DNA of 64,000 nucleotides from the sequence record NZ_CP040051.1; one strand, 5' to 3'. Numbering within the stretch: the stretch's first letter is position 1; the number at the start of each line of letters is the position of its first letter. The DNA is from a plasmid. Shown piece after piece: positions 1-64,000 of the stretch. A program made the translations under genes and the position numbers. The notes under the pieces are model-generated. The model did no database searches. It was not told the DNA's origin and saw nothing but the letters and a program-made list of their open reading frames with translations.

Positions 1-2
1 AT

Positions 3-1799
3 TATACGGGGGTTATTACCTTAGAAGCAGTAGACCGTAAAACTTGGTCGAAGTGGGAAGACGATGAATGGCTGATTGATGATCTTGATTATAAGCCCTA
101 CTTTGTCGTGGATGGTCAGCAGCGATTAACGACAGCGATTATTTTAATACAGGCGATTATTGAAACAGTTCCTGAAGGAAAAAGTATCGCAAATCAGTTT
201 GTTTCTGATTTAAAGGCAAAGTTTGTTCAAAAAAAACCAACGGATGGCATTCGTGAAAGTTATATCTTCGGCTATGAAAAAGATAATCCAAGTGATGAGT
301 TTTTAAGAACTAAAATTTTTGGTTTGCAGTCTCATACTAATCAATTGCAGGAAACGCTGTATACACGCAATTTATTCAATGCAAAGAAATTCTTTAAAGA
401 AAAATTAGCGGAACTGAGCTTTGAAGAAATCACGGTTTTGTACAAAAAATTGACGCAAAAATTGCGTTTTAACTTGTATGAAATTGATGATGAGATCGAC
501 GTATTTGTTACATTTGAAACCATGAATAATCGTGGCAAATCCTTGACCAATTTGGAATTACTGAAAAACCGATTGATTTATCTGTCGACATTATATCGTG
601 ACAATCAGGGGCGTTCTAAGCTTCGAAAAAATATTAATGATGCGTGGAAAACCATTTATGAGTATCTAGGTAAAAATCCTGAAAAACCTTTGCCAGATGA
701 TGAGTTCTTAAAGAACCATTGGATTATGTATTTCAAGTATAGTCGGGAAAAAGGGGATGATTATAAAAAATTCCTGTTGGATGAAAAATTTAATGCCCGT
801 TGTATCACGCATCCAAAAAATGCCCAGGACACCTTGAAAATTGAAGAGATTCAGGATTATGTAGCAAGTCTTCAACAGTCTGTTATGAATTGGTTCTATT
901 TACATAATCCTTATTTCCCAGTAGCAAATAATCTTTCTGATGATGAGCAATTATGGCTAGATCGACTAGGACGTTTGGGTTTTAATGCATTTAGACCTCT
1001 AATCTTAGCTGCTTATAATACCAATACTCCTGCAACCAAGATCTCTGAATTGCTGAAAGTTGCAGAGCGGTTTGCTTTTACTTTATTTAGTTTGAGTCAA
1101 CGACGTGCCAATACAGGAGACTCAGCAATTTATGGTTTAGCACGTGAGCTTTTAACCGGGAGAAACACAATCGATGCAACGATTAATTCAATAGAGGGAT
1201 TAATCACACGATTCTTTGATCCACATAACTATTTCACTTATATCGAAGACAAATACAAGTTTAGGGATGGATTCTACTCATGGAAGGGTATTCGTTATTT
1301 CCTTTATGAATATGAACATTATCTCAAAGAGAAAGGAAAGAATCCTACAACCAAATTAATGTGGAATGAGTTTACTGAAAGCTTGGAGGGTTATGTAACT
1401 TTAGAGCATATCTATCCACAAAAAGATACAGATCCATACTGGGTTAGTAAATTTGGCCATCTTGATGGGCAACAACGAAAATGGCTTACACATTCTTTAG
1501 GTAACTTATTGCCATTATCTCGTTCAAAAAATTCTTCATTACAAAATGACAGTTTTGATTTAAAGAAAAATAATGACGAAGGTATTGGATATTACAATGG
1601 ATCTGTTTCGGAAAATGAAGTCAATCTTAAGAATGATTGGACACCACAAGAAATCTTAGAACGAGGTCTAGAGCTACTTCGTTTTATGGAGGAAAGATGG
1701 GACGTTCAATTAGGAGATGAAGCATTTAAACGAAAACTACTTCACCTTGATAGTATCCAGATATTTGTTCCTCAAGATCAAAAAGAGGTAGTTGCATGA
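3..1799 (+). CDS. GmrSD-family type IV restriction-like protein (DUF262 N-terminal, DUF1524 His-Me finger C-terminal), BrxU-like; 5' end lies outside the window
   Basis: The ORF is open to the window edge. DGQQRLTT motif of DUF262 near the N-terminus; C-terminal LEHIYPQ...GNLLPLSRSKNSSLQN resembles the DUF1524 His-Me finger. Stop overlaps the pglZ start (ATGA). Confidence 0.6.
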   Translation, partial: YTGVITLEAVDRKTWSKWEDDEWLIDDLDYKPYFVVDGQQRLTTAIILIQAIIETVPEGKSIANQFVSDLKAKFVQKKPTDGIRESYIFGYEKDNPSDEFLRTKIFGLQSHTNQLQETLYTRNLFNAKKFFKEKLAELSFEEITVLYKKLTQKLRFNLYEIDDEIDVFVTFETMNNRGKSLTNLELLKNRLIYLSTLYRDNQGRSKLRKNINDAWKTIYEYLGKNPEKPLPDDEFLKNHWIMYFKYSREKGDDYKKFLLDEKFNARCITHPKNAQDTLKIEEIQDYVASLQQSVMNWFYLHNPYFPVANNLSDDEQLWLDRLGRLGFNAFRPLILAAYNTNTPATKISELLKVAERFAFTLFSLSQRRANTGDSAIYGLARELLTGRNTIDATINSIEGLITRFFDPHNYFTYIEDKYKFRDGFYSWKGIRYFLYEYEHYLKEKGKNPTTKLMWNEFTESLEGYVTLEHIYPQKDTDPYWVSKFGHLDGQQRKWLTHSLGNLLPLSRSKNSSLQNDSFDLKKNNDEGIGYYNGSVSENEVNLKNDWTPQEILERGLELLRFMEERWDVQLGDEAFKRKLLHLDSIQIFVPQDQKEVVA

Positions 1800-4420
1800 A
1801 TCTGGATCAATTACAAAAAGGTCTGGAACAGGCTTTCTACACTGAAAAACATCGAATTGTCTTCTGGTACGATGCGGAACAGTCATTTACTGAAGAAATC
1901 AAAGCCCTAGAGCTAAATGATGTCCAGATTCTGAATATGGCAGAAGAGTCGAGTCTGGCGATCAAGCTCAAACTGGAACTGCAAGATCAGCAGGGCAAAT
2001 ACCTGCTGTATTTCCCAAGTGCTGAGCCTGAAACCGAAAAAGACTGGTTACTGGACATCAAGCTCTATTCACGCAGCTTCTATGCCGATCGTTTCTCGAT
2101 TATTTTCAATGAGCTGGGTTTACAGCAGCAGAGTCTAAGAGAACATCTGGCCAAACGTGAAGAATTCCTCAAAGCCAAAGCTCGTCTGAGTACATTGAAA
2201 CGCTATATCCAGCCTGATGCAGATGAACAGAATCTGGATATGGCCATGATTGCAGCTGTGGTCAAGGCTGACAGTGCCGAACTCATGCATATCGTTCTGG
2301 CACTGGCAGATGAAATGGTACAGCAGAACCTGGCTCTGGAAGTCAATCCAGAATCCTTTGCTGAACTGGAAAAGTTCCAACTAGTGCCAGCTTTAGTCAC
2401 AGCATTACAGGCGGAAATTGGTTATCCAGCATCGGTTGAAGAATTGAATGGGGAAGCACCATTCAAGCTCGGTACGTTCTTTATCCGTTTGATGACTACA
2501 GGTTTCTGTGAAAGCTTGGGCGATATCCCCGTATGGGCTCAGGAACTGGTGATGTCATCCGTCAGCTCCCGTGCGACGGCTAGAGCCTTTTTGTCGCGCT
2601 GGAGAGACAGTTCTAAATACTACCCAACCTTCGATACACTCTCCCAGACCGTGGCAAATGCACTGCGGATCCAAGAAAAGGTCGGGGTCTTTGATCTGGA
2701 GCAACTGCTCGATGTCATGACTTTTGAAGTGATTGAACAAAAGATCATTGTCGATCTGGCCAGCCAGATCCCTGCAGCAACCAAAGCTGAACTGGAACAT
2801 TTCAGAACGATTATTTCTACACGTCTGGATGGCTATTGGGCTTCCAAACATAAGGACGATGCAACCCGCCGTAAATACCGTACCGTCTATACAGCGTTGC
2901 AGGCAGCGATTGAGCTGTTCAGTTTACGACTACAGTTTGATTCCGGTTTCTATTTTGACTCCAGCGAAGCCTTGTATAAAGCCTATGAACAGGAGCTGTA
3001 TCGCTTTGATATGGCCTATCGTCATTACAGTGCAGCCTCTCAGCGAGCTCATGTTGATATCCTGAAAAAACTCGATGAAGAAGTCGAAAATTGCTATTCC
3101 TACTGGTTTATTGATCACCTGGCACGAAACTGGGGGGGTCGGATTGAAGCTGAGCAACGCTTGAATGTCTGGAAAGTGGCAGATATCCCAAATCAGCAGA
3201 ACTTCTACGATACCCACGTCAGACCCTTACTCAATTCTGCAACGAAACGCCGTATTGTGGTAATTATCAGTGATGCTTTTCGCTATGAAGCTGCGGTAGA
3301 GCTGCGTGATCGTATCAATGAAAAGCGTTATTCCGAAGCGACCTTGTCTTCACAGCTAGGCGTTGTTCCAAGTTACACCACACTTGGCATGGCCTCGTTG
3401 TTGCCGCATCAGACTTTGGAGTACAAAGAGGCCGCAGGGGATGATGTTTTAGTAGATGGGCAGTCCAGCAAAGGGACTGCAGCACGATCCAAAATTCTGG
3501 CTGCCTATAATGGATTGGCGGTTACCGCTGAAACGGTAAAAGGTTGGTCGCGTGATGAAGGCCGTGAAGCGCTGAAAGATCATGAGCTGATTTACGTTTA
3601 TCACAACGTGATTGATGCTCGGGGAGACAGTGCCTCGACAGAATCAGAAACCTTTATGGCGGTGGAACATGCCATTGAAGAGCTGACTGAACTTAGCCGC
3701 AAAATCTTGATGCATTTCAATATTTCTACCCTGTTGATCACAGCCGACCATGGCTTCTTGTTCCAGCAAAGTAAACTGGAATCTGCGGATCGTTCAAGCT
3801 TGACTGAAAAACCGACCAATGCATTGAAAAGCAAAAAACGCTATGTGATTGGGCATGGTTTACCAGAGAGCAAAGAAGCATGGAAAGGCTCAACCCAAGC
3901 TACGGCAGGCACACGATCTGCGACTGATTTCTGGATTCCAAAAGGGGCGAACCGTTTCCATTTTGTAGGAGGCTCACGTTTCGTGCATGGCGGCATCATG
4001 CCTCAGGAAATCGTAGTGCCTGTACTAACGGTAAAACAGCTGCGTGGTGAAAAGGCTGGACAGCGGACCAAGCGTAAAGTTGAGGTCATTTCTACCAAAT
4101 CCACGCTGAAAATGGTCAATAACATCCAGAAGTTTGATTTGATGCAAACTGAAGCTGTCAGTGAGCTGGTCATGCCAGTGACCCTGTCGATTGCCATTTA
4201 TGATGGGGATATCAAAGTATCTAGTGAAGAAACCTTGACCTTTGATAGCAGTACCGACTCTGTTGCCGATCGGGTTAAACAGGTCAGGCTGTCATTGTCC
4301 GGTACTGATTTTGACCGTAAGAAGGATTACTTCCTAGTGCTGAAGGACAAAGACCTGAATATCGAAATGCAACGCTATAAGGTCACCATTGATCTGGCAT
4401 TTACCGATGACTTCTCCTGA
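1796..4420 (+). CDS. pglZ: BREX PglZ (alkaline-phosphatase-superfamily protein)
   Basis: 874 aa. Sits immediately upstream of brxL with translational coupling, matching the terminal pglZ-brxL arrangement of type 1 BREX; size as expected for PglZ. Confidence 0.55.
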   Translation: MNLDQLQKGLEQAFYTEKHRIVFWYDAEQSFTEEIKALELNDVQILNMAEESSLAIKLKLELQDQQGKYLLYFPSAEPETEKDWLLDIKLYSRSFYADRFSIIFNELGLQQQSLREHLAKREEFLKAKARLSTLKRYIQPDADEQNLDMAMIAAVVKADSAELMHIVLALADEMVQQNLALEVNPESFAELEKFQLVPALVTALQAEIGYPASVEELNGEAPFKLGTFFIRLMTTGFCESLGDIPVWAQELVMSSVSSRATARAFLSRWRDSSKYYPTFDTLSQTVANALRIQEKVGVFDLEQLLDVMTFEVIEQKIIVDLASQIPAATKAELEHFRTIISTRLDGYWASKHKDDATRRKYRTVYTALQAAIELFSLRLQFDSGFYFDSSEALYKAYEQELYRFDMAYRHYSAASQRAHVDILKKLDEEVENCYSYWFIDHLARNWGGRIEAEQRLNVWKVADIPNQQNFYDTHVRPLLNSATKRRIVVIISDAFRYEAAVELRDRINEKRYSEATLSSQLGVVPSYTTLGMASLLPHQTLEYKEAAGDDVLVDGQSSKGTAARSKILAAYNGLAVTAETVKGWSRDEGREALKDHELIYVYHNVIDARGDSASTESETFMAVEHAIEELTELSRKILMHFNISTLLITADHGFLFQQSKLESADRSSLTEKPTNALKSKKRYVIGHGLPESKEAWKGSTQATAGTRSATDFWIPKGANRFHFVGGSRFVHGGIMPQEIVVPVLTVKQLRGEKAGQRTKRKVEVISTKSTLKMVNNIQKFDLMQTEAVSELVMPVTLSIAIYDGDIKVSSEETLTFDSSTDSVADRVKQVRLSLSGTDFDRKKDYFLVLKDKDLNIEMQRYKVTIDLAFTDDFS

Positions 4421-4449
4421 TAACGAATTAACGATAGAGCGTAGCCTAC

Positions 4450-6489
4450 ATGGAATCTGCTAACGATAAAGAACTGGATCAGCTGCTGAATGAACACTTT
4501 GCTGGGCGGGTGGTACGTAAGGATCTGACTAAACTGATCAAAGAAGGGGCAAATGTCCCTGTCTATGTACTCGAATACCTGCTAGGGATGTACTGTGCCT
4601 CGGATGATCCAGAGATCATTGAACAGGGACTACGTAACGTAAAGACCGTACTGGCTGAGAACTACGTCCGACCGGATGAAGCCGAGAAGGTGAAATCCCT
4701 GGTCCGTGAACGGGGCAGTTATAAGGTCATTGATCGGGTGACTGTAAAACTGAATGAGCGTAAAGACAAATACGAAGCATCATTTAGTAATCTGGGCATC
4801 AAAGATGCCGAAATCTCGGCAGGCATCGTCAAAGAGTATGAAAAATTACTTGTTGGTGGTATCTGGGTCATTGCTACGCTCAGTTATTATTTTGAAGAAG
4901 GACAACCCAATTCTCCATTTGGGGTGAGCTTACTCAAGCCGATTCAAATGCCGAATATGAATATGGATGAACTCTTCAGTGGCAGAGCAGCATTAAGCAC
5001 GGATCAGTGGCGCGAGAGTTTAATCCGTTCGATCGGCATGGAACCGGCTTCGCTAAAAGAGGACGTGCAATGGCACCTATTAGCGCGTATGGTTCCGTTC
5101 GTTGAAAATAACTATAACGTTTGTGAATTGGGACCACGTGGTACCGGGAAAAGCCATATTTACAAAGAGTGTTCACCGAATAGTATTTTAGTCTCCGGTG
5201 GGCAAACCACTGTCGCCAATCTGTTCTATAACATGAGTAGCCGCCGTATTGGTCTGGTGGGGTTGTGGGATGTGGTGGCTTTTGATGAAGTTGCCGGTAT
5301 TTCCTTTAAGGACAAAGATGGCGTTCAGATCATGAAAGACTTCATGGCCTCAGGATCTTTTGCCCGTGGTCGTGAACAGATGGAAGCCTCAGCTTCGATG
5401 GTTTTTGTGGGTAATATTAACCAAAGTGTTGAATCCTTGGTGAAGACTAGCCACTTATTGGCTCCTTTTCCTGAAGCAATGATCGATTCAGCATTCTTTG
5501 ATCGCTTTCATGCCTATATCCCGGGTTGGGAAATTCCAAAAATGCGTCCGGAATTCTTTACTAACCGTTATGGTCTAATCGTTGATTATCTGGCTGAATT
5601 CTTCCGGGAAATGCGTAAGCGTAGTTTTGCGGATGCCATTGAGAAGTACTTTAAGCTCGGCAACAACCTGAATCAGCGCGATGTGATTGCCGTTCGCAAG
5701 ACGGTTTCCGGATTGATGAAGCTGCTCTACCCACACGGTCAGTTTAATAAAGAAGATGTACGCCTGTGTCTGGAATATGCACTGCAGGTCCGCCGTCGCG
5801 TCAAAGAGCAGCTGAAGAAAATTGGTGGCATGGAATTCTATGACGTTCATTTCAGCTATATCGATAATGATACCTTAGAAGAACATTTTGTCTCAGTCAA
5901 AGAGCAGGGTGGTGGCGGACTGATTCCAGATGGTCCAGCGAAACCAGGTTTTCTGTATACCATCGGACTCAGTAATAAAGGCATGCCTGGCTTGTATCGC
6001 TTAGAGCTTCAAGTCACCAAAGGCTCAGGTAAGCTTGCAACTTCAGGCCTCTGGAACTCCAGCAGTGCCAAAGAACAAGTCAAGATTGCCTTTGACTACT
6101 TCAAAGCGAACGCCTCTAGAATATCGGGTGGCAGCAAAGTCATGGAGCATGACTTCCATCTGCATGTGGTGGAATTACAGAATACCGGGCCACTTAGTCA
6201 TCTGGCTTTGCCGAGTCTAGTCGCTTTTGCTTCAGGCTTGCTCGGACGGTCAGTACAGAATCAGATGGTGGTCCTGGGAGATATGAGCCTGGGTGGAAAC
6301 GTCACACCGGTTGAAAGTATTGCTGAATGTCTTCAGGTTGCATTCGATGCCGGAGCCAAGAAAGTCGCTTTACCGATGAGCAGTGCGGCAGATATCCCAA
6401 CCATTCCAGTTGAACTATTTACTAAGTTCCAGACCAGCTTTTATGCAGATCCGGTAGATGCTGTGTTTAAGGGGCTAGGGGTGGATTAA
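4450..6489 (+). CDS. brxL: BREX BrxL, Lon-like protease/AAA+ protein
   Basis: 679 aa. N-terminal HFAGRVVRKDLTKLIKEGANVPVYVLEYLLGMYC is characteristic of BrxL. Walker A GPRGTGKSH; Lon-protease-like C-terminal domain. Confidence 0.7.
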   Translation: MESANDKELDQLLNEHFAGRVVRKDLTKLIKEGANVPVYVLEYLLGMYCASDDPEIIEQGLRNVKTVLAENYVRPDEAEKVKSLVRERGSYKVIDRVTVKLNERKDKYEASFSNLGIKDAEISAGIVKEYEKLLVGGIWVIATLSYYFEEGQPNSPFGVSLLKPIQMPNMNMDELFSGRAALSTDQWRESLIRSIGMEPASLKEDVQWHLLARMVPFVENNYNVCELGPRGTGKSHIYKECSPNSILVSGGQTTVANLFYNMSSRRIGLVGLWDVVAFDEVAGISFKDKDGVQIMKDFMASGSFARGREQMEASASMVFVGNINQSVESLVKTSHLLAPFPEAMIDSAFFDRFHAYIPGWEIPKMRPEFFTNRYGLIVDYLAEFFREMRKRSFADAIEKYFKLGNNLNQRDVIAVRKTVSGLMKLLYPHGQFNKEDVRLCLEYALQVRRRVKEQLKKIGGMEFYDVHFSYIDNDTLEEHFVSVKEQGGGGLIPDGPAKPGFLYTIGLSNKGMPGLYRLELQVTKGSGKLATSGLWNSSSAKEQVKIAFDYFKANASRISGGSKVMEHDFHLHVVELQNTGPLSHLALPSLVAFASGLLGRSVQNQMVVLGDMSLGGNVTPVESIAECLQVAFDAGAKKVALPMSSAADIPTIPVELFTKFQTSFYADPVDAVFKGLGVD

Positions 6490-6597
6490 TTTCATATCTG
6501 TCTGGAAGAGTTACAGTAGATTGTTTTAAATTCAGTTTCTCAAGTTAAACACCATGTTGTAAAAGCATAATACTGCCTCTTTTAAAGAGCTAGTATT

Positions 6598-6918
6598 TTA
6601 GGGGGGGATTACCGCTGCAGGTCGCAATTTTCCCCGATGTTCTATATAAAAATTCTCTGTTAGACGTTCAAAAAAATCATGTATATCTTGTGTAGTATTA
6701 TTTAATTGAGCAAAGACGTCCTTCAAAGAAAGCACATAAGCCTGAAAATTTTTAACTAGTATGTCGCTGTTTTTACATCCCCCATGACCATCCACTACGT
6801 AACAAAAATATAGATTTTCATTATCAGTAAGGTTCCCTACAGCATCGATTCCAAATTTTTCTGGTGCGCTAAGATTCTGACATAAGGAAAAGGAGTTTAT
6901 TAATATGCTTTTGGCCAT
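6598..6918 (-). CDS. PP2C-like Ser/Thr phosphatase N-terminal fragment (106 aa)
   Basis: FCYVVDGHGG matches the PP2C signature motif. ORF stops in a G7 homopolymer and converges on the brxL end, so no room for a full PP2C domain. Confidence 0.3.
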   Translation of the reverse strand: MAKSILINSFSLCQNLSAPEKFGIDAVGNLTDNENLYFCYVVDGHGGCKNSDILVKNFQAYVLSLKDVFAQLNNTTQDIHDFFERLTENFYIEHRGKLRPAAVIPP

Positions 6919-7054
6919 TGTTTTATGATCGCTTGAATTACTTGTAAAGCTCTTTCTCTTGAGCCAAATCTACATTGATCTTCCATTATGATTTCAAAAT
7001 CAGTTAATTCAGTGAGTTTTTTAAATTGATCAGATAAGTAATCTTTGAGTTCTT

Positions 7055-7872
7055 GGCACTGTTGCAAATAGGGATCTGAGTCGATGATTTTCCCTTCAAA
7101 AAAGCTTAGAGACCGAAAACTCTATTTACTAGCCAAACTTCTCCTAGAATATTACCGTTATAAAATAATGAAGCTTGTCCTTTGCGTAGAGCACGCATAA
7201 CCTCAATACCTTTAATTGTGGCATAAGCCGTTTTCATAGACTTGAATCCCAACGTAGCCTTGATGATCCGTTTGAGCTTGCCATGATCACATTCAATCAC
7301 GTTATTCTTGTATTTAATCTGTCGATGCTCCAGGTCTTCAGGACACTTTCCTTCCTGTTTTAGTCGCGACAAAGCACGGCCATAGGTATGAGCCTTATCA
7401 GTGTTTATGACTCGTGGAATCTGCCATTTTTTGACATGATTCAAAATCTTACCAAGAAAACAATAAGCTGAATGGGTATTTCGTCTAGCAGAAAGATAGA
7501 AATCAAGAGTATGGCCACGTTGGTCAACTGCACGGTATAGATATGCCCATTTGCCATTCACTTTTACGTAAGTTTCATCCAGATGCCATAAATGTCGATC
7601 TGTAGGATTACGCCAATACCAACGTAAACGTTTTTCCATTTCTGGAGCATAACGCTGAACCCAACGGTAAATAGTCGTGTGATCAACATTCACACCCCGT
7701 TCGGCCAGCATTTCCTGCAGTTCACGATAGCTAATGCCATATTTACAATACCAGCGCACAGCCCAAAGAATGATTTCGCCCTGAAAATGCCGACCATGGA
7801 AAGGATTCATATGCTGCACCTTTAGCTAAAACAGTCTTCAGCTTACCATTCGTGGTTATTTGCAACAGTGCC
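7055..7872 (-). mobile_element. IS6-family insertion sequence, IS1006-like (818 bp)
   Basis: Terminal inverted repeats GGCACTGTTGCAAA at 7055 and its reverse complement ending 7872. Internal 237 aa transposase. No 8 bp direct repeats in the flanks. Confidence 0.75.
7106..7819 (-). CDS. IS6-family DDE transposase
   Basis: [50 protein letters not shown]... is about 60-70% identical to the IS26 Tnp26 in this window. Confidence 0.85.
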   Translation of the reverse strand: MQHMNPFHGRHFQGEIILWAVRWYCKYGISYRELQEMLAERGVNVDHTTIYRWVQRYAPEMEKRLRWYWRNPTDRHLWHLDETYVKVNGKWAYLYRAVDQRGHTLDFYLSARRNTHSAYCFLGKILNHVKKWQIPRVINTDKAHTYGRALSRLKQEGKCPEDLEHRQIKYKNNVIECDHGKLKRIIKATLGFKSMKTAYATIKGIEVMRALRKGQASLFYNGNILGEVWLVNRVFGL

Positions 7873-7989
7873 AACGTAAGAAACATGGACCTGAATATCG
7901 TCGCCAATGGCGTAAGCTTCATGTGAGTTCTAATTAACTATGCGACATTCCAAACAACCATGCGATAAGGCTTGCTCAAGGGAATTTAG

Positions 7990-8298
7990 ATGAAAAAAAC
8001 AAATGTCCATATCTTCATTTGGAAATTTGTAATTGGATTATTCTTTTTTAGTTTTCTTATGACTTATGTTCACTCAAATGCTGAAATTACAAATTTATCA
8101 ATGTTGTTTTATGGGTTTAAGGTAGGTCTGTGGTTTGCAACTATTGCTACCACTTTGATTTGTGTATTGCTCGGTTTAGCAAAGCTCTTAAACAATAAAC
8201 CTGAGAAAAATGAGCTTATTTACTCATGGTTTTATACATCGACAAAATATACGCTAGTGTTTGTTTGCACATTAGCTGTTGCTATTTTTGTCGCATAG
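7990..8298 (+). CDS. hypothetical small membrane protein (3 predicted TM helices)
   Basis: ORF with hydrophobic segments. No recognisable motif. Confidence 0.35.
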   Translation: MKKTNVHIFIWKFVIGLFFFSFLMTYVHSNAEITNLSMLFYGFKVGLWFATIATTLICVLLGLAKLLNNKPEKNELIYSWFYTSTKYTLVFVCTLAVAIFVA

Positions 8299-8411
8299 TT
8301 AAGTGTAATTTTTTTGGTCTTATCGCAACATTGATTAGTAAATTTGTCGCACAGTTCTTTAGAATATTGAATGTATTTTATTGATATTTTATAAAACTGT
8401 CGCTTAGTAAA

Positions 8412-8912
8412 TTGGAACTGACACTTCATATTGGCATCGATGCTGAAACCTTGCAAATACGTGCAGTACAGCTTACTACAAATAATGTGAGCGATTCGCA
8501 AGTACTCGGTGATTTACTTGCTCAAATTCCCTTAGATGAACGAATTGATTCGGTCTATACCGATGGTGCTTATGACACGAAGCACTGCAGACAAGTCATT
8601 CTAGATCGAGATGCACATGCGCTCATTCCGCCAAGAAAAAATGCAAAACCATGGAAAGATCAGAAATTGAGATCTTTAGAGCGGAATGAGTTACTGAAAA
8701 CAGTTAAACGTTTAGGAAGAACGCTTTGGAAAAAATGGTCTGGTTATCATCGTCGAAGTTTAGTTGAAACCAAGATGCATTGCATCAAACTATTAGGTGA
8801 TAAATTAACAGCAAGGAGTTTTTCTAGTCAGGTGAATGAGATTCATGCACGCATAGCCGTATTGAACAAATTTACAGAATTAGGTCGTCCTCATACCCAA
8901 GTTGTCACTTGA
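8412..8912 (+). pseudogene. IS5-family transposase, C-terminal fragment
   Basis: DSVYTDGAYDTKHCRQ...IPPRKNAKPWK...WSGYHRRSLVETKMHC matches the C-terminal DDE region of IS5/IS903-group transposases. N-terminal half is missing. Confidence 0.6.
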
Positions 8913-9116
8913 ATTCTGTTCAAATGAGCAGAGTGTTATCTTTTAAATCTTTGTGCAACAAAGCCCATCAGCTCTACGATGTTAATTTAAAAAAAACTAA
9001 AAACAGGGATAGAAAATTTTCGCTAAAGAGCTTTTTGATTTTCGATTTATAAAAAATATTGCTTTTTTTATACTATGGGGTACTATAGTATAAAAGCTAG
9101 CAAATAAGGAGGTCTG

Positions 9117-9392
9117 ATGCCTAATCAGGTTGAAGACAAAAAAAAGATTCTTCTACGCGTCAGAAGGATCAAAGGTCAGACGCAAGCGATTGAAAAAGCG
9201 TTAGAAGACAATGTGGAATGTGGTGCAATTCTGCAACAAATATGCTCTGTGCGTGGTGCTATTAATGGTTTAATGAATGAAATGCTGGAGGTTCATTTAA
9301 AGGACACTTTAGTATCAGGTGAAACCACAGAACAACAACGAAAAGAAGAATTGGCTGAAATCGCCAAGATTCTAAAATCATATTTAAAATAG
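9117..9392 (+). CDS. frmR: FrmR/RcnR (CsoR-like DUF156) metal/formaldehyde-responsive repressor
   Basis: 91 aa with an ...ECGAILQQICSVRGAINGLMNEML... helix pattern of the FrmR/RcnR family. Immediately upstream of frmA. Confidence 0.7.
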   Translation: MPNQVEDKKKILLRVRRIKGQTQAIEKALEDNVECGAILQQICSVRGAINGLMNEMLEVHLKDTLVSGETTEQQRKEELAEIAKILKSYLK

Positions 9393-10526
<1,134 letters not shown>

Positions 10527-10658
10527 TTCCGTCAGACCTTATAGTTTTCCATGCATGTGCATCATGAATGACATGCATGGAATCCTCTAAAACGGCACAT
10601 TATCTGTAAAACCGATCTATCTGTGTAGGCATCGTGTATAGGTTCAACAAACCTGCCT

Positions 10659-11477
10659 GGCACTGTTGCAAATAGAGATTTGAGTCGATGAAGTTCCTTT
10701 TTAAAAGTGCTTAGAGACCGAAAACCCTGTTGATTAGACACACTTCACCTTGAGGCTGACCATAATAAAATGACGATGCTTGTCCTTTACGTAGTGCACG
10801 CATGACTTCAATACCTTTAATTGTGGCATAAGCCGTCTTCATAGATTTGAATCCTAATGTGGCCCTGATGATCCGCTTTAACTTACCATGATCACATTCA
10901 ATGACATTATTTTTATACTTAATCTGCCTGTGCTCAATATCTACTGGACATTTTCCTTCTCGCTTTAACCGTGATAAAGCATGGCCATAGGTCGCTGCTT
11001 TATCTGTATTGATGACCCGTGGAATTTGCCATTTTTTCACCGTATTGAAGATCTTTCCTAAAAACAATAGGCTGATTTACTGTTCCGTCTAGCGGAAAGG
11101 TAAAAGTCAATCGTATGACCACGTTGATCAACTGCACGATACAGGTAAGTCCATCGCCCCTTCACTTTGATATAAGTCTCATCCATATGCCATGAATGTA
11201 AATCTGTAGGATTACGCCAATACCAGCGTAAGCGTTTTTCCATTTCTGGAGCATAACGCTGAACCCAACGATAAATTGTGGTGTGGTCAACATTCACACC
11301 TCGTTCAGCGAGCATTTCTTGAAGTTCACGATAGCTGATGCCATATTTACAATACCAACGAACAGCCCAAAGAATGATTTCACCTTGAAAGTGCCGACCA
11401 TGGAAGGGATTCATCTGCTGTATCTCGAAATAAATAAGATATTTAGCTTATCATGTCAGCCTATTTGCAACAGTGCC
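10659..11477 (-). mobile_element. IS6-family insertion sequence, IS1008-like (819 bp) with frameshifted transposase
   Basis: IR GGCACTGTTGCAAA at 10659, reverse-complement IR ending 11477. Same orientation as the IS1006-like copy. Confidence 0.75.
10711..11414 (-). pseudogene. IS6-family transposase split into two ORFs (10711-11067 and 11058-11414)
   Basis: The two ORFs together align over the full length of the 7106-7819 transposase, so there is one frameshift. Confidence 0.7.
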
Positions 11478-11542
11478 TTCTATAATCCACAACTTTTTCT
11501 GAAGGGGTTTTAACCAGCTTGCCCCCATTTCTTTTACTTGGT

Positions 11543-11998
11543 TCAGGCATGTAATGCTCCTAGAGAATCGGGATCAACCTCTAGAGTATCTAAAGCTAGG
11601 TTTAGAACAGGTAAAGTTGTAACTGAGAGTACATAAGCTCCAATGTATAAATTTGGCTCATGGTACTGGTTTACTAAGCGATCAAAAACTTTACCTAAGA
11701 TCAAAACAAAATGCTGAAGCGAAGCTAAATCGTTTTGGTCCTTAATTTGTCCGGTTGCAGACAATAAAGTATGAAGATGCTTCTTAAGTCGAAATGCAGA
11801 GCTAATTTGAATAATATTTTTGGCGTTGTTGAGCTTTTTAAGATAGCTCATAATACTTGAGCTTTGATTAATGATAGGGAGTATTTCAGCTTTGATAAGC
11901 TCATAGCTCGCTTCAGTTAAGTGAATAACATGAGTCTCAAGTACAGCTTGGTTTTGTACAAAATTTACTGTAATTGCTTTCATAAGTGCCTTCCTCAT
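11543..11998 (-). CDS. hypothetical protein (151 aa)
   Basis: ORF only. Confidence 0.3.
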   Translation of the reverse strand: MRKALMKAITVNFVQNQAVLETHVIHLTEASYELIKAEILPIINQSSSIMSYLKKLNNAKNIIQISSAFRLKKHLHTLLSATGQIKDQNDLASLQHFVLILGKVFDRLVNQYHEPNLYIGAYVLSVTTLPVLNLALDTLEVDPDSLGALHA

Positions 11999-12208
11999 CA
12001 GTTCATCAAGAATCTGACTGTTTTGTTAATTATAAGACCTTAAGTCTGTGTTGTAGATAGATAACAACCTACAATCTCATTTTAGATGAAATCTTAGTTA
12101 AGTCAATATAAATTGTACAAAGTACAACTAATTAATATTTCATATTGTAATGCTAACTCTAAACAAATATAATGAATAGGCAAAAATTAAATATTTGGAG
12201 AGGGATAA

Positions 12209-12460
12209 ATGAATAAATATAATGTAAAAATTTTTGAAGGTAATAATAGAATTTTGCATAGAACTGTAAAAGCTGGTTCGATTGAAGCTGCATACTATTG
12301 TGAAAATATTATTAATAATCTTAAAAAAGAGGTAGGTGTTTCTGTATTAAATTTAACTTACAGTACTATTTATGAATTTCAAGGAAGTGCAGAATTATGG
12401 CTTTCAAATACTAAAACTGGTAGAAAAATGTTTAGGTTGGAAGCTATAATAGTTTCGTAA
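12209..12460 (+). CDS. hypothetical protein (83 aa)
   Basis: ORF in a very AT-rich region. Confidence 0.2.
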   Translation: MNKYNVKIFEGNNRILHRTVKAGSIEAAYYCENIINNLKKEVGVSVLNLTYSTIYEFQGSAELWLSNTKTGRKMFRLEAIIVS

Positions 12461-12482
12461 AATATAAAATAAGGTATCAATT

Positions 12483-12830
12483 ATGAACATTAATTTAAAG
12501 TTTATTATTTGGCATTATCTCATTCCGATTATTTTCCTAAGTATTTCTTTTTTTTATTGTTATTGTATTTTTTGGCTATATAGTGATGAGATTAATAATA
12601 GTATTCTAACCATTCTTGGTACTATTGTCTTTATAGAAGGAAAGGATCTAGATAGATTTATTTCTCCTCTCAATTGGTCTACGGTTGAAGGTGCTTACTC
12701 GTTAGTTCAATTTATGCTTGCTAATGTTACAGTTTTAGGCGTTAAATTTGTTTTTTGGGGATACCCTTTTTGTAAACTAGGAATTAATATTCTAGAGAAG
12801 CAGCAAATGCACGCTAAAACTGCTCACTAA
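12483..12830 (+). CDS. hypothetical membrane protein (115 aa)
   Basis: Hydrophobic N-terminal half. Confidence 0.2.
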   Translation: MNINLKFIIWHYLIPIIFLSISFFYCYCIFWLYSDEINNSILTILGTIVFIEGKDLDRFISPLNWSTVEGAYSLVQFMLANVTVLGVKFVFWGYPFCKLGINILEKQQMHAKTAH

Positions 12831-12844
12831 GAGCAGTTTTTTTA

Positions 12845-14701
12845 TTAAGTTCTCTCATAACTTAGAGATTTTTGATTTTCAAACTGGTTAACTTGTTTGT
12901 TTTCCATTTCGCTAATTGTTTCTTTACAAAGCTTGAGTAATGTTTTGCTCCACCGTGGTTCCGCTTCATCTGTTGCTTCAAATATATTATCTTTAATATT
13001 TGTGTAGATGTTTACTTTTTCGGCTCTACTAATGGGTAGATATCCAATGAACTCAATTGTGTTTTTAAGCATTTCTTCTGCTTTTTCCTTTTTAGAAGCA
13101 TCTATAATGGTGTTGTTGGAAGCATAAAAGATTGCTTGTAAAGTCATATTAACCCGATTTAGAGCTTCTTTTTCATTGTTATTTCTTATCTCAACTTTAT
13201 CGCTCATCAGGTTTAATGCTTGATCCAGATCGTGCCATCCATTTTTCTGACAAATTACTTTAAGCATCGGTAGGACTTGCTTTTGTTCATTGCTTGAAAC
13301 AGCTTGAACAATATCTTTGGCCATACTTAAATCGACATCCTTTTCCTTCTGATTCTCCATGAGGTGTATTAACCACGAAGTAAAGATTGCCGGATCTAGA
13401 GCTGCTGTCGTTTTCTGAATATTGATTTGAGGTTTATGAATGTTTGCGGATGCCATTGCTGGCATTTTAAAATTTGACATATTACGGCTTTGGTTGAATT
13501 CTGCGATATCGATAAGCTGTTGTTTAATGATCTCTCGGCAATGCTGTGTACCGTACTTCAGTTCAAGATCATTCCAATCAGAGAGCGTTAACTCATCCTT
13601 TTTGATAGGAGGTATTAGTACGTATCCGGATACAGCTTGAGTTGCTTCATATGCTTTTATTAACCCTCCATTTGTCTTGGTTTTGCCATTTAATTGTTCA
13701 TTTAAATCATTATCAGCGGCAATATATATGGTGGTATCTGGCCATTTGTTTCGTATTGCTATTGCTACTGAGATTAATGACTCTTTATCAAAAGCTGCGA
13801 TAGTATTAGGTTTTTCTTTACAGATCCTTGCAAAACTTTTTCCAGTGGCAAAACCTTCAGTGAGTGCAAATATTTTTTCATCTTGCGCTGGCAATCTGTG
13901 AATTGGGCAAAAAACTCCATCTTTCCGGCCATGAGTTAAATTCCCTTTAAAGAATTTTAGTTTACCGGTCTCTCTGTCTTGTAGTGCTGAGATAAGCTGG
14001 CAATTCTGGATTTTTAAATCAACGTCGTAATATGCGTTAATCAAGGTAGGTCTAATGTGATGATTTTGGAACCATGCGTGCTGAAAATATTTCGGCTTGA
14101 TATAGTCAATATTTAAACCTTTCGCTTCAGCTTTTTTTACTACTCGGCTAATAGCAATATGGAGTGATTTAGCAAACAATGGTTGCTTTTTAATAATGCG
14201 AACAAGGTCTAAGTTGTATCCTTCAGGAAATGCGGCTTTATTTTTAAGATAAGGGTGTTCATGTATGGACTGAACTGGCTGGGCTCTGTTGTATTCAATG
14301 CGCGACCATGTCTTAGCAATGCGTTGTAAGGTTCTCTGAAAGCGATGATTTCTACGCATTCGAATTTCGTATTGTTTCTTTTCCCTTTCCAATTTTCTGA
14401 GTTCTTGAAGTGATAGATTGGACTCTTTCTTTAACAATTTGGGATCTAGGTGCCATACCTCTTTATTGCCGGTATTATAATTGCCCCAAATTACACTAGG
14501 CACGTCAAAAGCGAAATTTAATCTGTACCACCCAGACTTTGAGTGCTTATTCTTTTGCGATCGCTTTAAGCATTTAACGTAATGGCGGGTGCCATCAACT
14601 TTTAGTTGATCCGCTGTGATGTCTAATTCAGCCGTTTCCCTTAAATAGTTGGCAAAAATTTGACGTGCATCATATTCGGAAATATTTAATCTCATTCCCA
14701 T
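12845..14701 (-). CDS. Toprim-domain DNA primase-like protein (618 aa)
   Basis: Toprim motifs ALTEGFATGKS (conserved Glu) and IYIAADNDLN (DxD). Long C-terminal extension of unknown function. Confidence 0.5.
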   Translation of the reverse strand: MGMRLNISEYDARQIFANYLRETAELDITADQLKVDGTRHYVKCLKRSQKNKHSKSGWYRLNFAFDVPSVIWGNYNTGNKEVWHLDPKLLKKESNLSLQELRKLEREKKQYEIRMRRNHRFQRTLQRIAKTWSRIEYNRAQPVQSIHEHPYLKNKAAFPEGYNLDLVRIIKKQPLFAKSLHIAISRVVKKAEAKGLNIDYIKPKYFQHAWFQNHHIRPTLINAYYDVDLKIQNCQLISALQDRETGKLKFFKGNLTHGRKDGVFCPIHRLPAQDEKIFALTEGFATGKSFARICKEKPNTIAAFDKESLISVAIAIRNKWPDTTIYIAADNDLNEQLNGKTKTNGGLIKAYEATQAVSGYVLIPPIKKDELTLSDWNDLELKYGTQHCREIIKQQLIDIAEFNQSRNMSNFKMPAMASANIHKPQINIQKTTAALDPAIFTSWLIHLMENQKEKDVDLSMAKDIVQAVSSNEQKQVLPMLKVICQKNGWHDLDQALNLMSDKVEIRNNNEKEALNRVNMTLQAIFYASNNTIIDASKKEKAEEMLKNTIEFIGYLPISRAEKVNIYTNIKDNIFEATDEAEPRWSKTLLKLCKETISEMENKQVNQFENQKSLSYERT

Positions 14702-14815
14702 ACCTCAATTGTTGTGTTCCTAGCATCAAGGTGTAGATGTCTAGGTGATTTATATAAAAAGGGTATTAGTTATGCGATTTTAACAGGAATATGAAATGTT
14801 TGCTTTTGTTTAATG

Positions 14816-15241
14816 TTAATTTCGATGATGTTTTGCGAGTGTCTTTTTTAAAAAGTGAAGAATAGAGAGGGCTTCAATGTGGGTAAGTTCCATTTCCATA
14901 AAATGATCTAAAAACTCACTTTTTATGTATGGCGGTATTTGACTTTCTTTTTCTAAATTAAAATAAAAGTTATATAAATAATGCTTTAGATCATCCCTAT
15001 AATTAATTTTATAGAGGTCATCAATATAATTTTGGCATATAAAAACTAGTGCATCGGCCATTTGGGGTGATAGTGACTCTGGAAGGTTGCTCTGAACAAT
15101 AGAAATATAATCACAAAGCATTTTATTGATATGCATAGACCAAGAAATTTGATCTTGGTCATTTTCTTTGCTTGTACGAGCCAAACTTTCTATGTAGTTC
15201 GAAACTTCTGATGAAATGGAAATCTTTCTTTTTTCGCCCAT
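14816..15241 (-). CDS. hypothetical protein (141 aa)
   Basis: ORF only. Confidence 0.3.
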   Translation of the reverse strand: MGEKRKISISSEVSNYIESLARTSKENDQDQISWSMHINKMLCDYISIVQSNLPESLSPQMADALVFICQNYIDDLYKINYRDDLKHYLYNFYFNLEKESQIPPYIKSEFLDHFMEMELTHIEALSILHFLKKTLAKHHRN

Positions 15242-15320
15242 GATTAAGCAAGCTTGATTAATTAAGATCTATAGTAATATTTTTTAGTAAATATAGCCAA
15301 AAAATCATTACTTACAAGCT

Positions 15321-15815
15321 TTAAAAAAGTGCAGTTTTGAGATTAAAGTCATTAATGATTAATTGAGGTTGTACAGTCTTAGGATCTGATTGAGTGCTGC
15401 TCCAATTCTGCTGATAAGATAGGTAAAAGAGCCCAACATTCTTCAACTCATGATCATACGATTTAGAGGAAGATGTAAAGAAGCTGTGCTTTTTTGCAAG
15501 AGATACGGTGTATAAATTAGAAAAATCCAAAATAAGTTTTTCGTTCTTTTGGGGTGAGATTTTACTATTCCCTCTTAAGTTTTTGTAATCAATATAGAGG
15601 TCAACACAATAGTCCTTGCTGGTTAGAGTTGTGTTGACTTCATTGTTGTTAGTCACAACTCCAATGTAGGGGCGGTCACATTTGTAAAAACCAGCATGTA
15701 CTGGAATGAAGAATATATCTCGTATAGCACAAATCCAAAAAGTCAAAACGACTAAGGTTATAAAGATTATTAAGCATATGATCTTTAAGATCTTAACTAA
15801 CAGGGCTGTATTCAT
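15321..15815 (-). CDS. hypothetical membrane-anchored protein (164 aa, N-terminal TM helix)
   Basis: N-terminal hydrophobic helix; ORF only. Confidence 0.3.
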   Translation of the reverse strand: MNTALLVKILKIICLIIFITLVVLTFWICAIRDIFFIPVHAGFYKCDRPYIGVVTNNNEVNTTLTSKDYCVDLYIDYKNLRGNSKISPQKNEKLILDFSNLYTVSLAKKHSFFTSSSKSYDHELKNVGLFYLSYQQNWSSTQSDPKTVQPQLIINDFNLKTALF

Positions 15816-16158
15816 ACGTTGACCTTTAGATATATTTTTCTATTAACAGTTCTTGAAAGTAATTTATAAATCCAGATAACCCTAAGATCTTATAAAGCAA
15901 AATCTGAAGAGAAATTAGAAGAATGTAACGAAAGAAAAAACCATGAAAAATGGATGGGCCATTAGGGAAAAACCTTTTGATTTTAAAAGGAAAGTAAATT
16001 AAAAATGCTTGAGCTATCAAAGCCAATATTCCGTAAAGTAGAAACATGGAAAAGCCTAATCAAAATATTTTAAAAAAATTATAGTGCATAAATTTAAAAA
16101 TAACATTAAAATATTTTAAAAAATTGATACTGCAATTTTTTAAAAAAGGGCGTTCATT

Positions 16159-16890
16159 ATGCTGAAGAAAATTGGTAAGGCTTTTGTCTATTTGTATGTG
16201 ACGTTGCCATTGAAAGGTATAGCTGGAAATTTAGGTTATAAACACCTGAAAAATGACTATGAATTCAATAAACAACAGTATAAAAGTCTAAAGAAAATAC
16301 ATTGTCCTGCATGCTTCAAAAGCATTGTTCAAACATCGCAAATCAAGCTAACTGATAATGAAATTGTTGAGCACAAAGCACCAGCAAAAGCGGTTAAAGT
16401 CACGTTAAAATGCGCTAATCCTGAATGTTCTTTTGAGAATTCATTCATTTCGGGACCTAGTAAAAAAGAAATTAGTGAAAAGACTAATAATGCAATTTTG
16501 GCAGTTGGCCGCGAAAGTGCTAAACGGATCTTTGAAGTAATTCCGGTTGGTCAAGTCAATAATTCAATTAAAGAACATTATGAAATGGCGATTATGTTAA
16601 GAAATATAAGTATTTTTTGCGTAATCGGTTGTTTTGCATTTACTTTTTATCAGATTTTTTTCAAGGATAACTCATTATTTTTCACTGCCTTATCTGCCTT
16701 CTCGTGGCTGGTTATAGGGTTAGGTATATTTCTTAATGCCCTTAAGTATTCACATAAGTCATGGCAAGCACAGACTTTAAAGGTTTTTGAACAGCAGTCT
16801 CAGTTTTATTTTTGGTTTAAAAATCATGCATGGTTTTCAAAACCTAAATACTGGCGTATCAGTGGAGAAGGGAAAAATGCTACAAAGTAA
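16159..16890 (+). CDS. hypothetical zinc-ribbon/membrane protein (243 aa)
   Basis: CPAC...CANPEC zinc-ribbon-like motif followed by two hydrophobic helices. Confidence 0.3.
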   Translation: MLKKIGKAFVYLYVTLPLKGIAGNLGYKHLKNDYEFNKQQYKSLKKIHCPACFKSIVQTSQIKLTDNEIVEHKAPAKAVKVTLKCANPECSFENSFISGPSKKEISEKTNNAILAVGRESAKRIFEVIPVGQVNNSIKEHYEMAIMLRNISIFCVIGCFAFTFYQIFFKDNSLFFTALSAFSWLVIGLGIFLNALKYSHKSWQAQTLKVFEQQSQFYFWFKNHAWFSKPKYWRISGEGKNATK

Positions 16891-17704
16891 AAGACTTTTC
16901 TACTTTCTTGGTTGTATGGTGTGTGTGTCTGGCATAACGAATGCTAAAGTTCCACAAATGAGCTCCCAGCAACTTGGTTTATATGCTAATCAGCTTAATG
17001 GTTCTCCTAGAGCCAATTTTGTTAATAGCGGTACTACTAGTAATCATTCAATTAATCCGAAAACTGCAAACACTTCTGTAGTTTTACCACAAAGAAGAAC
17101 TGGTAATTATACAACTATAAGTTATACCAATTCTCCAGCTCCAGAAGCTAAGCAGCTCGAAATTGTACAACAAAGCCAAACATCGAATACAAATTGGGTT
17201 CAAGAATACGCATTTAGAGGTAATGTCGCTGCGCCTGAAGTACTAAATAATTACAGTTATCAAAAACCAAAAGTTAATATCAATTACGTTCGTGGACGTG
17301 AAGCTAACTTAACATGTGTAATCGCTGCGGCTCGATCAGAAGGTGTGCCTCTTTATGTGCTATTGGGAATTCAAAGTAAAGAAAGAGGTAGAAATGGTGA
17401 AGTTAACGCGACAAATGATATGGGTCATTTCCAAGTAAATAAACAGCATTTTAGAAATGGAGGAATGTTTAACCCGCAAGACATGGAGAGAGCTCGTACA
17501 GATGGGTGTTATAACGCTGTATTGGCCGCTAAAATATTACGTGATCGGCTGAGTACTAAAGTTGCATCTGTAGATTTCTGGACTCGCGCCGCAGCTTATC
17601 ATTCATGGACTCCTTCCGTGAACGCAAGATATCGACCAGATCTAATAAGATATTCTATGCAATGGAAACAGTGGTTGACACAAAATGGAATTAATCCGAA
17701 CTGA
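16877..17704 (+). CDS. secreted lytic transglycosylase-like protein (VirB1/TrbN-like)
   Basis: Signal peptide MLQSKRLFYFLGCMVCVSGITNA. SLT-like region QSKERGRNGEVNATNDMGHFQVNKQH. GAAGGG RBS; start overlaps the preceding ORF. Confidence 0.4.
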   Translation: MLQSKRLFYFLGCMVCVSGITNAKVPQMSSQQLGLYANQLNGSPRANFVNSGTTSNHSINPKTANTSVVLPQRRTGNYTTISYTNSPAPEAKQLEIVQQSQTSNTNWVQEYAFRGNVAAPEVLNNYSYQKPKVNINYVRGREANLTCVIAAARSEGVPLYVLLGIQSKERGRNGEVNATNDMGHFQVNKQHFRNGGMFNPQDMERARTDGCYNAVLAAKILRDRLSTKVASVDFWTRAAAYHSWTPSVNARYRPDLIRYSMQWKQWLTQNGINPN

Positions 17705-18014
17705 AGGTTATGAAGATAAAATGGTTCAAAAGCATATTTCTCAAAATTACATCTTTAAGAAACTTGTTCACTTAACAAACCTAAATGATGATATTGAAAC
17801 TTTGATAACACTGTTTAAAGAGAAAGATATCGTGGTTGATTCAGCTTTGATTGAATCGTGGTTAAGCGAAGAAGGTCAATCTAACTTTAAAGAAATTTCA
17901 GAAAATAATTTATTTTCCTTTTTTGAGATTCTTTTTAGCGTTAAAAAGGAAGCTCTATCTAAAGATATAAATTTATTTGATTTAAGTTATATTTTTGAAG
18001 ATATCAGAAACTAA
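17685..18014 (+). CDS. hypothetical protein (109 aa)
   Basis: ORF, overlaps neighbours in an operon-like arrangement. Confidence 0.25.
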   Translation: MELIRTEGYEDKMVQKHISQNYIFKKLVHLTNLNDDIETLITLFKEKDIVVDSALIESWLSEEGQSNFKEISENNLFSFFEILFSVKKEALSKDINLFDLSYIFEDIRN

Positions 18015-18273
18015 TAGATGCGCTTTGACAATCACGAGGCAGAGTTTAAAAGTAAAAATGAGTGACTATATGTTTAAAAAATTGATTAGATTCTTTATAG
18101 GAAAAAAGACTATTGTACCAAAGGCTATTTTTGATCCTATGGACTTCTCCCATGCTATCAGCTTGCAAATTACAATAAAGAAAGATGGCTCGAAATTGTA
18201 TCAACCATTTGGTATTTCAAGTAAAAAGGGCACACCTATTACAACAATAGTTTATGAAAATGATATTGTTTAA
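17995..18273 (+). CDS. hypothetical protein (92 aa)
   Basis: ORF only. Confidence 0.25.
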   Translation: MKISETNRCALTITRQSLKVKMSDYMFKKLIRFFIGKKTIVPKAIFDPMDFSHAISLQITIKKDGSKLYQPFGISSKKGTPITTIVYENDIV

Positions 18274-18313
18274 TATTTGAAATACTTAATTTCATACTGT
18301 TTGGGCATCTTAT

Positions 18314-18649
18314 ATGAGTAAAAAATTGAAATTTAATTTCAAAAATATTATTAACTTAAAACCTTTTGATGAAAATGAAGATAATAGTCGGGATGATTTT
18401 ACGGGAAGTAAAACTAGATCTTTCTTTATTTATTTGGCCTTTTTTTGCAGTATAGCTGGAATTTCTGCGGTATTTATCTATCCTATGACTAAAGCACCAA
18501 TAATTTTAATATCATTAGGTTGTGCTTCTTCAGCTATTTTAAGTGGTATCGAGTGGCATTTAGGATATAAGTCAAAAGCATTGAATAAGTTATTTGAAGC
18601 AACAGTTCTTTTAGTGCTTTTGATTCTTGTAAGGTTATTTACTTGGTAA
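18314..18649 (+). CDS. hypothetical membrane protein (111 aa, 2-3 TM), possible T4SS pilin-like subunit
   Basis: Hydrophobic helices. Follows the lytic transglycosylase gene. Confidence 0.25.
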   Translation: MSKKLKFNFKNIINLKPFDENEDNSRDDFTGSKTRSFFIYLAFFCSIAGISAVFIYPMTKAPIILISLGCASSAILSGIEWHLGYKSKALNKLFEATVLLVLLILVRLFTW

Positions 18650-18651
18650 TA

Positions 18652-18677
18652 AAAAAGCCCTTTTTAAGGGCTTTTTA
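18652..18677. terminator. bidirectional rho-independent terminator
   Basis: AAAAAGCCCTTTTTAAGGGCTTTTT stem-loop with flanking T/A runs between convergent genes. Confidence 0.55.
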
Positions 18678-18680
18678 TCT

Positions 18681-19607
18681 TTATCTTAAGCGGCAATAAT
18701 CCTGAAGGTTATCTTTAAAATCTAGACATACATAATTTATAGATTTTTCAAACTGGTTAAAAAGAAACTTATTTAAATCAGAAATACATATTTCATCAAT
18801 TATGTCTAATAAAGCCGATTTAGACTCTTCATAAAGTTTACGACATTTCTCTAATGCAAACTCCGGATCTGAACAATCTAAGAAGTTTAGCGTGCCATCC
18901 AAGAAGGATAAAATTCTGTTTGATAAGAAGTTGTTGTAATAGTTTTCAATATTGCTTTGTGATTGTGCTAAGCACTCCAAAAAACGAACTATATTTTCAG
19001 TTTTTAAATGACCACTGAAGGTAGTTAAAAGATGATCATGTGCATCAACAATTCCATAACCTAAACTAATACGATTATTAATTGCATTTGTAGAATTGAA
19101 CACTATAGGATTGCCTTTTAGATCCAGTGCAATAAATTGCTCACCATCTTTAAACAGTTCCTTTTCTTCAACAGTTTTTTGTACGGCATTGGCAATCACT
19201 AACATTTTTGACAGTTGCTCGTTAATAAGATCTCTTGAAGATGCAGAAAGGTCTGTATGCGCCGGAGTGAAATTTTTTATACAGTGCTGAATTTCAATGC
19301 CAATTTGTTTCTCATTATAGTGATGTGAATTCTGTAGATTGAAGATGTTATACAACGAGATATTTAAGATTAAATTGTCATCATCAGGAATCGAAATCTC
19401 TTCTGGAGTAGCGACTAAAACGGTTGCTATACACTCACCATACATCTTTTGTAGATGTTGTTCGCAGAAGTGAAGAATAGAAGGGATGTGAGACTCAACC
19501 TGAGAAAACTTTTTTATGTTCAAGCAAGCAATGATTCGCGGCTTATGGTAACCAACTAAAGGATCTATTCCGAAATTGTTATTAAACAGCATAGAATTGC
19601 TCGGCAT
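18681..19607 (-). CDS. hypothetical protein (308 aa)
   Basis: ORF only. Confidence 0.35.
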   Translation of the reverse strand: MPSNSMLFNNNFGIDPLVGYHKPRIIACLNIKKFSQVESHIPSILHFCEQHLQKMYGECIATVLVATPEEISIPDDDNLILNISLYNIFNLQNSHHYNEKQIGIEIQHCIKNFTPAHTDLSASSRDLINEQLSKMLVIANAVQKTVEEKELFKDGEQFIALDLKGNPIVFNSTNAINNRISLGYGIVDAHDHLLTTFSGHLKTENIVRFLECLAQSQSNIENYYNNFLSNRILSFLDGTLNFLDCSDPEFALEKCRKLYEESKSALLDIIDEICISDLNKFLFNQFEKSINYVCLDFKDNLQDYCRLR

Positions 19608-19878
19608 ATATTCAGGCTAAGTTTGTTTCTTTAACTACCAAATGAGCAAACTTGTTGACTCACGAAGTAAATAAGTTCAAATCATAATGATTATAAACTA
19701 ACCAAAGTTTAAAATTTTGAAAAATGTTTCAAAATTGTATGTTTGTTAACAAATCGTACAGAACGATCCGCTTTTGTGTAATTTTACCGAAAAATAGAGG
19801 TTATGAGAACGAAATTTGTATCAAAATTAAAAATTAGATAAATTCAATTATCTGATTTTGTAAAGTAAATATAAGAAA

Positions 19879-19903
19879 GGCCAAATTTAGTATTGGCCTT
19901 TTT
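19879..19903. terminator. stem-loop terminator
   Basis: AAGGCCAAATTTAGTATTGGCCTTTTT directly downstream of the 19908-21011 gene end. Confidence 0.45.
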
Positions 19904-19907
19904 CCTT

Positions 19908-21011
19908 TTATTTTAATGAATTAGAGGCATTGAGCTCATCAAAGAAATTATTAATTTGTTCGTCGATTTCGACCGGTGAGTTCATGCGTGGGGGCATAAA
20001 TTTAAGGCGAATTTCATAATCTTGAATATAAGCTGTCCAGTGAACACCTGTTATTCTATATTCAGTTTTGGATTCATATTTTTGCTGACGTGCTACGAAA
20101 GCTCGATAATCTACTCCGTATTTGACGCCAATTCGCCACATTTTATGATTAGCTGGTGCATTTACTCTATATTCACCTTTCTGCCAATAAGCGGCCTCTA
20201 GATCCTTAAATGAGGGTTTTTTAGTTACATTCTGTCGAGTAGAGTTCTTAGTAAAATTATCAATAGCTATTTCATCTGTACATATTGAAGAAATTAGCGA
20301 AATTACTGGAGCAATATGTTCATTGAGTTCTTCTGGACTTTCCAGATTAATACCCCATTTGAACTTGATTTGTTGACTCACCTTGCCAGAACGTTTTATG
20401 TCAAAAACGATAGTAGGGAGAGGCTTGAGCAGAGCAAAATTATTTTCTTCAAATGGGTTATGAGTGTCTAATGTAATAATGAGTTGGTCAGGTAGAGTAT
20501 TCTTTAAAGTATCTATGCTGTTCGAAGATAGATCGAGGATTGCATACACACCATAAACCTTATGATCTGCAATATTTAAAGGTGTTGCTAGATCAATGTA
20601 GATACAACCTTCTGGTAAATTAGTCAAAAGTTGATGATCAAGATATTTTCCTGCTGAATGTTTAATCAAACATTCAAACGTGTATTCATCAAAACGATAA
20701 ATACTTTTAGTGTATCTCCATGTAAATGCTGCAACAAAATTTGCGAAATATGCATCGATTACAAATGGATCTTTAGTTTTATTTATTTGCACTTGTTCAT
20801 ATAGTTTGGCCATGATGGTTGGTCTTAAGACTTCTTGCCATAAGTTTGTTGGTAAAAATACACATGGATGCCACTTATATTCTGTTATTGGTGCATTCAG
20901 GCGGCCTTTATTTATTGATTTTGTGTCTGCAACTGTTTGATAAAACGTTCGTTTAACATGCTCAAATATATGTTCAATTGTTGCTAAATAATCGAGTGGT
21001 TTAACATTCAT
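19908..21011 (-). CDS. hypothetical protein (367 aa)
   Basis: ORF only; no motif recognised. Confidence 0.35.
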   Translation of the reverse strand: MNVKPLDYLATIEHIFEHVKRTFYQTVADTKSINKGRLNAPITEYKWHPCVFLPTNLWQEVLRPTIMAKLYEQVQINKTKDPFVIDAYFANFVAAFTWRYTKSIYRFDEYTFECLIKHSAGKYLDHQLLTNLPEGCIYIDLATPLNIADHKVYGVYAILDLSSNSIDTLKNTLPDQLIITLDTHNPFEENNFALLKPLPTIVFDIKRSGKVSQQIKFKWGINLESPEELNEHIAPVISLISSICTDEIAIDNFTKNSTRQNVTKKPSFKDLEAAYWQKGEYRVNAPANHKMWRIGVKYGVDYRAFVARQQKYESKTEYRITGVHWTAYIQDYEIRLKFMPPRMNSPVEIDEQINNFFDELNASNSLK

Positions 21012-21184
21012 AATTTATTCAGGCCCTTCATGTCCTTAGACATATTAAGTTTGTCTCGATTCTATCATTTAAAAATTGACACTTTAAAAAAATAAATTGA
21101 AAAAATACATAGGTAACTTATCATCTATACTTGAATACACAAGTTCAGATCGCTGGCGACTGAATGATAAGAAGGAATGTAGAA

Positions 21185-23446
21185 ATGACTGATTTAGTTA
21201 TCGTAGAGTCATCTAATAAGGTTGACTCTATACAGGGCTATCTAGATAGCCTTTTTGGTCGAGGTAAATTTAAAGTTTCATTTAGTAAGGGCCATATACG
21301 TGACTTACCCAAAGACTCACTAGGATTAACTGCCGAATATACACCTAACTATGTGTTTAATGATTCTGGTGCAAGTCGTGTAAGAGAGCTAAAAGCATTA
21401 GTTGAGAAATCACAAAAAGTATATCTTGCTACGGATCCGGATCGAGAAGGTGAGGCTATTGCATGGCATCTTAAAACGGTTCTCCGGCTTAACGAAAATT
21501 ATGGTCGAGTTACATTTCAGGAGATTACAAAGACAGCAGTAGCACAAGCTATGGGTAACGAGCGTAAGTTAAATATGCAAGTTGTTCAAGCACAAGAAAC
21601 ACGAAGAATTCTAGACCGAATTATTGGATACATTGGAACACCGGCTTTTACTTTAATATGTGGTGAAAAACAGATTGCTGGTCGAGTTCAAAGTAGTATC
21701 GTATGGTATCTAGTCGATCTTGAAAATAAGATCAAACAATTCTCGTCAGTTTTGCATTTTGGTGTAACTTTCAATTTTGGTTCTGTAGATGAGTCTTGGG
21801 AAGCAAAATGGGATACATCAAATTTCATAACTAAGTTAGATCCTTTTGTAATTGATCGAAAGCTTGCTGAAGAAGTTTCAAAATTACGTGAATTCACTGT
21901 AGAAACTTTTGAAGAAAAACCAGAGAAAAGCTCTCCACCGGCTCCTTTTACAACTCCTACTTATCTACGGGCCGCACACGTTCAATTAAAACTTAAAACG
22001 AAAAGAGCAATGGAAATTGCTCAAAAATTATTTGAAGATGGCCATATAACATACATTCGTACTGACAGCCCAAATTTAAGTGATGATGCCATTCAAGCTA
22101 TTCGTGAATTTGCACTGAAGAACAAATTACCTATACCGGCAACACCACGAAAATTTAAATCTAAAGCTTTGGCTCAAGAAGGCCATGAAGCTATCAGACC
22201 GACTGATTTTAATCAATTAAAAGTATCAGATGATTCAACCATTCAGGCGGTATATCAAATGATCTGGTTGCGTTCAGTGGCTTGTCAGCTTGATGATGCG
22301 ACATTCACAGCGCGTATTGTCCGTATGAAAGGTCGCCAGTTAGTGCAAGGTCGAGAAGTCTTTGTTAAAGCTCGTGGACGTAAACTAATTGATCAAGGCT
22401 GGTTACGACTTACAGCAAAGCTAAACTTTTCTGAAGACGAGAATGAAGATATTCCGGAAGACGCTGCACAAGAGTTGAATAATCCAGTGCCGTTATTACA
22501 AAAGGCAGGGAATTTAGTTGCATTAAAATCAGATCTGAATGAGAAAAGAACCGAACCCCCACGTAGGCATTCTGAAGCTAGTCTCATTAAGTTCATGGAA
22601 GATGTGGGTATAGGTCGCCCATCAACTTTCGTAAGCATCGTTTCTAAAATTATTGATCATGGTTATGTACACTTAGACAGTAAAAATAAAATACATGCTA
22701 CTGATCTGGCTCAAAGATTGGTTGGGAAAATTTCAAACCAATTTGAATTTTGCAATCTCAAATATACAGCAGAGTTAGAAGGAAAGTTGGATCTCATTGC
22801 ACATGGTGAAAACATTGGTAAGAGGCTATTAAAAGAGACACATCTCAAAATTGAAACCCAAGCAAAAGAGTCTATTAAAAATTTAGATCAAGGTGGACCT
22901 AAACAATATTGTTCTAAGTGCTCAGAACAATTGGTGAATATGACAAGTGCGAACGGTAAGCCTTATTTCAAATGTACAAATTTGAAGTGTGGTCACATGA
23001 TGATGAATCAAGATGGGATAGCAATTGATAGAGAATCGCTTACATCAGAATTTAAGTGCATTGTGTGCGAGAGTGGCCTAATTTCGCGTTCAGGCCAAAA
23101 TGGTGAGTTCTTTGGATGCTCAGGTTTCTTCAAGAAGAGAAATAAATGTACAGCCAGTTATCAAAAGAAACCAGACGGTACACCTGACTATCAAGCATTC
23201 CTTGCCAAAAGGGAGCTGAAGGAATCTAAGCAAGAACAAGGTGAAAAACCTGTTCCTAAAAATACAGAGAAAAAGGAAAAAGAATTTAACTGTCCGGAGT
23301 GTAAAGCTCTACTCCAACAACGTACTGGTAAATCAAAAACAACAAACAAGAAGTGGGAGATTTGGTCGTGTTCTTCCCCTAATTGTAAAAATGAATATTG
23401 GGGTGAGCGAAACAAACCAATTTTCGATAAAAAGATCGTTAAATGA
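21185..23446 (+). CDS. topB: type IA DNA topoisomerase (Topo III/Topo I-like) with C-terminal zinc-ribbon repeats
   Basis: N-terminal Toprim LVIVESSNK, ATDPDREGE (DxD), and the active-site region. C-terminal CxxC...CxxC zinc ribbons (CSKCSEQ...KCTNLKCGH; CIVCESG...CSG). AAGGAA RBS before the ATG at 21185. Confidence 0.75.
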   Translation: MTDLVIVESSNKVDSIQGYLDSLFGRGKFKVSFSKGHIRDLPKDSLGLTAEYTPNYVFNDSGASRVRELKALVEKSQKVYLATDPDREGEAIAWHLKTVLRLNENYGRVTFQEITKTAVAQAMGNERKLNMQVVQAQETRRILDRIIGYIGTPAFTLICGEKQIAGRVQSSIVWYLVDLENKIKQFSSVLHFGVTFNFGSVDESWEAKWDTSNFITKLDPFVIDRKLAEEVSKLREFTVETFEEKPEKSSPPAPFTTPTYLRAAHVQLKLKTKRAMEIAQKLFEDGHITYIRTDSPNLSDDAIQAIREFALKNKLPIPATPRKFKSKALAQEGHEAIRPTDFNQLKVSDDSTIQAVYQMIWLRSVACQLDDATFTARIVRMKGRQLVQGREVFVKARGRKLIDQGWLRLTAKLNFSEDENEDIPEDAAQELNNPVPLLQKAGNLVALKSDLNEKRTEPPRRHSEASLIKFMEDVGIGRPSTFVSIVSKIIDHGYVHLDSKNKIHATDLAQRLVGKISNQFEFCNLKYTAELEGKLDLIAHGENIGKRLLKETHLKIETQAKESIKNLDQGGPKQYCSKCSEQLVNMTSANGKPYFKCTNLKCGHMMMNQDGIAIDRESLTSEFKCIVCESGLISRSGQNGEFFGCSGFFKKRNKCTASYQKKPDGTPDYQAFLAKRELKESKQEQGEKPVPKNTEKKEKEFNCPECKALLQQRTGKSKTTNKKWEIWSCSSPNCKNEYWGERNKPIFDKKIVK

Positions 23447-23466
23447 TCAGAATTTGAGGTGAAATC

Positions 23467-23850
23467 GTGGATATAGTAAATACATTGAAAGCATACTCAT
23501 TGAGTGAGAAACAATATTTTCAGATCAATAGTATTCTACTGCTGGTTCTCGTAATTATATTAGGTGTTCTTGCTAAAGGCTCCTACAATGGTGTGCTGAC
23601 AAGCTTGAAGGTATCTCTGTATATACAATGTTTTATTTGTATTATGATGCAAGTCGTAGCAGTGATGGCAAATAAAACTTCACATATAAAATATTTATTA
23701 CTTGGTAGTTATTTTTTCCTTTTCTGTACAACATTTTATTTAGATAACTTCTTTTATGGGAGTACTGCCGGATTTTTTGTGAGATTCTTATGTATCTACA
23801 GTATTTTACAAGGCTGTTTTATTATCTGGCTTTATGAAAAAAATAAGTGA
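23467..23850 (+). CDS. hypothetical membrane protein (127 aa)
   Basis: Multiple hydrophobic helices. Confidence 0.3.
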   Translation: MDIVNTLKAYSLSEKQYFQINSILLLVLVIILGVLAKGSYNGVLTSLKVSLYIQCFICIMMQVVAVMANKTSHIKYLLLGSYFFLFCTTFYLDNFFYGSTAGFFVRFLCIYSILQGCFIIWLYEKNK

Positions 23851-23898
23851 ATATATTTATACAGTCTTATACTATGTATAAGACTGTAAATAAATCTC

Positions 23899-24303
23899 TT
23901 ATAAAGATTTGATATTTTTTTTGTAATTATTGTCCTTGAATTTTAAGTGCTCAGTATATAATGCATCTTTTATTTCAAGACCTTCATAAATTGAAATGAA
24001 ACTGTCCCTTTTAGCCTTATTTAAAAGTTCGCGCACGGACTTGTTGTCTTTAAATTTTAAGTAATCTTCATTATTCATTAAAATATCAAGATTTTCTTGA
24101 GATAATGGTAACTTCTTTAAATCCATATCAATGCATTCATTGAATATTTTTGTATCGAGTTTAATATTATCTTTAAGTTTATATGAAAAGCGTTTTGAAA
24201 ATGACTTTTCCTCTTCATAATCATTTTCTTCAATATTTAATGTTTCCTTACATCTATCTTTAATTGCATATATTGTCTGAAGGTCAAGTATTTGATAATC
24301 CAA
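23899..24303 (-). CDS. hypothetical protein (134 aa)
   Basis: ORF only. Confidence 0.3.
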   Translation of the reverse strand: MDYQILDLQTIYAIKDRCKETLNIEENDYEEEKSFSKRFSYKLKDNIKLDTKIFNECIDMDLKKLPLSQENLDILMNNEDYLKFKDNKSVRELLNKAKRDSFISIYEGLEIKDALYTEHLKFKDNNYKKNIKSL

Positions 24304-24512
24304 ATTCTCATCATTAAAGGTGTTTACCGATTCAAAGCTATTCTTAAAGGATGCGTTGAGATGTTGATATAGCAGTTTTTCAGAGATTTGTGATTTAGCT
24401 ACAAGATATTCTTGTCAGTTCCACAAATAAATCAGAGTTTACACAAATAAACTAGAGCAAGAATAAAAAGTATATTATCTATAAGCTTTAATTTTTCATT
24501 TTGTAAAAATAT

Positions 24513-26300
24513 ATGCCTGTTAATAATGATAAAATAACGACTATTGATTGTTTCCCAAATGATAATATTAGTCGAGTGGTTTATCGATATGGTGGACTCG
24601 TTCGAAACGAAGATAACGACTCAACTAATCCTTTTGTTGAAGTGTTATTAATTGAGATTAGAAAAAGTGATCAATGGTTATTTTTAGATAAGTGCTCAAC
24701 ATTCCTTGTTCCCGTACTTGATCTTGATGCTGTTCAACATGGCAGTATTTGGGACGGGAATGTTCTGACCAATTACACTTATAGATTTTCAGGAAAACTC
24801 ATCACAAAACGATTTTCTTTCGACTTCAGCAATAATAAACCGAGGAACATAAAACTTTCAGACAAAATTCCGGATACGTCAGAGTACTACATTCCATTAA
24901 AAAACTATTTTCTTCCCAATAAAGTTGATTATGTTCTACAAGGCTATCCATTCACTAAATACACCAATGATTCATATCGGAAAGTGAATCACTGCTTAAT
25001 GCATTCTAATGATGGAACTCAAGTCATCACTTCCTCAATCCATATTTTGCATAGCTTATTCGTCAATCGGAAGGATATTCGGGGACTCTTATTAAGCACT
25101 TCAGGCCAATCTATCATTAACCGCTTTTTAGAATCTTATACAACAGAAGTTGAGAATGATAATATTGAATATAAAATAAAAATCAGAAAGCCATATGAAG
25201 ATATTGGCGAAACAGCAATTATATTTCTGGCTAATCTAGCCTTAAATCCATATGTGCAGACGATAGTCGATAAAATTCAACGAAGTATGGAAGTTACTGA
25301 GTTTCATCATCTTCAGCATGGCACAGGCATAAGATACCCCATTGTATATCCGCCACATCCTACAAAGCTTTTTCTTGAAGCAGAAGGAATTTGGCTAGAT
25401 GACAATAAGACACGTTTTTTTATTACTAGAGTGAAAAAATTTGATCCTATTAACGATCACATGATTGATGTCAATAAAGACCTTACCAATACTGTTTCAA
25501 AAACTGATGAAAAAAACCCTCGTCCTCGTGAAAAAAGTCAAAATAAAAATGAGCATATCAATACACAAAAACCACCATCAAGAACAAGCGGTGAATACCG
25601 TAAGCGTTCTGATGTGGAAACTGGAAATACACAAAATATTTTGAAGTATTCTTTTAATGAACCAGCCAATGACCCAATTGAAGTTGGCACATCCAATCAT
25701 CCATATTCAGATAAATCAGAGGATGTTGAAACATCATCTGATGAACCATATGGCAATAAAAATACTAAAACTAAAAAGTCTGAAACAACTGATAATCCGC
25801 CTAGCAGAGATGAACGCTTTGATATTCAATATATTATTCAATCACTTAACCATTTAACACTAGATACAACCTCTCCATTAGAACGTGTGTATTCAATTGA
25901 TATATTGGGGAATGAGATACACGGATTCAACTTACTTCAAATAAAGAAACTCGTTCCTCAACCAAAGCATCCATCTTGGATTGATGCAGAATTTGGAAGG
26001 AAATTGTTATTTTTAAAACTGGAATTGAAAGATCAGCATGATCAATATTATTTAATTGATATACATAAAAATAAAAGCCATGAAGCATTCTGTGCTTTTA
26101 TTATCGTGTCACCACATAAGTTAACCCGTGAGCAAATAAAAAATATATGTATAGAGCTTGAGAATGCAAAAGGAATTAAAAAATGGACGCTACGTTGTGA
26201 AAGTTTTACCAAAAAAATTATTTCGATTAAACATTCATCTGCTACTCCCGATGAGTGGAAAAATAGATTTAAAAATTTATTTTCAACATTAATTAATTGA
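24513..26300 (+). CDS. large hypothetical protein (595 aa) with a central low-complexity K/E/S/T-rich linker
   Basis: Long ORF, no recognisable catalytic motif. Two globular regions separated by a disordered segment (about aa 310-440). Confidence 0.4.
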   Translation: MPVNNDKITTIDCFPNDNISRVVYRYGGLVRNEDNDSTNPFVEVLLIEIRKSDQWLFLDKCSTFLVPVLDLDAVQHGSIWDGNVLTNYTYRFSGKLITKRFSFDFSNNKPRNIKLSDKIPDTSEYYIPLKNYFLPNKVDYVLQGYPFTKYTNDSYRKVNHCLMHSNDGTQVITSSIHILHSLFVNRKDIRGLLLSTSGQSIINRFLESYTTEVENDNIEYKIKIRKPYEDIGETAIIFLANLALNPYVQTIVDKIQRSMEVTEFHHLQHGTGIRYPIVYPPHPTKLFLEAEGIWLDDNKTRFFITRVKKFDPINDHMIDVNKDLTNTVSKTDEKNPRPREKSQNKNEHINTQKPPSRTSGEYRKRSDVETGNTQNILKYSFNEPANDPIEVGTSNHPYSDKSEDVETSSDEPYGNKNTKTKKSETTDNPPSRDERFDIQYIIQSLNHLTLDTTSPLERVYSIDILGNEIHGFNLLQIKKLVPQPKHPSWIDAEFGRKLLFLKLELKDQHDQYYLIDIHKNKSHEAFCAFIIVSPHKLTREQIKNICIELENAKGIKKWTLRCESFTKKIISIKHSSATPDEWKNRFKNLFSTLIN

Positions 26301-26682
26301 TTTTTATTAAATTACAAAAAACTGTCGTACTAAAAATAAGAAAGGTACTTCATAAAGGAGTTGCAAGAATCCTAACCTTTTTTTACAATTCAATAGTTGT
26401 TGAAATATTGAAATATTATTTCTAAAGTAACCGTGCATCGGAAGTTAATATTTCTAGTATTGTTTCCTGTCATAAGCATCAAGGTCTTAGCTAATAATAT
26501 AAATTAGCTCATTTGATACTTTTCAAACTTAATCTCCGTCGATATAAATCAATTAATATCAATATCTTGAAGATAGGAAATGCATAATCAGTGTTCGTTT
26601 CAAGAATCATTAGCATTATTATTTAAGGTTTAGCTATCCTATGTACTTATCTGATTTAAACGCACAACAAAGGGAACCTCCA

Positions 26683-27486
26683 TTGAATCGAACTAATATT
26701 TTTTTTGGTGAATCGCATTCTGACTGGTTGCCTGTCAGAGGCGGAGAATCTGGTGATTTTGTTTTTCGACGTGGTGACGGGCATGCCTTCGCGAAAATCG
26801 CACCTGCTTCCCGCCGCGGTGAGCTCGCTGGAGAGCGTGACCGCCTCATTTGGCTCAAAGGTCGAGGTGTGGCTTGCCCCGAGGTGATCAACTGGCAGGA
26901 GGAACAGGAGGGTGCATGCTTGGTGATAACGGCAATTCCGGGAGTACCGGCGGCTGATCTGTCTGGAGCGGATTTGCTCAAAGCGTGGCCGTCAATGGGG
27001 CAGCAACTTGGCGCTGTTCACAGCCTATCGGTTGATCAATGTCCGTTTGAGCGCAGGCTGTCGCGAATGTTCGGACGCGCCGTTGATGTGGTGTCCCGCA
27101 ATGCCGTCAATCCCGACTTCTTACCGGACGAGGACAAGAGTACGCCGCAGCTCGATCTTTTGGCTCGTGTCGAACGAGAGCTACCGGTGCGGCTCGACCA
27201 AGAGCGCACCGATATGGTTGTTTGCCATGGTGATCCCTGCATGCCGAACTTCATGGTGGACCCTAAAACTCTTCAATGCACGGGTCTGATCGACCTTGGG
27301 CGGCTCGGAACAGCAGATCGCTATGCCGATTTGGCACTCATGATTGCTAACGCCGAAGAGAACTGGGCAGCGCCAGATGAAGCAGAGCGCGCCTTCGCTG
27401 TCCTATTCAATGTATTGGGGATCGAAGCCCCCGACCGCGAACGCCTTGCCTTCTATCTGCGATTGGACCCTCTGACTTGGGGTTGA
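26683..27486 (+). CDS. strA: aminoglycoside 3''-phosphotransferase APH(3'')-Ib
   Basis: Near-identical to StrA (LNRTNIFFGESHSDWLPVRGGESGDFVFRRGDGHAFAKIAPASRRGELAGERDRLIWLKG...), with the usual TTG start. Confidence 0.95.
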   Translation: MNRTNIFFGESHSDWLPVRGGESGDFVFRRGDGHAFAKIAPASRRGELAGERDRLIWLKGRGVACPEVINWQEEQEGACLVITAIPGVPAADLSGADLLKAWPSMGQQLGAVHSLSVDQCPFERRLSRMFGRAVDVVSRNAVNPDFLPDEDKSTPQLDLLARVERELPVRLDQERTDMVVCHGDPCMPNFMVDPKTLQCTGLIDLGRLGTADRYADLALMIANAEENWAAPDEAERAFAVLFNVLGIEAPDRERLAFYLRLDPLTWG

Positions 27487-28322
27487 TGTTCATGCCGCCT
27501 GTTTTTCCTGCTCATTGGCACGTTTCGCAACCTGTTCTCATTGCGGACACCTTTTCCAGCCTCGTTTGGAAAGTTTCATTGCCAGACGGGACTCCTGCAA
27601 TCGTCAAGGGATTGAAACCTATAGAAGACATTGCTGATGAACTGCGCGGGGCCGACTATCTGGTATGGCGCAATGGGAGGGGAGCAGTCCGGTTGCTCGG
27701 TCGTGAGAACAATCTGATGTTGCTCGAATATGCCGGGGAGCGAATGCTCTCTCACATCGTTGCCGAGCACGGCGACTACCAGGCGACCGAAATTGCAGCG
27801 GAACTAATGGCGAAGCTGTATGCCGCATCTGAGGAACCCCTGCCTTCTGCCCTTCTCCCGATCCGGGATCGCTTTGCAGCTTTGTTTCAGCGGGCGCGCG
27901 ATGATCAAAACGCAGGTTGTCAAACTGACTACGTCCACGCGGCGATTATAGCCGATCAAATGATGAGCAATGCCTCGGAACTGCGTGGGCTACATGGCGA
28001 TCTGCATCATGAAAACATCATGTTCTCCAGTCGCGGCTGGCTGGTGATAGATCCCGTCGGTCTGGTCGGTGAAGTGGGCTTTGGCGCCGCCAATATGTTC
28101 TACGATCCGGCTGACAGAGACGACCTTTGTCTCGATCCTAGACGCATTGCACAGATGGCGGACGCATTCTCTCGTGCGCTGGACGTCGATCCGCGTCGCC
28201 TGCTCGACCAGGCGTACGCTTATGGGTGCCTTTCCGCAGCTTGGAACGCGGATGGAGAAGAGGAGCAACGCGATCTAGCTATCGCGGCCGCGATCAAGCA
28301 GGTGCGACAGACGTCATACTAG
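27486..28322 (+). CDS. strB: aminoglycoside 6-phosphotransferase APH(6)-Id
   Basis: Near-identical to StrB (MFMPPVFPAHWHVSQPVLIADTFSSLVWKVSLPDGTPAIVKGLKPIEDIADELRGADYLVWRNGRG...). Start overlaps the strA stop. Confidence 0.95.
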   Translation: MFMPPVFPAHWHVSQPVLIADTFSSLVWKVSLPDGTPAIVKGLKPIEDIADELRGADYLVWRNGRGAVRLLGRENNLMLLEYAGERMLSHIVAEHGDYQATEIAAELMAKLYAASEEPLPSALLPIRDRFAALFQRARDDQNAGCQTDYVHAAIIADQMMSNASELRGLHGDLHHENIMFSSRGWLVIDPVGLVGEVGFGAANMFYDPADRDDLCLDPRRIAQMADAFSRALDVDPRRLLDQAYAYGCLSAAWNADGEEEQRDLAIAAAIKQVRQTSY

Positions 28323-28876
28323 ATATCAAGCGACTTCTCCTATCCCCTGGGAACACATCAATCTTACCGGAGAATATCGTTGGCCAAAGCCTTAGCGTAG
28401 GATTTCGCCCTCTCCCGCAAACGACCCCAGGAGGAAAGGGCATGAAGAAGCCGAACCAAGACGACGAGCCGTTTTTCATCACCGAGGAGATTGCGGCCGA
28501 AATGATCGCCGGCGGCTATGAGTTCGAGCTGCCGCCCATTCCTTGCACCATCCGCCTACGCGACGTGCTGGAGCGCATGACCGATGCTGAGCTAGCATTG
28601 CAGCCGGGCGAGATCGCCGACCAGGAGCGTGAACGCTGCCGGCGCAAGCCGTGTTCAACCTCATGATCTGGTCATGGTATTTTTCATGGCACTGAGCCTG
28701 ATAGTTCTTGCAAATTGTTGTCACTAAAGGGTTTTGTGTGCTTGTTTACAATCGAGTGGGAGTGACGGGCACTGGCTGGCAATGTCTAGCAACGGCAGGC
28801 ATTTCGGCTGAGGGTAAAAGAACTTTCCGCTAAGCGATAGACTGTATGTAAACACAGTATTGCAAGGACGCGGAAC

Positions 28877-30370
28877 ATGCCTCATGTGGCGGCCAGGACG
28901 GCCAGCCGGGATCGGGATACTGGTCGTTACCAGAGCCACCGACCCGAGCAAACCCTTCTCTATCAGATCGTTGACGAGTATTACCCGGCATTCGCTGCGC
29001 TTATGGCAGAGCAGGGAAAGGAATTGCCGGGCTATGTGCAACGGGAATTTGAAGAATTTCTCCAATGCGGGCGGCTGGAGCATGGCTTTCTACGGGTTCG
29101 CTGCGAGTCTTGCCACGCCGAGCACCTGGTCGCTTTCAGCTGTAAGCGTCGCGGTTTCTGCCCGAGCTGTGGGGCGCGGCGGATGGCCGAAAGTGCCGCC
29201 TTGCTGGTTGATGAAGTACTGCCTGAACAACCCATGCGTCAGTGGGTGTTGAGCTTCCCGTTTCAGCTGCGTTTCCTGTTTGCCAGCCGGCCCGAGATCA
29301 TGGGGTGGGTGCTGGGCATCGTTTACCGCGTCATTGCCACGCACCTGGTCAAGAAAGCGGGCCATACCCACCAAGTGGCCAAGACGGGCGCGGTCACCCT
29401 GATCCAGCGTTTTGGATCGGCGCTCAATCTGAATGTTCACTTCCACATGCTGTTTCTCGACGGTGTGTATGTCGAGCAATCCCACGGCTCAGCGCGTTTC
29501 CGCTGGGTCAAGGCGCCGACCAGCCCAGAGCTCACCCAGCTGACGCACACCATCGCCCACCGGGTGGGTCGCTATCTGGAACGGCAAGGCCTGCTGGAAC
29601 GGGATGTCGAAAACAGCTATCTGGCCTCGGATGCGGTGGATGACGACCCGATGACACCCCTGCTGGGGCACTCGATCACTTACCGTATCGCTGTCGGTTC
29701 ACAGGCGGGGCGAAAGGTGTTCACTTTGCAAACTCTGCCGACCAGTGGTGATCCGTTCGGTGACGGGATTGGCAAGGTAGCCGGGTCCAGCCTGCACGCC
29801 GGCGTGGCGGCCAGGGCCGATGAACGCAAGAAGCTCGAACGGCTGTGCCGGTACATCAGCCGCCCGGCGGTATCCGAGAAGCGGCTGTCGTTAACACGAG
29901 GCGGCAACGTGCGCTACCAGCTCAAGACGCCGTACCGGGACGGCACCACGCACGTCATTTTCGAACCATTGGATTTCATTGCAAGGCTGGCCGCCCTGGT
30001 ACCGAAGCCCAGAGTCAACCTAACCCGCTTCCACGGGGTGTTCGCACCCAACAGTCGGCACCGGGCGTTGGTCACGCCGGCAAAACGGGGCAGGGGCAAC
30101 AAGGTCAGGGTGGCTGATGAACCGGCAACACCAGCACAACGGCGAGCGTCGATGACATGGGCGCAACGGCTCAAGCGTGTTTTCAATATCGACATCGAGA
30201 CCTGCAGCGGCTGCGGCGGCGCCATGAAAGTCATCGCCTGCATTGAAGACCCTATAGTGATCAAGCAGATCCTTGATCACCTGAAGCACAAAGCCGAAAC
30301 CAGCGGGACCAGGGCGTTACCCGAAAGCCGGGCGCCACCGGCTGAGCTGCTCCTGGGTCTGTTTGACTGA
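28877..30370 (+). CDS. ISCR2 (IS91-family, rolling-circle) transposase, 497 aa
   Basis: IS91/ISCR transposase features: zinc-binding CxxC pairs (CESCHAEHLVAFSCKRRGFCPSCGARR) and HxH motifs. 497 aa and adjacent to the glmM fragment and sul2, as in the canonical CR2 context. Confidence 0.85.
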   Translation: MPHVAARTASRDRDTGRYQSHRPEQTLLYQIVDEYYPAFAALMAEQGKELPGYVQREFEEFLQCGRLEHGFLRVRCESCHAEHLVAFSCKRRGFCPSCGARRMAESAALLVDEVLPEQPMRQWVLSFPFQLRFLFASRPEIMGWVLGIVYRVIATHLVKKAGHTHQVAKTGAVTLIQRFGSALNLNVHFHMLFLDGVYVEQSHGSARFRWVKAPTSPELTQLTHTIAHRVGRYLERQGLLERDVENSYLASDAVDDDPMTPLLGHSITYRIAVGSQAGRKVFTLQTLPTSGDPFGDGIGKVAGSSLHAGVAARADERKKLERLCRYISRPAVSEKRLSLTRGGNVRYQLKTPYRDGTTHVIFEPLDFIARLAALVPKPRVNLTRFHGVFAPNSRHRALVTPAKRGRGNKVRVADEPATPAQRRASMTWAQRLKRVFNIDIETCSGCGGAMKVIACIEDPIVIKQILDHLKHKAETSGTRALPESRAPPAELLLGLFD

Positions 30371-30545
30371 CGAGCCTGAAGGCCAACGATACCAATCAAA
30401 ATGCTGCGTTCACAGCGCCGCGGCAGGGATCCGCCGTGCTGGTTGTCGGAAAAGGAGCCGCTAGTGGGAAAGAGGAGGGTAAATTTTCAGCGTTGCTGGC
30501 TCCCCGTCAGCCGGATTGGGTTGCATCGCAGGGGTGTCGAAAGAG

Positions 30546-30848
30546 TCAACTGCGGTCCAAAGCTGTTGGACTTGGGTGAAAAGGGCGTTTATTCTTCCTA
30601 TACGTTGTCGGCAGCGGGCCAAAAAGGAATACGTCCATGCCCATCGAGGTGAAACCGGCTGTGAGCGCGGGTTCAAGCATATAGCCCGACAGGCGCGTAT
30701 CCTTGCCGATCACGACACGATGGCGGTGGTCACCGCGACGAAAGACACGGCCAGCCGCCATGCCGACGCGCAAGGCGGTTTCCGCCGTCATCGCGCCTTC
30801 GTTGGCTTTGCCACGAATACCGTCTGTGCCGAAATATTTGCGCACCAT
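30546..30848 (-). pseudogene. glmM: phosphoglucosamine mutase GlmM N-terminal fragment
   Basis: [36 protein letters not shown]... is the GlmM N-terminus, truncated. The classic remnant between CR2 and sul2. Confidence 0.8.
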
Positions 30849-30934
30849 AAGGTCGATTATCCTGTCGTCGGGTCGCCCTCAAAGGGGACATGCCTGCTGA
30901 ACCGCGAATATAGAGAAATATCCCGAATGTGCAG

Positions 30935-31750
30935 TTAACGAATTCTTGCGGTTTCTTTCAGCGCCGCCAATACCGCCAGCCCGTCGCGCAAGGGGCGCGG
31001 CTCGTGTGTGCGGATGAAGTCAGCTCCACCTGCGGCGGCGGCAAGCTCTGCAGCGAGTGTCGCGGCCCCGACATCCCCCGGACCACGGCCTGTGAGCGCG
31101 CGCAGAAAGGATTTGCGCGAAACAGACAGAAGCACCGGCAAATCGAAGCGCAGCCGCAATTCATCGAACCGCGCCAGCACCGAGAGCGAGGTTTCGGGAG
31201 CAGCCCCCAGAAAAAACCCCATGCCGGGATCAAGGACAAGGCAGTTGCGTTTGATACCGGCACCCGTCAGCGCCGCGATGCGCGCGTCAAAGAACGCCGC
31301 AATGTGATCCATGATGTCGCCAGCGGGTGCCTCGCGCCGATCTGCCTGCCCGTCTTGCACCGAATGCATAACGACGAGTTTGGCAGATGATTTCGCCAAT
31401 TGCGGATAGAACGCAGCGTCTGGAAAACCGCGAATATCATTGAGATAGGCCACACCACGCGACAAGGCATAGGCTTGCGTCGCGGGTTGATAACTGTCGA
31501 GCGAGACGGGAATGCCATCTGCCTTGAGCGCGTCCAGCACCGGCGCGATACGCGCGATTTCTGTGTCGGACGAAACAGGCGCGGCGTCGGGATTGCTGGA
31601 TGCCGGACCGAGGTCGATCACATCTGCCCCCTCGGCCATCAGCTTACGCGCCTGCGCAATGGCTGCGTCTGGCGCCAGATACCGGCCTCCATCGGAGAAA
31701 CTGTCCGAGGTTATGTTGACGATGCCGAAAATGATGAGCGATTTATTCAT
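30935..31750 (-). CDS. sul2: sulfonamide-resistant dihydropteroate synthase Sul2
   Basis: 271 aa, MNKSLIIFGIVNITSDSFSDGGRYLAPDAAIAQARKLMAEGADVIDLGPASSNPDAAPVS... near-identical to Sul2. Confidence 0.95.
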   Translation of the reverse strand: MNKSLIIFGIVNITSDSFSDGGRYLAPDAAIAQARKLMAEGADVIDLGPASSNPDAAPVSSDTEIARIAPVLDALKADGIPVSLDSYQPATQAYALSRGVAYLNDIRGFPDAAFYPQLAKSSAKLVVMHSVQDGQADRREAPAGDIMDHIAAFFDARIAALTGAGIKRNCLVLDPGMGFFLGAAPETSLSVLARFDELRLRFDLPVLLSVSRKSFLRALTGRGPGDVGAATLAAELAAAAGGADFIRTHEPRPLRDGLAVLAALKETARIR

Positions 31751-32056
31751 GGGGGCTTCTATAATAATAATAATCGAGCATGAGTCTCATACGGATGCTC
31801 GGGTCGAAAGGGAATCCCCAGGCGAGTAACCTGTTTGCGGTGATCCATTAGCTGCAGGAGCAGAATAGCATACATCTGGAAGCAAAGCCAGGAAAGCGGC
31901 CTATGGAGCTGTGCGGCAGCGCTCAGTAGGCAATTTTTCAAAATATTGTTAAGCCTTTTCTGAGCATGGTATTTTTCATGGTATTACCAATTAGCAGGAA
32001 AATAAGCCATTGAATATAAAAGATAAAAATGTCTTGTTTACAATAGAGTGGGATAA

Positions 32057-32368
32057 ATGGACGCTAAAGAACTGAACCACATGATAGCTGAGGCCTACAG
32101 CCGGGATTTGCAAAAGCCTGAGCTGGTATCGTTCAAAGAGGTGAGTCGCTGGGGGCGTAAGTACGGTTTCCCCGTCGTATGCACTCTGGCCGATGAAAGT
32201 GAAGAAAAGCAGATCCACTGGGCTGCCAGTTTGCTCATTCAAGTAGCCGGTACTTGGCCGCGAGAAGATATGCCGGAATTGCTCACACCGGAACGGGGCT
32301 CCGCGCTGTTCAACGATGCGATGCAGTTATTGGCGAATGGGCTTGGAGCAGCAAATCAATTGCGCTGA
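32057..32368 (+). CDS. hypothetical protein (103 aa)
   Basis: ORF followed by a terminator-like hairpin (about 32389-32413). Preceded by a motif pair shared with the ISCR2 upstream region. Confidence 0.35.
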   Translation: MDAKELNHMIAEAYSRDLQKPELVSFKEVSRWGRKYGFPVVCTLADESEEKQIHWAASLLIQVAGTWPREDMPELLTPERGSALFNDAMQLLANGLGAANQLR

Positions 32369-32477
32369 CAGCACAAACCTTGTCAATAAGCGGCCTTCAT
32401 GGCCGTTTTTTTGTTTAAAGTTTGTTTTAACAGAACCATAATTAGATATTGCAGTATCATTTTATGATCGCTACAAT

Positions 32478-32493
32478 CTTTCACATGTGAAAG
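32478..32493. promoter_or_regulatory. 16 bp perfect palindrome CTTTCACATGTGAAAG (operator-like), about 45 bp upstream of parA; partner arm motif ATCATTTTATGAT at 32456-32468
   Basis: Exact palindrome. The identical 16-mer recurs at 35893-35908 upstream of the downstream operon. Confidence 0.45.
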
Positions 32494-32535
32494 TTTGGGG
32501 GTGGTCTTGATCACCTGCGAGAAACCAAAATAGAG

Positions 32536-33327
32536 GTGGGTATGGCAAAAGTAATCAGCTTCGCCAACCAGAAAGGCGGAGTGGGTAAGAGTACCCTCTG
32601 TATCCAGCAGGCCTTTTATCTGGCGTTACAGAAGAAAAAGAAAGTGCTGGTCTTGGATATGGATGGTCAGGGGAACACGTCCTCTCGACTGGCCCCCAGA
32701 CGAGAGCTTGAGGATGGTGACTACGAGCCCATCCTCACAGGAACCAAAACCGCAGAGCTGTTCGCTTACGAGCTGGACGGCATTGAGGTCATGCACAGCC
32801 CTTGCGGTGCAGACCTCATTCATACGCCGAAAAACGACCCGGATCTGTTTGAGATGGAGGCTGTGCCTCTTGACCAGGCCATGAATCCGGCTCGCCATTT
32901 GGCTGAGCTGTTTGAGAACTACGACTACGTGCTGATTGATTGTCCGCCTAGCCTCGGCAGAAAGCTGGTGGCAGCGTTGGTGATGTCTACCCATGTGGCA
33001 TGTCCAGTAAAGCTCTCTGGCTTCGCTGTGGACGGCGTAGAAGGTCTCCTGAACACGATTATTGGTGTGCGCGAGGCGTACAACCAAGATTTGGAGATCC
33101 TGGGCATCGTGATCAACGACATGGACCGCTCTGTCAATCACGACAAAGCCCTCAAGTCGCTGGAGAACACAGTTCCGGATCTGTTGTTTGAGAACAAAAT
33201 TATGCACCGGCCTCCGCTCGATACGGCGACGACTGATGGCATCCCTGTCTGGGAGCTTCGCTATGGACATGTCGCGGCCAAAGAAGTTGAGGCGGTGTTG
33301 GAAGAACTATTAGAGAAGGTGGGCTAA
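32536..33327 (+). CDS. parA: ParA/IncC-type partition ATPase
   Basis: Deviant Walker A KGGVGKST near the N-terminus (MAKVISFANQKGGVGKSTLC). 263 aa; directly followed by parB. Confidence 0.85.
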   Translation: MGMAKVISFANQKGGVGKSTLCIQQAFYLALQKKKKVLVLDMDGQGNTSSRLAPRRELEDGDYEPILTGTKTAELFAYELDGIEVMHSPCGADLIHTPKNDPDLFEMEAVPLDQAMNPARHLAELFENYDYVLIDCPPSLGRKLVAALVMSTHVACPVKLSGFAVDGVEGLLNTIIGVREAYNQDLEILGIVINDMDRSVNHDKALKSLENTVPDLLFENKIMHRPPLDTATTDGIPVWELRYGHVAAKEVEAVLEELLEKVG

Positions 33328-33330
33328 GCG

Positions 33331-34512
33331 ATGGCATTGAACAATTTAAAAGGCCTGTCCGAACTTGCTAAAGCCGCCAAAGGCAAGAAAGGCAAAGAGG
33401 TTCTTACCGTACCTGTTGACGACGTTGTATCCAAGGTCCAGGTTCGTAAGCGCTTCCGTAACATTGAAGAGCTGGCGGCAACCTTGCTGACCGAAGGGCA
33501 GCAGTCTCCGATCATCGTGTTCCCGAAGAACGAAGAAGGCAAGTTCGTCATCCAAAAAGGGGAGCGGCGTTGGAGAGCGTGTAAACACGCTGGTATCGAG
33601 ACCATTGACTTGGTGGTGAATGATAAGGTCCAGAACAACTTGGACGAGACTGCTGGTGAGCTGATCGAAAACATCCAGCGGGATGACTTGACTCCGGTAG
33701 AGATTGCCGAGGCGTTAAACCTGTTTATTGAAGAAGGTTGGAAGCAAAAGGATATTGCTGATCGGCTCGGTAAGAATATCACTTTCGTATCTACGCATCT
33801 GTCGTTGCTCAAGCTACCTGACTGTGTGCGTGAGTTATACGATAATGAAGTATGTTCTGATACAGAGACCTTGAATAACCTTCGTCTCTTGTTCGATCTG
33901 AATGAAGAAAGATGTCGCGCCGTCTGCGCGGTGGCTATGTCTGACGGGATTACTCGTAAACAAAGCCGTGAGCTGCTGAATGATGCCAAACGTATCAAAG
34001 ACGAAATGGAAAAAGGCCCACTGACTGGCTCCCACCAGAATGATGAGCTTGGCGCTGGCAACACCGACGAGCAATCCCTCAACTCGGGTGGGGATGGTAC
34101 GTCGGAACAAACCGGGAATGACGACCTGAACCTTGCCCAGGAGGAACTGGAAGGGGGTAAAAATTCCAATGGTCAGGACGATGATGACGAAGACCCTTTG
34201 CGTGATGAAGAGGGTGAGCACAAAGATCCTGTCAAGCAGCCAGATAACAGCGGCAAGGACAAAGATGAAGAAGGCGGTGATGCTCTTCCTCCTCTGCCGA
34301 AGGACAAGGAATGGAAGAACGTCCGGGCTGACAGTTTGATTTTTGCTGTCAACGTTAACCTGGATGGCGAGACCAAACGTGGAGTCATCATGACCGACCG
34401 TGTTGCTCTGGTTCCGTCTACTGTCTGGGTTAAAACGCTCGATGGCGAAGGCAAGGAAAAGCATGTTCATGTGCCTGTGTCAGACATTGAACTCCTGAGT
34501 GTCGAAGGCTAA
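33331..34512 (+). CDS. parB: ParB/KorB-like partition protein and transcriptional regulator with an acidic linker
   Basis: ParB box GERRWRA, an HTH region, a long D/E-rich linker, and a C-terminal domain (...ALVPSTVWVKTLDGEGKEKHVHVPVSDIELLSVEG) that resembles the KorB dimerisation domain. Confidence 0.8.
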   Translation: MALNNLKGLSELAKAAKGKKGKEVLTVPVDDVVSKVQVRKRFRNIEELAATLLTEGQQSPIIVFPKNEEGKFVIQKGERRWRACKHAGIETIDLVVNDKVQNNLDETAGELIENIQRDDLTPVEIAEALNLFIEEGWKQKDIADRLGKNITFVSTHLSLLKLPDCVRELYDNEVCSDTETLNNLRLLFDLNEERCRAVCAVAMSDGITRKQSRELLNDAKRIKDEMEKGPLTGSHQNDELGAGNTDEQSLNSGGDGTSEQTGNDDLNLAQEELEGGKNSNGQDDDDEDPLRDEEGEHKDPVKQPDNSGKDKDEEGGDALPPLPKDKEWKNVRADSLIFAVNVNLDGETKRGVIMTDRVALVPSTVWVKTLDGEGKEKHVHVPVSDIELLSVEG

Positions 34513-34554
34513 TAAAGGAGGCCCAGCCAGAGAGGTTGGGCCTGTCAAGAACAG

Positions 34555-34833
34555 GTGAATATGAAGATCTCACAGGACATGAAAAGAAAATTTGCTTTGG
34601 TGAATGCCCTGTCTAAAACGGAGAAGCCAAGTCTCCAAGACCTTCACAAGGCAACAAATATTCCTGAATCAACGATCAAGAGACAGTTGTCTGCCCTGCG
34701 TGATGAGTTCGGAATGAATATCTTGTTCGTCAGGGAGTCTACCGGCGAACGAGGTGCCACCGGCTACTACATGCTGACAGACTGGGGGATCTTAGACAGG
34801 TCTTCGTTCTTGAACCGGTACGGAAAACTGTAA
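34555..34833 (+). CDS. small hypothetical protein (92 aa), possible HTH regulator
   Basis: ORF after parB; terminator follows. Confidence 0.3.
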   Translation: MNMKISQDMKRKFALVNALSKTEKPSLQDLHKATNIPESTIKRQLSALRDEFGMNILFVRESTGERGATGYYMLTDWGILDRSSFLNRYGKL

Positions 34834-34857
34834 GGTGCCATAGAGCAGCGCATTGAA

Positions 34858-34884
34858 TGCAAAACCCGCCAATCGGCGGGTTTT
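34858..34884. terminator. bidirectional rho-independent terminator
   Basis: AAAACCCGCCAATCGGCGGGTTTTTTT between convergent genes. Confidence 0.55.
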
Positions 34885-34885
34885 T

Positions 34886-35554
34886 TTATGCTGCCACGGT
34901 AGCGGCGGTTGCTGGAGGTTTTTCGGCGTAGTAGGCGATGTTCTTGGTTCGTCTGCTAAGGGTGTCTATGCCGACGATACTCAGCGTTTTGGGAGTGGTA
35001 TTGCGGGACTCGAAATAATGGAATAGCTGGATCATGCAGCACTTCACCATCAACGGATCGATGTCTTCCAGGTAGATTGAGGCTTCTCTCAATGCTTCGG
35101 GACCGTGGTTCTCGATCAGGTTTTCCATCCAGTGAATGGCGTTGATGCCAGAACCACAGCAGGGCTCATAAAAGTCTGCCGAAGACTGTGAGCCAACAAT
35201 GAGTGACATCAAGCGGCCAATCTCTGGAGGAGTGGGGAAGTAATTGGTGCCCTTCTTGTGGAAGCCAGACATGCTTAGGACGTAACCCAAAACATCGCTG
35301 GTGGGGTCGCGCTTAATGGCGGCAGACAGGACGTGAGAGAGCTCGAAGGCGACCGGCTGAAGTTCTTCCGGGATCTCCTCCTTGGCTGGGTATAGGCCAG
35401 TCTGCAAGTATGCCCACTGGTCAATAAAGGCCTCAACAAACCGAGATGTGCCCATTCTGTATCGGGACTGCTCGATGAGAGATAAAGCCTTGGATGTAAG
35501 TTGCTGTGTTTCTGGTGACATAAGCGCTCCAGTTTGTTCTGACGAAACATTCAA
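34886..35554 (-). CDS. N6-adenine DNA-methyltransferase-like half-protein (222 aa) lacking the NPPY/DPPY catalytic motif
   Basis: GTNYFPTPPEIGRLM (motif X-like FxTP) and FYEPCCGSGINAI (motif I-like AdoMet site). No motif IV. ORF ends at the terminator. Confidence 0.4.
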   Translation of the reverse strand: MNVSSEQTGALMSPETQQLTSKALSLIEQSRYRMGTSRFVEAFIDQWAYLQTGLYPAKEEIPEELQPVAFELSHVLSAAIKRDPTSDVLGYVLSMSGFHKKGTNYFPTPPEIGRLMSLIVGSQSSADFYEPCCGSGINAIHWMENLIENHGPEALREASIYLEDIDPLMVKCCMIQLFHYFESRNTTPKTLSIVGIDTLSRRTKNIAYYAEKPPATAATVAA

Positions 35555-35612
35555 GAGGTAGAAACGAAGAACCCCGCCGAAGCGAGGTTCTTTGCTTTCC
35601 TGCCTGATCGCC

Positions 35613-35756
35613 TTAATGCCGAAGCAAAGACGTCTTGATAAAGTCGGGGCAACCGGACATTTCCCGGTCGATGAAGTCCTGACGTTTCGCCAGCGGCCAT
35701 TTCATGAACGCCGCGAGCGGGATGCGCTTATTCGTGTTAGTATTGCCTTGCAGCAT
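35613..35756 (-). CDS. unannotated small ORF (47 aa) with a strong RBS
   Basis: ATG preceded by AAGGAG at 8 nt spacing. MLQGNTNTNKRIPLAAFMKWPLAKRQDFIDREMSGCPDFIKTSLLRH. Below the size cutoff of the ORF track. Confidence 0.3.
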   Translation of the reverse strand: MLQGNTNTNKRIPLAAFMKWPLAKRQDFIDREMSGCPDFIKTSLLRH

Positions 35757-35892
35757 AACAAAGCTCCTTAATTGCTTGATTGTGTTGTAAGGGCTGCAAC
35801 GAAGGTCGAAGAGCGATGCGGCCCTTATTTATGATTATTACAGCATCATAAAATAATATCAAGGGACAATAAAACGATACCAAGAAACAAAA

Positions 35893-35908
35893 CTTTCACA
35901 TGTGAAAG
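35893..35908. promoter_or_regulatory. second copy of the 16 bp palindrome CTTTCACATGTGAAAG; companion ATCATAAAATGAT motifs at 35845-35857 and 36044-36056
   Basis: Exact repeat of the parA-upstream palindrome, and an inverted copy of the 13-mer, upstream of the 36066 operon. Confidence 0.45.
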
Positions 35909-36065
35909 TCTCCCCGCTGTCCACCTCGCACACTCCAAACGCCCAAATAACTTGTCTATCTGCCCAAAATGGGCGCGTAAGCGTCCGATAGAAAGTAATT
36001 GTTAGTGAGATATTGACTACACGGAATATGGCTATATCATAGAATCATAAAATGATACTGTAAAA

Positions 36066-36452
36066 GTGATATGTATGCCAAAGCAAGCAAATCATCTCCG
36101 TTTGAAGAAACCTTGCGCCAACTGTCCATTCCGGAAGGAGGGCGCTATCGAGCTGGTCCCTGGGCGATTAGAAGGCATCATCAACGACATCGTTGAAAAC
36201 GACATGACGACGTTTCATTGCCACAAGACCGTGCATTCAAAGTCAGGTGGTGAATGGGATGAAGAGGGTAACTATGCACCTTCGGGACAAGAGTCGATGT
36301 GTGCCGGTGCTGCGGCTTACTTGATGAAAATAGGCAGGCCGACAGTGGCTATGCGAATTGCCTTTGCGTTTGGTGATGCAAAGGTGTCCGACTGGGACGA
36401 AGCTCAAGAGCTGGTTGTCGAGCCTTTGGTACAAGGGGACCGAAATGAGTAA
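36066..36452 (+). CDS. Cys/His-rich hypothetical protein (128 aa), first gene of a seven-gene operon
   Basis: CANCPF...HCHKT...C putative metal-binding residues. Alternative ATG at 36075. Confidence 0.35.
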   Translation: MICMPKQANHLRLKKPCANCPFRKEGAIELVPGRLEGIINDIVENDMTTFHCHKTVHSKSGGEWDEEGNYAPSGQESMCAGAAAYLMKIGRPTVAMRIAFAFGDAKVSDWDEAQELVVEPLVQGDRNE

Positions 36453-36726
36453 GCGATATGCGGTAGTGCCGCATCCGAAACTGAAACGAGAGTACAAAGG
36501 TCGGCTGGTCAGAACTACTCGGGTACTAAAAAACGGCTGGGGGGTGATCCCTCTAGGGGCTGTGGCAACGGTCACGCATCAGTCTCCCAAGGGATCAGAA
36601 CTGACCTTTGAACCATGCGACTGCTGCGGCCTGAAAGCCATTATCAGTCATGTAAGCATGGACTCCATTGAATTTATCGAACCGATTACTGAGGAAGAAG
36701 ATGGACGAGAACAAGCTCAACATTGA
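36445..36726 (+). CDS. hypothetical protein (93 aa)
   Basis: Start overlaps the previous stop (ATGAGTAA); contains a CDCCG motif. Confidence 0.3.
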   Translation: MSKRYAVVPHPKLKREYKGRLVRTTRVLKNGWGVIPLGAVATVTHQSPKGSELTFEPCDCCGLKAIISHVSMDSIEFIEPITEEEDGREQAQH

Positions 36727-37375
36727 AACGGTCGATGGGCACAACGAGCTGGTAGTCAGCTTTTTGTCCAGAATGGTAAGCCTGAGTGACGAGGAAAAGC
36801 AGACAGTATTGTCCTGCCTTCCGGGCACCGGCAAACAAACAATCACCCAGCTCTATGAGGCGCTGCGTTCTCAAGGGCACCAGGATCTTGCAGAGAAGGT
36901 CGAACCATACCTCCAGCAGGGGGTGTTTGGGCCGATCTTCGATAACGCCAAGTCCAAGGTGTTCGTTCGGGACGAAGCGCCTTTTTTCCTCATGGATGAA
37001 AATCCTTTGAACTGGGATGACGCTAAAGCATTCAATCGCCTACGTATGAGTACGACCTGTGTTCTTGGCCGTGGCGGCTGGACTATCGGTGAGCGCTTTG
37101 ATGACCGCTTTGATACCGAGGTGGGCGGAACACAGCTTATCGTCACCCAGTCACTCAACGAAAAAGGTGAGATTGAAGGAGGACTTCCTACCTCGATGTC
37201 GCTGAATGACTTTGCTGAGTTCCCTAAACAGCCAAGGCCTCCTCAAATAGTCGATTACCAGGAAGACAAGCGATACACGCTTGAGGAAGCGGAAGCTATC
37301 CCTGAGCTCGCACCAGTGGTTCAGCGTCTGAAAGAGCGCATCGAAGAGTATGAGGAGAGAAGAGCCCATGATTGA
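36701..37375 (+). CDS. hypothetical protein (about 224 aa)
   Basis: ORF overlapping both neighbours; acidic C-terminus. Confidence 0.3.
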   Translation: MDENKLNIETVDGHNELVVSFLSRMVSLSDEEKQTVLSCLPGTGKQTITQLYEALRSQGHQDLAEKVEPYLQQGVFGPIFDNAKSKVFVRDEAPFFLMDENPLNWDDAKAFNRLRMSTTCVLGRGGWTIGERFDDRFDTEVGGTQLIVTQSLNEKGEIEGGLPTSMSLNDFAEFPKQPRPPQIVDYQEDKRYTLEEAEAIPELAPVVQRLKERIEEYEERRAHD

Positions 37376-37874
37376 CATGACATGCCGCCTCTGTGCTGGT
37401 TCCGGTGTTTATGACTTTTCCCCTTCCAAAGAAACCTGCGGTATGTGCCAAGGGCATGGGAAATTTGCTGACGCCAAAGCAATGCTGGTGGCTGCCATCG
37501 AGCTGGCAAAGAAGCAACGCGAGCCGGTCATTGAAGTGGTAATGGGGTTGGTGCTCCAGGGTGTGGATGTTAGAGGGAAGGAGCCTGGAGAGCGGTTCAA
37601 GGCTGCTCAGGCCTTTAACGCCCCAGGGCACAACCTATTACGATACGGGTGGGATGCTTGGGAGCTCTATGCCCTCCATGAGGGTGTAAGTCCAGAACTT
37701 GCATCGCTTGGCCGAAGTGTGATGCGCGAGTGGCATAGCCATTCATGGGGCCGGTTCAGTGGAGAGGTAGGCTTTAACGCCGCCGAGATCATGATCAAAC
37801 AGGCCAAAGACAACCCAGAAAAAGCAGAAGAGCGCTGGGCGTTCCTGCTTAGTGAAGAATGGATGGTGGAGTAA
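37350..37874 (+). CDS. hypothetical protein with a DnaJ-type zinc finger (CxxCxGxG x2)
   Basis: CRLCAGSGVYDFSPSKETCGMCQGHGKF near the N-terminus. Overlaps neighbours. Confidence 0.35.
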   Translation: MRREEPMIDMTCRLCAGSGVYDFSPSKETCGMCQGHGKFADAKAMLVAAIELAKKQREPVIEVVMGLVLQGVDVRGKEPGERFKAAQAFNAPGHNLLRYGWDAWELYALHEGVSPELASLGRSVMREWHSHSWGRFSGEVGFNAAEIMIKQAKDNPEKAEERWAFLLSEEWMVE

Positions 37875-38191
37875 TTGTCGTGACAGAACAAACCAATAAG
37901 AAATTGATGCTGGATGAGTCTCCAGATATGCCCCTGCAATTCAAGTGGAGAAAGTTTGGTGGTGCGATTTTTACTGCCACGCAAACAATGGAGCACGTCA
38001 AGGAAGGACGTAAGCTCGGGCCGACTCCAGCAGGGATGCTACCTCAAGAAGTGTGGCTGAACCGCCTGATCGCTATGGAAGAAACCCTGCCACGAGGGAA
38101 GTTTTTTGACAGATTCCGCCGCCGCGACAAAAACGAGCAGTATGACTTGGCCGCCGATCATCTCCGTCTTGTCGGACAGAAAAAGCGATAG
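37859..38191 (+). CDS. hypothetical protein (110 aa)
   Basis: ORF overlapping the upstream stop. Confidence 0.3.
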   Translation: MDGGVIVVTEQTNKKLMLDESPDMPLQFKWRKFGGAIFTATQTMEHVKEGRKLGPTPAGMLPQEVWLNRLIAMEETLPRGKFFDRFRRRDKNEQYDLAADHLRLVGQKKR

Positions 38192-38199
38192 GGGGATAG

Positions 38200-38700
38200 A
38201 TGAAAGCCCAGGCATACCCACCATCAGTCATTCGTAAAGGCGCTGTGTTGTACGCAGCCCTTTATTACATCTCTGATGATGATAAAGCAAAGGTCGAGGT
38301 TACAGAGTGGATAGTTCGCTCTATTCAGAAACGACGCAACTCAACCAGCGATCAACGCTATGTCAATCTTGCCCAAAAGTTAGATGGGATTACGTGGGGG
38401 AAAAGGTCACGGAAGAATGGGGACTTTGGTTGGTTGCCATCTATACCGAGCTGGTGTTTGAAGCAGTTCCGGGAAGGTGGCGAATTGCCTTTTGGCGTTT
38501 ATACGACGCGACTGGCCGCTCTCAAGTTTGCGAAAGTCAGCTTGCAGGAAGAGGTCCAATATTGCGAGGCCGAGCTGAAAAAGCCTCAGACAGAAGAGGA
38601 TACTCAGGAACTCCAAGAGGAGCTGGCGGAGAACCAGAGACTTCTGAAAGCTGCTGGAGCAATGGTGAAGCGCGAGCAAAACAAGAAGAAAAGAGGTTGA
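38200..38700 (+). CDS. hypothetical protein with a C-terminal coiled coil (166 aa)
   Basis: E/K/Q-rich heptad-like C-terminus. Confidence 0.3.
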   Translation: MKAQAYPPSVIRKGAVLYAALYYISDDDKAKVEVTEWIVRSIQKRRNSTSDQRYVNLAQKLDGITWGKRSRKNGDFGWLPSIPSWCLKQFREGGELPFGVYTTRLAALKFAKVSLQEEVQYCEAELKKPQTEEDTQELQEELAENQRLLKAAGAMVKREQNKKKRG

Positions 38701-38703
38701 CCA

Positions 38704-39720
38704 ATGTTACCGATCGTCTCCCCCTCCGTAGTAACCAAACAACTTGCGTTCAATCGAGTAGGCGATAAACGCAAGGTTAGGGTTTCGTCCAACTTTTTGG
38801 ATGTTATGGGGTTCAAGCCAGGTATGGGCATCGCCGTTGAGCCAGGGGAGGGGATGGGCGGTTTTTCGGTGATCCCAGCGACCGATGAACTACAGACACA
38901 CCAGGTTTATCAGCGCCGGTATCAACCAAAGAGTCGCTCCAACAACCCGCTGGAAACCGTTATTGAGTTTTCTGGACAAGGGCTCATAGATAAGTGCTTC
39001 CCTCGCTATACAGAGCGTTTCCACGTCGAAATGCGAAAAGGCCGAGTAGTCTTCACTCCTGTCGCAAACAGAGCCTTTGCCATTGCGGATCGGTTCAGAA
39101 AAACCAGCCCTTTCCGTGCCTTTGTGGCATTGACTGGCGGGGTAGACATTCATGTTATGGAAGCGCTTGGCTGGAAGGCTGAGATTGTTTTGGAGCATCG
39201 TCCAGTTGAAGCCAGAGACAGAGCATCCGGGCGGAACCTGAGTGAAGTACATGCGCTCAATACGCTGGTGAACAGCTCCCCGCGTATCCTGCTGAATGAA
39301 GACATTCATCACCTGGAGCTGGATCGCCTTGGAGCCTTGCTGGCGGAGTGCCCACCAATTGGTTTGGCCCATTACTCGTTGGGGTGTGATGACCACTCAA
39401 ACGCCAAAAGTCCAAGGGACAAAGAGCGTTCTCTTGAGGATCTCTCCACCATGCTCGACATGGTTTACCCGGCACTAAAACAGATCGAGGTCGTGAACCC
39501 TGCCGTCGTGCTGGTGGAAAACGTCCCGAACTTCAAAGCATCCGGAGCCGGGGCGATGATGGGAACGACACTGCGGCGGATGGGGTACTTCCTCACTGAG
39601 ATGGTCTTGAACGGTCTGGATTTCGGCGCTTACCAGGGGCCTCGTTTTCGGACAACGGAGCAAAAGGTCTGGATGATGCTCATTACGTTAAAGCATGGGA
39701 AGTGCAAGGCGACAAGATAG
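38704..39720 (+). CDS. C5-cytosine methyltransferase-like protein with an AbrB/MazE-like N-terminal segment; lacks the TRD and motifs IX-X
   Basis: VLVENVPNF (motif VI, ENV), LDFGAYQGPRFR (motif VIII-like), a GC(D) where motif IV PCQ would sit, and a weak motif I-like ALTGGVD. N-terminal KRKVRVSSNFLDVMGFKPGMGIAV resembles swapped-hairpin DNA-binding domains. Ends abruptly. The next ORF (39702-39938) is open in the adjacent frame. Confidence 0.4.
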   Translation: MLPIVSPSVVTKQLAFNRVGDKRKVRVSSNFLDVMGFKPGMGIAVEPGEGMGGFSVIPATDELQTHQVYQRRYQPKSRSNNPLETVIEFSGQGLIDKCFPRYTERFHVEMRKGRVVFTPVANRAFAIADRFRKTSPFRAFVALTGGVDIHVMEALGWKAEIVLEHRPVEARDRASGRNLSEVHALNTLVNSSPRILLNEDIHHLELDRLGALLAECPPIGLAHYSLGCDDHSNAKSPRDKERSLEDLSTMLDMVYPALKQIEVVNPAVVLVENVPNFKASGAGAMMGTTLRRMGYFLTEMVLNGLDFGAYQGPRFRTTEQKVWMMLITLKHGKCKATR

Positions 39721-39938
39721 AGTGGCAAGCAAAAAGCGAGCAAGCCGAAGCCTTGGCGCGAAGCGAGAAACTTGAAGCCGACGATAGGAAGCGCAATGAA
39801 CTCGAAGAGCTGATGCTACCCATCAGGAAGCAATATGGGGCATTAACAAAGCGACGTGATAGGGCAGGGGCCGCAGCTCTTGAAGAAGCTGTCCTGAGAG
39901 CGCTGAGAGCGCCCATCAGGAAGGCTGAGGAGAAATAA
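39702..39938 (+). CDS. coiled-coil ORF (78 aa), possibly the displaced C-terminus of the preceding gene
   Basis: Reading frame stays open upstream to about 39660. A 1 bp deletion in a CCGG-like context near 39645-39660 would fuse it to the methyltransferase-like ORF. Confidence 0.25.
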   Translation: MQGDKIEWQAKSEQAEALARSEKLEADDRKRNELEELMLPIRKQYGALTKRRDRAGAAALEEAVLRALRAPIRKAEEK

Positions 39939-40062
39939 CCGTGGAGCCAGTCTTAGCTAAAGCATTCGCCGGTTTTAAAGTCGTAGCTGTAAGTGCCCAT
40001 CAGATTGGCTTTTCGGCTTTTCTTGCCATTGGTGTTTGCTGGCGCTTTAGGGGTCGCAAGTA

Positions 40063-40882
40063 GGCACTGTTGCAAATAGTCGGTGGTGATAAACTTATCA
40101 TCCCCTTTTGCTGATGGAGCTGCACATGAACCCATTCAAAGGCCGGCATTTTCAGCGTGACATCATTCTGTGGGCCGTACGCTGGTACTGCAAATACGGC
40201 ATCAGTTACCGTGAGCTGCAGGAGATGCTGGCTGAACGCGGAGTGAATGTCGATCACTCCACGATTTACCGCTGGGTTCAGCGTTATGCGCCTGAAATGG
40301 AAAAACGGCTGCGCTGGTACTGGCGTAACCCTTCCGATCTTTGCCCGTGGCACATGGATGAAACCTACGTGAAGGTCAATGGCCGCTGGGCGTATCTGTA
40401 CCGGGCCGTCGACAGCCGGGGCCGCACTGTCGATTTTTATCTCTCCTCCCGTCGTAACAGCAAAGCTGCATACCGGTTTCTGGGTAAAATCCTCAACAAC
40501 GTGAAGAAGTGGCAGATCCCGCGATTCATCAACACGGATAAAGCGCCCGCCTATGGTCGCGCGCTTGCTCTGCTCAAACGCGAAGGCCGGTGCCCGTCTG
40601 ACGTTGAACACCGACAGATTAAGTACCGGAACAACGTGATTGAATGCGATCATGGCAAACTGAAACGGATAATCGGCGCCACGCTGGGATTTAAATCCAT
40701 GAAGACGGCTTACGCCACCATCAAAGGTATTGAGGTGATGCGTGCACTACGCAAAGGCCAGGCCTCAGCATTTTATTATGGTGATCCCCTGGGCGAAATG
40801 CGCCTGGTAAGCAGAGTTTTTGAAATGTAAGGCCTTTGAATAAGACAAAAGGCTGCCTCATCGCTAACTTTGCAACAGTGCC
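40063..40882 (+). mobile_element. IS26 (820 bp)
   Basis: 14 bp IRs GGCACTGTTGCAAA. Internal Tnp26 is identical in sequence to the well-known IS26 transposase. Confidence 0.95.
40126..40830 (+). CDS. tnp26: IS26 transposase Tnp26 (234 aa)
   Basis: [106 protein letters not shown]... Confidence 0.95.
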
Positions 40883-41680
40883 TTCTACGGCACGTTTGAA
40901 GGCGCGCTGAAAGGTCTGGTCATACATGTGATGGCGACGCACGACACCGCTCCGTGGATCGGTCGAATGCGTGTGCTGCGCAAAAACCCAGAACCACGGC
41001 CAGGAATGCCCGGCGCGCGGATACTTCCGCTCAAGGGCGTCGGGAAGCGCAACGCCGCTGCGGCCCTCGGCCTGGTCCTTCAGCCACCATGCCCGTGCAC
41101 GCGACAGCTGCTCGCGCAGGCTGGGTGCCAAGCTCTCGGGTAACATCAAGGCCCGATCCTTGGAGCCCTTGCCCTCCCGCACGATGATCGTGCCGTGATC
41201 GAAATCCAGATCCTTGACCCGCAGTTGCAAACCCTCACTGATCCGCATGCCCGTTCCATACAGAAGCTGGGCGAACAAACGATGCTCGCCTTCCAGAAAA
41301 CCGAGGATGCGAACCACTTCATCCGGGGTCAGCACCACCGGCAAGCGCCGCGACGGCCGAGGTCTTCCGATCTCCTGAAGCCAGGGCAGATCCGTGCACA
41401 GCACCTTGCCGTAGAAGAACAGCAAGGCCGCCAATGCCTGACGATGCGTGGAGACCGAAACCTTGCGCTCGTTCGCCAGCCAGGACAGAAATGCCTCGAC
41501 TTCGCTGCTGCCCAAGGTTGCCGGGTGACGCACACCGTGGAAACGGATGAAGGCACGAACCCAGTGGACATAAGCCTGTTCGGTTGGTAAGCTGTAATGC
41601 AAGTAGCGTATGCGCTCACGCAACTGGTCCAGAACCTTGACCGAACGCAGCGGTGGTAACGGCGCAGTGGCGGTTTTCAT
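40883..41680 (-). pseudogene. intI1: class 1 integron integrase intI1, 3'-truncated by IS26
   Basis: [56 protein letters not shown]... is IntI1. Its C-terminal ~70 aa are replaced by IS26 sequence at the 40882 junction. Confidence 0.9.
41565..41593 (+). promoter_or_regulatory. integron cassette promoter, weak PcW variant (TGGACA-17 bp-TAAGCT)
   Basis: Hexamers and 17 bp spacing read directly. P2 is not activated (14 bp spacer between TTGTTA and TACAGT, no GGG insertion). Confidence 0.6.
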
Positions 41681-41754
41681 GGCTTGTTATGACTGTTTTT
41701 TTGTACAGTCTATGCCTCGGGCATCCAAGCAGCAAGCGCGTTACGCCGTGGGTC

Positions 41755-41818
41755 GATGTTTGATGTTATGGAGCAGCAACGATGTTACGCAGCAGGGCAG
41801 TCGCCCTAAAACAAAGTT
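41755..41818 (+). promoter_or_regulatory. attI1 recombination site
   Basis: ...GCAGCAGGGCAGTCGCCCTAAAACAAAGTT followed by the first cassette. Confidence 0.55.
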
Positions 41819-41852
41819 ATGCAGCCAAATCCCAACAATTAAGGGTCTTAAA

Positions 41853-42305
41853 ATGGTAAAAGATTGGATTCCCATCTCTCATGATAATTACAAGCAGGTG
41901 CAAGGACCGTTCTATCATGGAACCAAAGCCAATTTGGCGATTGGTGACTTGCTAACCACAGGGTTCATCTCTCATTTCGAGGACGGTCGTATTCTTAAGC
42001 ACATCTACTTTTCAGCCTTGATGGAGCCAGCAGTTTGGGGAGCTGAACTTGCTATGTCACTGTCTGGCCTCGAGGGTCGCGGCTACATATACATAGTTGA
42101 GCCAACAGGACCGTTCGAAGACGATCCGAATCTTACGAACAAAAAATTTCCCGGTAATCCAACACAGTCCTATAGAACCTGCGAACCCTTGAGAATTGTT
42201 GGCGTTGTTGAAGACTGGGAGGGGCATCCTGTTGAATTAATAAGGGGAATGTTGGATTCGTTAGAGGACTTAAAGCGCCGTGGTTTACACGTCATTGAAG
42301 ACTAG
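41853..42305 (+). CDS. arr-2: rifampin ADP-ribosyltransferase Arr-2 family (gene cassette 1)
   Basis: MVKDWIPISHDNYKQVQGPFYHGTKANLAIGDLLTTGFISHFEDGRILKHIYFSALMEPAVWGAELAMSLSG... 150 aa. The ORF-track entry 41610-42305 is an upstream read-through. Confidence 0.85.
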   Translation: MVKDWIPISHDNYKQVQGPFYHGTKANLAIGDLLTTGFISHFEDGRILKHIYFSALMEPAVWGAELAMSLSGLEGRGYIYIVEPTGPFEDDPNLTNKKFPGNPTQSYRTCEPLRIVGVVEDWEGHPVELIRGMLDSLEDLKRRGLHVIED

Positions 42306-42440
42306 TCCTTTGCATAACAAAGCCATCAAACCGGACGCCAGAGATTCCGCGCCTGTTGCGCATGGCTTCGCCATTTTATGCGCAATAGGCGCGCCACCCT
42401 GTCGCCGTTTATGGCGGCGTTGGGCGCACAATAAGGCTCC
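42306..42440 (+). promoter_or_regulatory. arr-2 attC (59-be), approximate limits
   Basis: Begins with the GCATAAC inverse core just after the stop; imperfect internal inverted repeats. Exact 3' boundary not resolved. Confidence 0.35.
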
Positions 42441-42496
42441 TCGCAGAGTTGCTTGAAAGTTGTTACGATTCAAATTCAATCATGAGATAGTCAGCA

Positions 42497-42526
42497 GATG
42501 AGCACTTCCAAGAACGCAGACAAGTA
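42497..42526 (+). CDS. cmlA translational-attenuation leader peptide (MSTSKNADK)
   Basis: ATGAGCACTTCCAAGAACGCAGACAAGTAA, 9 codons about 100 bp upstream of cmlA. Known chloramphenicol-inducible attenuator. Confidence 0.55.
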
Positions 42527-42625
42527 AGCCGCAGCAACCTTCATTTTTCGGTTGTTGCGGCGTTCTCATGAATCCTTTTGCTCTACGGGAGCGCCGCCAA
42601 ATCCTTTGTTCAAGGAGATGGTTTC

Positions 42626-43885
42626 GTGCGCTCAAAAAACTTTAGTTGGCGGTACTCCCTTGCCGCCACGGTGTTGTTGTTATCACCGTTCGATTTATTG
42701 GCATCACTCGGCATGGACATGTACTTGCCAGCAGTGCCGTTTATGCCAAACGCGCTTGGTACGACAGCGAGCACAATTCAGCTTACGCTGACAACGTACT
42801 TGGTCATGATTGGTGCCGGTCAGCTCTTGTTTGGACCGCTATCGGACCGACTGGGGCGCCGCCCCGTTCTACTGGGAGGTGGCCTCGCCTACGTTGTGGC
42901 GTCAATGGGCCTCGCTCTTACGTCATCGGCTGAAGTCTTTCTGGGGCTTCGGATTCTTCAGGCTTGTGGTGCCTCGGCGTGCCTTGTTTCCACATTTGCA
43001 ACAGTACGTGACATTTACGCAGGTCGCGAGGAAAGTAATGTCATTTACGGCATACTCGGATCCATGCTGGCCATGGTCCCGGCGGTAGGCCCATTGCTCG
43101 GAGCGCTCGTCGACATGTGGCTTGGGTGGCGGGCTATCTTTGCGTTTCTAGGTTTGGGCATGATCGCTGCATCTGCAGCAGCGTGGCGATTCTGGCCTGA
43201 AACCCGGGTGCAACGAGTTGCGGGCTTGCAATGGTCGCAGCTGCTACTCCCCGTTAAGTGCCTGAACTTCTGGTTGTACACGTTGTGTTACGCCGCTGGA
43301 ATGGGTAGCTTCTTCGTCTTTTTCTCCATTGCGCCCGGACTAATGATGGGCAGGCAAGGTGTGTCTCAGCTTGGCTTCAGCCTGCTGTTCGCCACAGTGG
43401 CAATTGCCATGGTGTTTACGGCTCGTTTTATGGGGCGTGTGATACCCAAGTGGGGCAGCCCAAGTGTCTTGCGAATGGGAATGGGATGCCTGATAGCTGG
43501 AGCAGTATTGCTTGCCATCACCGAAATATGGGCTTCGCAGTCCGTGTTAGGCTTTATTGCTCCAATGTGGCTAGTGGGTATTGGTGTCGCCACAGCGGTA
43601 TCTGTGTCGCCCAATGGCGCTCTTCGAGGATTCGACCATGTTGCTGGAACGGTCACGGCAGTCTACTTCTGCTTGGGCGGTGTACTGCTAGGAAGCATCG
43701 GAACGTTGATCATTTCGCTGTTGCCGCGCAACACGGCTTGGCCGGTTGTCGTGTACTGTTTGACCCTTGCAACAGTCGTGCTCGGTCTGTCTTGTGTTTC
43801 CCGAGTGAAGGGCTCTCGCGGCCAGGGGGAGCATGATGTGGTCGCGCTACAAAGTGCGGAAAGTACATCAAATCCCAATCGTTGA
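42626..43885 (+). CDS. cmlA: chloramphenicol efflux MFS transporter CmlA (cmlA1/cmlA5 type; gene cassette 2)
   Basis: (V)RSKNFSWRYSLAATVLLLSPFDLLASLGMDMYLPAVPFMPNALGTTASTIQLTLTTYLVMIGAGQLLFGPLSDRLGRR... 419 aa. GTG start. Confidence 0.9.
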   Translation: MRSKNFSWRYSLAATVLLLSPFDLLASLGMDMYLPAVPFMPNALGTTASTIQLTLTTYLVMIGAGQLLFGPLSDRLGRRPVLLGGGLAYVVASMGLALTSSAEVFLGLRILQACGASACLVSTFATVRDIYAGREESNVIYGILGSMLAMVPAVGPLLGALVDMWLGWRAIFAFLGLGMIAASAAAWRFWPETRVQRVAGLQWSQLLLPVKCLNFWLYTLCYAAGMGSFFVFFSIAPGLMMGRQGVSQLGFSLLFATVAIAMVFTARFMGRVIPKWGSPSVLRMGMGCLIAGAVLLAITEIWASQSVLGFIAPMWLVGIGVATAVSVSPNGALRGFDHVAGTVTAVYFCLGGVLLGSIGTLIISLLPRNTAWPVVVYCLTLATVVLGLSCVSRVKGSRGQGEHDVVALQSAESTSNPNR

Positions 43886-43975
43886 GAGAATGTGGCAAGC
43901 TATCGCCCAACAAATCGCTGCAGCCGACCCAAAACCGCTACGCGGTTTCGGTCGGCTGAGCTCAGGCGTTAGATG
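43886..43975 (+). promoter_or_regulatory. cmlA attC, ending at the GTTAGAT start of the 3'-conserved segment
   Basis: Inverted repeats CGCCCAACAAATCGCTGC...GCGGTTTCGGTCGGC, followed by GTTAGATGCACTAAGCACATAATTGCTCACAGCC (3'-CS). Confidence 0.45.
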
Positions 43976-44076
43976 CACTAAGCACATAATTGCTCACAGC
44001 CAAACTATCAGGTCAAGTCTGCTTTTATTATTTTTAAGCGTGCATAATAAGCCCTACACAAATTGGGAGATATATC

Positions 44077-44424
44077 ATGAAAGGCTGGCTTTTTCTTGTT
44101 ATCGCAATAGTTGGCGAAGTAATCGCAACATCCGCATTAAAATCTAGCGAGGGCTTTACTAAGCTTGCCCCTTCCGCCGTTGTCATAATCGGTTATGGCA
44201 TCGCATTTTATTTTCTTTCTCTGGTTCTGAAATCCATCCCTGTCGGTGTTGCTTATGCAGTCTGGTCGGGACTCGGCGTCGTCATAATTACAGCCATTGC
44301 CTGGTTGCTTCATGGGCAAAAGCTTGATGCGTGGGGCTTTGTAGGTATGGGGCTCATAATTGCTGCCTTTTTGCTCGCCCGATCCCCATCGTGGAAGTCG
44401 CTGCGGAGGCCGACGCCATGGTGA
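44077..44424 (+). CDS. qacEdelta1: quaternary-ammonium-compound efflux SMR protein QacEdelta1
   Basis: [115 protein letters not shown], 115 aa. Confidence 0.95.
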
Positions 44425-45257
44425 CGGTGTTCGGCATTCTGAATCTCACCGAGGACTCCTTCTTCGATGAGAGCCGGCGGCTAGACCCCGCCGGCGCTGT
44501 CACCGCGGCGATCGAAATGCTGCGAGTCGGATCAGACGTCGTGGATGTCGGACCGGCCGCCAGCCATCCGGACGCGAGGCCTGTATCGCCGGCCGATGAG
44601 ATCAGACGTATTGCGCCGCTCTTAGACGCCCTGTCCGATCAGATGCACCGTGTTTCAATCGACAGCTTCCAACCGGAAACCCAGCGCTATGCGCTCAAGC
44701 GCGGCGTGGGCTACCTGAACGATATCCAAGGATTTCCTGACCCTGCGCTCTATCCCGATATTGCTGAGGCGGACTGCAGGCTGGTGGTTATGCACTCAGC
44801 GCAGCGGGATGGCATCGCCACCCGCACCGGTCACCTTCGACCCGAAGACGCGCTCGACGAGATTGTGCGGTTCTTCGAGGCGCGGGTTTCCGCCTTGCGA
44901 CGGAGCGGGGTCGCTGCCGACCGGCTCATCCTCGATCCGGGGATGGGATTTTTCTTGAGCCCCGCACCGGAAACATCGCTGCACGTGCTGTCGAACCTTC
45001 AAAAGCTGAAGTCGGCGTTGGGGCTTCCGCTATTGGTCTCGGTGTCGCGGAAATCCTTCTTGGGCGCCACCGTTGGCCTTCCTGTAAAGGATCTGGGTCC
45101 AGCGAGCCTTGCGGCGGAACTTCACGCGATCGGCAATGGCGCTGACTACGTCCGCACCCACGCGCCTGGAGATCTGCGAAGCGCAATCACCTTCTCGGAA
45201 ACCCTCGCGAAATTTCGCAGTCGCGACGCCAGAGACCGAGGGTTAGATCATGCCTAG
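44417..45257 (+). CDS. sul1: sulfonamide-resistant dihydropteroate synthase Sul1
   Basis: [72 protein letters not shown]... 279 aa. Overlaps the qacEdelta1 end. Confidence 0.95.
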
Positions 45258-45660
45258 CATTCACCTTTCCGCCGCCCGCTAAATATCTCCTTTTGGGTTG
45301 TTAATAAAACATCCAATAAGTTGACTGTGCGTGAAAAAGAAAGTTTTGTGTGATGGCGTTGAAGATCGCACCGTTAAGCTCTTATGTGGGATGGTGCAGA
45401 GCTCGACGACTACCGATAAAACGCAACCGCCGCAAACAGACAAGAAAAAGCCCCAACTGATAACAGTTGGGGCTTCAGTATTGTGATTGGTGGAGCAATA
45501 GCACCCTGAACCAAAAACCTTCTCGCTCAACGGTAGTGGCTGATAACAACTCGTGAGGGCTATTGCGGGTTAAGCATTTAGCGATGTCTAGGGCCAGACT
45601 GGACGTCTGAACGCAAGCCGCTGATACTGTACATAACCACAGTATCAGCGGAGGATACCC

Positions 45661-47202
45661 ATGTCGCTGGCAAGGAACGCCACGGCGAGTCAATCGCCCA
45701 CTCAAACAAACGGTTACGAACGCCACCAACCCGACCAGACGCTGCTCTACCAGCTGGTTGAGCAGCACTACCCAGCCTTCAAAGCCTCACTCGAAGCCCA
45801 AGGTCAACACCTGCCTCGCTACATCCAACAAGAATTCAACGACCTCCTCCAATGTGGCCGTCTGGAGTATGGTTTCATGCGGGTTCGCTGCGAGGATTGT
45901 CATCACGAGCGTCTGGTCGCCTTCAGCTGTAAACGACGCGGCTTTTGCCCTAGCTGCGGTGCCCGCCGGATGGCCGAGAGTGCGGCGCTGCTGATAGACG
46001 AAGTCTTCCCCAAGGAGCCCATTCGCCAGTGGGTGCTCAGCTTTCCTTTCCAGCTACGCTTTTTGCTGGCTCGCCATCCCCAGCTGATGGGCCAGGTCTT
46101 GAGTATCGTCTATCGTACACTCTCAACTCATCTGATCAAAAAAGCCGGTTACACCAAAGCCTCTGCACAAACTGGCTCAGTGACTCTTATCCAACGCTTT
46201 GGCTCCGCGCTAAATCTCAATGTCCACTACCACATGCTGTTTCTCGATGGTGTCTATGCCGAAGATGACTATGGCAAGCAACGCTTCCATCGTGTCAAGG
46301 CACCCACTTACGATGAGCTGAATACGCTCGCTCACACCCTCAGCCATCGCATCGCTCGCTGCATGGAAAAGCGTGGGATTTTGGAGCGTGATGCCGAGAA
46401 TACGTGGTTGACACTGGAAGAGGGCGAAGACGATACGCTGACTCAATTACATGGTGCTTCGGTTACGTATCGCATTGCCGTCGGCCCCCAGCAAGGGCGC
46501 AAAGTCTTCACCCTGCAAACCTTGCCAGGGCGTGAGGATAAAGCCGACTCAAGCAGTCGAGTAGCCAACCATGCTGGTTTCTCGCTACACGCCGGTGTGA
46601 TGGCCGAAGCGCATCAGCGGGATAAGCTTGAGCGCTTGTGTCGCTACATTAGTCGGCCAGCGGTTTCAGAAAAACGTCTGGCATTAACCGCCAATGGGCA
46701 GGTGCGTTACGAGCTCAAAACTCCGTACCGCAATGGCACCACCCATGTGATCTTCGAGCCGCTGGACTTCATCGCCAAACTCGCTGCGTTGGTACCTAAG
46801 CCGCGAGTCAACCTCACACGCTTCCACGGCGTCTTTGCACCGAACAGCAAACACCGAGTTCAAGTAACACCCGCCAAGCGGGGCAAGAAGCCCGACAAAT
46901 CGGAAGGTCTCGATACTAACTGGCGTGACAAGAGTCCTGCAGAGCGCCACCGCGCCATGACCTGGATGCAACGCCTCAAGCGAGTCTTCAATATTGATAT
47001 TGAAGTCTGCGAACACTGCGGCGGTCACGTCAAAGTGATTGCCAGCATCGAAGATCCGAAGGTCATTGAGCAGATTCTCAAGCATCTGAAACAGAAAACA
47101 GCCAAGGCGAATGCCGCCAAGCAGCGTGAGCTGCCACCAGAACGAGCGCCGCCACTGACTCCCAGCCTGTTCGATCCATCACAGAGTCGTCTCTTTGACT
47201 GA
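45661..47202 (+). CDS. ISCR1 (orf513) IS91-family transposase, 513 aa, copy 1
   Basis: 513 aa IS91-like protein directly downstream of the sul1 3'-CS, as in complex class 1 integrons. About 65% identical to the ISCR2 protein at 28877. Confidence 0.85.
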   Translation: MSLARNATASQSPTQTNGYERHQPDQTLLYQLVEQHYPAFKASLEAQGQHLPRYIQQEFNDLLQCGRLEYGFMRVRCEDCHHERLVAFSCKRRGFCPSCGARRMAESAALLIDEVFPKEPIRQWVLSFPFQLRFLLARHPQLMGQVLSIVYRTLSTHLIKKAGYTKASAQTGSVTLIQRFGSALNLNVHYHMLFLDGVYAEDDYGKQRFHRVKAPTYDELNTLAHTLSHRIARCMEKRGILERDAENTWLTLEEGEDDTLTQLHGASVTYRIAVGPQQGRKVFTLQTLPGREDKADSSSRVANHAGFSLHAGVMAEAHQRDKLERLCRYISRPAVSEKRLALTANGQVRYELKTPYRNGTTHVIFEPLDFIAKLAALVPKPRVNLTRFHGVFAPNSKHRVQVTPAKRGKKPDKSEGLDTNWRDKSPAERHRAMTWMQRLKRVFNIDIEVCEHCGGHVKVIASIEDPKVIEQILKHLKQKTAKANAAKQRELPPERAPPLTPSLFDPSQSRLFD

Positions 47203-47420
47203 CGACCCCAAATCCAACACTGCTCAACACTGCCAACTTTTAAACGGGGCGGTGGGGCAGTTTGTATCTCTCGAGCTATCAGGCTAGAGATTTTACCGCC
47301 AAATCGAACCTTATTAGAGCGGTTTAGGCTGGACCGGCAGTTAAAATTGGGGCTTGAGCGGTAAACGAGTGAGGGAATTTCAGGTAAGATACTTCGGATG
47401 AGGAGCAAAAAGGTGGTTTA

Positions 47421-47456
47421 TACTTCCTATACCCTTTATACTTCCTATACCCTTTA
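47421..47456 (+). repeat. tandem duplication (2 x 18 bp, TACTTCCTATACCCTTTA) at the ISCR1 oriIS-proximal end
   Basis: Two exact adjacent 18-mers. The second ISCR1 copy (53356-53374) has a single unit. Confidence 0.6.
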
Positions 47457-47526
47457 TCAGACTTAAAAAAGGCAGCGTTGGCTGCCTTTTGTATAATTCA
47501 TCTCTACTTATCACAAGGACAATCCG

Positions 47527-48453
47527 ATGAATGTCATTATAAAAGCTGTAGTTACTGCCTCGACGCTACTGATGGTATCTTTTAGTTCATTCGAAACCTC
47601 AGCGCAATCCCCACTGTTAAAAGAGCAAATTGAATCCATAGTCATTGGAAAAAAAGCCACTGTAGGCGTTGCAGTGTGGGGGCCTGACGATCTGGAACCT
47701 TTACTGATTAATCCTTTTGAAAAATTCCCAATGCAAAGTGTATTTAAATTGCATTTAGCTATGTTGGTACTGCATCAGGTTGATCAGGGAAAGTTGGATT
47801 TAAATCAGACCGTTATCGTAAACAGGGCTAAGGTTTTACAGAATACCTGGGCTCCGATAATGAAAGCGTATCAGGGAGACCAGTTTAGTGTTCCAGTGCA
47901 GCAACTGCTGCAATACTCGGTCTCGCACAGCGATAACGTGGCCTGTGATTTGTTATTTGAACTGGTTGGTGGACCAGCTGCTTTGCATGACTATATCCAG
48001 TCTATGGGTATAAAGGAGACCGCTGTGGTCGCAAATGAAGCGCAGATGCACGCCGATGATCAGGTGCAGTATCAAAACTGGACCTCGATGAAGGGGGCCG
48101 CAGAGATCCTGAAAAAGTTTGAGCAAAAAACACAGCTGTCTGAAACCTCGCAGGCTTTGTTATGGAAGTGGATGGTCGAAACCACCACAGGACCAGAGCG
48201 GTTAAAAGGTTTGTTACCAGCTGGTACTGTGGTCGCACATAAAACTGGTACTTCGGGTGTCAGAGCCGGGAAAACTGCGGCCACTAATGATTTAGGTATC
48301 ATTCTGTTGCCTGATGGACGGCCCTTGCTGGTTGCTGTTTTTGTGAAAGACTCAGCCGAGTCAAGCCGAACCAATGAAGCTATCATTGCGCAGGTTGCTC
48401 AGGCTGCGTATCAATTTGAATTGAAAAAGCTTTCTGCCCTAAGCCCAAATTAA
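47527..48453 (+). CDS. blaPER: PER-type extended-spectrum class A beta-lactamase (PER-1/PER-7-like)
   Basis: 308 aa, MNVIIKAVVTASTLLMVSFSSFETSAQSPLLKEQIESIVIGKKATVGVAVWGPDD... Class A motifs SVFK and KTG. The ISCR1 linkage is typical of blaPER-7 in Acinetobacter. Confidence 0.9.
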   Translation: MNVIIKAVVTASTLLMVSFSSFETSAQSPLLKEQIESIVIGKKATVGVAVWGPDDLEPLLINPFEKFPMQSVFKLHLAMLVLHQVDQGKLDLNQTVIVNRAKVLQNTWAPIMKAYQGDQFSVPVQQLLQYSVSHSDNVACDLLFELVGGPAALHDYIQSMGIKETAVVANEAQMHADDQVQYQNWTSMKGAAEILKKFEQKTQLSETSQALLWKWMVETTTGPERLKGLLPAGTVVAHKTGTSGVRAGKTAATNDLGIILLPDGRPLLVAVFVKDSAESSRTNEAIIAQVAQAAYQFELKKLSALSPN

Positions 48454-48526
48454 CAGACTATCAGCACTATCTAAGCCGCTGACTCTGGTTGTACACTAAA
48501 GCTATGGTTTGAAATTGGAGTAGGTT

Positions 48527-49102
48527 ATGCAGTTATTAGGTTCAGTGGCTTCCCCTTTTGTTCGTCGTTTACGTTTAGTACTGGCAGGGCAACCTTATCA
48601 GTTTGTAGCGCTTAATATTTTTGAGTCTGAAGGCCGTTCAGTGTTGGTACAACATAATCCGGCACGCAAAGTGCCTGTGTTAGTGGATGGAGAGCAGGTT
48701 ATTTTTGATTCAGGCGTAATTTATCGTTATTTGGCTTCGAAACTGAAATTCAAACCATTGAGCTGGGATCAGGAAAACGGTCTGACGACCATCAATGCCT
48801 GCACAGACTCCTTGGTTGAATTACTGCTTTGTAAGCGCTCAGGTTTTGACGTGACTGAAGATAAATTGTTTTTTAATCTTCAGCATGAGCGAATTCAGGC
48901 GACGCTAGAGGCACTTGAGCAACAAATCAGGGCAGGGCATTTCGGTGACTGGGACTATCCTGGTATCAGTCTGTTCACTTTAATCGACTGGATATTGTTC
49001 CGCGATTTAGTCGACTTAAAACCCTTCCCTGTATTATTACAGTTCAGAAATGCGCATTTAAACCGGCCGATGGTCGCTGAAACCGACCCGCGTTTAAGCT
49101 AA
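48527..49102 (+). CDS. gst: glutathione S-transferase
   Basis: 191 aa GST-fold protein. The known gst-abct partner genes downstream of blaPER. Confidence 0.8.
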   Translation: MQLLGSVASPFVRRLRLVLAGQPYQFVALNIFESEGRSVLVQHNPARKVPVLVDGEQVIFDSGVIYRYLASKLKFKPLSWDQENGLTTINACTDSLVELLLCKRSGFDVTEDKLFFNLQHERIQATLEALEQQIRAGHFGDWDYPGISLFTLIDWILFRDLVDLKPFPVLLQFRNAHLNRPMVAETDPRLS

Positions 49103-49140
49103 AAACAACAGGTCAGAGCCAAGACTCTGACCTTTATTAT

Positions 49141-50148
49141 TTATTCCACACCAATAAAGCCGCCGGTTTGATGCGCCCATAATTGAGCGTAAATACCGCC
49201 TTTGGCGATCAGTTCCTGATGACTGCCTTGTTCCACAATACGACCTTGATCCAGAACGATCAGCCTGTCCATAGCTGCTATGGTAGATAAACGGTGTGCA
49301 ATGGCTATAACCGTTTTGCCTATCATCAACTGAGTCAGACTATGCTGAATAGCCGATTCTACTTCGGAGTCCAGCGCTGAGGTAGCTTCATCCAGAATCA
49401 GAATAGGGGCGTTTTTCAGTAAAACCCGAGCTATTGCAATACGTTGACGTTGACCACCAGAAAGCTTGACTCCACGTTCGCCCACCTGAGCGTCGTAGCC
49501 ACTGTTGCCTTTAGGATCGGTAAGCTCCTGAATAAAAGCATCGGCTTCGGCTAAACGGGCTGCTTCAATCATTTCCGCTTCGGTAGCGCCAGGACGACCA
49601 TATAAAATATTTTCCCTTACAGTACGGTGTAGCAGGGAGGTATCCTGGGTCACCATAGCTATATGAGCGCGAAGACTTTCCTGGGATACGGTTTTAATGT
49701 CCTGACCGTCTATCAAAATCTGGCCTGAATTGACATCATAAAAGCGCAGCAGTAAGTTCACCAGCGTGGATTTACCAGCACCAGAACGGCCGACTAAACC
49801 TACTTTTTCACCGGGTTTAATCGACAAGTCCAAACCATCAATCACAGGACCATGTTCACCTGCTGCTTTGCCGTAGTTAAAGTTCAGTTGCTTAAACTCA
49901 ATCTGACCTTGTGGCACTTCAAGCGGCTTCGCATCAGCTTTGTCGATGATTTGCTGAGGCTGAGACAAAGTCGCAATACCATCTGCCACAGTACCTATGT
50001 TTTCAAACAGTGCACTGACTTCCCACATGATCCACTGCGACATACCATTTAAACGCAGCGCCAGACTGACTGCGATGGCAATAGAGCCCACAGTGACGGC
50101 ATTGACAGACCAAAGCCATATCGCCAGCGTGGCAATAGAGAACACTGG
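49141..50148 (-). pseudogene. abct: ABC transporter (ATPase domain plus part of the permease), 5'-truncated: abct remnant
   Basis: Walker A GRSGAGKST, signature LSGGQRQR, Walker B ILILDEATSALD. The N-terminal membrane domain is cut at the junction with the qacEdelta1 fragment at about 50146. Confidence 0.7.
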
Positions 50149-50374
50149 CATCGCATTTTATTTTCTTTCTCTGGTTCTGAAATCCATCCCTGTCGGTGTT
50201 GCTTATGCAGTCTGGTCGGGACTCGGCGTCGTCATAATTACAGCCATTGCCTGGTTGCTTCATGGGCAAAAGCTTGATGCGTGGGGCTTTGTAGGTATGG
50301 GGCTCATAATTGCTGCCTTTTTGCTCGCCCGATCCCCATCGTGGAAGTCGCTGCGGAGGCCGACGCCATGGTGA
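50146..50374 (+). pseudogene. qacEdelta1: qacEdelta1 3' fragment (second, truncated copy)
   Basis: Identical to 44196-44424 from ...[12 protein letters not shown] onward. Confidence 0.75.
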
Positions 50375-51201
50375 CGGTGTTCGGCATTCTGAATCTCACC
50401 GAGGACTCCTTCTTCGATGAGAGCCGGCGGCTAGACCCCGCCGGCGCTGTCACCGCGGCGATCGAAATGCTGCGAGTCGGATCAGACGTCGTGGATGTCG
50501 GACCGCCGCCAGCCATCGGACGCGAGGCCTGTATCGCCGCCGATGAGATCAGACGTATTGCGCCGCTCTTAGACGCCCTGTCCGATCAGATGCACCGTGT
50601 TTCAATCGACAGCTTCCAACCGAAACCCAGCGCTATGCGCTCAAGCGCGGCGTGGGCTACCTGAACGATATCCAAGGATTTCCTGACCCTGCGCTCTATC
50701 CCGATATTGCTGAGGCGGACTGCAGGCTGGTGGTTATGCACTCAGCGCAGCGGGATGGCATCGCCACCCGCACCGTCACCTTCGACCCGAAGACGCGCTC
50801 GACGAGATTGTGCGGTTCTTCGAGGCGCGGGTTTCCGCCTTGCGACGGAGCGGGGTCGCTGCCGACCGCTCATCCTCGATCCGGGGATGGGATTTTTCTT
50901 GAGCCCCGCACCGGAAACATCGCTGCACGTGCTGTCGAACCTTCAAAAGCTGAAGTCGGCGTTGGGGCTTCCGCTATTGGTCTCGGTGTCGCGGAAATCC
51001 TTCTTGGGCGCCACCGTTGGCCTTCCTGTAAAGGATCTGGGTCCAGCGAGCCTTGCGGCGGAACTTCACGCGATCGGCAATGGCGCTGACTACGTCCGCA
51101 CCCACGCGCCTGGAGATCTGCGAAGCGCAATCACCTTCTCGGAAACCCTCGCGAAATTTCGCAGTCGCGACGCCAGAGACCGAGGGTTAGATCATGCCTA
51201 G
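50367..51201 (+). pseudogene. sul1: sul1 second copy carrying six 1 bp deletions (apparent frameshifts), all inside CCGG sites
   Basis: Aligned to 44417-45257. The differences are single-base losses at about 50504, 50516, 50537, 50620, 50774 and 50867, each converting CCGG to CCG or CGG. Confidence 0.75.
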
Positions 51202-51605
51202 CATTCACCTTCCGGCCGCCCGCTAAATATCTCCTTTTGGGTTGTTAATAAAACATCCAATAAGTTGACTGTGCGTGAAAAAGAAAGTTTTGTGTGATGG
51301 CGTTGAAGATCGCACCGTTAAGCTCTTATGTGGGATGGTGCAGAGCTCGACGACTACCGATAAAACGCAACCGCCGCAAACAGACAAGAAAAAGCCCCAA
51401 CTGATAACAGTTGGGGCTTCAGTATTGTGATTGGTGGAGCAATAGCACCCTGAACCAAAAACCTTCTCGCTCAACCGGTAGTGGCTGATAACAACTCGTG
51501 AGGGCTATTGCGGGTTAAGCATTTAGCGATGTCTAGGGCCAGACTGGACGTCTGAACGCAAGCCGCTGATACTGTACATAACCACAGTATCAGCGGAGGA
51601 TACCC

Positions 51606-53148
51606 ATGTCGCTGGCAAGGAACGCCACGGCGAGTCAATCGCCCACTCAAACAAACGGTTACGAACGCCACCAACCCGACCAGACGCTGCTCTACCAGCT
51701 GGTTGAGCAGCACTACCCAGCCTTCAAAGCCTCACTCGAAGCCCAAGGTCAACACCTGCCTCGCTACATCCAACAAGAATTCAACGACCTCCTCCAATGT
51801 GGCCGTCTGGAGTATGGTTTCATGCGGGTTCGCTGCGAGGATTGTCATCACGAGCGTCTGGTCGCCTTCAGCTGTAAACGACGCGGCTTTTGCCCCTAGC
51901 TGCGGTGCCCGCCGGATGGCCGAGAGTGCGGCGCTGCTGATAGACGAAGTCTTCCCCAAGGAGCCCATTCGCCAGTGGGTGCTCAGCTTTCCTTTCCAGC
52001 TACGCTTTTTGCTGGCTCGCCATCCCCAGCTGATGGGCCAGGTCTTGAGTATCGTCTATCGTACACTCTCAACTCATCTGATCAAAAAAGCCGGTTACAC
52101 CAAAGCCTCTGCACAAACTGGCTCAGTGACTCTTATCCAACGCTTTGGCTCCGCGCTAAATCTCAATGTCCACTACCACATGCTGTTTCTCGATGGTGTC
52201 TATGCCGAAGATGACTATGGCAAGCAACGCTTCCATCGTGTCAAGGCACCCACTTACGATGAGCTGAATACGCTCGCTCACACCCTCAGCCATCGCATCG
52301 CTCGCTGCATGGAAAAGCGTGGGATTTTGGAGCGTGATGCCGAGAATACGTGGTTGACACTGGAAGAGGGCGAAGACGATACGCTGACTCAATTACATGG
52401 TGCTTCGGTTACGTATCGCATTGCCGTCGGCCCCCAGCAAGGGCGCAAAGTCTTCACCCTGCAAACCTTGCCAGGGCGTGAGGATAAAGCCGACTCAAGC
52501 AGTCGAGTAGCCAACCATGCTGGTTTCTCGCTACACGCCGGTGTGATGGCCGAAGCGCATCAGCGGGATAAGCTTGAGCGCTTGTGTCGCTACATTAGTC
52601 GGCCAGCGGTTTCAGAAAAACGTCTGGCATTAACCGCCAATGGGCAGGTGCGTTACGAGCTCAAAACTCCGTACCGCAATGGCACCACCCATGTGATCTT
52701 CGAGCCGCTGGACTTCATCGCCAAACTCGCTGCGTTGGTACCTAAGCCGCGAGTCAACCTCACACGCTTCCACGGCGTCTTTGCACCGAACAGCAAACAC
52801 CGAGTTCAAGTAACACCCGCCAAGCGGGGCAAGAAGCCCGACAAATCGGAAGGTCTCGATACTAACTGGCGTGACAAGAGTCCTGCAGAGCGCCACCGCG
52901 CCATGACCTGGATGCAACGCCTCAAGCGAGTCTTCAATATTGATATTGAAGTCTGCGAACACTGCGGCGGTCACGTCAAAGTGATTGCCAGCATCGAAGA
53001 TCCGAAGGTCATTGAGCAGATTCTCAAGCATCTGAAACAGAAAACAGCCAAGGCGAATGCCGCCAAGCAGCGTGAGCTGCCACCAGAACGAGCGCCGCCA
53101 CTGACTCCCAGCCTGTTCGATCCATCACAGAGTCGTCTCTTTGACTGA
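51606..53148 (+). pseudogene. ISCR1 transposase, copy 2, with a 1 bp insertion (C4 vs C3 at 51894-51897) splitting the ORF
   Basis: Otherwise identical to 45661-47202. ORF track shows the 51606-51899 and 51703-53148 pieces. Confidence 0.7.
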
Positions 53149-53384
53149 CGACCCCAAATCCAACACTGCTCAACACTGCCAACTTTTAAACGGGGCGGTG
53201 GGGCAGTTTGTATCTCTCGAGCTATCAGGCTAGAGATTTTACCGCCAAATCGAACCTTATTAGAGCGGTTTAGGCTGGACCGGCAGTTAAAATTGGGGCT
53301 TGAGCGGTAAACGAGTGAGGGAATTTCAGGTAAGATACTTCGGATGAGGAGCAAAAAGGTGGTTTATACTTCCTATACCCCTGG

Positions 53385-54221
53385 ATGGACGAACAAGCCA
53401 TTAAGCAGTGGCATTGCCTGGTCCACCATGGCCGCCGAGGGAGAGGTTTCCACTACAGTGACACCGCCATTGAGACGGCCCTGATGCTAAAAGGCTTGTT
53501 CAAGTTGCCGCTGCGGGCGCTAGAAGGCTTCATTAACTCGTTGTTCCAACTGATGGCGGTGCCTTTGCAGTCGCCGGACTATAGCTGTATCAGCAAGCGC
53601 GCCAAGACCGTCGACATCAAGTACCGCCTCCCCAGCCAAGGCCCGGTGGCTCACTTGGTCATTGATGCCACCGGCCTCAAGGTCTATGGCGAAGGCGAAT
53701 GGAAAATTCGCAAACACGGCAAGGAGAAGCGACGAGTGTGGCGCAAGCTCCACTTGGCGGTGGATGCCACAACCCATGCGGTCATCGCTGCCGAAGTCAG
53801 CCTGGAGACGGTGGCGGATAACGAGGTGTTACCGACGTTGCTCAACCCCTTACGACGCAAGATAAAACAGGTCAGCGCCGATGGTGCGTATGACACCAAG
53901 GCCTGTCATGCGCTACTGAAGAAAAAGGGGGCGAAAGCCACCATACCGCCGAGAAAAAATGCGGCACCGTGGGAGGAAGGCCATCCCCGCAACGAGGCGG
54001 TGACGGCGCTCAAGGCCGGTGAACTGAAGCAATGGAAGAAAGACTCCGGCTATCACCAGCGCTCGATAGCCGAGACCGCCATGTACCGGTTCAAGCAACT
54101 CATCGGGCCAACGCTGAGCCTGCGGAACTACAACGCCCAGGTGGGCGAAATCCTGGCTGGCGTGAAGGTGATGAACAAGCTGATAGGGCTTGGTATGCCT
54201 GTTCGCCAGCCAGTGAATTGA
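53385..54221 (+). pseudogene. IS5-family (IS903-group) transposase lacking about 25 N-terminal aa
   Basis: HLVIDATGLKVYGEGEWKIRKHGKEKRRVWRKLHLAVDATTHAVIAAEVS...SADGAYDT...YHQRSIAETAMYRFKQL is the IS903-like DDE core. Begins abruptly at the ISCR1 end. Confidence 0.6.
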
Positions 54222-54421
54222 GTGGTATCAACGGGTTGGGGAACGGCCATCCAGCGACGGATTTGGTCAACAACGCCGATAACACCTCGAAATCGGAGTT
54301 TATATGGCTTCGTGGGGGAGTTATGTGCTGAAGAATCCCCTGATGATTTACAAATAAATCATCAAATTAGAGTGGAAGCGCATCTTGTTGCATGATCAAA
54401 TGGTTTCGCTAAAAACTACAC

Positions 54422-55642
54422 TTGGACAACAAGATGCGCGAAGCCAATATCCTACAACATTCTTTACACCAATACTGCCCAGAACTTCACCTAAAACGAT
54501 TAAACAGCTTGATGCTGGCCTCTAAGGCACTGATTGAATGTAAGACACTGACCTTGACTGAGTTAGGTCGAAATTTACCAACCACGGCCCGAACCAAGCA
54601 CAACATCAAGCGCATTGATCGTTTGCTCGGCAACACGCATCTGCATCAAGAACGGTTAGCTGTCTACCAATGGCATGCCAGCCTCATCTGTTCTGGTAAC
54701 CCTATGCCGATTGTGCTCGTCGATTGGTCAGACATCCGAGAGCATAAACGCATCATGGCTCTGCGCGCCTCAATAGCCTTCAATGGCCGCTCTATTACCC
54801 TGTATGAGAAGTCCTATCCCCTATCAGAACAATGCTCTAAGGCCTCCCACAACGGTTTTTTAGCGGACTTAGCCAAGATTTTACCTTTGCATGTTACCCC
54901 TCTCATCGTGACTGACGCGGGGTTCAAAGTGCCTTGGTACAAAGAGGTTGAGGCGCATGGTTGGTTTTGGCTAAGCCGTATTCGCGGTACAGTTCAATTT
55001 GCAGATATTGGCGCTGAAAATTGGCGTGCAGTTCGCAGTACACATGACTTGGCCAACGGTCAAGCGAAGAGCCTGGGTTGTAAGACCTTGACCAAAACTA
55101 ACCCTATCAATTGCCATCTCACGCTTTATCGTAGCAAACCTAAGGGGCGTACAAATCAGCGTTCAACGAGGACTAATTGCCACCATCCATCGGCAAAAAC
55201 GTACTCAACATCGGCGAAAGAGCCTTGGGTGTTAGCCAGCAATTTACCACCAGAATCTCGGAGCCCAAAGCAGCTGGTAAACCTGTACGCCAAACGTATG
55301 CAAATAGAGGAAACCTTTCGTGACCTCAAAAGCCCGGCATACGGCTTTGGCTTACGCCAAAGTCGTACCAACAGTCCAGAGCGATTCGACATCATCCTAC
55401 TGATAGCGTTGATGGTTCAATGCCTGTTGTGGCTAGTTGGTTTACACGCACAGCAACAGGGCTGGGATAAGCATTTTCAGGCCAATACCATTGGGCATCG
55501 AACGGTACTCTCAACGATTCGCTTGGGATTGGAGGTACTCAGGCGGCCTGATTATCAAATCACGGAGAAAGAATTGCTGGCGGCCTGGGTATTATTCGCC
55601 AATCAGTTGCTCAAATATGGCTATGCTATGGCTGATTTATGA
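54422..55642 (+). CDS. IS4-family transposase (ISEc28-like, the tnpU position of Tn1548)
   Basis: 406 aa DDE transposase with an IS4-type motif (...IEETFRDLK...). Immediately upstream of armA, as in Tn1548-like contexts. Confidence 0.6.
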   Translation: MDNKMREANILQHSLHQYCPELHLKRLNSLMLASKALIECKTLTLTELGRNLPTTARTKHNIKRIDRLLGNTHLHQERLAVYQWHASLICSGNPMPIVLVDWSDIREHKRIMALRASIAFNGRSITLYEKSYPLSEQCSKASHNGFLADLAKILPLHVTPLIVTDAGFKVPWYKEVEAHGWFWLSRIRGTVQFADIGAENWRAVRSTHDLANGQAKSLGCKTLTKTNPINCHLTLYRSKPKGRTNQRSTRTNCHHPSAKTYSTSAKEPWVLASNLPPESRSPKQLVNLYAKRMQIEETFRDLKSPAYGFGLRQSRTNSPERFDIILLIALMVQCLLWLVGLHAQQQGWDKHFQANTIGHRTVLSTIRLGLEVLRRPDYQITEKELLAAWVLFANQLLKYGYAMADL

Positions 55643-55883
55643 GGGGATCCTTCAGAGTTATGTGTTTGAGCTTTGTCGCATTAACGCGAATCAGGGGTTG
55701 ACGGCAGAAATGGACTGGAATTACACTTCTTAGAGTCGGCGTTGCCGGAAAATTCTGATTGGATTAGTTGTTCGGGGTGCGAAAACAGTCGTAGTTCGGG
55801 GGAAAAACCGAATTTTGACCCGAAACCGCAAAAAACCCGAAATGACAGTTCCTATCAAATACTTAACTTGTAGGTTCTTTCAA

Positions 55884-56657
55884 ATGGATAAGAATGATGT
55901 TGTTAAGAAGATACTTGAATCAAAAAAGTACGAAAACCTTGATTCAGATATTGTTGAAAAGGTTGTTTCCATTTCTGAGAAGAAATATAAATTAAAGGAA
56001 GTTGAGAATTATTCTAAAAAGAAATTGCATCAAATATGGGGGTCTTACTATTCTGCCTATCCTAATTGGGATAAATTATTAAAAAAGTACAATCAGGGGC
56101 AGTTATCAATAGAAGATTTACTAAAGATTCATTCTTCGACGAATGAAAGAGTCGCAACATTAAATGACTTTTACACTTATGTATTTGGAAATATCAAACA
56201 TGTCTCATCTATTTTAGATTTTGGTTGTGGCTTCAATCCATTAGCTTTATACCAATGGAATGAAAATGAAAAAATAATATATCATGCATACGATATTGAT
56301 AGAGCTGAGATAGCTTTTTTGAGTAGCATTATTGGGAAGTTAAAGACGACGATAAAGTATAGGTTTTTGAATAAAGAGAGTGATGTCTACAAAGGTACTT
56401 ATGATGTAGTATTCCTTTTAAAGATGCTTCCTGTGCTAAAACAGCAAGATGTAAATATCTTGGATTTCCTACAGCTTTTTCATACTCAAAACTTTGTAAT
56501 ATCTTTTCCAATAAAGTCTTTATCTGGAAAGGAGAAGGGAATGGAAGAGAATTACCAGCTATGGTTTGAATCTTTTACAAAAGGTTGGATAAAAATCCTT
56601 GATTCGAAGGTTATAGGGAATGAGTTAGTATATATTACTAGTGGATTTCAGAAATAA
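55884..56657 (+). CDS. armA: 16S rRNA (guanine1405-N7)-methyltransferase ArmA (pan-aminoglycoside resistance)
   Basis: MDKNDVVKKILESKKYENLDSDIVEKVVSISEKKYKLKEVENYSKKKLHQIWGSYYSAYPNWDKLLKKYNQGQLSIEDLLKIHSSTNERVATLNDFY... 257 aa. Confidence 0.95.
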   Translation: MDKNDVVKKILESKKYENLDSDIVEKVVSISEKKYKLKEVENYSKKKLHQIWGSYYSAYPNWDKLLKKYNQGQLSIEDLLKIHSSTNERVATLNDFYTYVFGNIKHVSSILDFGCGFNPLALYQWNENEKIIYHAYDIDRAEIAFLSSIIGKLKTTIKYRFLNKESDVYKGTYDVVFLLKMLPVLKQQDVNILDFLQLFHTQNFVISFPIKSLSGKEKGMEENYQLWFESFTKGWIKILDSKVIGNELVYITSGFQK

Positions 56658-57372
56658 CTCCGCCTCCAAGGCACTCATTTTCTTGGAAAAGTACTAAACT
56701 CTGTCCAACGGCTGGAGCCCATTGTGGTGCAGAAAATTCAAATATATATCCATTTTCATTCTGGGTTACTTTTACTGGTGTATCCTGACTTCTATAACGG
56801 ATAGATGCTGTATAGTTATTATTAAGTAATGAAGTTTCGTTTATCAAGTGCAATTCTGAAACACTTACTATGTTTTTCCAAAGTTTTGGATTATCTTTTC
56901 CTTGGACAACATAGAGGATATTTTGAGGAAAAGATAGGTTTCAACTACAGTTTAGAAGGTTAAAAACAAATGCATGCATGGCTCAAAAGCAATCTAGGGA
57001 AGGTGCGAATAAGCGGGGAAATTCTTCTCGGCTGACTCAGTCATTTCATTTTTTCCTGTTTGAGCCGTTTTTTCTCCCGTAAATGCACTGTATACCGATA
57101 TGGGCAGGGCGAAGCGCTAAAGTACAACAATCTTATTGTTAGCTATTGTCTTGGCGTTCCAGAAAATCTTTAAACTCAATAGTATAAAGCCGTAACAGCA
57201 CCATGGTTAACGCAAAAATAATTGGCCCATAAATCAAACCAATTAAACCAAAGAGTTGCAAACCACCTGAGGTATCCCCAGAAATTCTGTAGTTAAAATA
57301 AAATGTTAGTTGATTGGGGAACATTCATGGCGGTTCCTGATCTGATCATTCGCCAAAACTCCCACACCGCGG

Positions 57373-58557
57373 ATGCTCACCATGAATGTAAAAGCTATGC
57401 TCGCTGATTTCCTCACCTTTGTCACGCCAAAATCAATGCATAAAGCCCGATTTTCGGTTTTGCTAGATGCGGTAACCGCCCTGGCAAAGGATGCGTGTTG
57501 CACCGTTACTGCGATTGGCCGGGCGATGCCTGGCTCTTCAGATAAGGTCAGTATCAAACGGGCAGATCGTCTACTCAATAATCCTAACCTGCAACGAGAG
57601 CTGCCATTGATTTATGCTGCGCTGACGGCTTCTATTGTTGGCCATAAAACTAAGCCGATGATTTTGGTTGACTGGAGCAATGCCGATACTGCCAAGCGAC
57701 ACTTTATCCTGCGTGCCAGCATTGCCGCTGACGGTAGAGCGTTGACTCTGCTACAGAAGATTGCCGCCGCAGAAGATTATACCTGCCCACACCTACACGG
57801 GGCGTTTTTAAAGCAGCTTAAAGCCATGCTACCCAAGGACTGTAAGCCCGTAATTGTCACTGACGCGGGGTTTAAAGTTCCATGGCTGAAACAAGTGCGT
57901 AAGCTGGGATGGCATTATGTAGCTAGAGTTCGAGGCAATGTGAAGCTTAAATTGGCAGAGCAGGACAAGTTTATCAGTGTTAATCAGCTTTATCGGCAAG
58001 CGAAGAAGGATCCAAAAAGTGTAGGAAAAATCATGCTTGCCCAAACACAACACTATGAAACGCAGGCCGTCCTGGTTGGCAAAGGTTATAAGCTATTGAA
58101 ACGCGATAAAAATAAGACGTATAAGGAACCATGGTTGTTGGTGTCATCCTTAGCTGACTGCCATGGGTATGCGGATAAAATTGCTAAGTGCTACAGTAGC
58201 CGAATGCAAATTGAAGAAAGCTTCCGTGATCAGAAAAGTCACCGCTATGGCCTGGGTAGCGATTTGCATGGTACCAAGAAGAAATCTCGCTTAGAGATAC
58301 TGCTACTACTGGCCGCATTGGTTAATTGGTTTCATTACCTGCTAGGTAGCGCAGCGGAGAAAGCGGGTTTGCACCTGCGTTATCAAGCTAACACCGTTAA
58401 AAATAGGCGGGTATTGGCCCTGAATTTCCTTGGGATATTACTTTGCAAAGAACCCAAACAGCGAATACGCAGGCAATATTATCAGCAGGGACTTAAACAA
58501 ATACTACAGTGGGTGGTTCAGTGGGACTGGGCAGTAATCAAACAGGCTGATAGCTGA
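57373..58557 (+). CDS. IS4-family transposase (ISEc29-like, the tnpD position of Tn1548)
   Basis: 394 aa; paralogous to 54422-55642 (shared ...ILRASIA..DGR.LTL..K.....VIVTDAGFKVPW... and IEESFRDQK). Confidence 0.6.
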   Translation: MLTMNVKAMLADFLTFVTPKSMHKARFSVLLDAVTALAKDACCTVTAIGRAMPGSSDKVSIKRADRLLNNPNLQRELPLIYAALTASIVGHKTKPMILVDWSNADTAKRHFILRASIAADGRALTLLQKIAAAEDYTCPHLHGAFLKQLKAMLPKDCKPVIVTDAGFKVPWLKQVRKLGWHYVARVRGNVKLKLAEQDKFISVNQLYRQAKKDPKSVGKIMLAQTQHYETQAVLVGKGYKLLKRDKNKTYKEPWLLVSSLADCHGYADKIAKCYSSRMQIEESFRDQKSHRYGLGSDLHGTKKKSRLEILLLLAALVNWFHYLLGSAAEKAGLHLRYQANTVKNRRVLALNFLGILLCKEPKQRIRRQYYQQGLKQILQWVVQWDWAVIKQADS

Positions 58558-58955
58558 TTGTATGAATGGAAATTTTGTGGGGATCCCTCAGGTTGTCTAG
58601 ACTTCTTTTAACAGTAAAGTTATCATAAAACTGAATTTTATTTTTTAGGTAAGTTTATGCATTCTATCCGCATTCGTTAAGACACAACTATTTGCATAGT
58701 GACACTATTTTATAATGGTGGGCTTTTGTTGTGTCTTTAAGAATATATGCGGATATATAAAGTAAAAGTATGCTTAATTTATAAGTATGCTTTTAGTGCA
58801 TAGTTTCCAGTTATAACTTAATTGACTAGCTATTTGTCCACCCTGTGGATGAATAGCTTTTTTTTTGGGAGGACACTGTGATGCTAGCTTTTGTTTTCAC
58901 CTAAATCCTGTTTGCTGCATAAAAAATTTCAAGAGCTAAACAGGAGTAAATAAAA

Positions 58956-60431
58956 ATGAGTTTAATTATTAAAGCGAGAAACATACGCTTGGATTATGCT
59001 GGGCGTGATGTTTTGGATATTGATGAATTGGAAATTCACTCTTATGACCGTATTGGTCTTGTGGGTGATAACGGAGCAGGAAAGAGTAGTTTACTCAAAG
59101 TACTTAATGGCGAAATTGTTTTAGCCGAAGCGACATTACAGCGTTTTGGTGATTTTGCACATATCAGCCAACTGGGCGGAATCGAAATAGAAACGGTCGA
59201 AGACCGGGCAATGTTATCTCGCCTTGGTGTTTCCAATGTACAAAACGACACAATGAGTGGCGGAGAGGAAACTCGTGCAAAAATTGCTGCCGCATTTTCC
59301 CAACAAGTACATGGCATTCTAGCGGATGAACCAACCAGCCACCTTGATCTCAATGGAATAGATCTACTTATTGGTCAACTTAAAGCATTTGATGGAGCAT
59401 TACTTGTTATCAGTCATGACCGATATTTTCTTGATATGGTTGTAGACAAGATATGGGAGTTAAAAGACGGTAAAATTACGGAATATTGGGGTGGTTACTC
59501 GGATTACTTGCGTCAAAAAGAAGAAGAGCGACAACACCAAGCCGTAGAATATGAGCTGATGATGAAGGAACGGGAGCGATTAGAATCTGCTGTGCAAGAA
59601 AAACGCCAGCAAGCTAATCGATTAGACAATAAGAAAAAAGGAGAAAAATCCAAAAACTCTACCGAAAGTGCTGGACGACTTGGGCATGCAAAAATGACTG
59701 GCACCAAGCAAAGAAAACTGTATCAGGCAGCTAAGAGTATGGAAAAGCGTTTGGCTGCATTAGAAGATATTCAAGCACCAGAGCATTTGCGTTCTATTCG
59801 TTTTCGTCAAAGTTCAGCCCTAGAACTGCACAATAAGTTCCCGATTACGGCAGATGGTCTGAGCTTAAAATTTGGTAGCCGTACTATCTTTGATGACGCT
59901 AACTTTATAATACCGCTTGGCGCTAAAGTCGCTATAACTGGATCGAATGGAACAGGGAAAACGTCCTTGTTAAAAATGATATCAGAACGTGCTGATGGAT
60001 TAACCATATCTCCAAAAGCTGAAATTGGCTACTTTACACAAACAGGATATAAATTTAACACGCATAAATCTGTGCTCTCCTTTATGCAGGAAGAGTGCGA
60101 GTACACAGTTGCGGAAATTCGTGCAGTATTGGCTTCAATGGGGATCGGAGCGAATGATATTCAAAAAAACTTATCCGACTTATCGGGAGGTGAAATCATC
60201 AAACTGCTTTTATCCAAAATGCTTTTAGGAAAATATAATATTTTGCTTATGGATGAACCAGGAAACTATCTTGACCTAAAAAGTATTGCCGCATTAGAAA
60301 CAATGATGAAGTCCTATGCAGGAACTATTATCTTCGTATCTCATGACAAGCAATTGGTCGATAATATTGCTGACATTATCTACGAGATCAAAGACCACAA
60401 AATCATCAAGACTTTTGAGAGAGATTGTTAA
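58956..60431 (+). CDS. msr(E): ABC-F ribosomal protection protein Msr(E) (macrolide resistance)
   Basis: 491 aa with two ABC domains (GDNGAGKSS; LSGGE) and an inter-domain linker. N-terminus [54 protein letters not shown]... Confidence 0.95.
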
Positions 60432-60486
60432 TGATAGCCAATCTAATCCGAACATTAATTATTGAACTCTTTAAAGGAAATTAAAA

Positions 60487-61371
60487 ATGACAATTCAAGA
60501 TATTCAATCACTTGCTGAAGCACACGGCTTGTTGCTTACGGACAAAATGAATTTCAATGAAATGGGCATTGATTTTAAGGTCGTTTTTGCTCTTGATACA
60601 AAGGGGCAACAATGGTTGCTGCGTATTCCTCGTCGTGATGGCATGAGGGAACAAATCAAGAAAGAAAAACGCATTTTAGAATTGGTAAAAAAACATCTTT
60701 CTGTAGAGGTTCCTGATTGGAGAATTTCATCTACAGAATTAGTGGCTTATCCCATACTTAAAGATAATCCTGTTTTAAATTTGGATGCTGAAACCTATGA
60801 AATAATTTGGAATATGGACAAAGATAGCCCGAAATACATAACATCTTTGGCAAAAACCTTATTTGAAATCCATAGTATTCCTGAAAAAGAAGTTCGGGAA
60901 AATGATTTGAAAATTATGAAACCTTCAGATTTAAGACCTGAAATAGCAAACAATTTGCAGTTAGTAAAATCTGAAATTGGTATAAGTGAGCAATTGGAAA
61001 CCCGCTACAGAAAATGGTTGGATAATGATGTTCTATGGGCAGATTTCACCCAATTTATACATGGCGATTTATATGCTGGGCATGTACTAGCTTCAAAGGA
61101 TGGAGCTGTTTCAGGCGTTATTGATTGGTCAACAGCCCATATAGATGACCCAGCGATTGATTTTGCTGGGCATGTAACTTTGTTTGGAGAAGAAAGCCTC
61201 AAAACTCTAATCATCGAGTATGAAAAACTAGGGGGTAAAGTTTGGAATAAACTATATGAACAGACTTTAGAAAGAGCAGCGGCCTCTCCTTTGATGTATG
61301 GTTTATTTGCCTTAGAAACTCAAAATGAAAGCCTTATCGTTGGAGCAAAAGCTCAGTTGGGAGTTATATAA
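60487..61371 (+). CDS. mph(E): macrolide 2'-phosphotransferase Mph(E)
   Basis: 294 aa, MTIQDIQSLAEAHGLLLTDKMNFNEMGIDFKVVFALDTKGQQWLLRIPRRDGMREQIKKEKRILELVKKHL... APH-fold HGD motif (FIHGDLYAGHVL). Confidence 0.95.
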   Translation: MTIQDIQSLAEAHGLLLTDKMNFNEMGIDFKVVFALDTKGQQWLLRIPRRDGMREQIKKEKRILELVKKHLSVEVPDWRISSTELVAYPILKDNPVLNLDAETYEIIWNMDKDSPKYITSLAKTLFEIHSIPEKEVRENDLKIMKPSDLRPEIANNLQLVKSEIGISEQLETRYRKWLDNDVLWADFTQFIHGDLYAGHVLASKDGAVSGVIDWSTAHIDDPAIDFAGHVTLFGEESLKTLIIEYEKLGGKVWNKLYEQTLERAAASPLMYGLFALETQNESLIVGAKAQLGVI

Positions 61372-61729
61372 TTTAAAAATATGATTGCTGAGAACTGCCT
61401 TGTTTTGAAACTTGGTTGGCTTTAATTAGTTTTTAGTATTCTTTATAGAAAATGCCTCGATCAAGGGGCATTTCTAACAATCATTTAACATAAAATTTCT
61501 TATACGAAATGCTTGATATTTCTCTTTAAATATCATTATATTAACGTAAGCCGTTCTGGAGTATAGGGCACCAGAACGGCTTTTTATTGATTATTCATGT
61601 TCCACGATCACTAATTGAGCGATGTTCCACGGTTTTATTCAGTTTTAATAAACATCATCCGGTTTTTTGAGGAGTCATTATTTCAAGTGCTTGCACTGAA
61701 ATTGGCTCTTCAAAAAACTGGAGTCTTGG

Positions 61730-62272
61730 CTAACCATATGGAAGGAAAAAGCGGCTTAGGAAGCCTCTCTTCTTCTGTTCTGGTTCAACATGCTCCGGGA
61801 TAGGAATACGCTTATTGTCTTGCTGAGGAGTAGTCAATTCGTCATAGTTCGTTGCTAGTTCCGACCGAGGATCCGTTGCTATATCCTGTTTAAAGCTCTG
61901 ATCGGTAAAGGTAGTCATATTGGCTTTTGGTGCTTCTAGTAAGCGCTGCATAGCTTCAATCTGTTCTTGATAAAACGATTCACGTTCTAAAGATTGATTT
62001 TCTCTCTGTATTGCCTGATTTAATTGTTTTTCCAGTATGTCAACTTGACGTTTTAGTAAGTCAACTTCTGTCAAGTTTTGACTGTTAATTGATTGACTTT
62101 GATTGACTGTATCCTCTTTTTTTTGTGGTTCCCCAAAAACTCTTAGGGCCTCTGAAAAGTCAATTAATCCATCAGATCCTTTAGATAAATTTCCTTTGTT
62201 TATATGTGCATATATGGCTTGTCTTGAATATCCATAAAGCTTAGCTAACTCTGAAACTGACAGTTTTTTCAT
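61730..62272 (-). CDS. HTH DNA-binding protein (180 aa) associated with the Rep_3 replicon
   Basis: N-terminal MKKLSVSELAKLYGYSRQAIYAHINKGNL HTH, then a coiled coil. Located between mph(E) and repAciN, as in AbGRI3-type islands. Confidence 0.45.
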   Translation of the reverse strand: MKKLSVSELAKLYGYSRQAIYAHINKGNLSKGSDGLIDFSEALRVFGEPQKKEDTVNQSQSINSQNLTEVDLLKRQVDILEKQLNQAIQRENQSLERESFYQEQIEAMQRLLEAPKANMTTFTDQSFKQDIATDPRSELATNYDELTTPQQDNKRIPIPEHVEPEQKKRGFLSRFFLPYG

Positions 62273-62338
62273 TATGTAAACCAGTTTTCAACTTGTGTTA
62301 ATACCTGACTGTTAACTTAACAATTTCAATTAACAATG

Positions 62339-63093
62339 TCATTGAAATCCTAATTTTCTGAGTAAAGGAAGTAATTCCTTAAATTTCTCTGCATCTTGCA
62401 GCATGGCAGCTATACGTACAGCAAACTGCTGATAGCTTTCTGTGCCTTGTGAATATTTACTCATCTCAGGAAGCTCTGAGAGCTTGTTGGCGAATAGATG
62501 GCGTTGTTTATCTGTTATTTTTGAAAAGAGGTCTAATGTATTCGGATCTCTTTTAGATTCGACTGAATGCGTGGCTGATTTTTTCTGTTTAAAGCTAAAT
62601 GAAAAACCAGTAATAGATCTACCTGTTTTATGCTGTTCAACTTTGACAATAATATCGGTATGTTCATTTACTTGTTTTAATGCAATGTCTAAAACATATT
62701 TTTTAAAATCATACATTCGTTTGTATTCAGTCTCGAGTACACCTATTTTTTGTCTAAAATCATACATAGTTATGAGAGGCGTTTTTCCAGTACTACGCCA
62801 TGCAATCAATATTTCATATAAACGAACAGCATAAGCACTTGTTAAATTACTTATTTGTTGTATTTCATACTTTGTAAATTGTTCTTCTAACCTAGTAATT
62901 AAAGGCACAATAGCAGGGGCAAAAATAAGTCTAACGACAGCTTCATTATCAATATAAGCCACCTCGCTCACCCATCTTGATTTGTGATTAATAGTGTTAC
63001 CTTTTTCACTAAGACTCTGATAACTGAATTGTCTTGCAAACAAGTCATCGCAAGCATCTTTTAACGCCTGATAAGCCGTATTTCGATGTACAC
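62339..63093 (-). pseudogene. repAciN: Rep_3-family plasmid replication initiator (repAciN-like), 5'-truncated by IS26
   Basis: Rep_3-like body. The first 20 codons of the track ORF ([20 protein letters not shown]) derive from the IS26 end; the identical read-through is seen at 39953-40135. Confidence 0.6.
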
Positions 63094-63912
63094 GGCACTG
63101 TTGCAAATAGTCGGTGGTGATAAACTTATCATCCCCTTTTGCTGATGGAGCTGCACATGAACCCATTCAAAGGCCGGCATTTTCAGCGTGACATCATTCT
63201 GTGGGCCGTACGCTGGTACTGCAAATACGGCATCAGTTACCGTGAGCTGCAGGAGATGCTGGCTGAACGCGGAGTGAATGTCGATCACTCCACGATTTAC
63301 CGCTGGGTTCAGCGTTATGCGCCTGAAATGGAAAAACGGCTGCGCTGGTACTGGCGTAACCCTTCCGATCTTTGCCCGTGGCACATGGATGAAACCTACG
63401 TGAAGGTCAATGGCCGCTGGGCGTATCTGTACCGGGCCGTCGACAGCCGGGGCCGCACTGTCGATTTTTATCTCTCCTCCCGTCGTAACAGCAAAGCTGC
63501 ATACCGGTTTCTGGGTAAAATCCTCAACAACGTGAAGAAGTGGCAGATCCCGCGATTCATCAACACGGATAAAGCGCCCGCCTATGGTCGCGCGCTTGCT
63601 CTGCTCAAACGCGAAGGCGGTGCCCGTCTGACGTTGAACACCGACAGATTAAGTACCGGAACAACGTGATTGAATGCGATCATGGCAAACTGAAACGGAT
63701 AATCGGCGCCACGCTGGGATTTAAATCCATGAAGACGGCTTACGCCACCATCAAAGGTATTGAGGTGATGCGTGCACTACGCAAAGGCCAGGCCTCAGCA
63801 TTTTATTATGGTGATCCCCTGGGCGAAATGCGCCTGGTAAGCAGAGTTTTTGAAATGTAAGGCCTTTGAATAAGACAAAAGGCTGCCTCATCGCTAACTT
63901 TGCAACAGTGCC
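63094..63912 (+). mobile_element. IS26 copy 2 (819 bp; 1 bp shorter than copy 1)
   Basis: Same IRs. Differs from copy 1 by loss of one base at a CCGG site (about 63618), which splits tnp26 into the 63139-63669 and 63666-63860 ORFs. Confidence 0.9.
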
Positions 63913-64000
63913 AATTAGAGCATGTTCTTTTATTTAGAATCATGCATTTATTAAAAAATTATTTGCACTCATTAAGAGATTTTAAGAAAAGATTAATTAC

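What the first reader, a model, noticed from the sequence alone, without database searches (positions are those of the whole stretch)
40063..63912. Paired repeat copies differ almost only by 1 bp indels inside CCGG
There are three internal duplications: qacEdelta1-sul1-ISCR1 (44196-47440 vs 50146-53375), and IS26 copy 1 vs copy 2. The second sul1 has six single-base deletions, each inside a CCGG (about 50504, 50516, 50537, 50620, 50774, 50867). The sul1/ISCR1 spacer shows a CCGG rearranged at 51205-51213, and copy 1 lacks a base of a CCGG at about 45527. IS26 copy 2 lacks one base of a CCGG at about 63618. The only non-CCGG difference is a C-homopolymer +1 at 51894-51897. Independent natural mutations would not concentrate on one tetranucleotide. 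This is the signature of modification-dependent basecalling or consensus error at a methylated CCGG, as with m5C or m4C in long-read assemblies. Two consequences follow. First, the sul1, ISCR1 and tnp26 pseudogenes in the second copies are probably artefacts. Second, single-copy GC-rich genes here may hide the same error, and the host probably has a CCGG-specific DNA methyltransferase (M.HpaII/M.MspI-like) encoded elsewhere.
Basis: seen in the sequence. Interest (0 to 1): 0.7.

Follow-up and report, generated by a model that had tools for sequence, protein, structure and literature searches.

The report
CCGG sequencing errors left in repeats
The one-base gaps at CCGG that break the second copies of sul1 and IS26 on this Acinetobacter resistance plasmid are almost certainly assembly errors that survived only inside repeated DNA, not real mutations.

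Summary
The two 3.24-kb qacEdelta1(part)-sul1-ISCR1 copies (44196-47434, 50146-53380) and the two IS26 copies (40063-40882, 63094-63912) differ at only 10 places. Nine of these remove one base from a CCGG.

The window is a pAB04-1/pD46-4-type Acinetobacter baumannii plasmid, 99.94-99.99% identical to public records. In every case the references, and at least 5000 public plasmid records for each stretch searched, carry the intact CCGG.

- All errors lie in repeats: 9 of 44 repeat CCGG sites are wrong, against 0 of 117 single-copy sites (Fisher p = 4e-6).
- Each error is in only one copy. This is the known failure of short-read polishing in repeats, where reads align to the error-free copy.

So the worry about hidden errors in single-copy genes is not borne out in this window.

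CCGG specificity is strong. No errors occur in 24 homopolymers of 5 or more bases, or in 94 GGCC/GCGC/CGCG sites. That fits a methylated motif, and 5mC at CCGG is reported in A. baumannii. It remains unproven, because the same IS26 deletion recurs in unrelated assemblies and no methyltransferase lies in the window.

The ISCR1 frameshift comes from a C-run, not a CCGG. Verdict: an artefact of low biological interest.

The parts
40063..40882 (+). IS26 copy c, 820 bp, canonical. tnp26 at 40126-40830 is intact (234 aa).
   Evidence: It is 100% identical to IS26 in pAB04-1.
44196..47434 (+). Repeat copy A: the 3' part of qacEdelta1, sul1 (44418-45257, intact) and ISCR1 (45661-47202, intact). It has two CCGG errors in the sul1-ISCR1 spacer.
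45266..45274 (+). TTTCCGCCG where all references have TTCCGGCCG. The G of the CCGG is lost and the neighbouring T run has gained one base.
   Evidence: One search found no PLSDB record with this form.
45527..45531 (+). CAACGG where the references have CAACCGG. One C of a CCGG is lost.
50146..53380 (+). Repeat copy B: the 3' part of qacEdelta1, a broken sul1 (50368-51201) and a broken ISCR1 (51606-53148).
50504..50868 (+). A run of six consecutive CCGG sites in sul1 B, each missing one base (50504/5, 50516/7, 50538/9, 50621/2, 50774/5, 50867/8). The first frameshift is at codon 46.
   Evidence: One search found none of at least 5000 sul1 records with these deletions.
51893..51896 (+). C4 run where copy A and the references have C3. 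This, not a CCGG, frameshifts ISCR1 B at codon 97.
63094..63912 (+). IS26 copy d, 819 bp. One C of GGCCGGTG is lost at 63617. tnp26 (63157-63860) stops prematurely after 170 aa.
   Evidence: The same deletion recurs in other assemblies.
10659..11477 (-). IS1008, 819 bp. The transposase is split into two ORFs by an A6-to-A5 change at about 11059-11064. This is another indel in a multicopy element, and it is not at a CCGG.

Best explanation
The differences are assembly errors.

The record was most likely built from long reads and then polished with short reads. This is inferred. The long-read consensus dropped one base at many CCGG sites. Short-read polishing repaired all such errors in single-copy DNA. 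Inside the 3.2-kb sul1-ISCR1 duplication and the IS26 copies, short reads align to whichever copy is already correct. The faulty copy is then left uncovered and uncorrected. That is why every surviving error sits in only one copy of a repeat, in runs of neighbouring sites.

The restriction to CCGG is most simply explained by cytosine methylation of CCGG in the host disturbing base calling. This step is inferred, not shown.

The real plasmid carries two intact sul1 genes, two intact ISCR1 and intact IS26, as in pAB04-1.
For: Shown:
- The window is 99.94-99.99% identical to pAB04-1 (CP012007), CP040260 and pD46-4. Between 28740 and 63912 its only differences from pAB04-1, apart from one SNP and an alignment edge, lie inside the repeats. 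Nine of them each remove a base from a CCGG.
- Repeat versus single-copy: 9 of 44 repeat CCGG sites are wrong against 0 of 117 single-copy sites, Fisher p = 4.4e-6.
- Each error is in one copy only and the partner copy equals the reference. The errors form runs: sites 3-8 in copy B and sites 11-12 in copy A.
- These variants are private to this assembly. At least 5000 sul1 records lack the six deletions and none of the at least 5000 records matching that stretch has the copy-A spacer changes.
- Motif specificity: 9 of 44 CCGG sites are wrong, against 0 of 24 homopolymers of 5 or more bases, 0 of 108 of 4 or more, and 0 of 94 GGCC/GCGC/CGCG sites. Nine of 11 events fall in 2.2% of the bases, P about 6e-14.
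- A further indel in a multicopy element, IS1008 A6 to A5, fits errors persisting in repeats.

From the literature:
- Reads prefer the error-free repeat copy, so polishers cannot fix the other copy (Polypolish paper, PMC8812927).
- About 70% of nanopore consensus errors in K. pneumoniae fell in the 5mC Dcm motif (PMC6591954).
- 5mC at (WN)CCGG is detected in several A. baumannii strains and on the related plasmid pA297-3 (PMC13227989).
Against: - No reads and no record metadata are available, so the sequencing platform and the polishing history are inferred.
- Methylation is not demonstrated. No cytosine methyltransferase is encoded in the window.
- The error sites do not fit the published WNCCGG form better than the intact sites do. 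Five of nine fit on one strand.
- Modification-linked nanopore errors described for recent chemistries are mostly mismatches, not deletions (PMC10687267).
- The identical IS26 deletion occurs in at least 8 other assemblies from varied contexts, Enterobacterales plasmids among them. The GCCGGC deletion in sul1 occurs in two Enterobacter plasmids. At least some of these sites are therefore generic weak spots.
- Several interior CCGG sites of the repeats are correct in both copies, so the pre-polish error rate was not 100%.
Confidence: 0.9

Rival explanations
1. The same artefact, confined to repeats by failed polishing, but with no role for methylation. CCGG, and especially CCGGCC or GGCCGG, would be an intrinsically hard context for the base caller or consensus tool used. 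Because the motif is a palindrome, the error hits both strands and is not outvoted.
For: - The identical IS26 position-525 deletion occurs in at least 8 unrelated public assemblies. These include E. coli and K. pneumoniae plasmids, and the deletion often sits beside ordinary homopolymer indels.
- The sul1 GCCGGC deletion occurs in two Enterobacter hormaechei plasmids.
- CP035931 has an insertion at the same IS26 CCGG.
- Four of the nine error sites are CCGGCC or GGCCGG.
Against: - Other G+C palindromes (GGCC, GCGC, CGCG; 94 sites) and homopolymers of 4 or more bases (108 sites) carry no errors here.
- Among thousands of public long-read or hybrid records of sul1 and IS26, such deletions are very rare. 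That points to something particular to this sample.
- Sibling A. baumannii assemblies of the same region show homopolymer errors, not CCGG errors.
Confidence: 0.3
2. The deletions are real. The redundant second copies of sul1 and IS26 have decayed through mutations aimed at CCGG, for example through damage or repair linked to a CCGG methyltransferase or restriction enzyme, or through selection to lose restriction sites in dispensable copies.
For: - The changes fall only in duplicated, and therefore dispensable, DNA.
- The six sul1-B deletions sum to a multiple of three, so the original stop codon is back in frame.
Against: - Nine independent CCGG deletions sit in about 8 kb of repeats. The 48 kb of single-copy DNA differs from relatives by only a few bases.
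- None of the sul1-region changes is shared with any relative or any of at least 5000 records.
- The errors are split between the copies (B, then A). Two of them lie in a non-coding spacer, and all 117 single-copy CCGG sites are untouched.
- From general knowledge, methylcytosine mutagenesis gives C-to-T transitions, not 1-bp deletions.
- Recombination between copies this close to identical would also erase such differences.
Confidence: 0.03
3. The errors come from the short-read or flow-based platform itself, for example Ion Torrent under-calling CC or GG two-base runs, or from a long-read-only consensus whose depth drops inside repeats. On this reading they do not come from a motif-specific long-read error.
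For: - Each error is the loss of one base from a two-base run.
- Related Indian A. baumannii assemblies of this region are visibly noisy with run-length errors.
Against: - Run-length error models predict more errors in longer runs. Here 0 of 24 runs of 5 or more bases and 0 of 108 runs of 4 or more are wrong, against 9 of 44 CCGG sites.
- GGCC, which also consists of two two-base runs, has no errors in its 24 occurrences across the two sul1-ISCR1 copies.
Confidence: 0.05

Closest known systems
Residual errors in repeats after short-read polishing of long-read assemblies (Wick & Holt 2022, Polypolish, PMC8812927)
   Same: The errors are confined to repeated sequence. Each is present in one copy while the other copy is correct. 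Single-copy DNA is clean, and the result is false frameshifts.
   Different: The paper describes mostly homopolymer-length errors. Here nine of the ten between-copy differences are at one tetranucleotide. Read depth over the errors could not be inspected.
Methylation-motif consensus errors in nanopore assemblies, such as Dcm CCWGG in Enterobacteriaceae (Wick et al. 2019, PMC6591954)
   Same: Errors pile up on one short motif that carries 5-methylcytosine, far beyond homopolymer errors. An example of CCTGG read as CC-GG is visible in plasmid CP034755.
   Different: The motif here is CCGG and the host is Acinetobacter. Methylation of this strain is not shown. Recent reports of modification-linked errors describe mainly mismatches.
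5mC at (WN)CCGG in A. baumannii strains and on plasmid pA297-3 (PMC13227989, 2026)
   Same: The species, the plasmid family and the core motif are the same.
   Different: That paper reports methylation calls, not assembly errors. The responsible enzyme is not named, and the strain of this window is unknown.
pAB04-1 (CP012007) resistance region: IS26 - arr-2 - cmlA5 - qacEdelta1 - sul1 - ISCR1 - blaPER-7 - sul1 - ISCR1 - armA - msr(E) - mph(E) - IS26
   Same: Gene order matches across 42479-63912, and sequence is 99.94% identical over that stretch.
   Different: pAB04-1 has an extra IS26, with the arr-2 segment inverted, between the left IS26 and cmlA5. In sequence, the aligned stretch differs only by the errors described here and one base at 45513.

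Membership tests
Residual repeat errors after short-read polishing | Errors occur in repeated sequence and not in single-copy sequence. | tested here: met
   9 of 44 repeat CCGG sites are wrong against 0 of 117 single-copy sites, p = 4.4e-6. The IS1008 indel also lies in a multicopy element.
Residual repeat errors after short-read polishing | At each error, the other copy of the repeat is error-free. | tested here: met
   At all nine CCGG sites and at the C-run, only one copy is wrong and the partner equals pAB04-1.
Residual repeat errors after short-read polishing | Short-read depth drops to about zero over the error, and the assembly was long-read-first hybrid. | not testable with these tools
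   No reads or record metadata are available. The source record was not found.
Methylation-motif base-calling or consensus error | Errors are concentrated on one short sequence motif, beyond homopolymer and composition effects. | tested here: met
   Nine of 11 events fall in CCGG, P about 6e-14. There are no errors in 94 GGCC/GCGC/CGCG sites or in 108 runs of 4 or more bases.
Methylation-motif base-calling or consensus error | The variants are absent from independent sequences of the same DNA. | tested here: met
   pAB04-1 has intact CCGG at all nine sites; CP040260 and pVB82_1 have it at the eight sites in the sul1-ISCR1 repeat. None of at least 5000 records shares the sul1 or spacer changes.
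Methylation-motif base-calling or consensus error | The host methylates the motif, through an enzyme that is present or a modification signal in reads. | not testable with these tools
   No C5 or N4/N6 catalytic motif is found in any window ORF, only a truncated 222-aa N6_Mtase fragment. The literature shows 5mC CCGG in other A. baumannii strains.
Methylation-motif base-calling or consensus error | The error is specific to hosts that carry the modification. | tested here: inconclusive
   Such deletions are very rare among public sul1 and IS26 records. However, the IS26 deletion and one sul1 deletion recur in other assemblies, some from Enterobacterales, whose methylation is unknown.
Genuine pseudogenes (real mutational decay) | The mutations are inherited, shared with relatives or otherwise supported by independent sequence. 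| tested here: not met
   They are private to this assembly.
Genuine pseudogenes (real mutational decay) | The mutation spectrum and density are in line with the rest of the molecule. | tested here: not met
   There are 10 indel-type changes in about 8 kb of repeats. The roughly 48 kb of single-copy DNA shows only a few substitutions and no CCGG change.

The most novel reading that the evidence does not exclude
The one-base CCGG deletions are real and reflect a process that damages CCGG specifically in duplicated DNA. One example would be error-prone repair after nicking by a CCGG-specific enzyme, tolerated only in redundant copies.
Probability: 0.02. Interest if true: 0.75.

Novelty: not a real feature. 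Interest (0 to 1): 0.1.

Why it matters
The value is for data quality, not biology. A gene-calling pipeline would report this plasmid as carrying one broken sul1, one broken ISCR1, one broken IS26 transposase and one broken IS1008 transposase. All of these are probably intact in the real plasmid.

The case also shows a practical check. Comparing the copies of a repeat within a single assembly can expose both incomplete polishing and a motif-specific long-read error, and so hint at a host methylation motif, without any reads.

The resistance region itself is already known from pAB04-1 and related plasmids.

Tried and rejected
- **Finding the source record, to learn the platform.** An exact search of species-representative genomes for a 32-mer carrying two of the deletions gave no hit. 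Look-ups of the artefactual sul1 and ISCR1 fragments found nothing on record. The 97-aa ISCR1 fragment matched only genes cut off at contig ends, which is uninformative. The truncated tnp26 product led to other assemblies, not this one.
- **Looking for a methyltransferase in the window.** Six-frame scans for the C5 catalytic motif PCQxFS and for (S/D/N)PP(Y/F/W/H) found none. The annotated N-6 DNA methylase is a 222-aa fragment with only a weak N6_Mtase match.
- **Looking for an extended motif that separates faulty from intact CCGG sites.** None was found. WNCCGG fits 5 of 9 faulty sites and also fits intact ones.
- **Asking whether the other two elements with IS26-like ends were extra IS26 copies with deletions.** They are IS1007/IS1008-type elements.
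- **Checking sibling A. baumannii assemblies for the same CCGG pattern.** pVB82_1 and pPM194122_1 are clean. CP035931 and CP040260 show homopolymer-type errors instead.


Full report
**What is there**

The window holds two near-identical direct repeats.
- One is a 3.24-kb unit holding the 3' part of qacEdelta1, then sul1, a spacer and ISCR1. It lies at 44196-47434 (copy A, 3239 bp) and 50146-53380 (copy B, 3235 bp).
- The other is IS26, at 40063-40882 (copy c, 820 bp) and 63094-63912 (copy d, 819 bp).
- A whole-window scan found no other near-identical repeats.
- Two more elements with the same terminal sequence, at 7055-7872 and 10659-11477, are diverged IS1007/IS1008-type elements, not IS26.

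Copies A and B differ at nine places:
- Six one-base deletions in B at 50504-50868, each inside a CCGG.
- One one-base deletion in A at 45530, inside a CCGG.
- TTTCCGCCG in A (45266-45274) against TTCCGGCCG in B.
- C3 in A against C4 in B (51893-51896).

IS26 d differs from IS26 c by one lost C in GGCCGGTG at 63617. The exceptions are the repeat ends, and the fact that the rearranged spacer CCGG is in copy A, not copy B. CCGG covers 2.2% of the repeat bases but holds 9 of the 11 events counted against the references: the ten between-copy differences plus a base at 45513 that is the same in both window copies. P is about 6e-14.

**Which version is true**

The window is a large Acinetobacter baumannii plasmid of the pAB04-1 / pD46-4 / pA297-3 kind.
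- It is 99.94% identical to pAB04-1 (CP012007) over 42479-63912 and 99.96% over 28740-40882.
- It is 99.94-99.99% identical to CP040260 over 7873-62929.
- It is 99.98% identical to pD46-4 over 7867-26000.

At every one of the nine CCGG places the references carry the intact CCGG, and at the C-run they carry C3. Among at least 5000 public plasmid records with sul1, none has the six copy-B deletions. None has the two copy-A spacer changes either. The variants are private to this assembly.

**Effect on genes**

- sul1 A (44418-45257) is identical to the reference gene.
- sul1 B (50368-51201) is frameshifted from codon 46.
- ISCR1 A (45661-47202) is intact, because its two CCGG errors lie upstream in the spacer.
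- ISCR1 B (51606-53148) is broken at codon 97 by the C4 run, not by a CCGG.
- tnp26 c is intact.
- tnp26 d stops after 170 residues.

**The new point: errors are confined to repeats, one copy at a time**

Between 7867 and 63912 the window has 117 single-copy CCGG sites, and all of them match an independent reference. In the repeats, 9 of 44 are wrong (Fisher p = 4.4e-6). In the first 7.8 kb only a 96%-identical reference exists. There are no CCGG indels there, and the three long genes are intact.

Each error is present in only one copy, and the errors come in runs. These are the third to eighth CCGG sites of copy B and the eleventh and twelfth of copy A. This is the situation described for short-read polishing: if one copy of a repeat has an error and the other does not, reads align to the clean copy and nothing covers the error (PMC8812927).

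A further indel in a multicopy element fits the same picture. IS1008 has A6 changed to A5 at about 11059-11064, which splits its transposase.

I therefore infer a long-read-first assembly polished with short reads. The platform and pipeline are not shown by anything available here.

**Why CCGG**

Within the repeats, 9 of 44 CCGG sites are wrong. The comparison sites are:
- 0 of 24 homopolymers of five or more bases.
- 0 of 108 homopolymers of four or more bases.
- 1 of 386 homopolymers of three or more bases.
- 0 of 94 GGCC, GCGC or CGCG sites.

Ordinary run-length error would hit long runs first, so the effect is specific to the motif.

The known precedent is nanopore consensus error piling up in the 5-methylcytosine Dcm motif, which accounted for about 70% of errors in K. 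pneumoniae (PMC6591954). A 2026 study reports 5mC at WNCCGG/CCGG in several A. baumannii strains and on pA297-3, a relative of this plasmid (PMC13227989).

It is not proven, for five reasons:
- The window encodes no cytosine methyltransferase.
- Faulty and intact sites share no distinguishing flank.
- Recently described modification-linked errors are mainly mismatches (PMC10687267).
- The very same IS26 deletion appears in at least eight unrelated assemblies, E. coli and K. pneumoniae plasmids among them.
- The sul1 GCCGGC deletion appears in two Enterobacter plasmids.

A plain context weakness at CCGG, especially at CCGGCC or GGCCGG, remains a live rival.

**Real mutation is very unlikely**

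- Nine independent one-base deletions at one tetranucleotide sit in about 8 kb, on a plasmid whose 48 kb of single-copy DNA differs from relatives by a handful of bases.
- The changes are split between the two copies, and two lie in a non-coding spacer.
- None of the sul1-region changes is shared with any relative.
- From general knowledge, methylcytosine mutagenesis gives C-to-T changes, not deletions.

**Comparison with what is known**

The biology is already described. The segment 42479-63912 has the same gene order as the pAB04-1 resistance region: cmlA5, qacEdelta1, sul1, ISCR1, blaPER-7, sul1, ISCR1, armA, msr(E), mph(E), IS26. pAB04-1 differs structurally upstream, where it has an extra IS26 and the arr-2 segment inverted. 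The finding itself belongs with two known kinds of assembly artefact: residual errors in repeats and motif-specific consensus errors.

**Verdict**

The finding is not a real feature of the plasmid and has low biological interest. It is useful as a caution about the false pseudogenes. It is also an indirect hint that the host may methylate CCGG.

Noticed in passing
window 108-6489 (+): This is the tail of a BREX defence locus. A GmrSD-family type IV restriction enzyme (108-1799, BrxU-like in position) is followed by PglZ (1796-4420) and BrxL (4450-6489). An enzyme of this family attacks modified cytosines. Its coexistence with a host that may methylate CCGG would be worth a look.
   Followed up: partly
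window 10659-11477 (-), indel at about 11059-11064: The IS1008 transposase is split into two 118-aa ORFs by an A5 run where pD46-4 and CP040260 have A6. This is probably another unpolished error in a multicopy element.
   Followed up: yes
window 45513: Both copies of the sul1-ISCR1 spacer have A here (CCAAAAACC). pAB04-1 and CP040260 have C in copy 1 and A in copy 2, and pVB82_1 has C in both. This is either gene conversion or one copy having been polished with reads from the other.
   Followed up: partly
window 31243, within sul2 at 30935-31750 (-): A single base difference from both references gives Sul2 R170C. It is not at a CCGG. Whether it is real or an error is unknown.
   Followed up: partly
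window 34886-35554 (-): A 222-aa ORF annotated in relatives as N-6 DNA methylase has only a weak match to the start of the N6_Mtase profile and has no NPPY-type catalytic motif. It looks like a truncated or non-catalytic fragment.
   Followed up: partly
L011 19575-20393; L017-L021 (IS26 copies); L007 (CP035931) IS26: IS26 position 525 (GGCCGGTG) carries the same one-base deletion in at least eight other public assemblies, and a 3-base insertion in CP035931. It is a recurrent weak spot that produces false tnp26 pseudogenes in databases.
   Followed up: yes
L004 (AP025834) and L005 (CP034755), sul1: Two Enterobacter hormaechei plasmids share the one-base deletion in GCCGGCC of sul1 (equivalent to window 44591). 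L005 also reads CCTGG as CC-GG, a Dcm-motif error.
   Followed up: yes
L002/L003 (CP040260), equivalents of window 29659-60, 34887, 46015, 46489-98 and 52919-20: The closest full-length relative itself carries several small indels, in ISCR1 and elsewhere, that pAB04-1 and the window lack. It is not a clean reference.
   Followed up: partly
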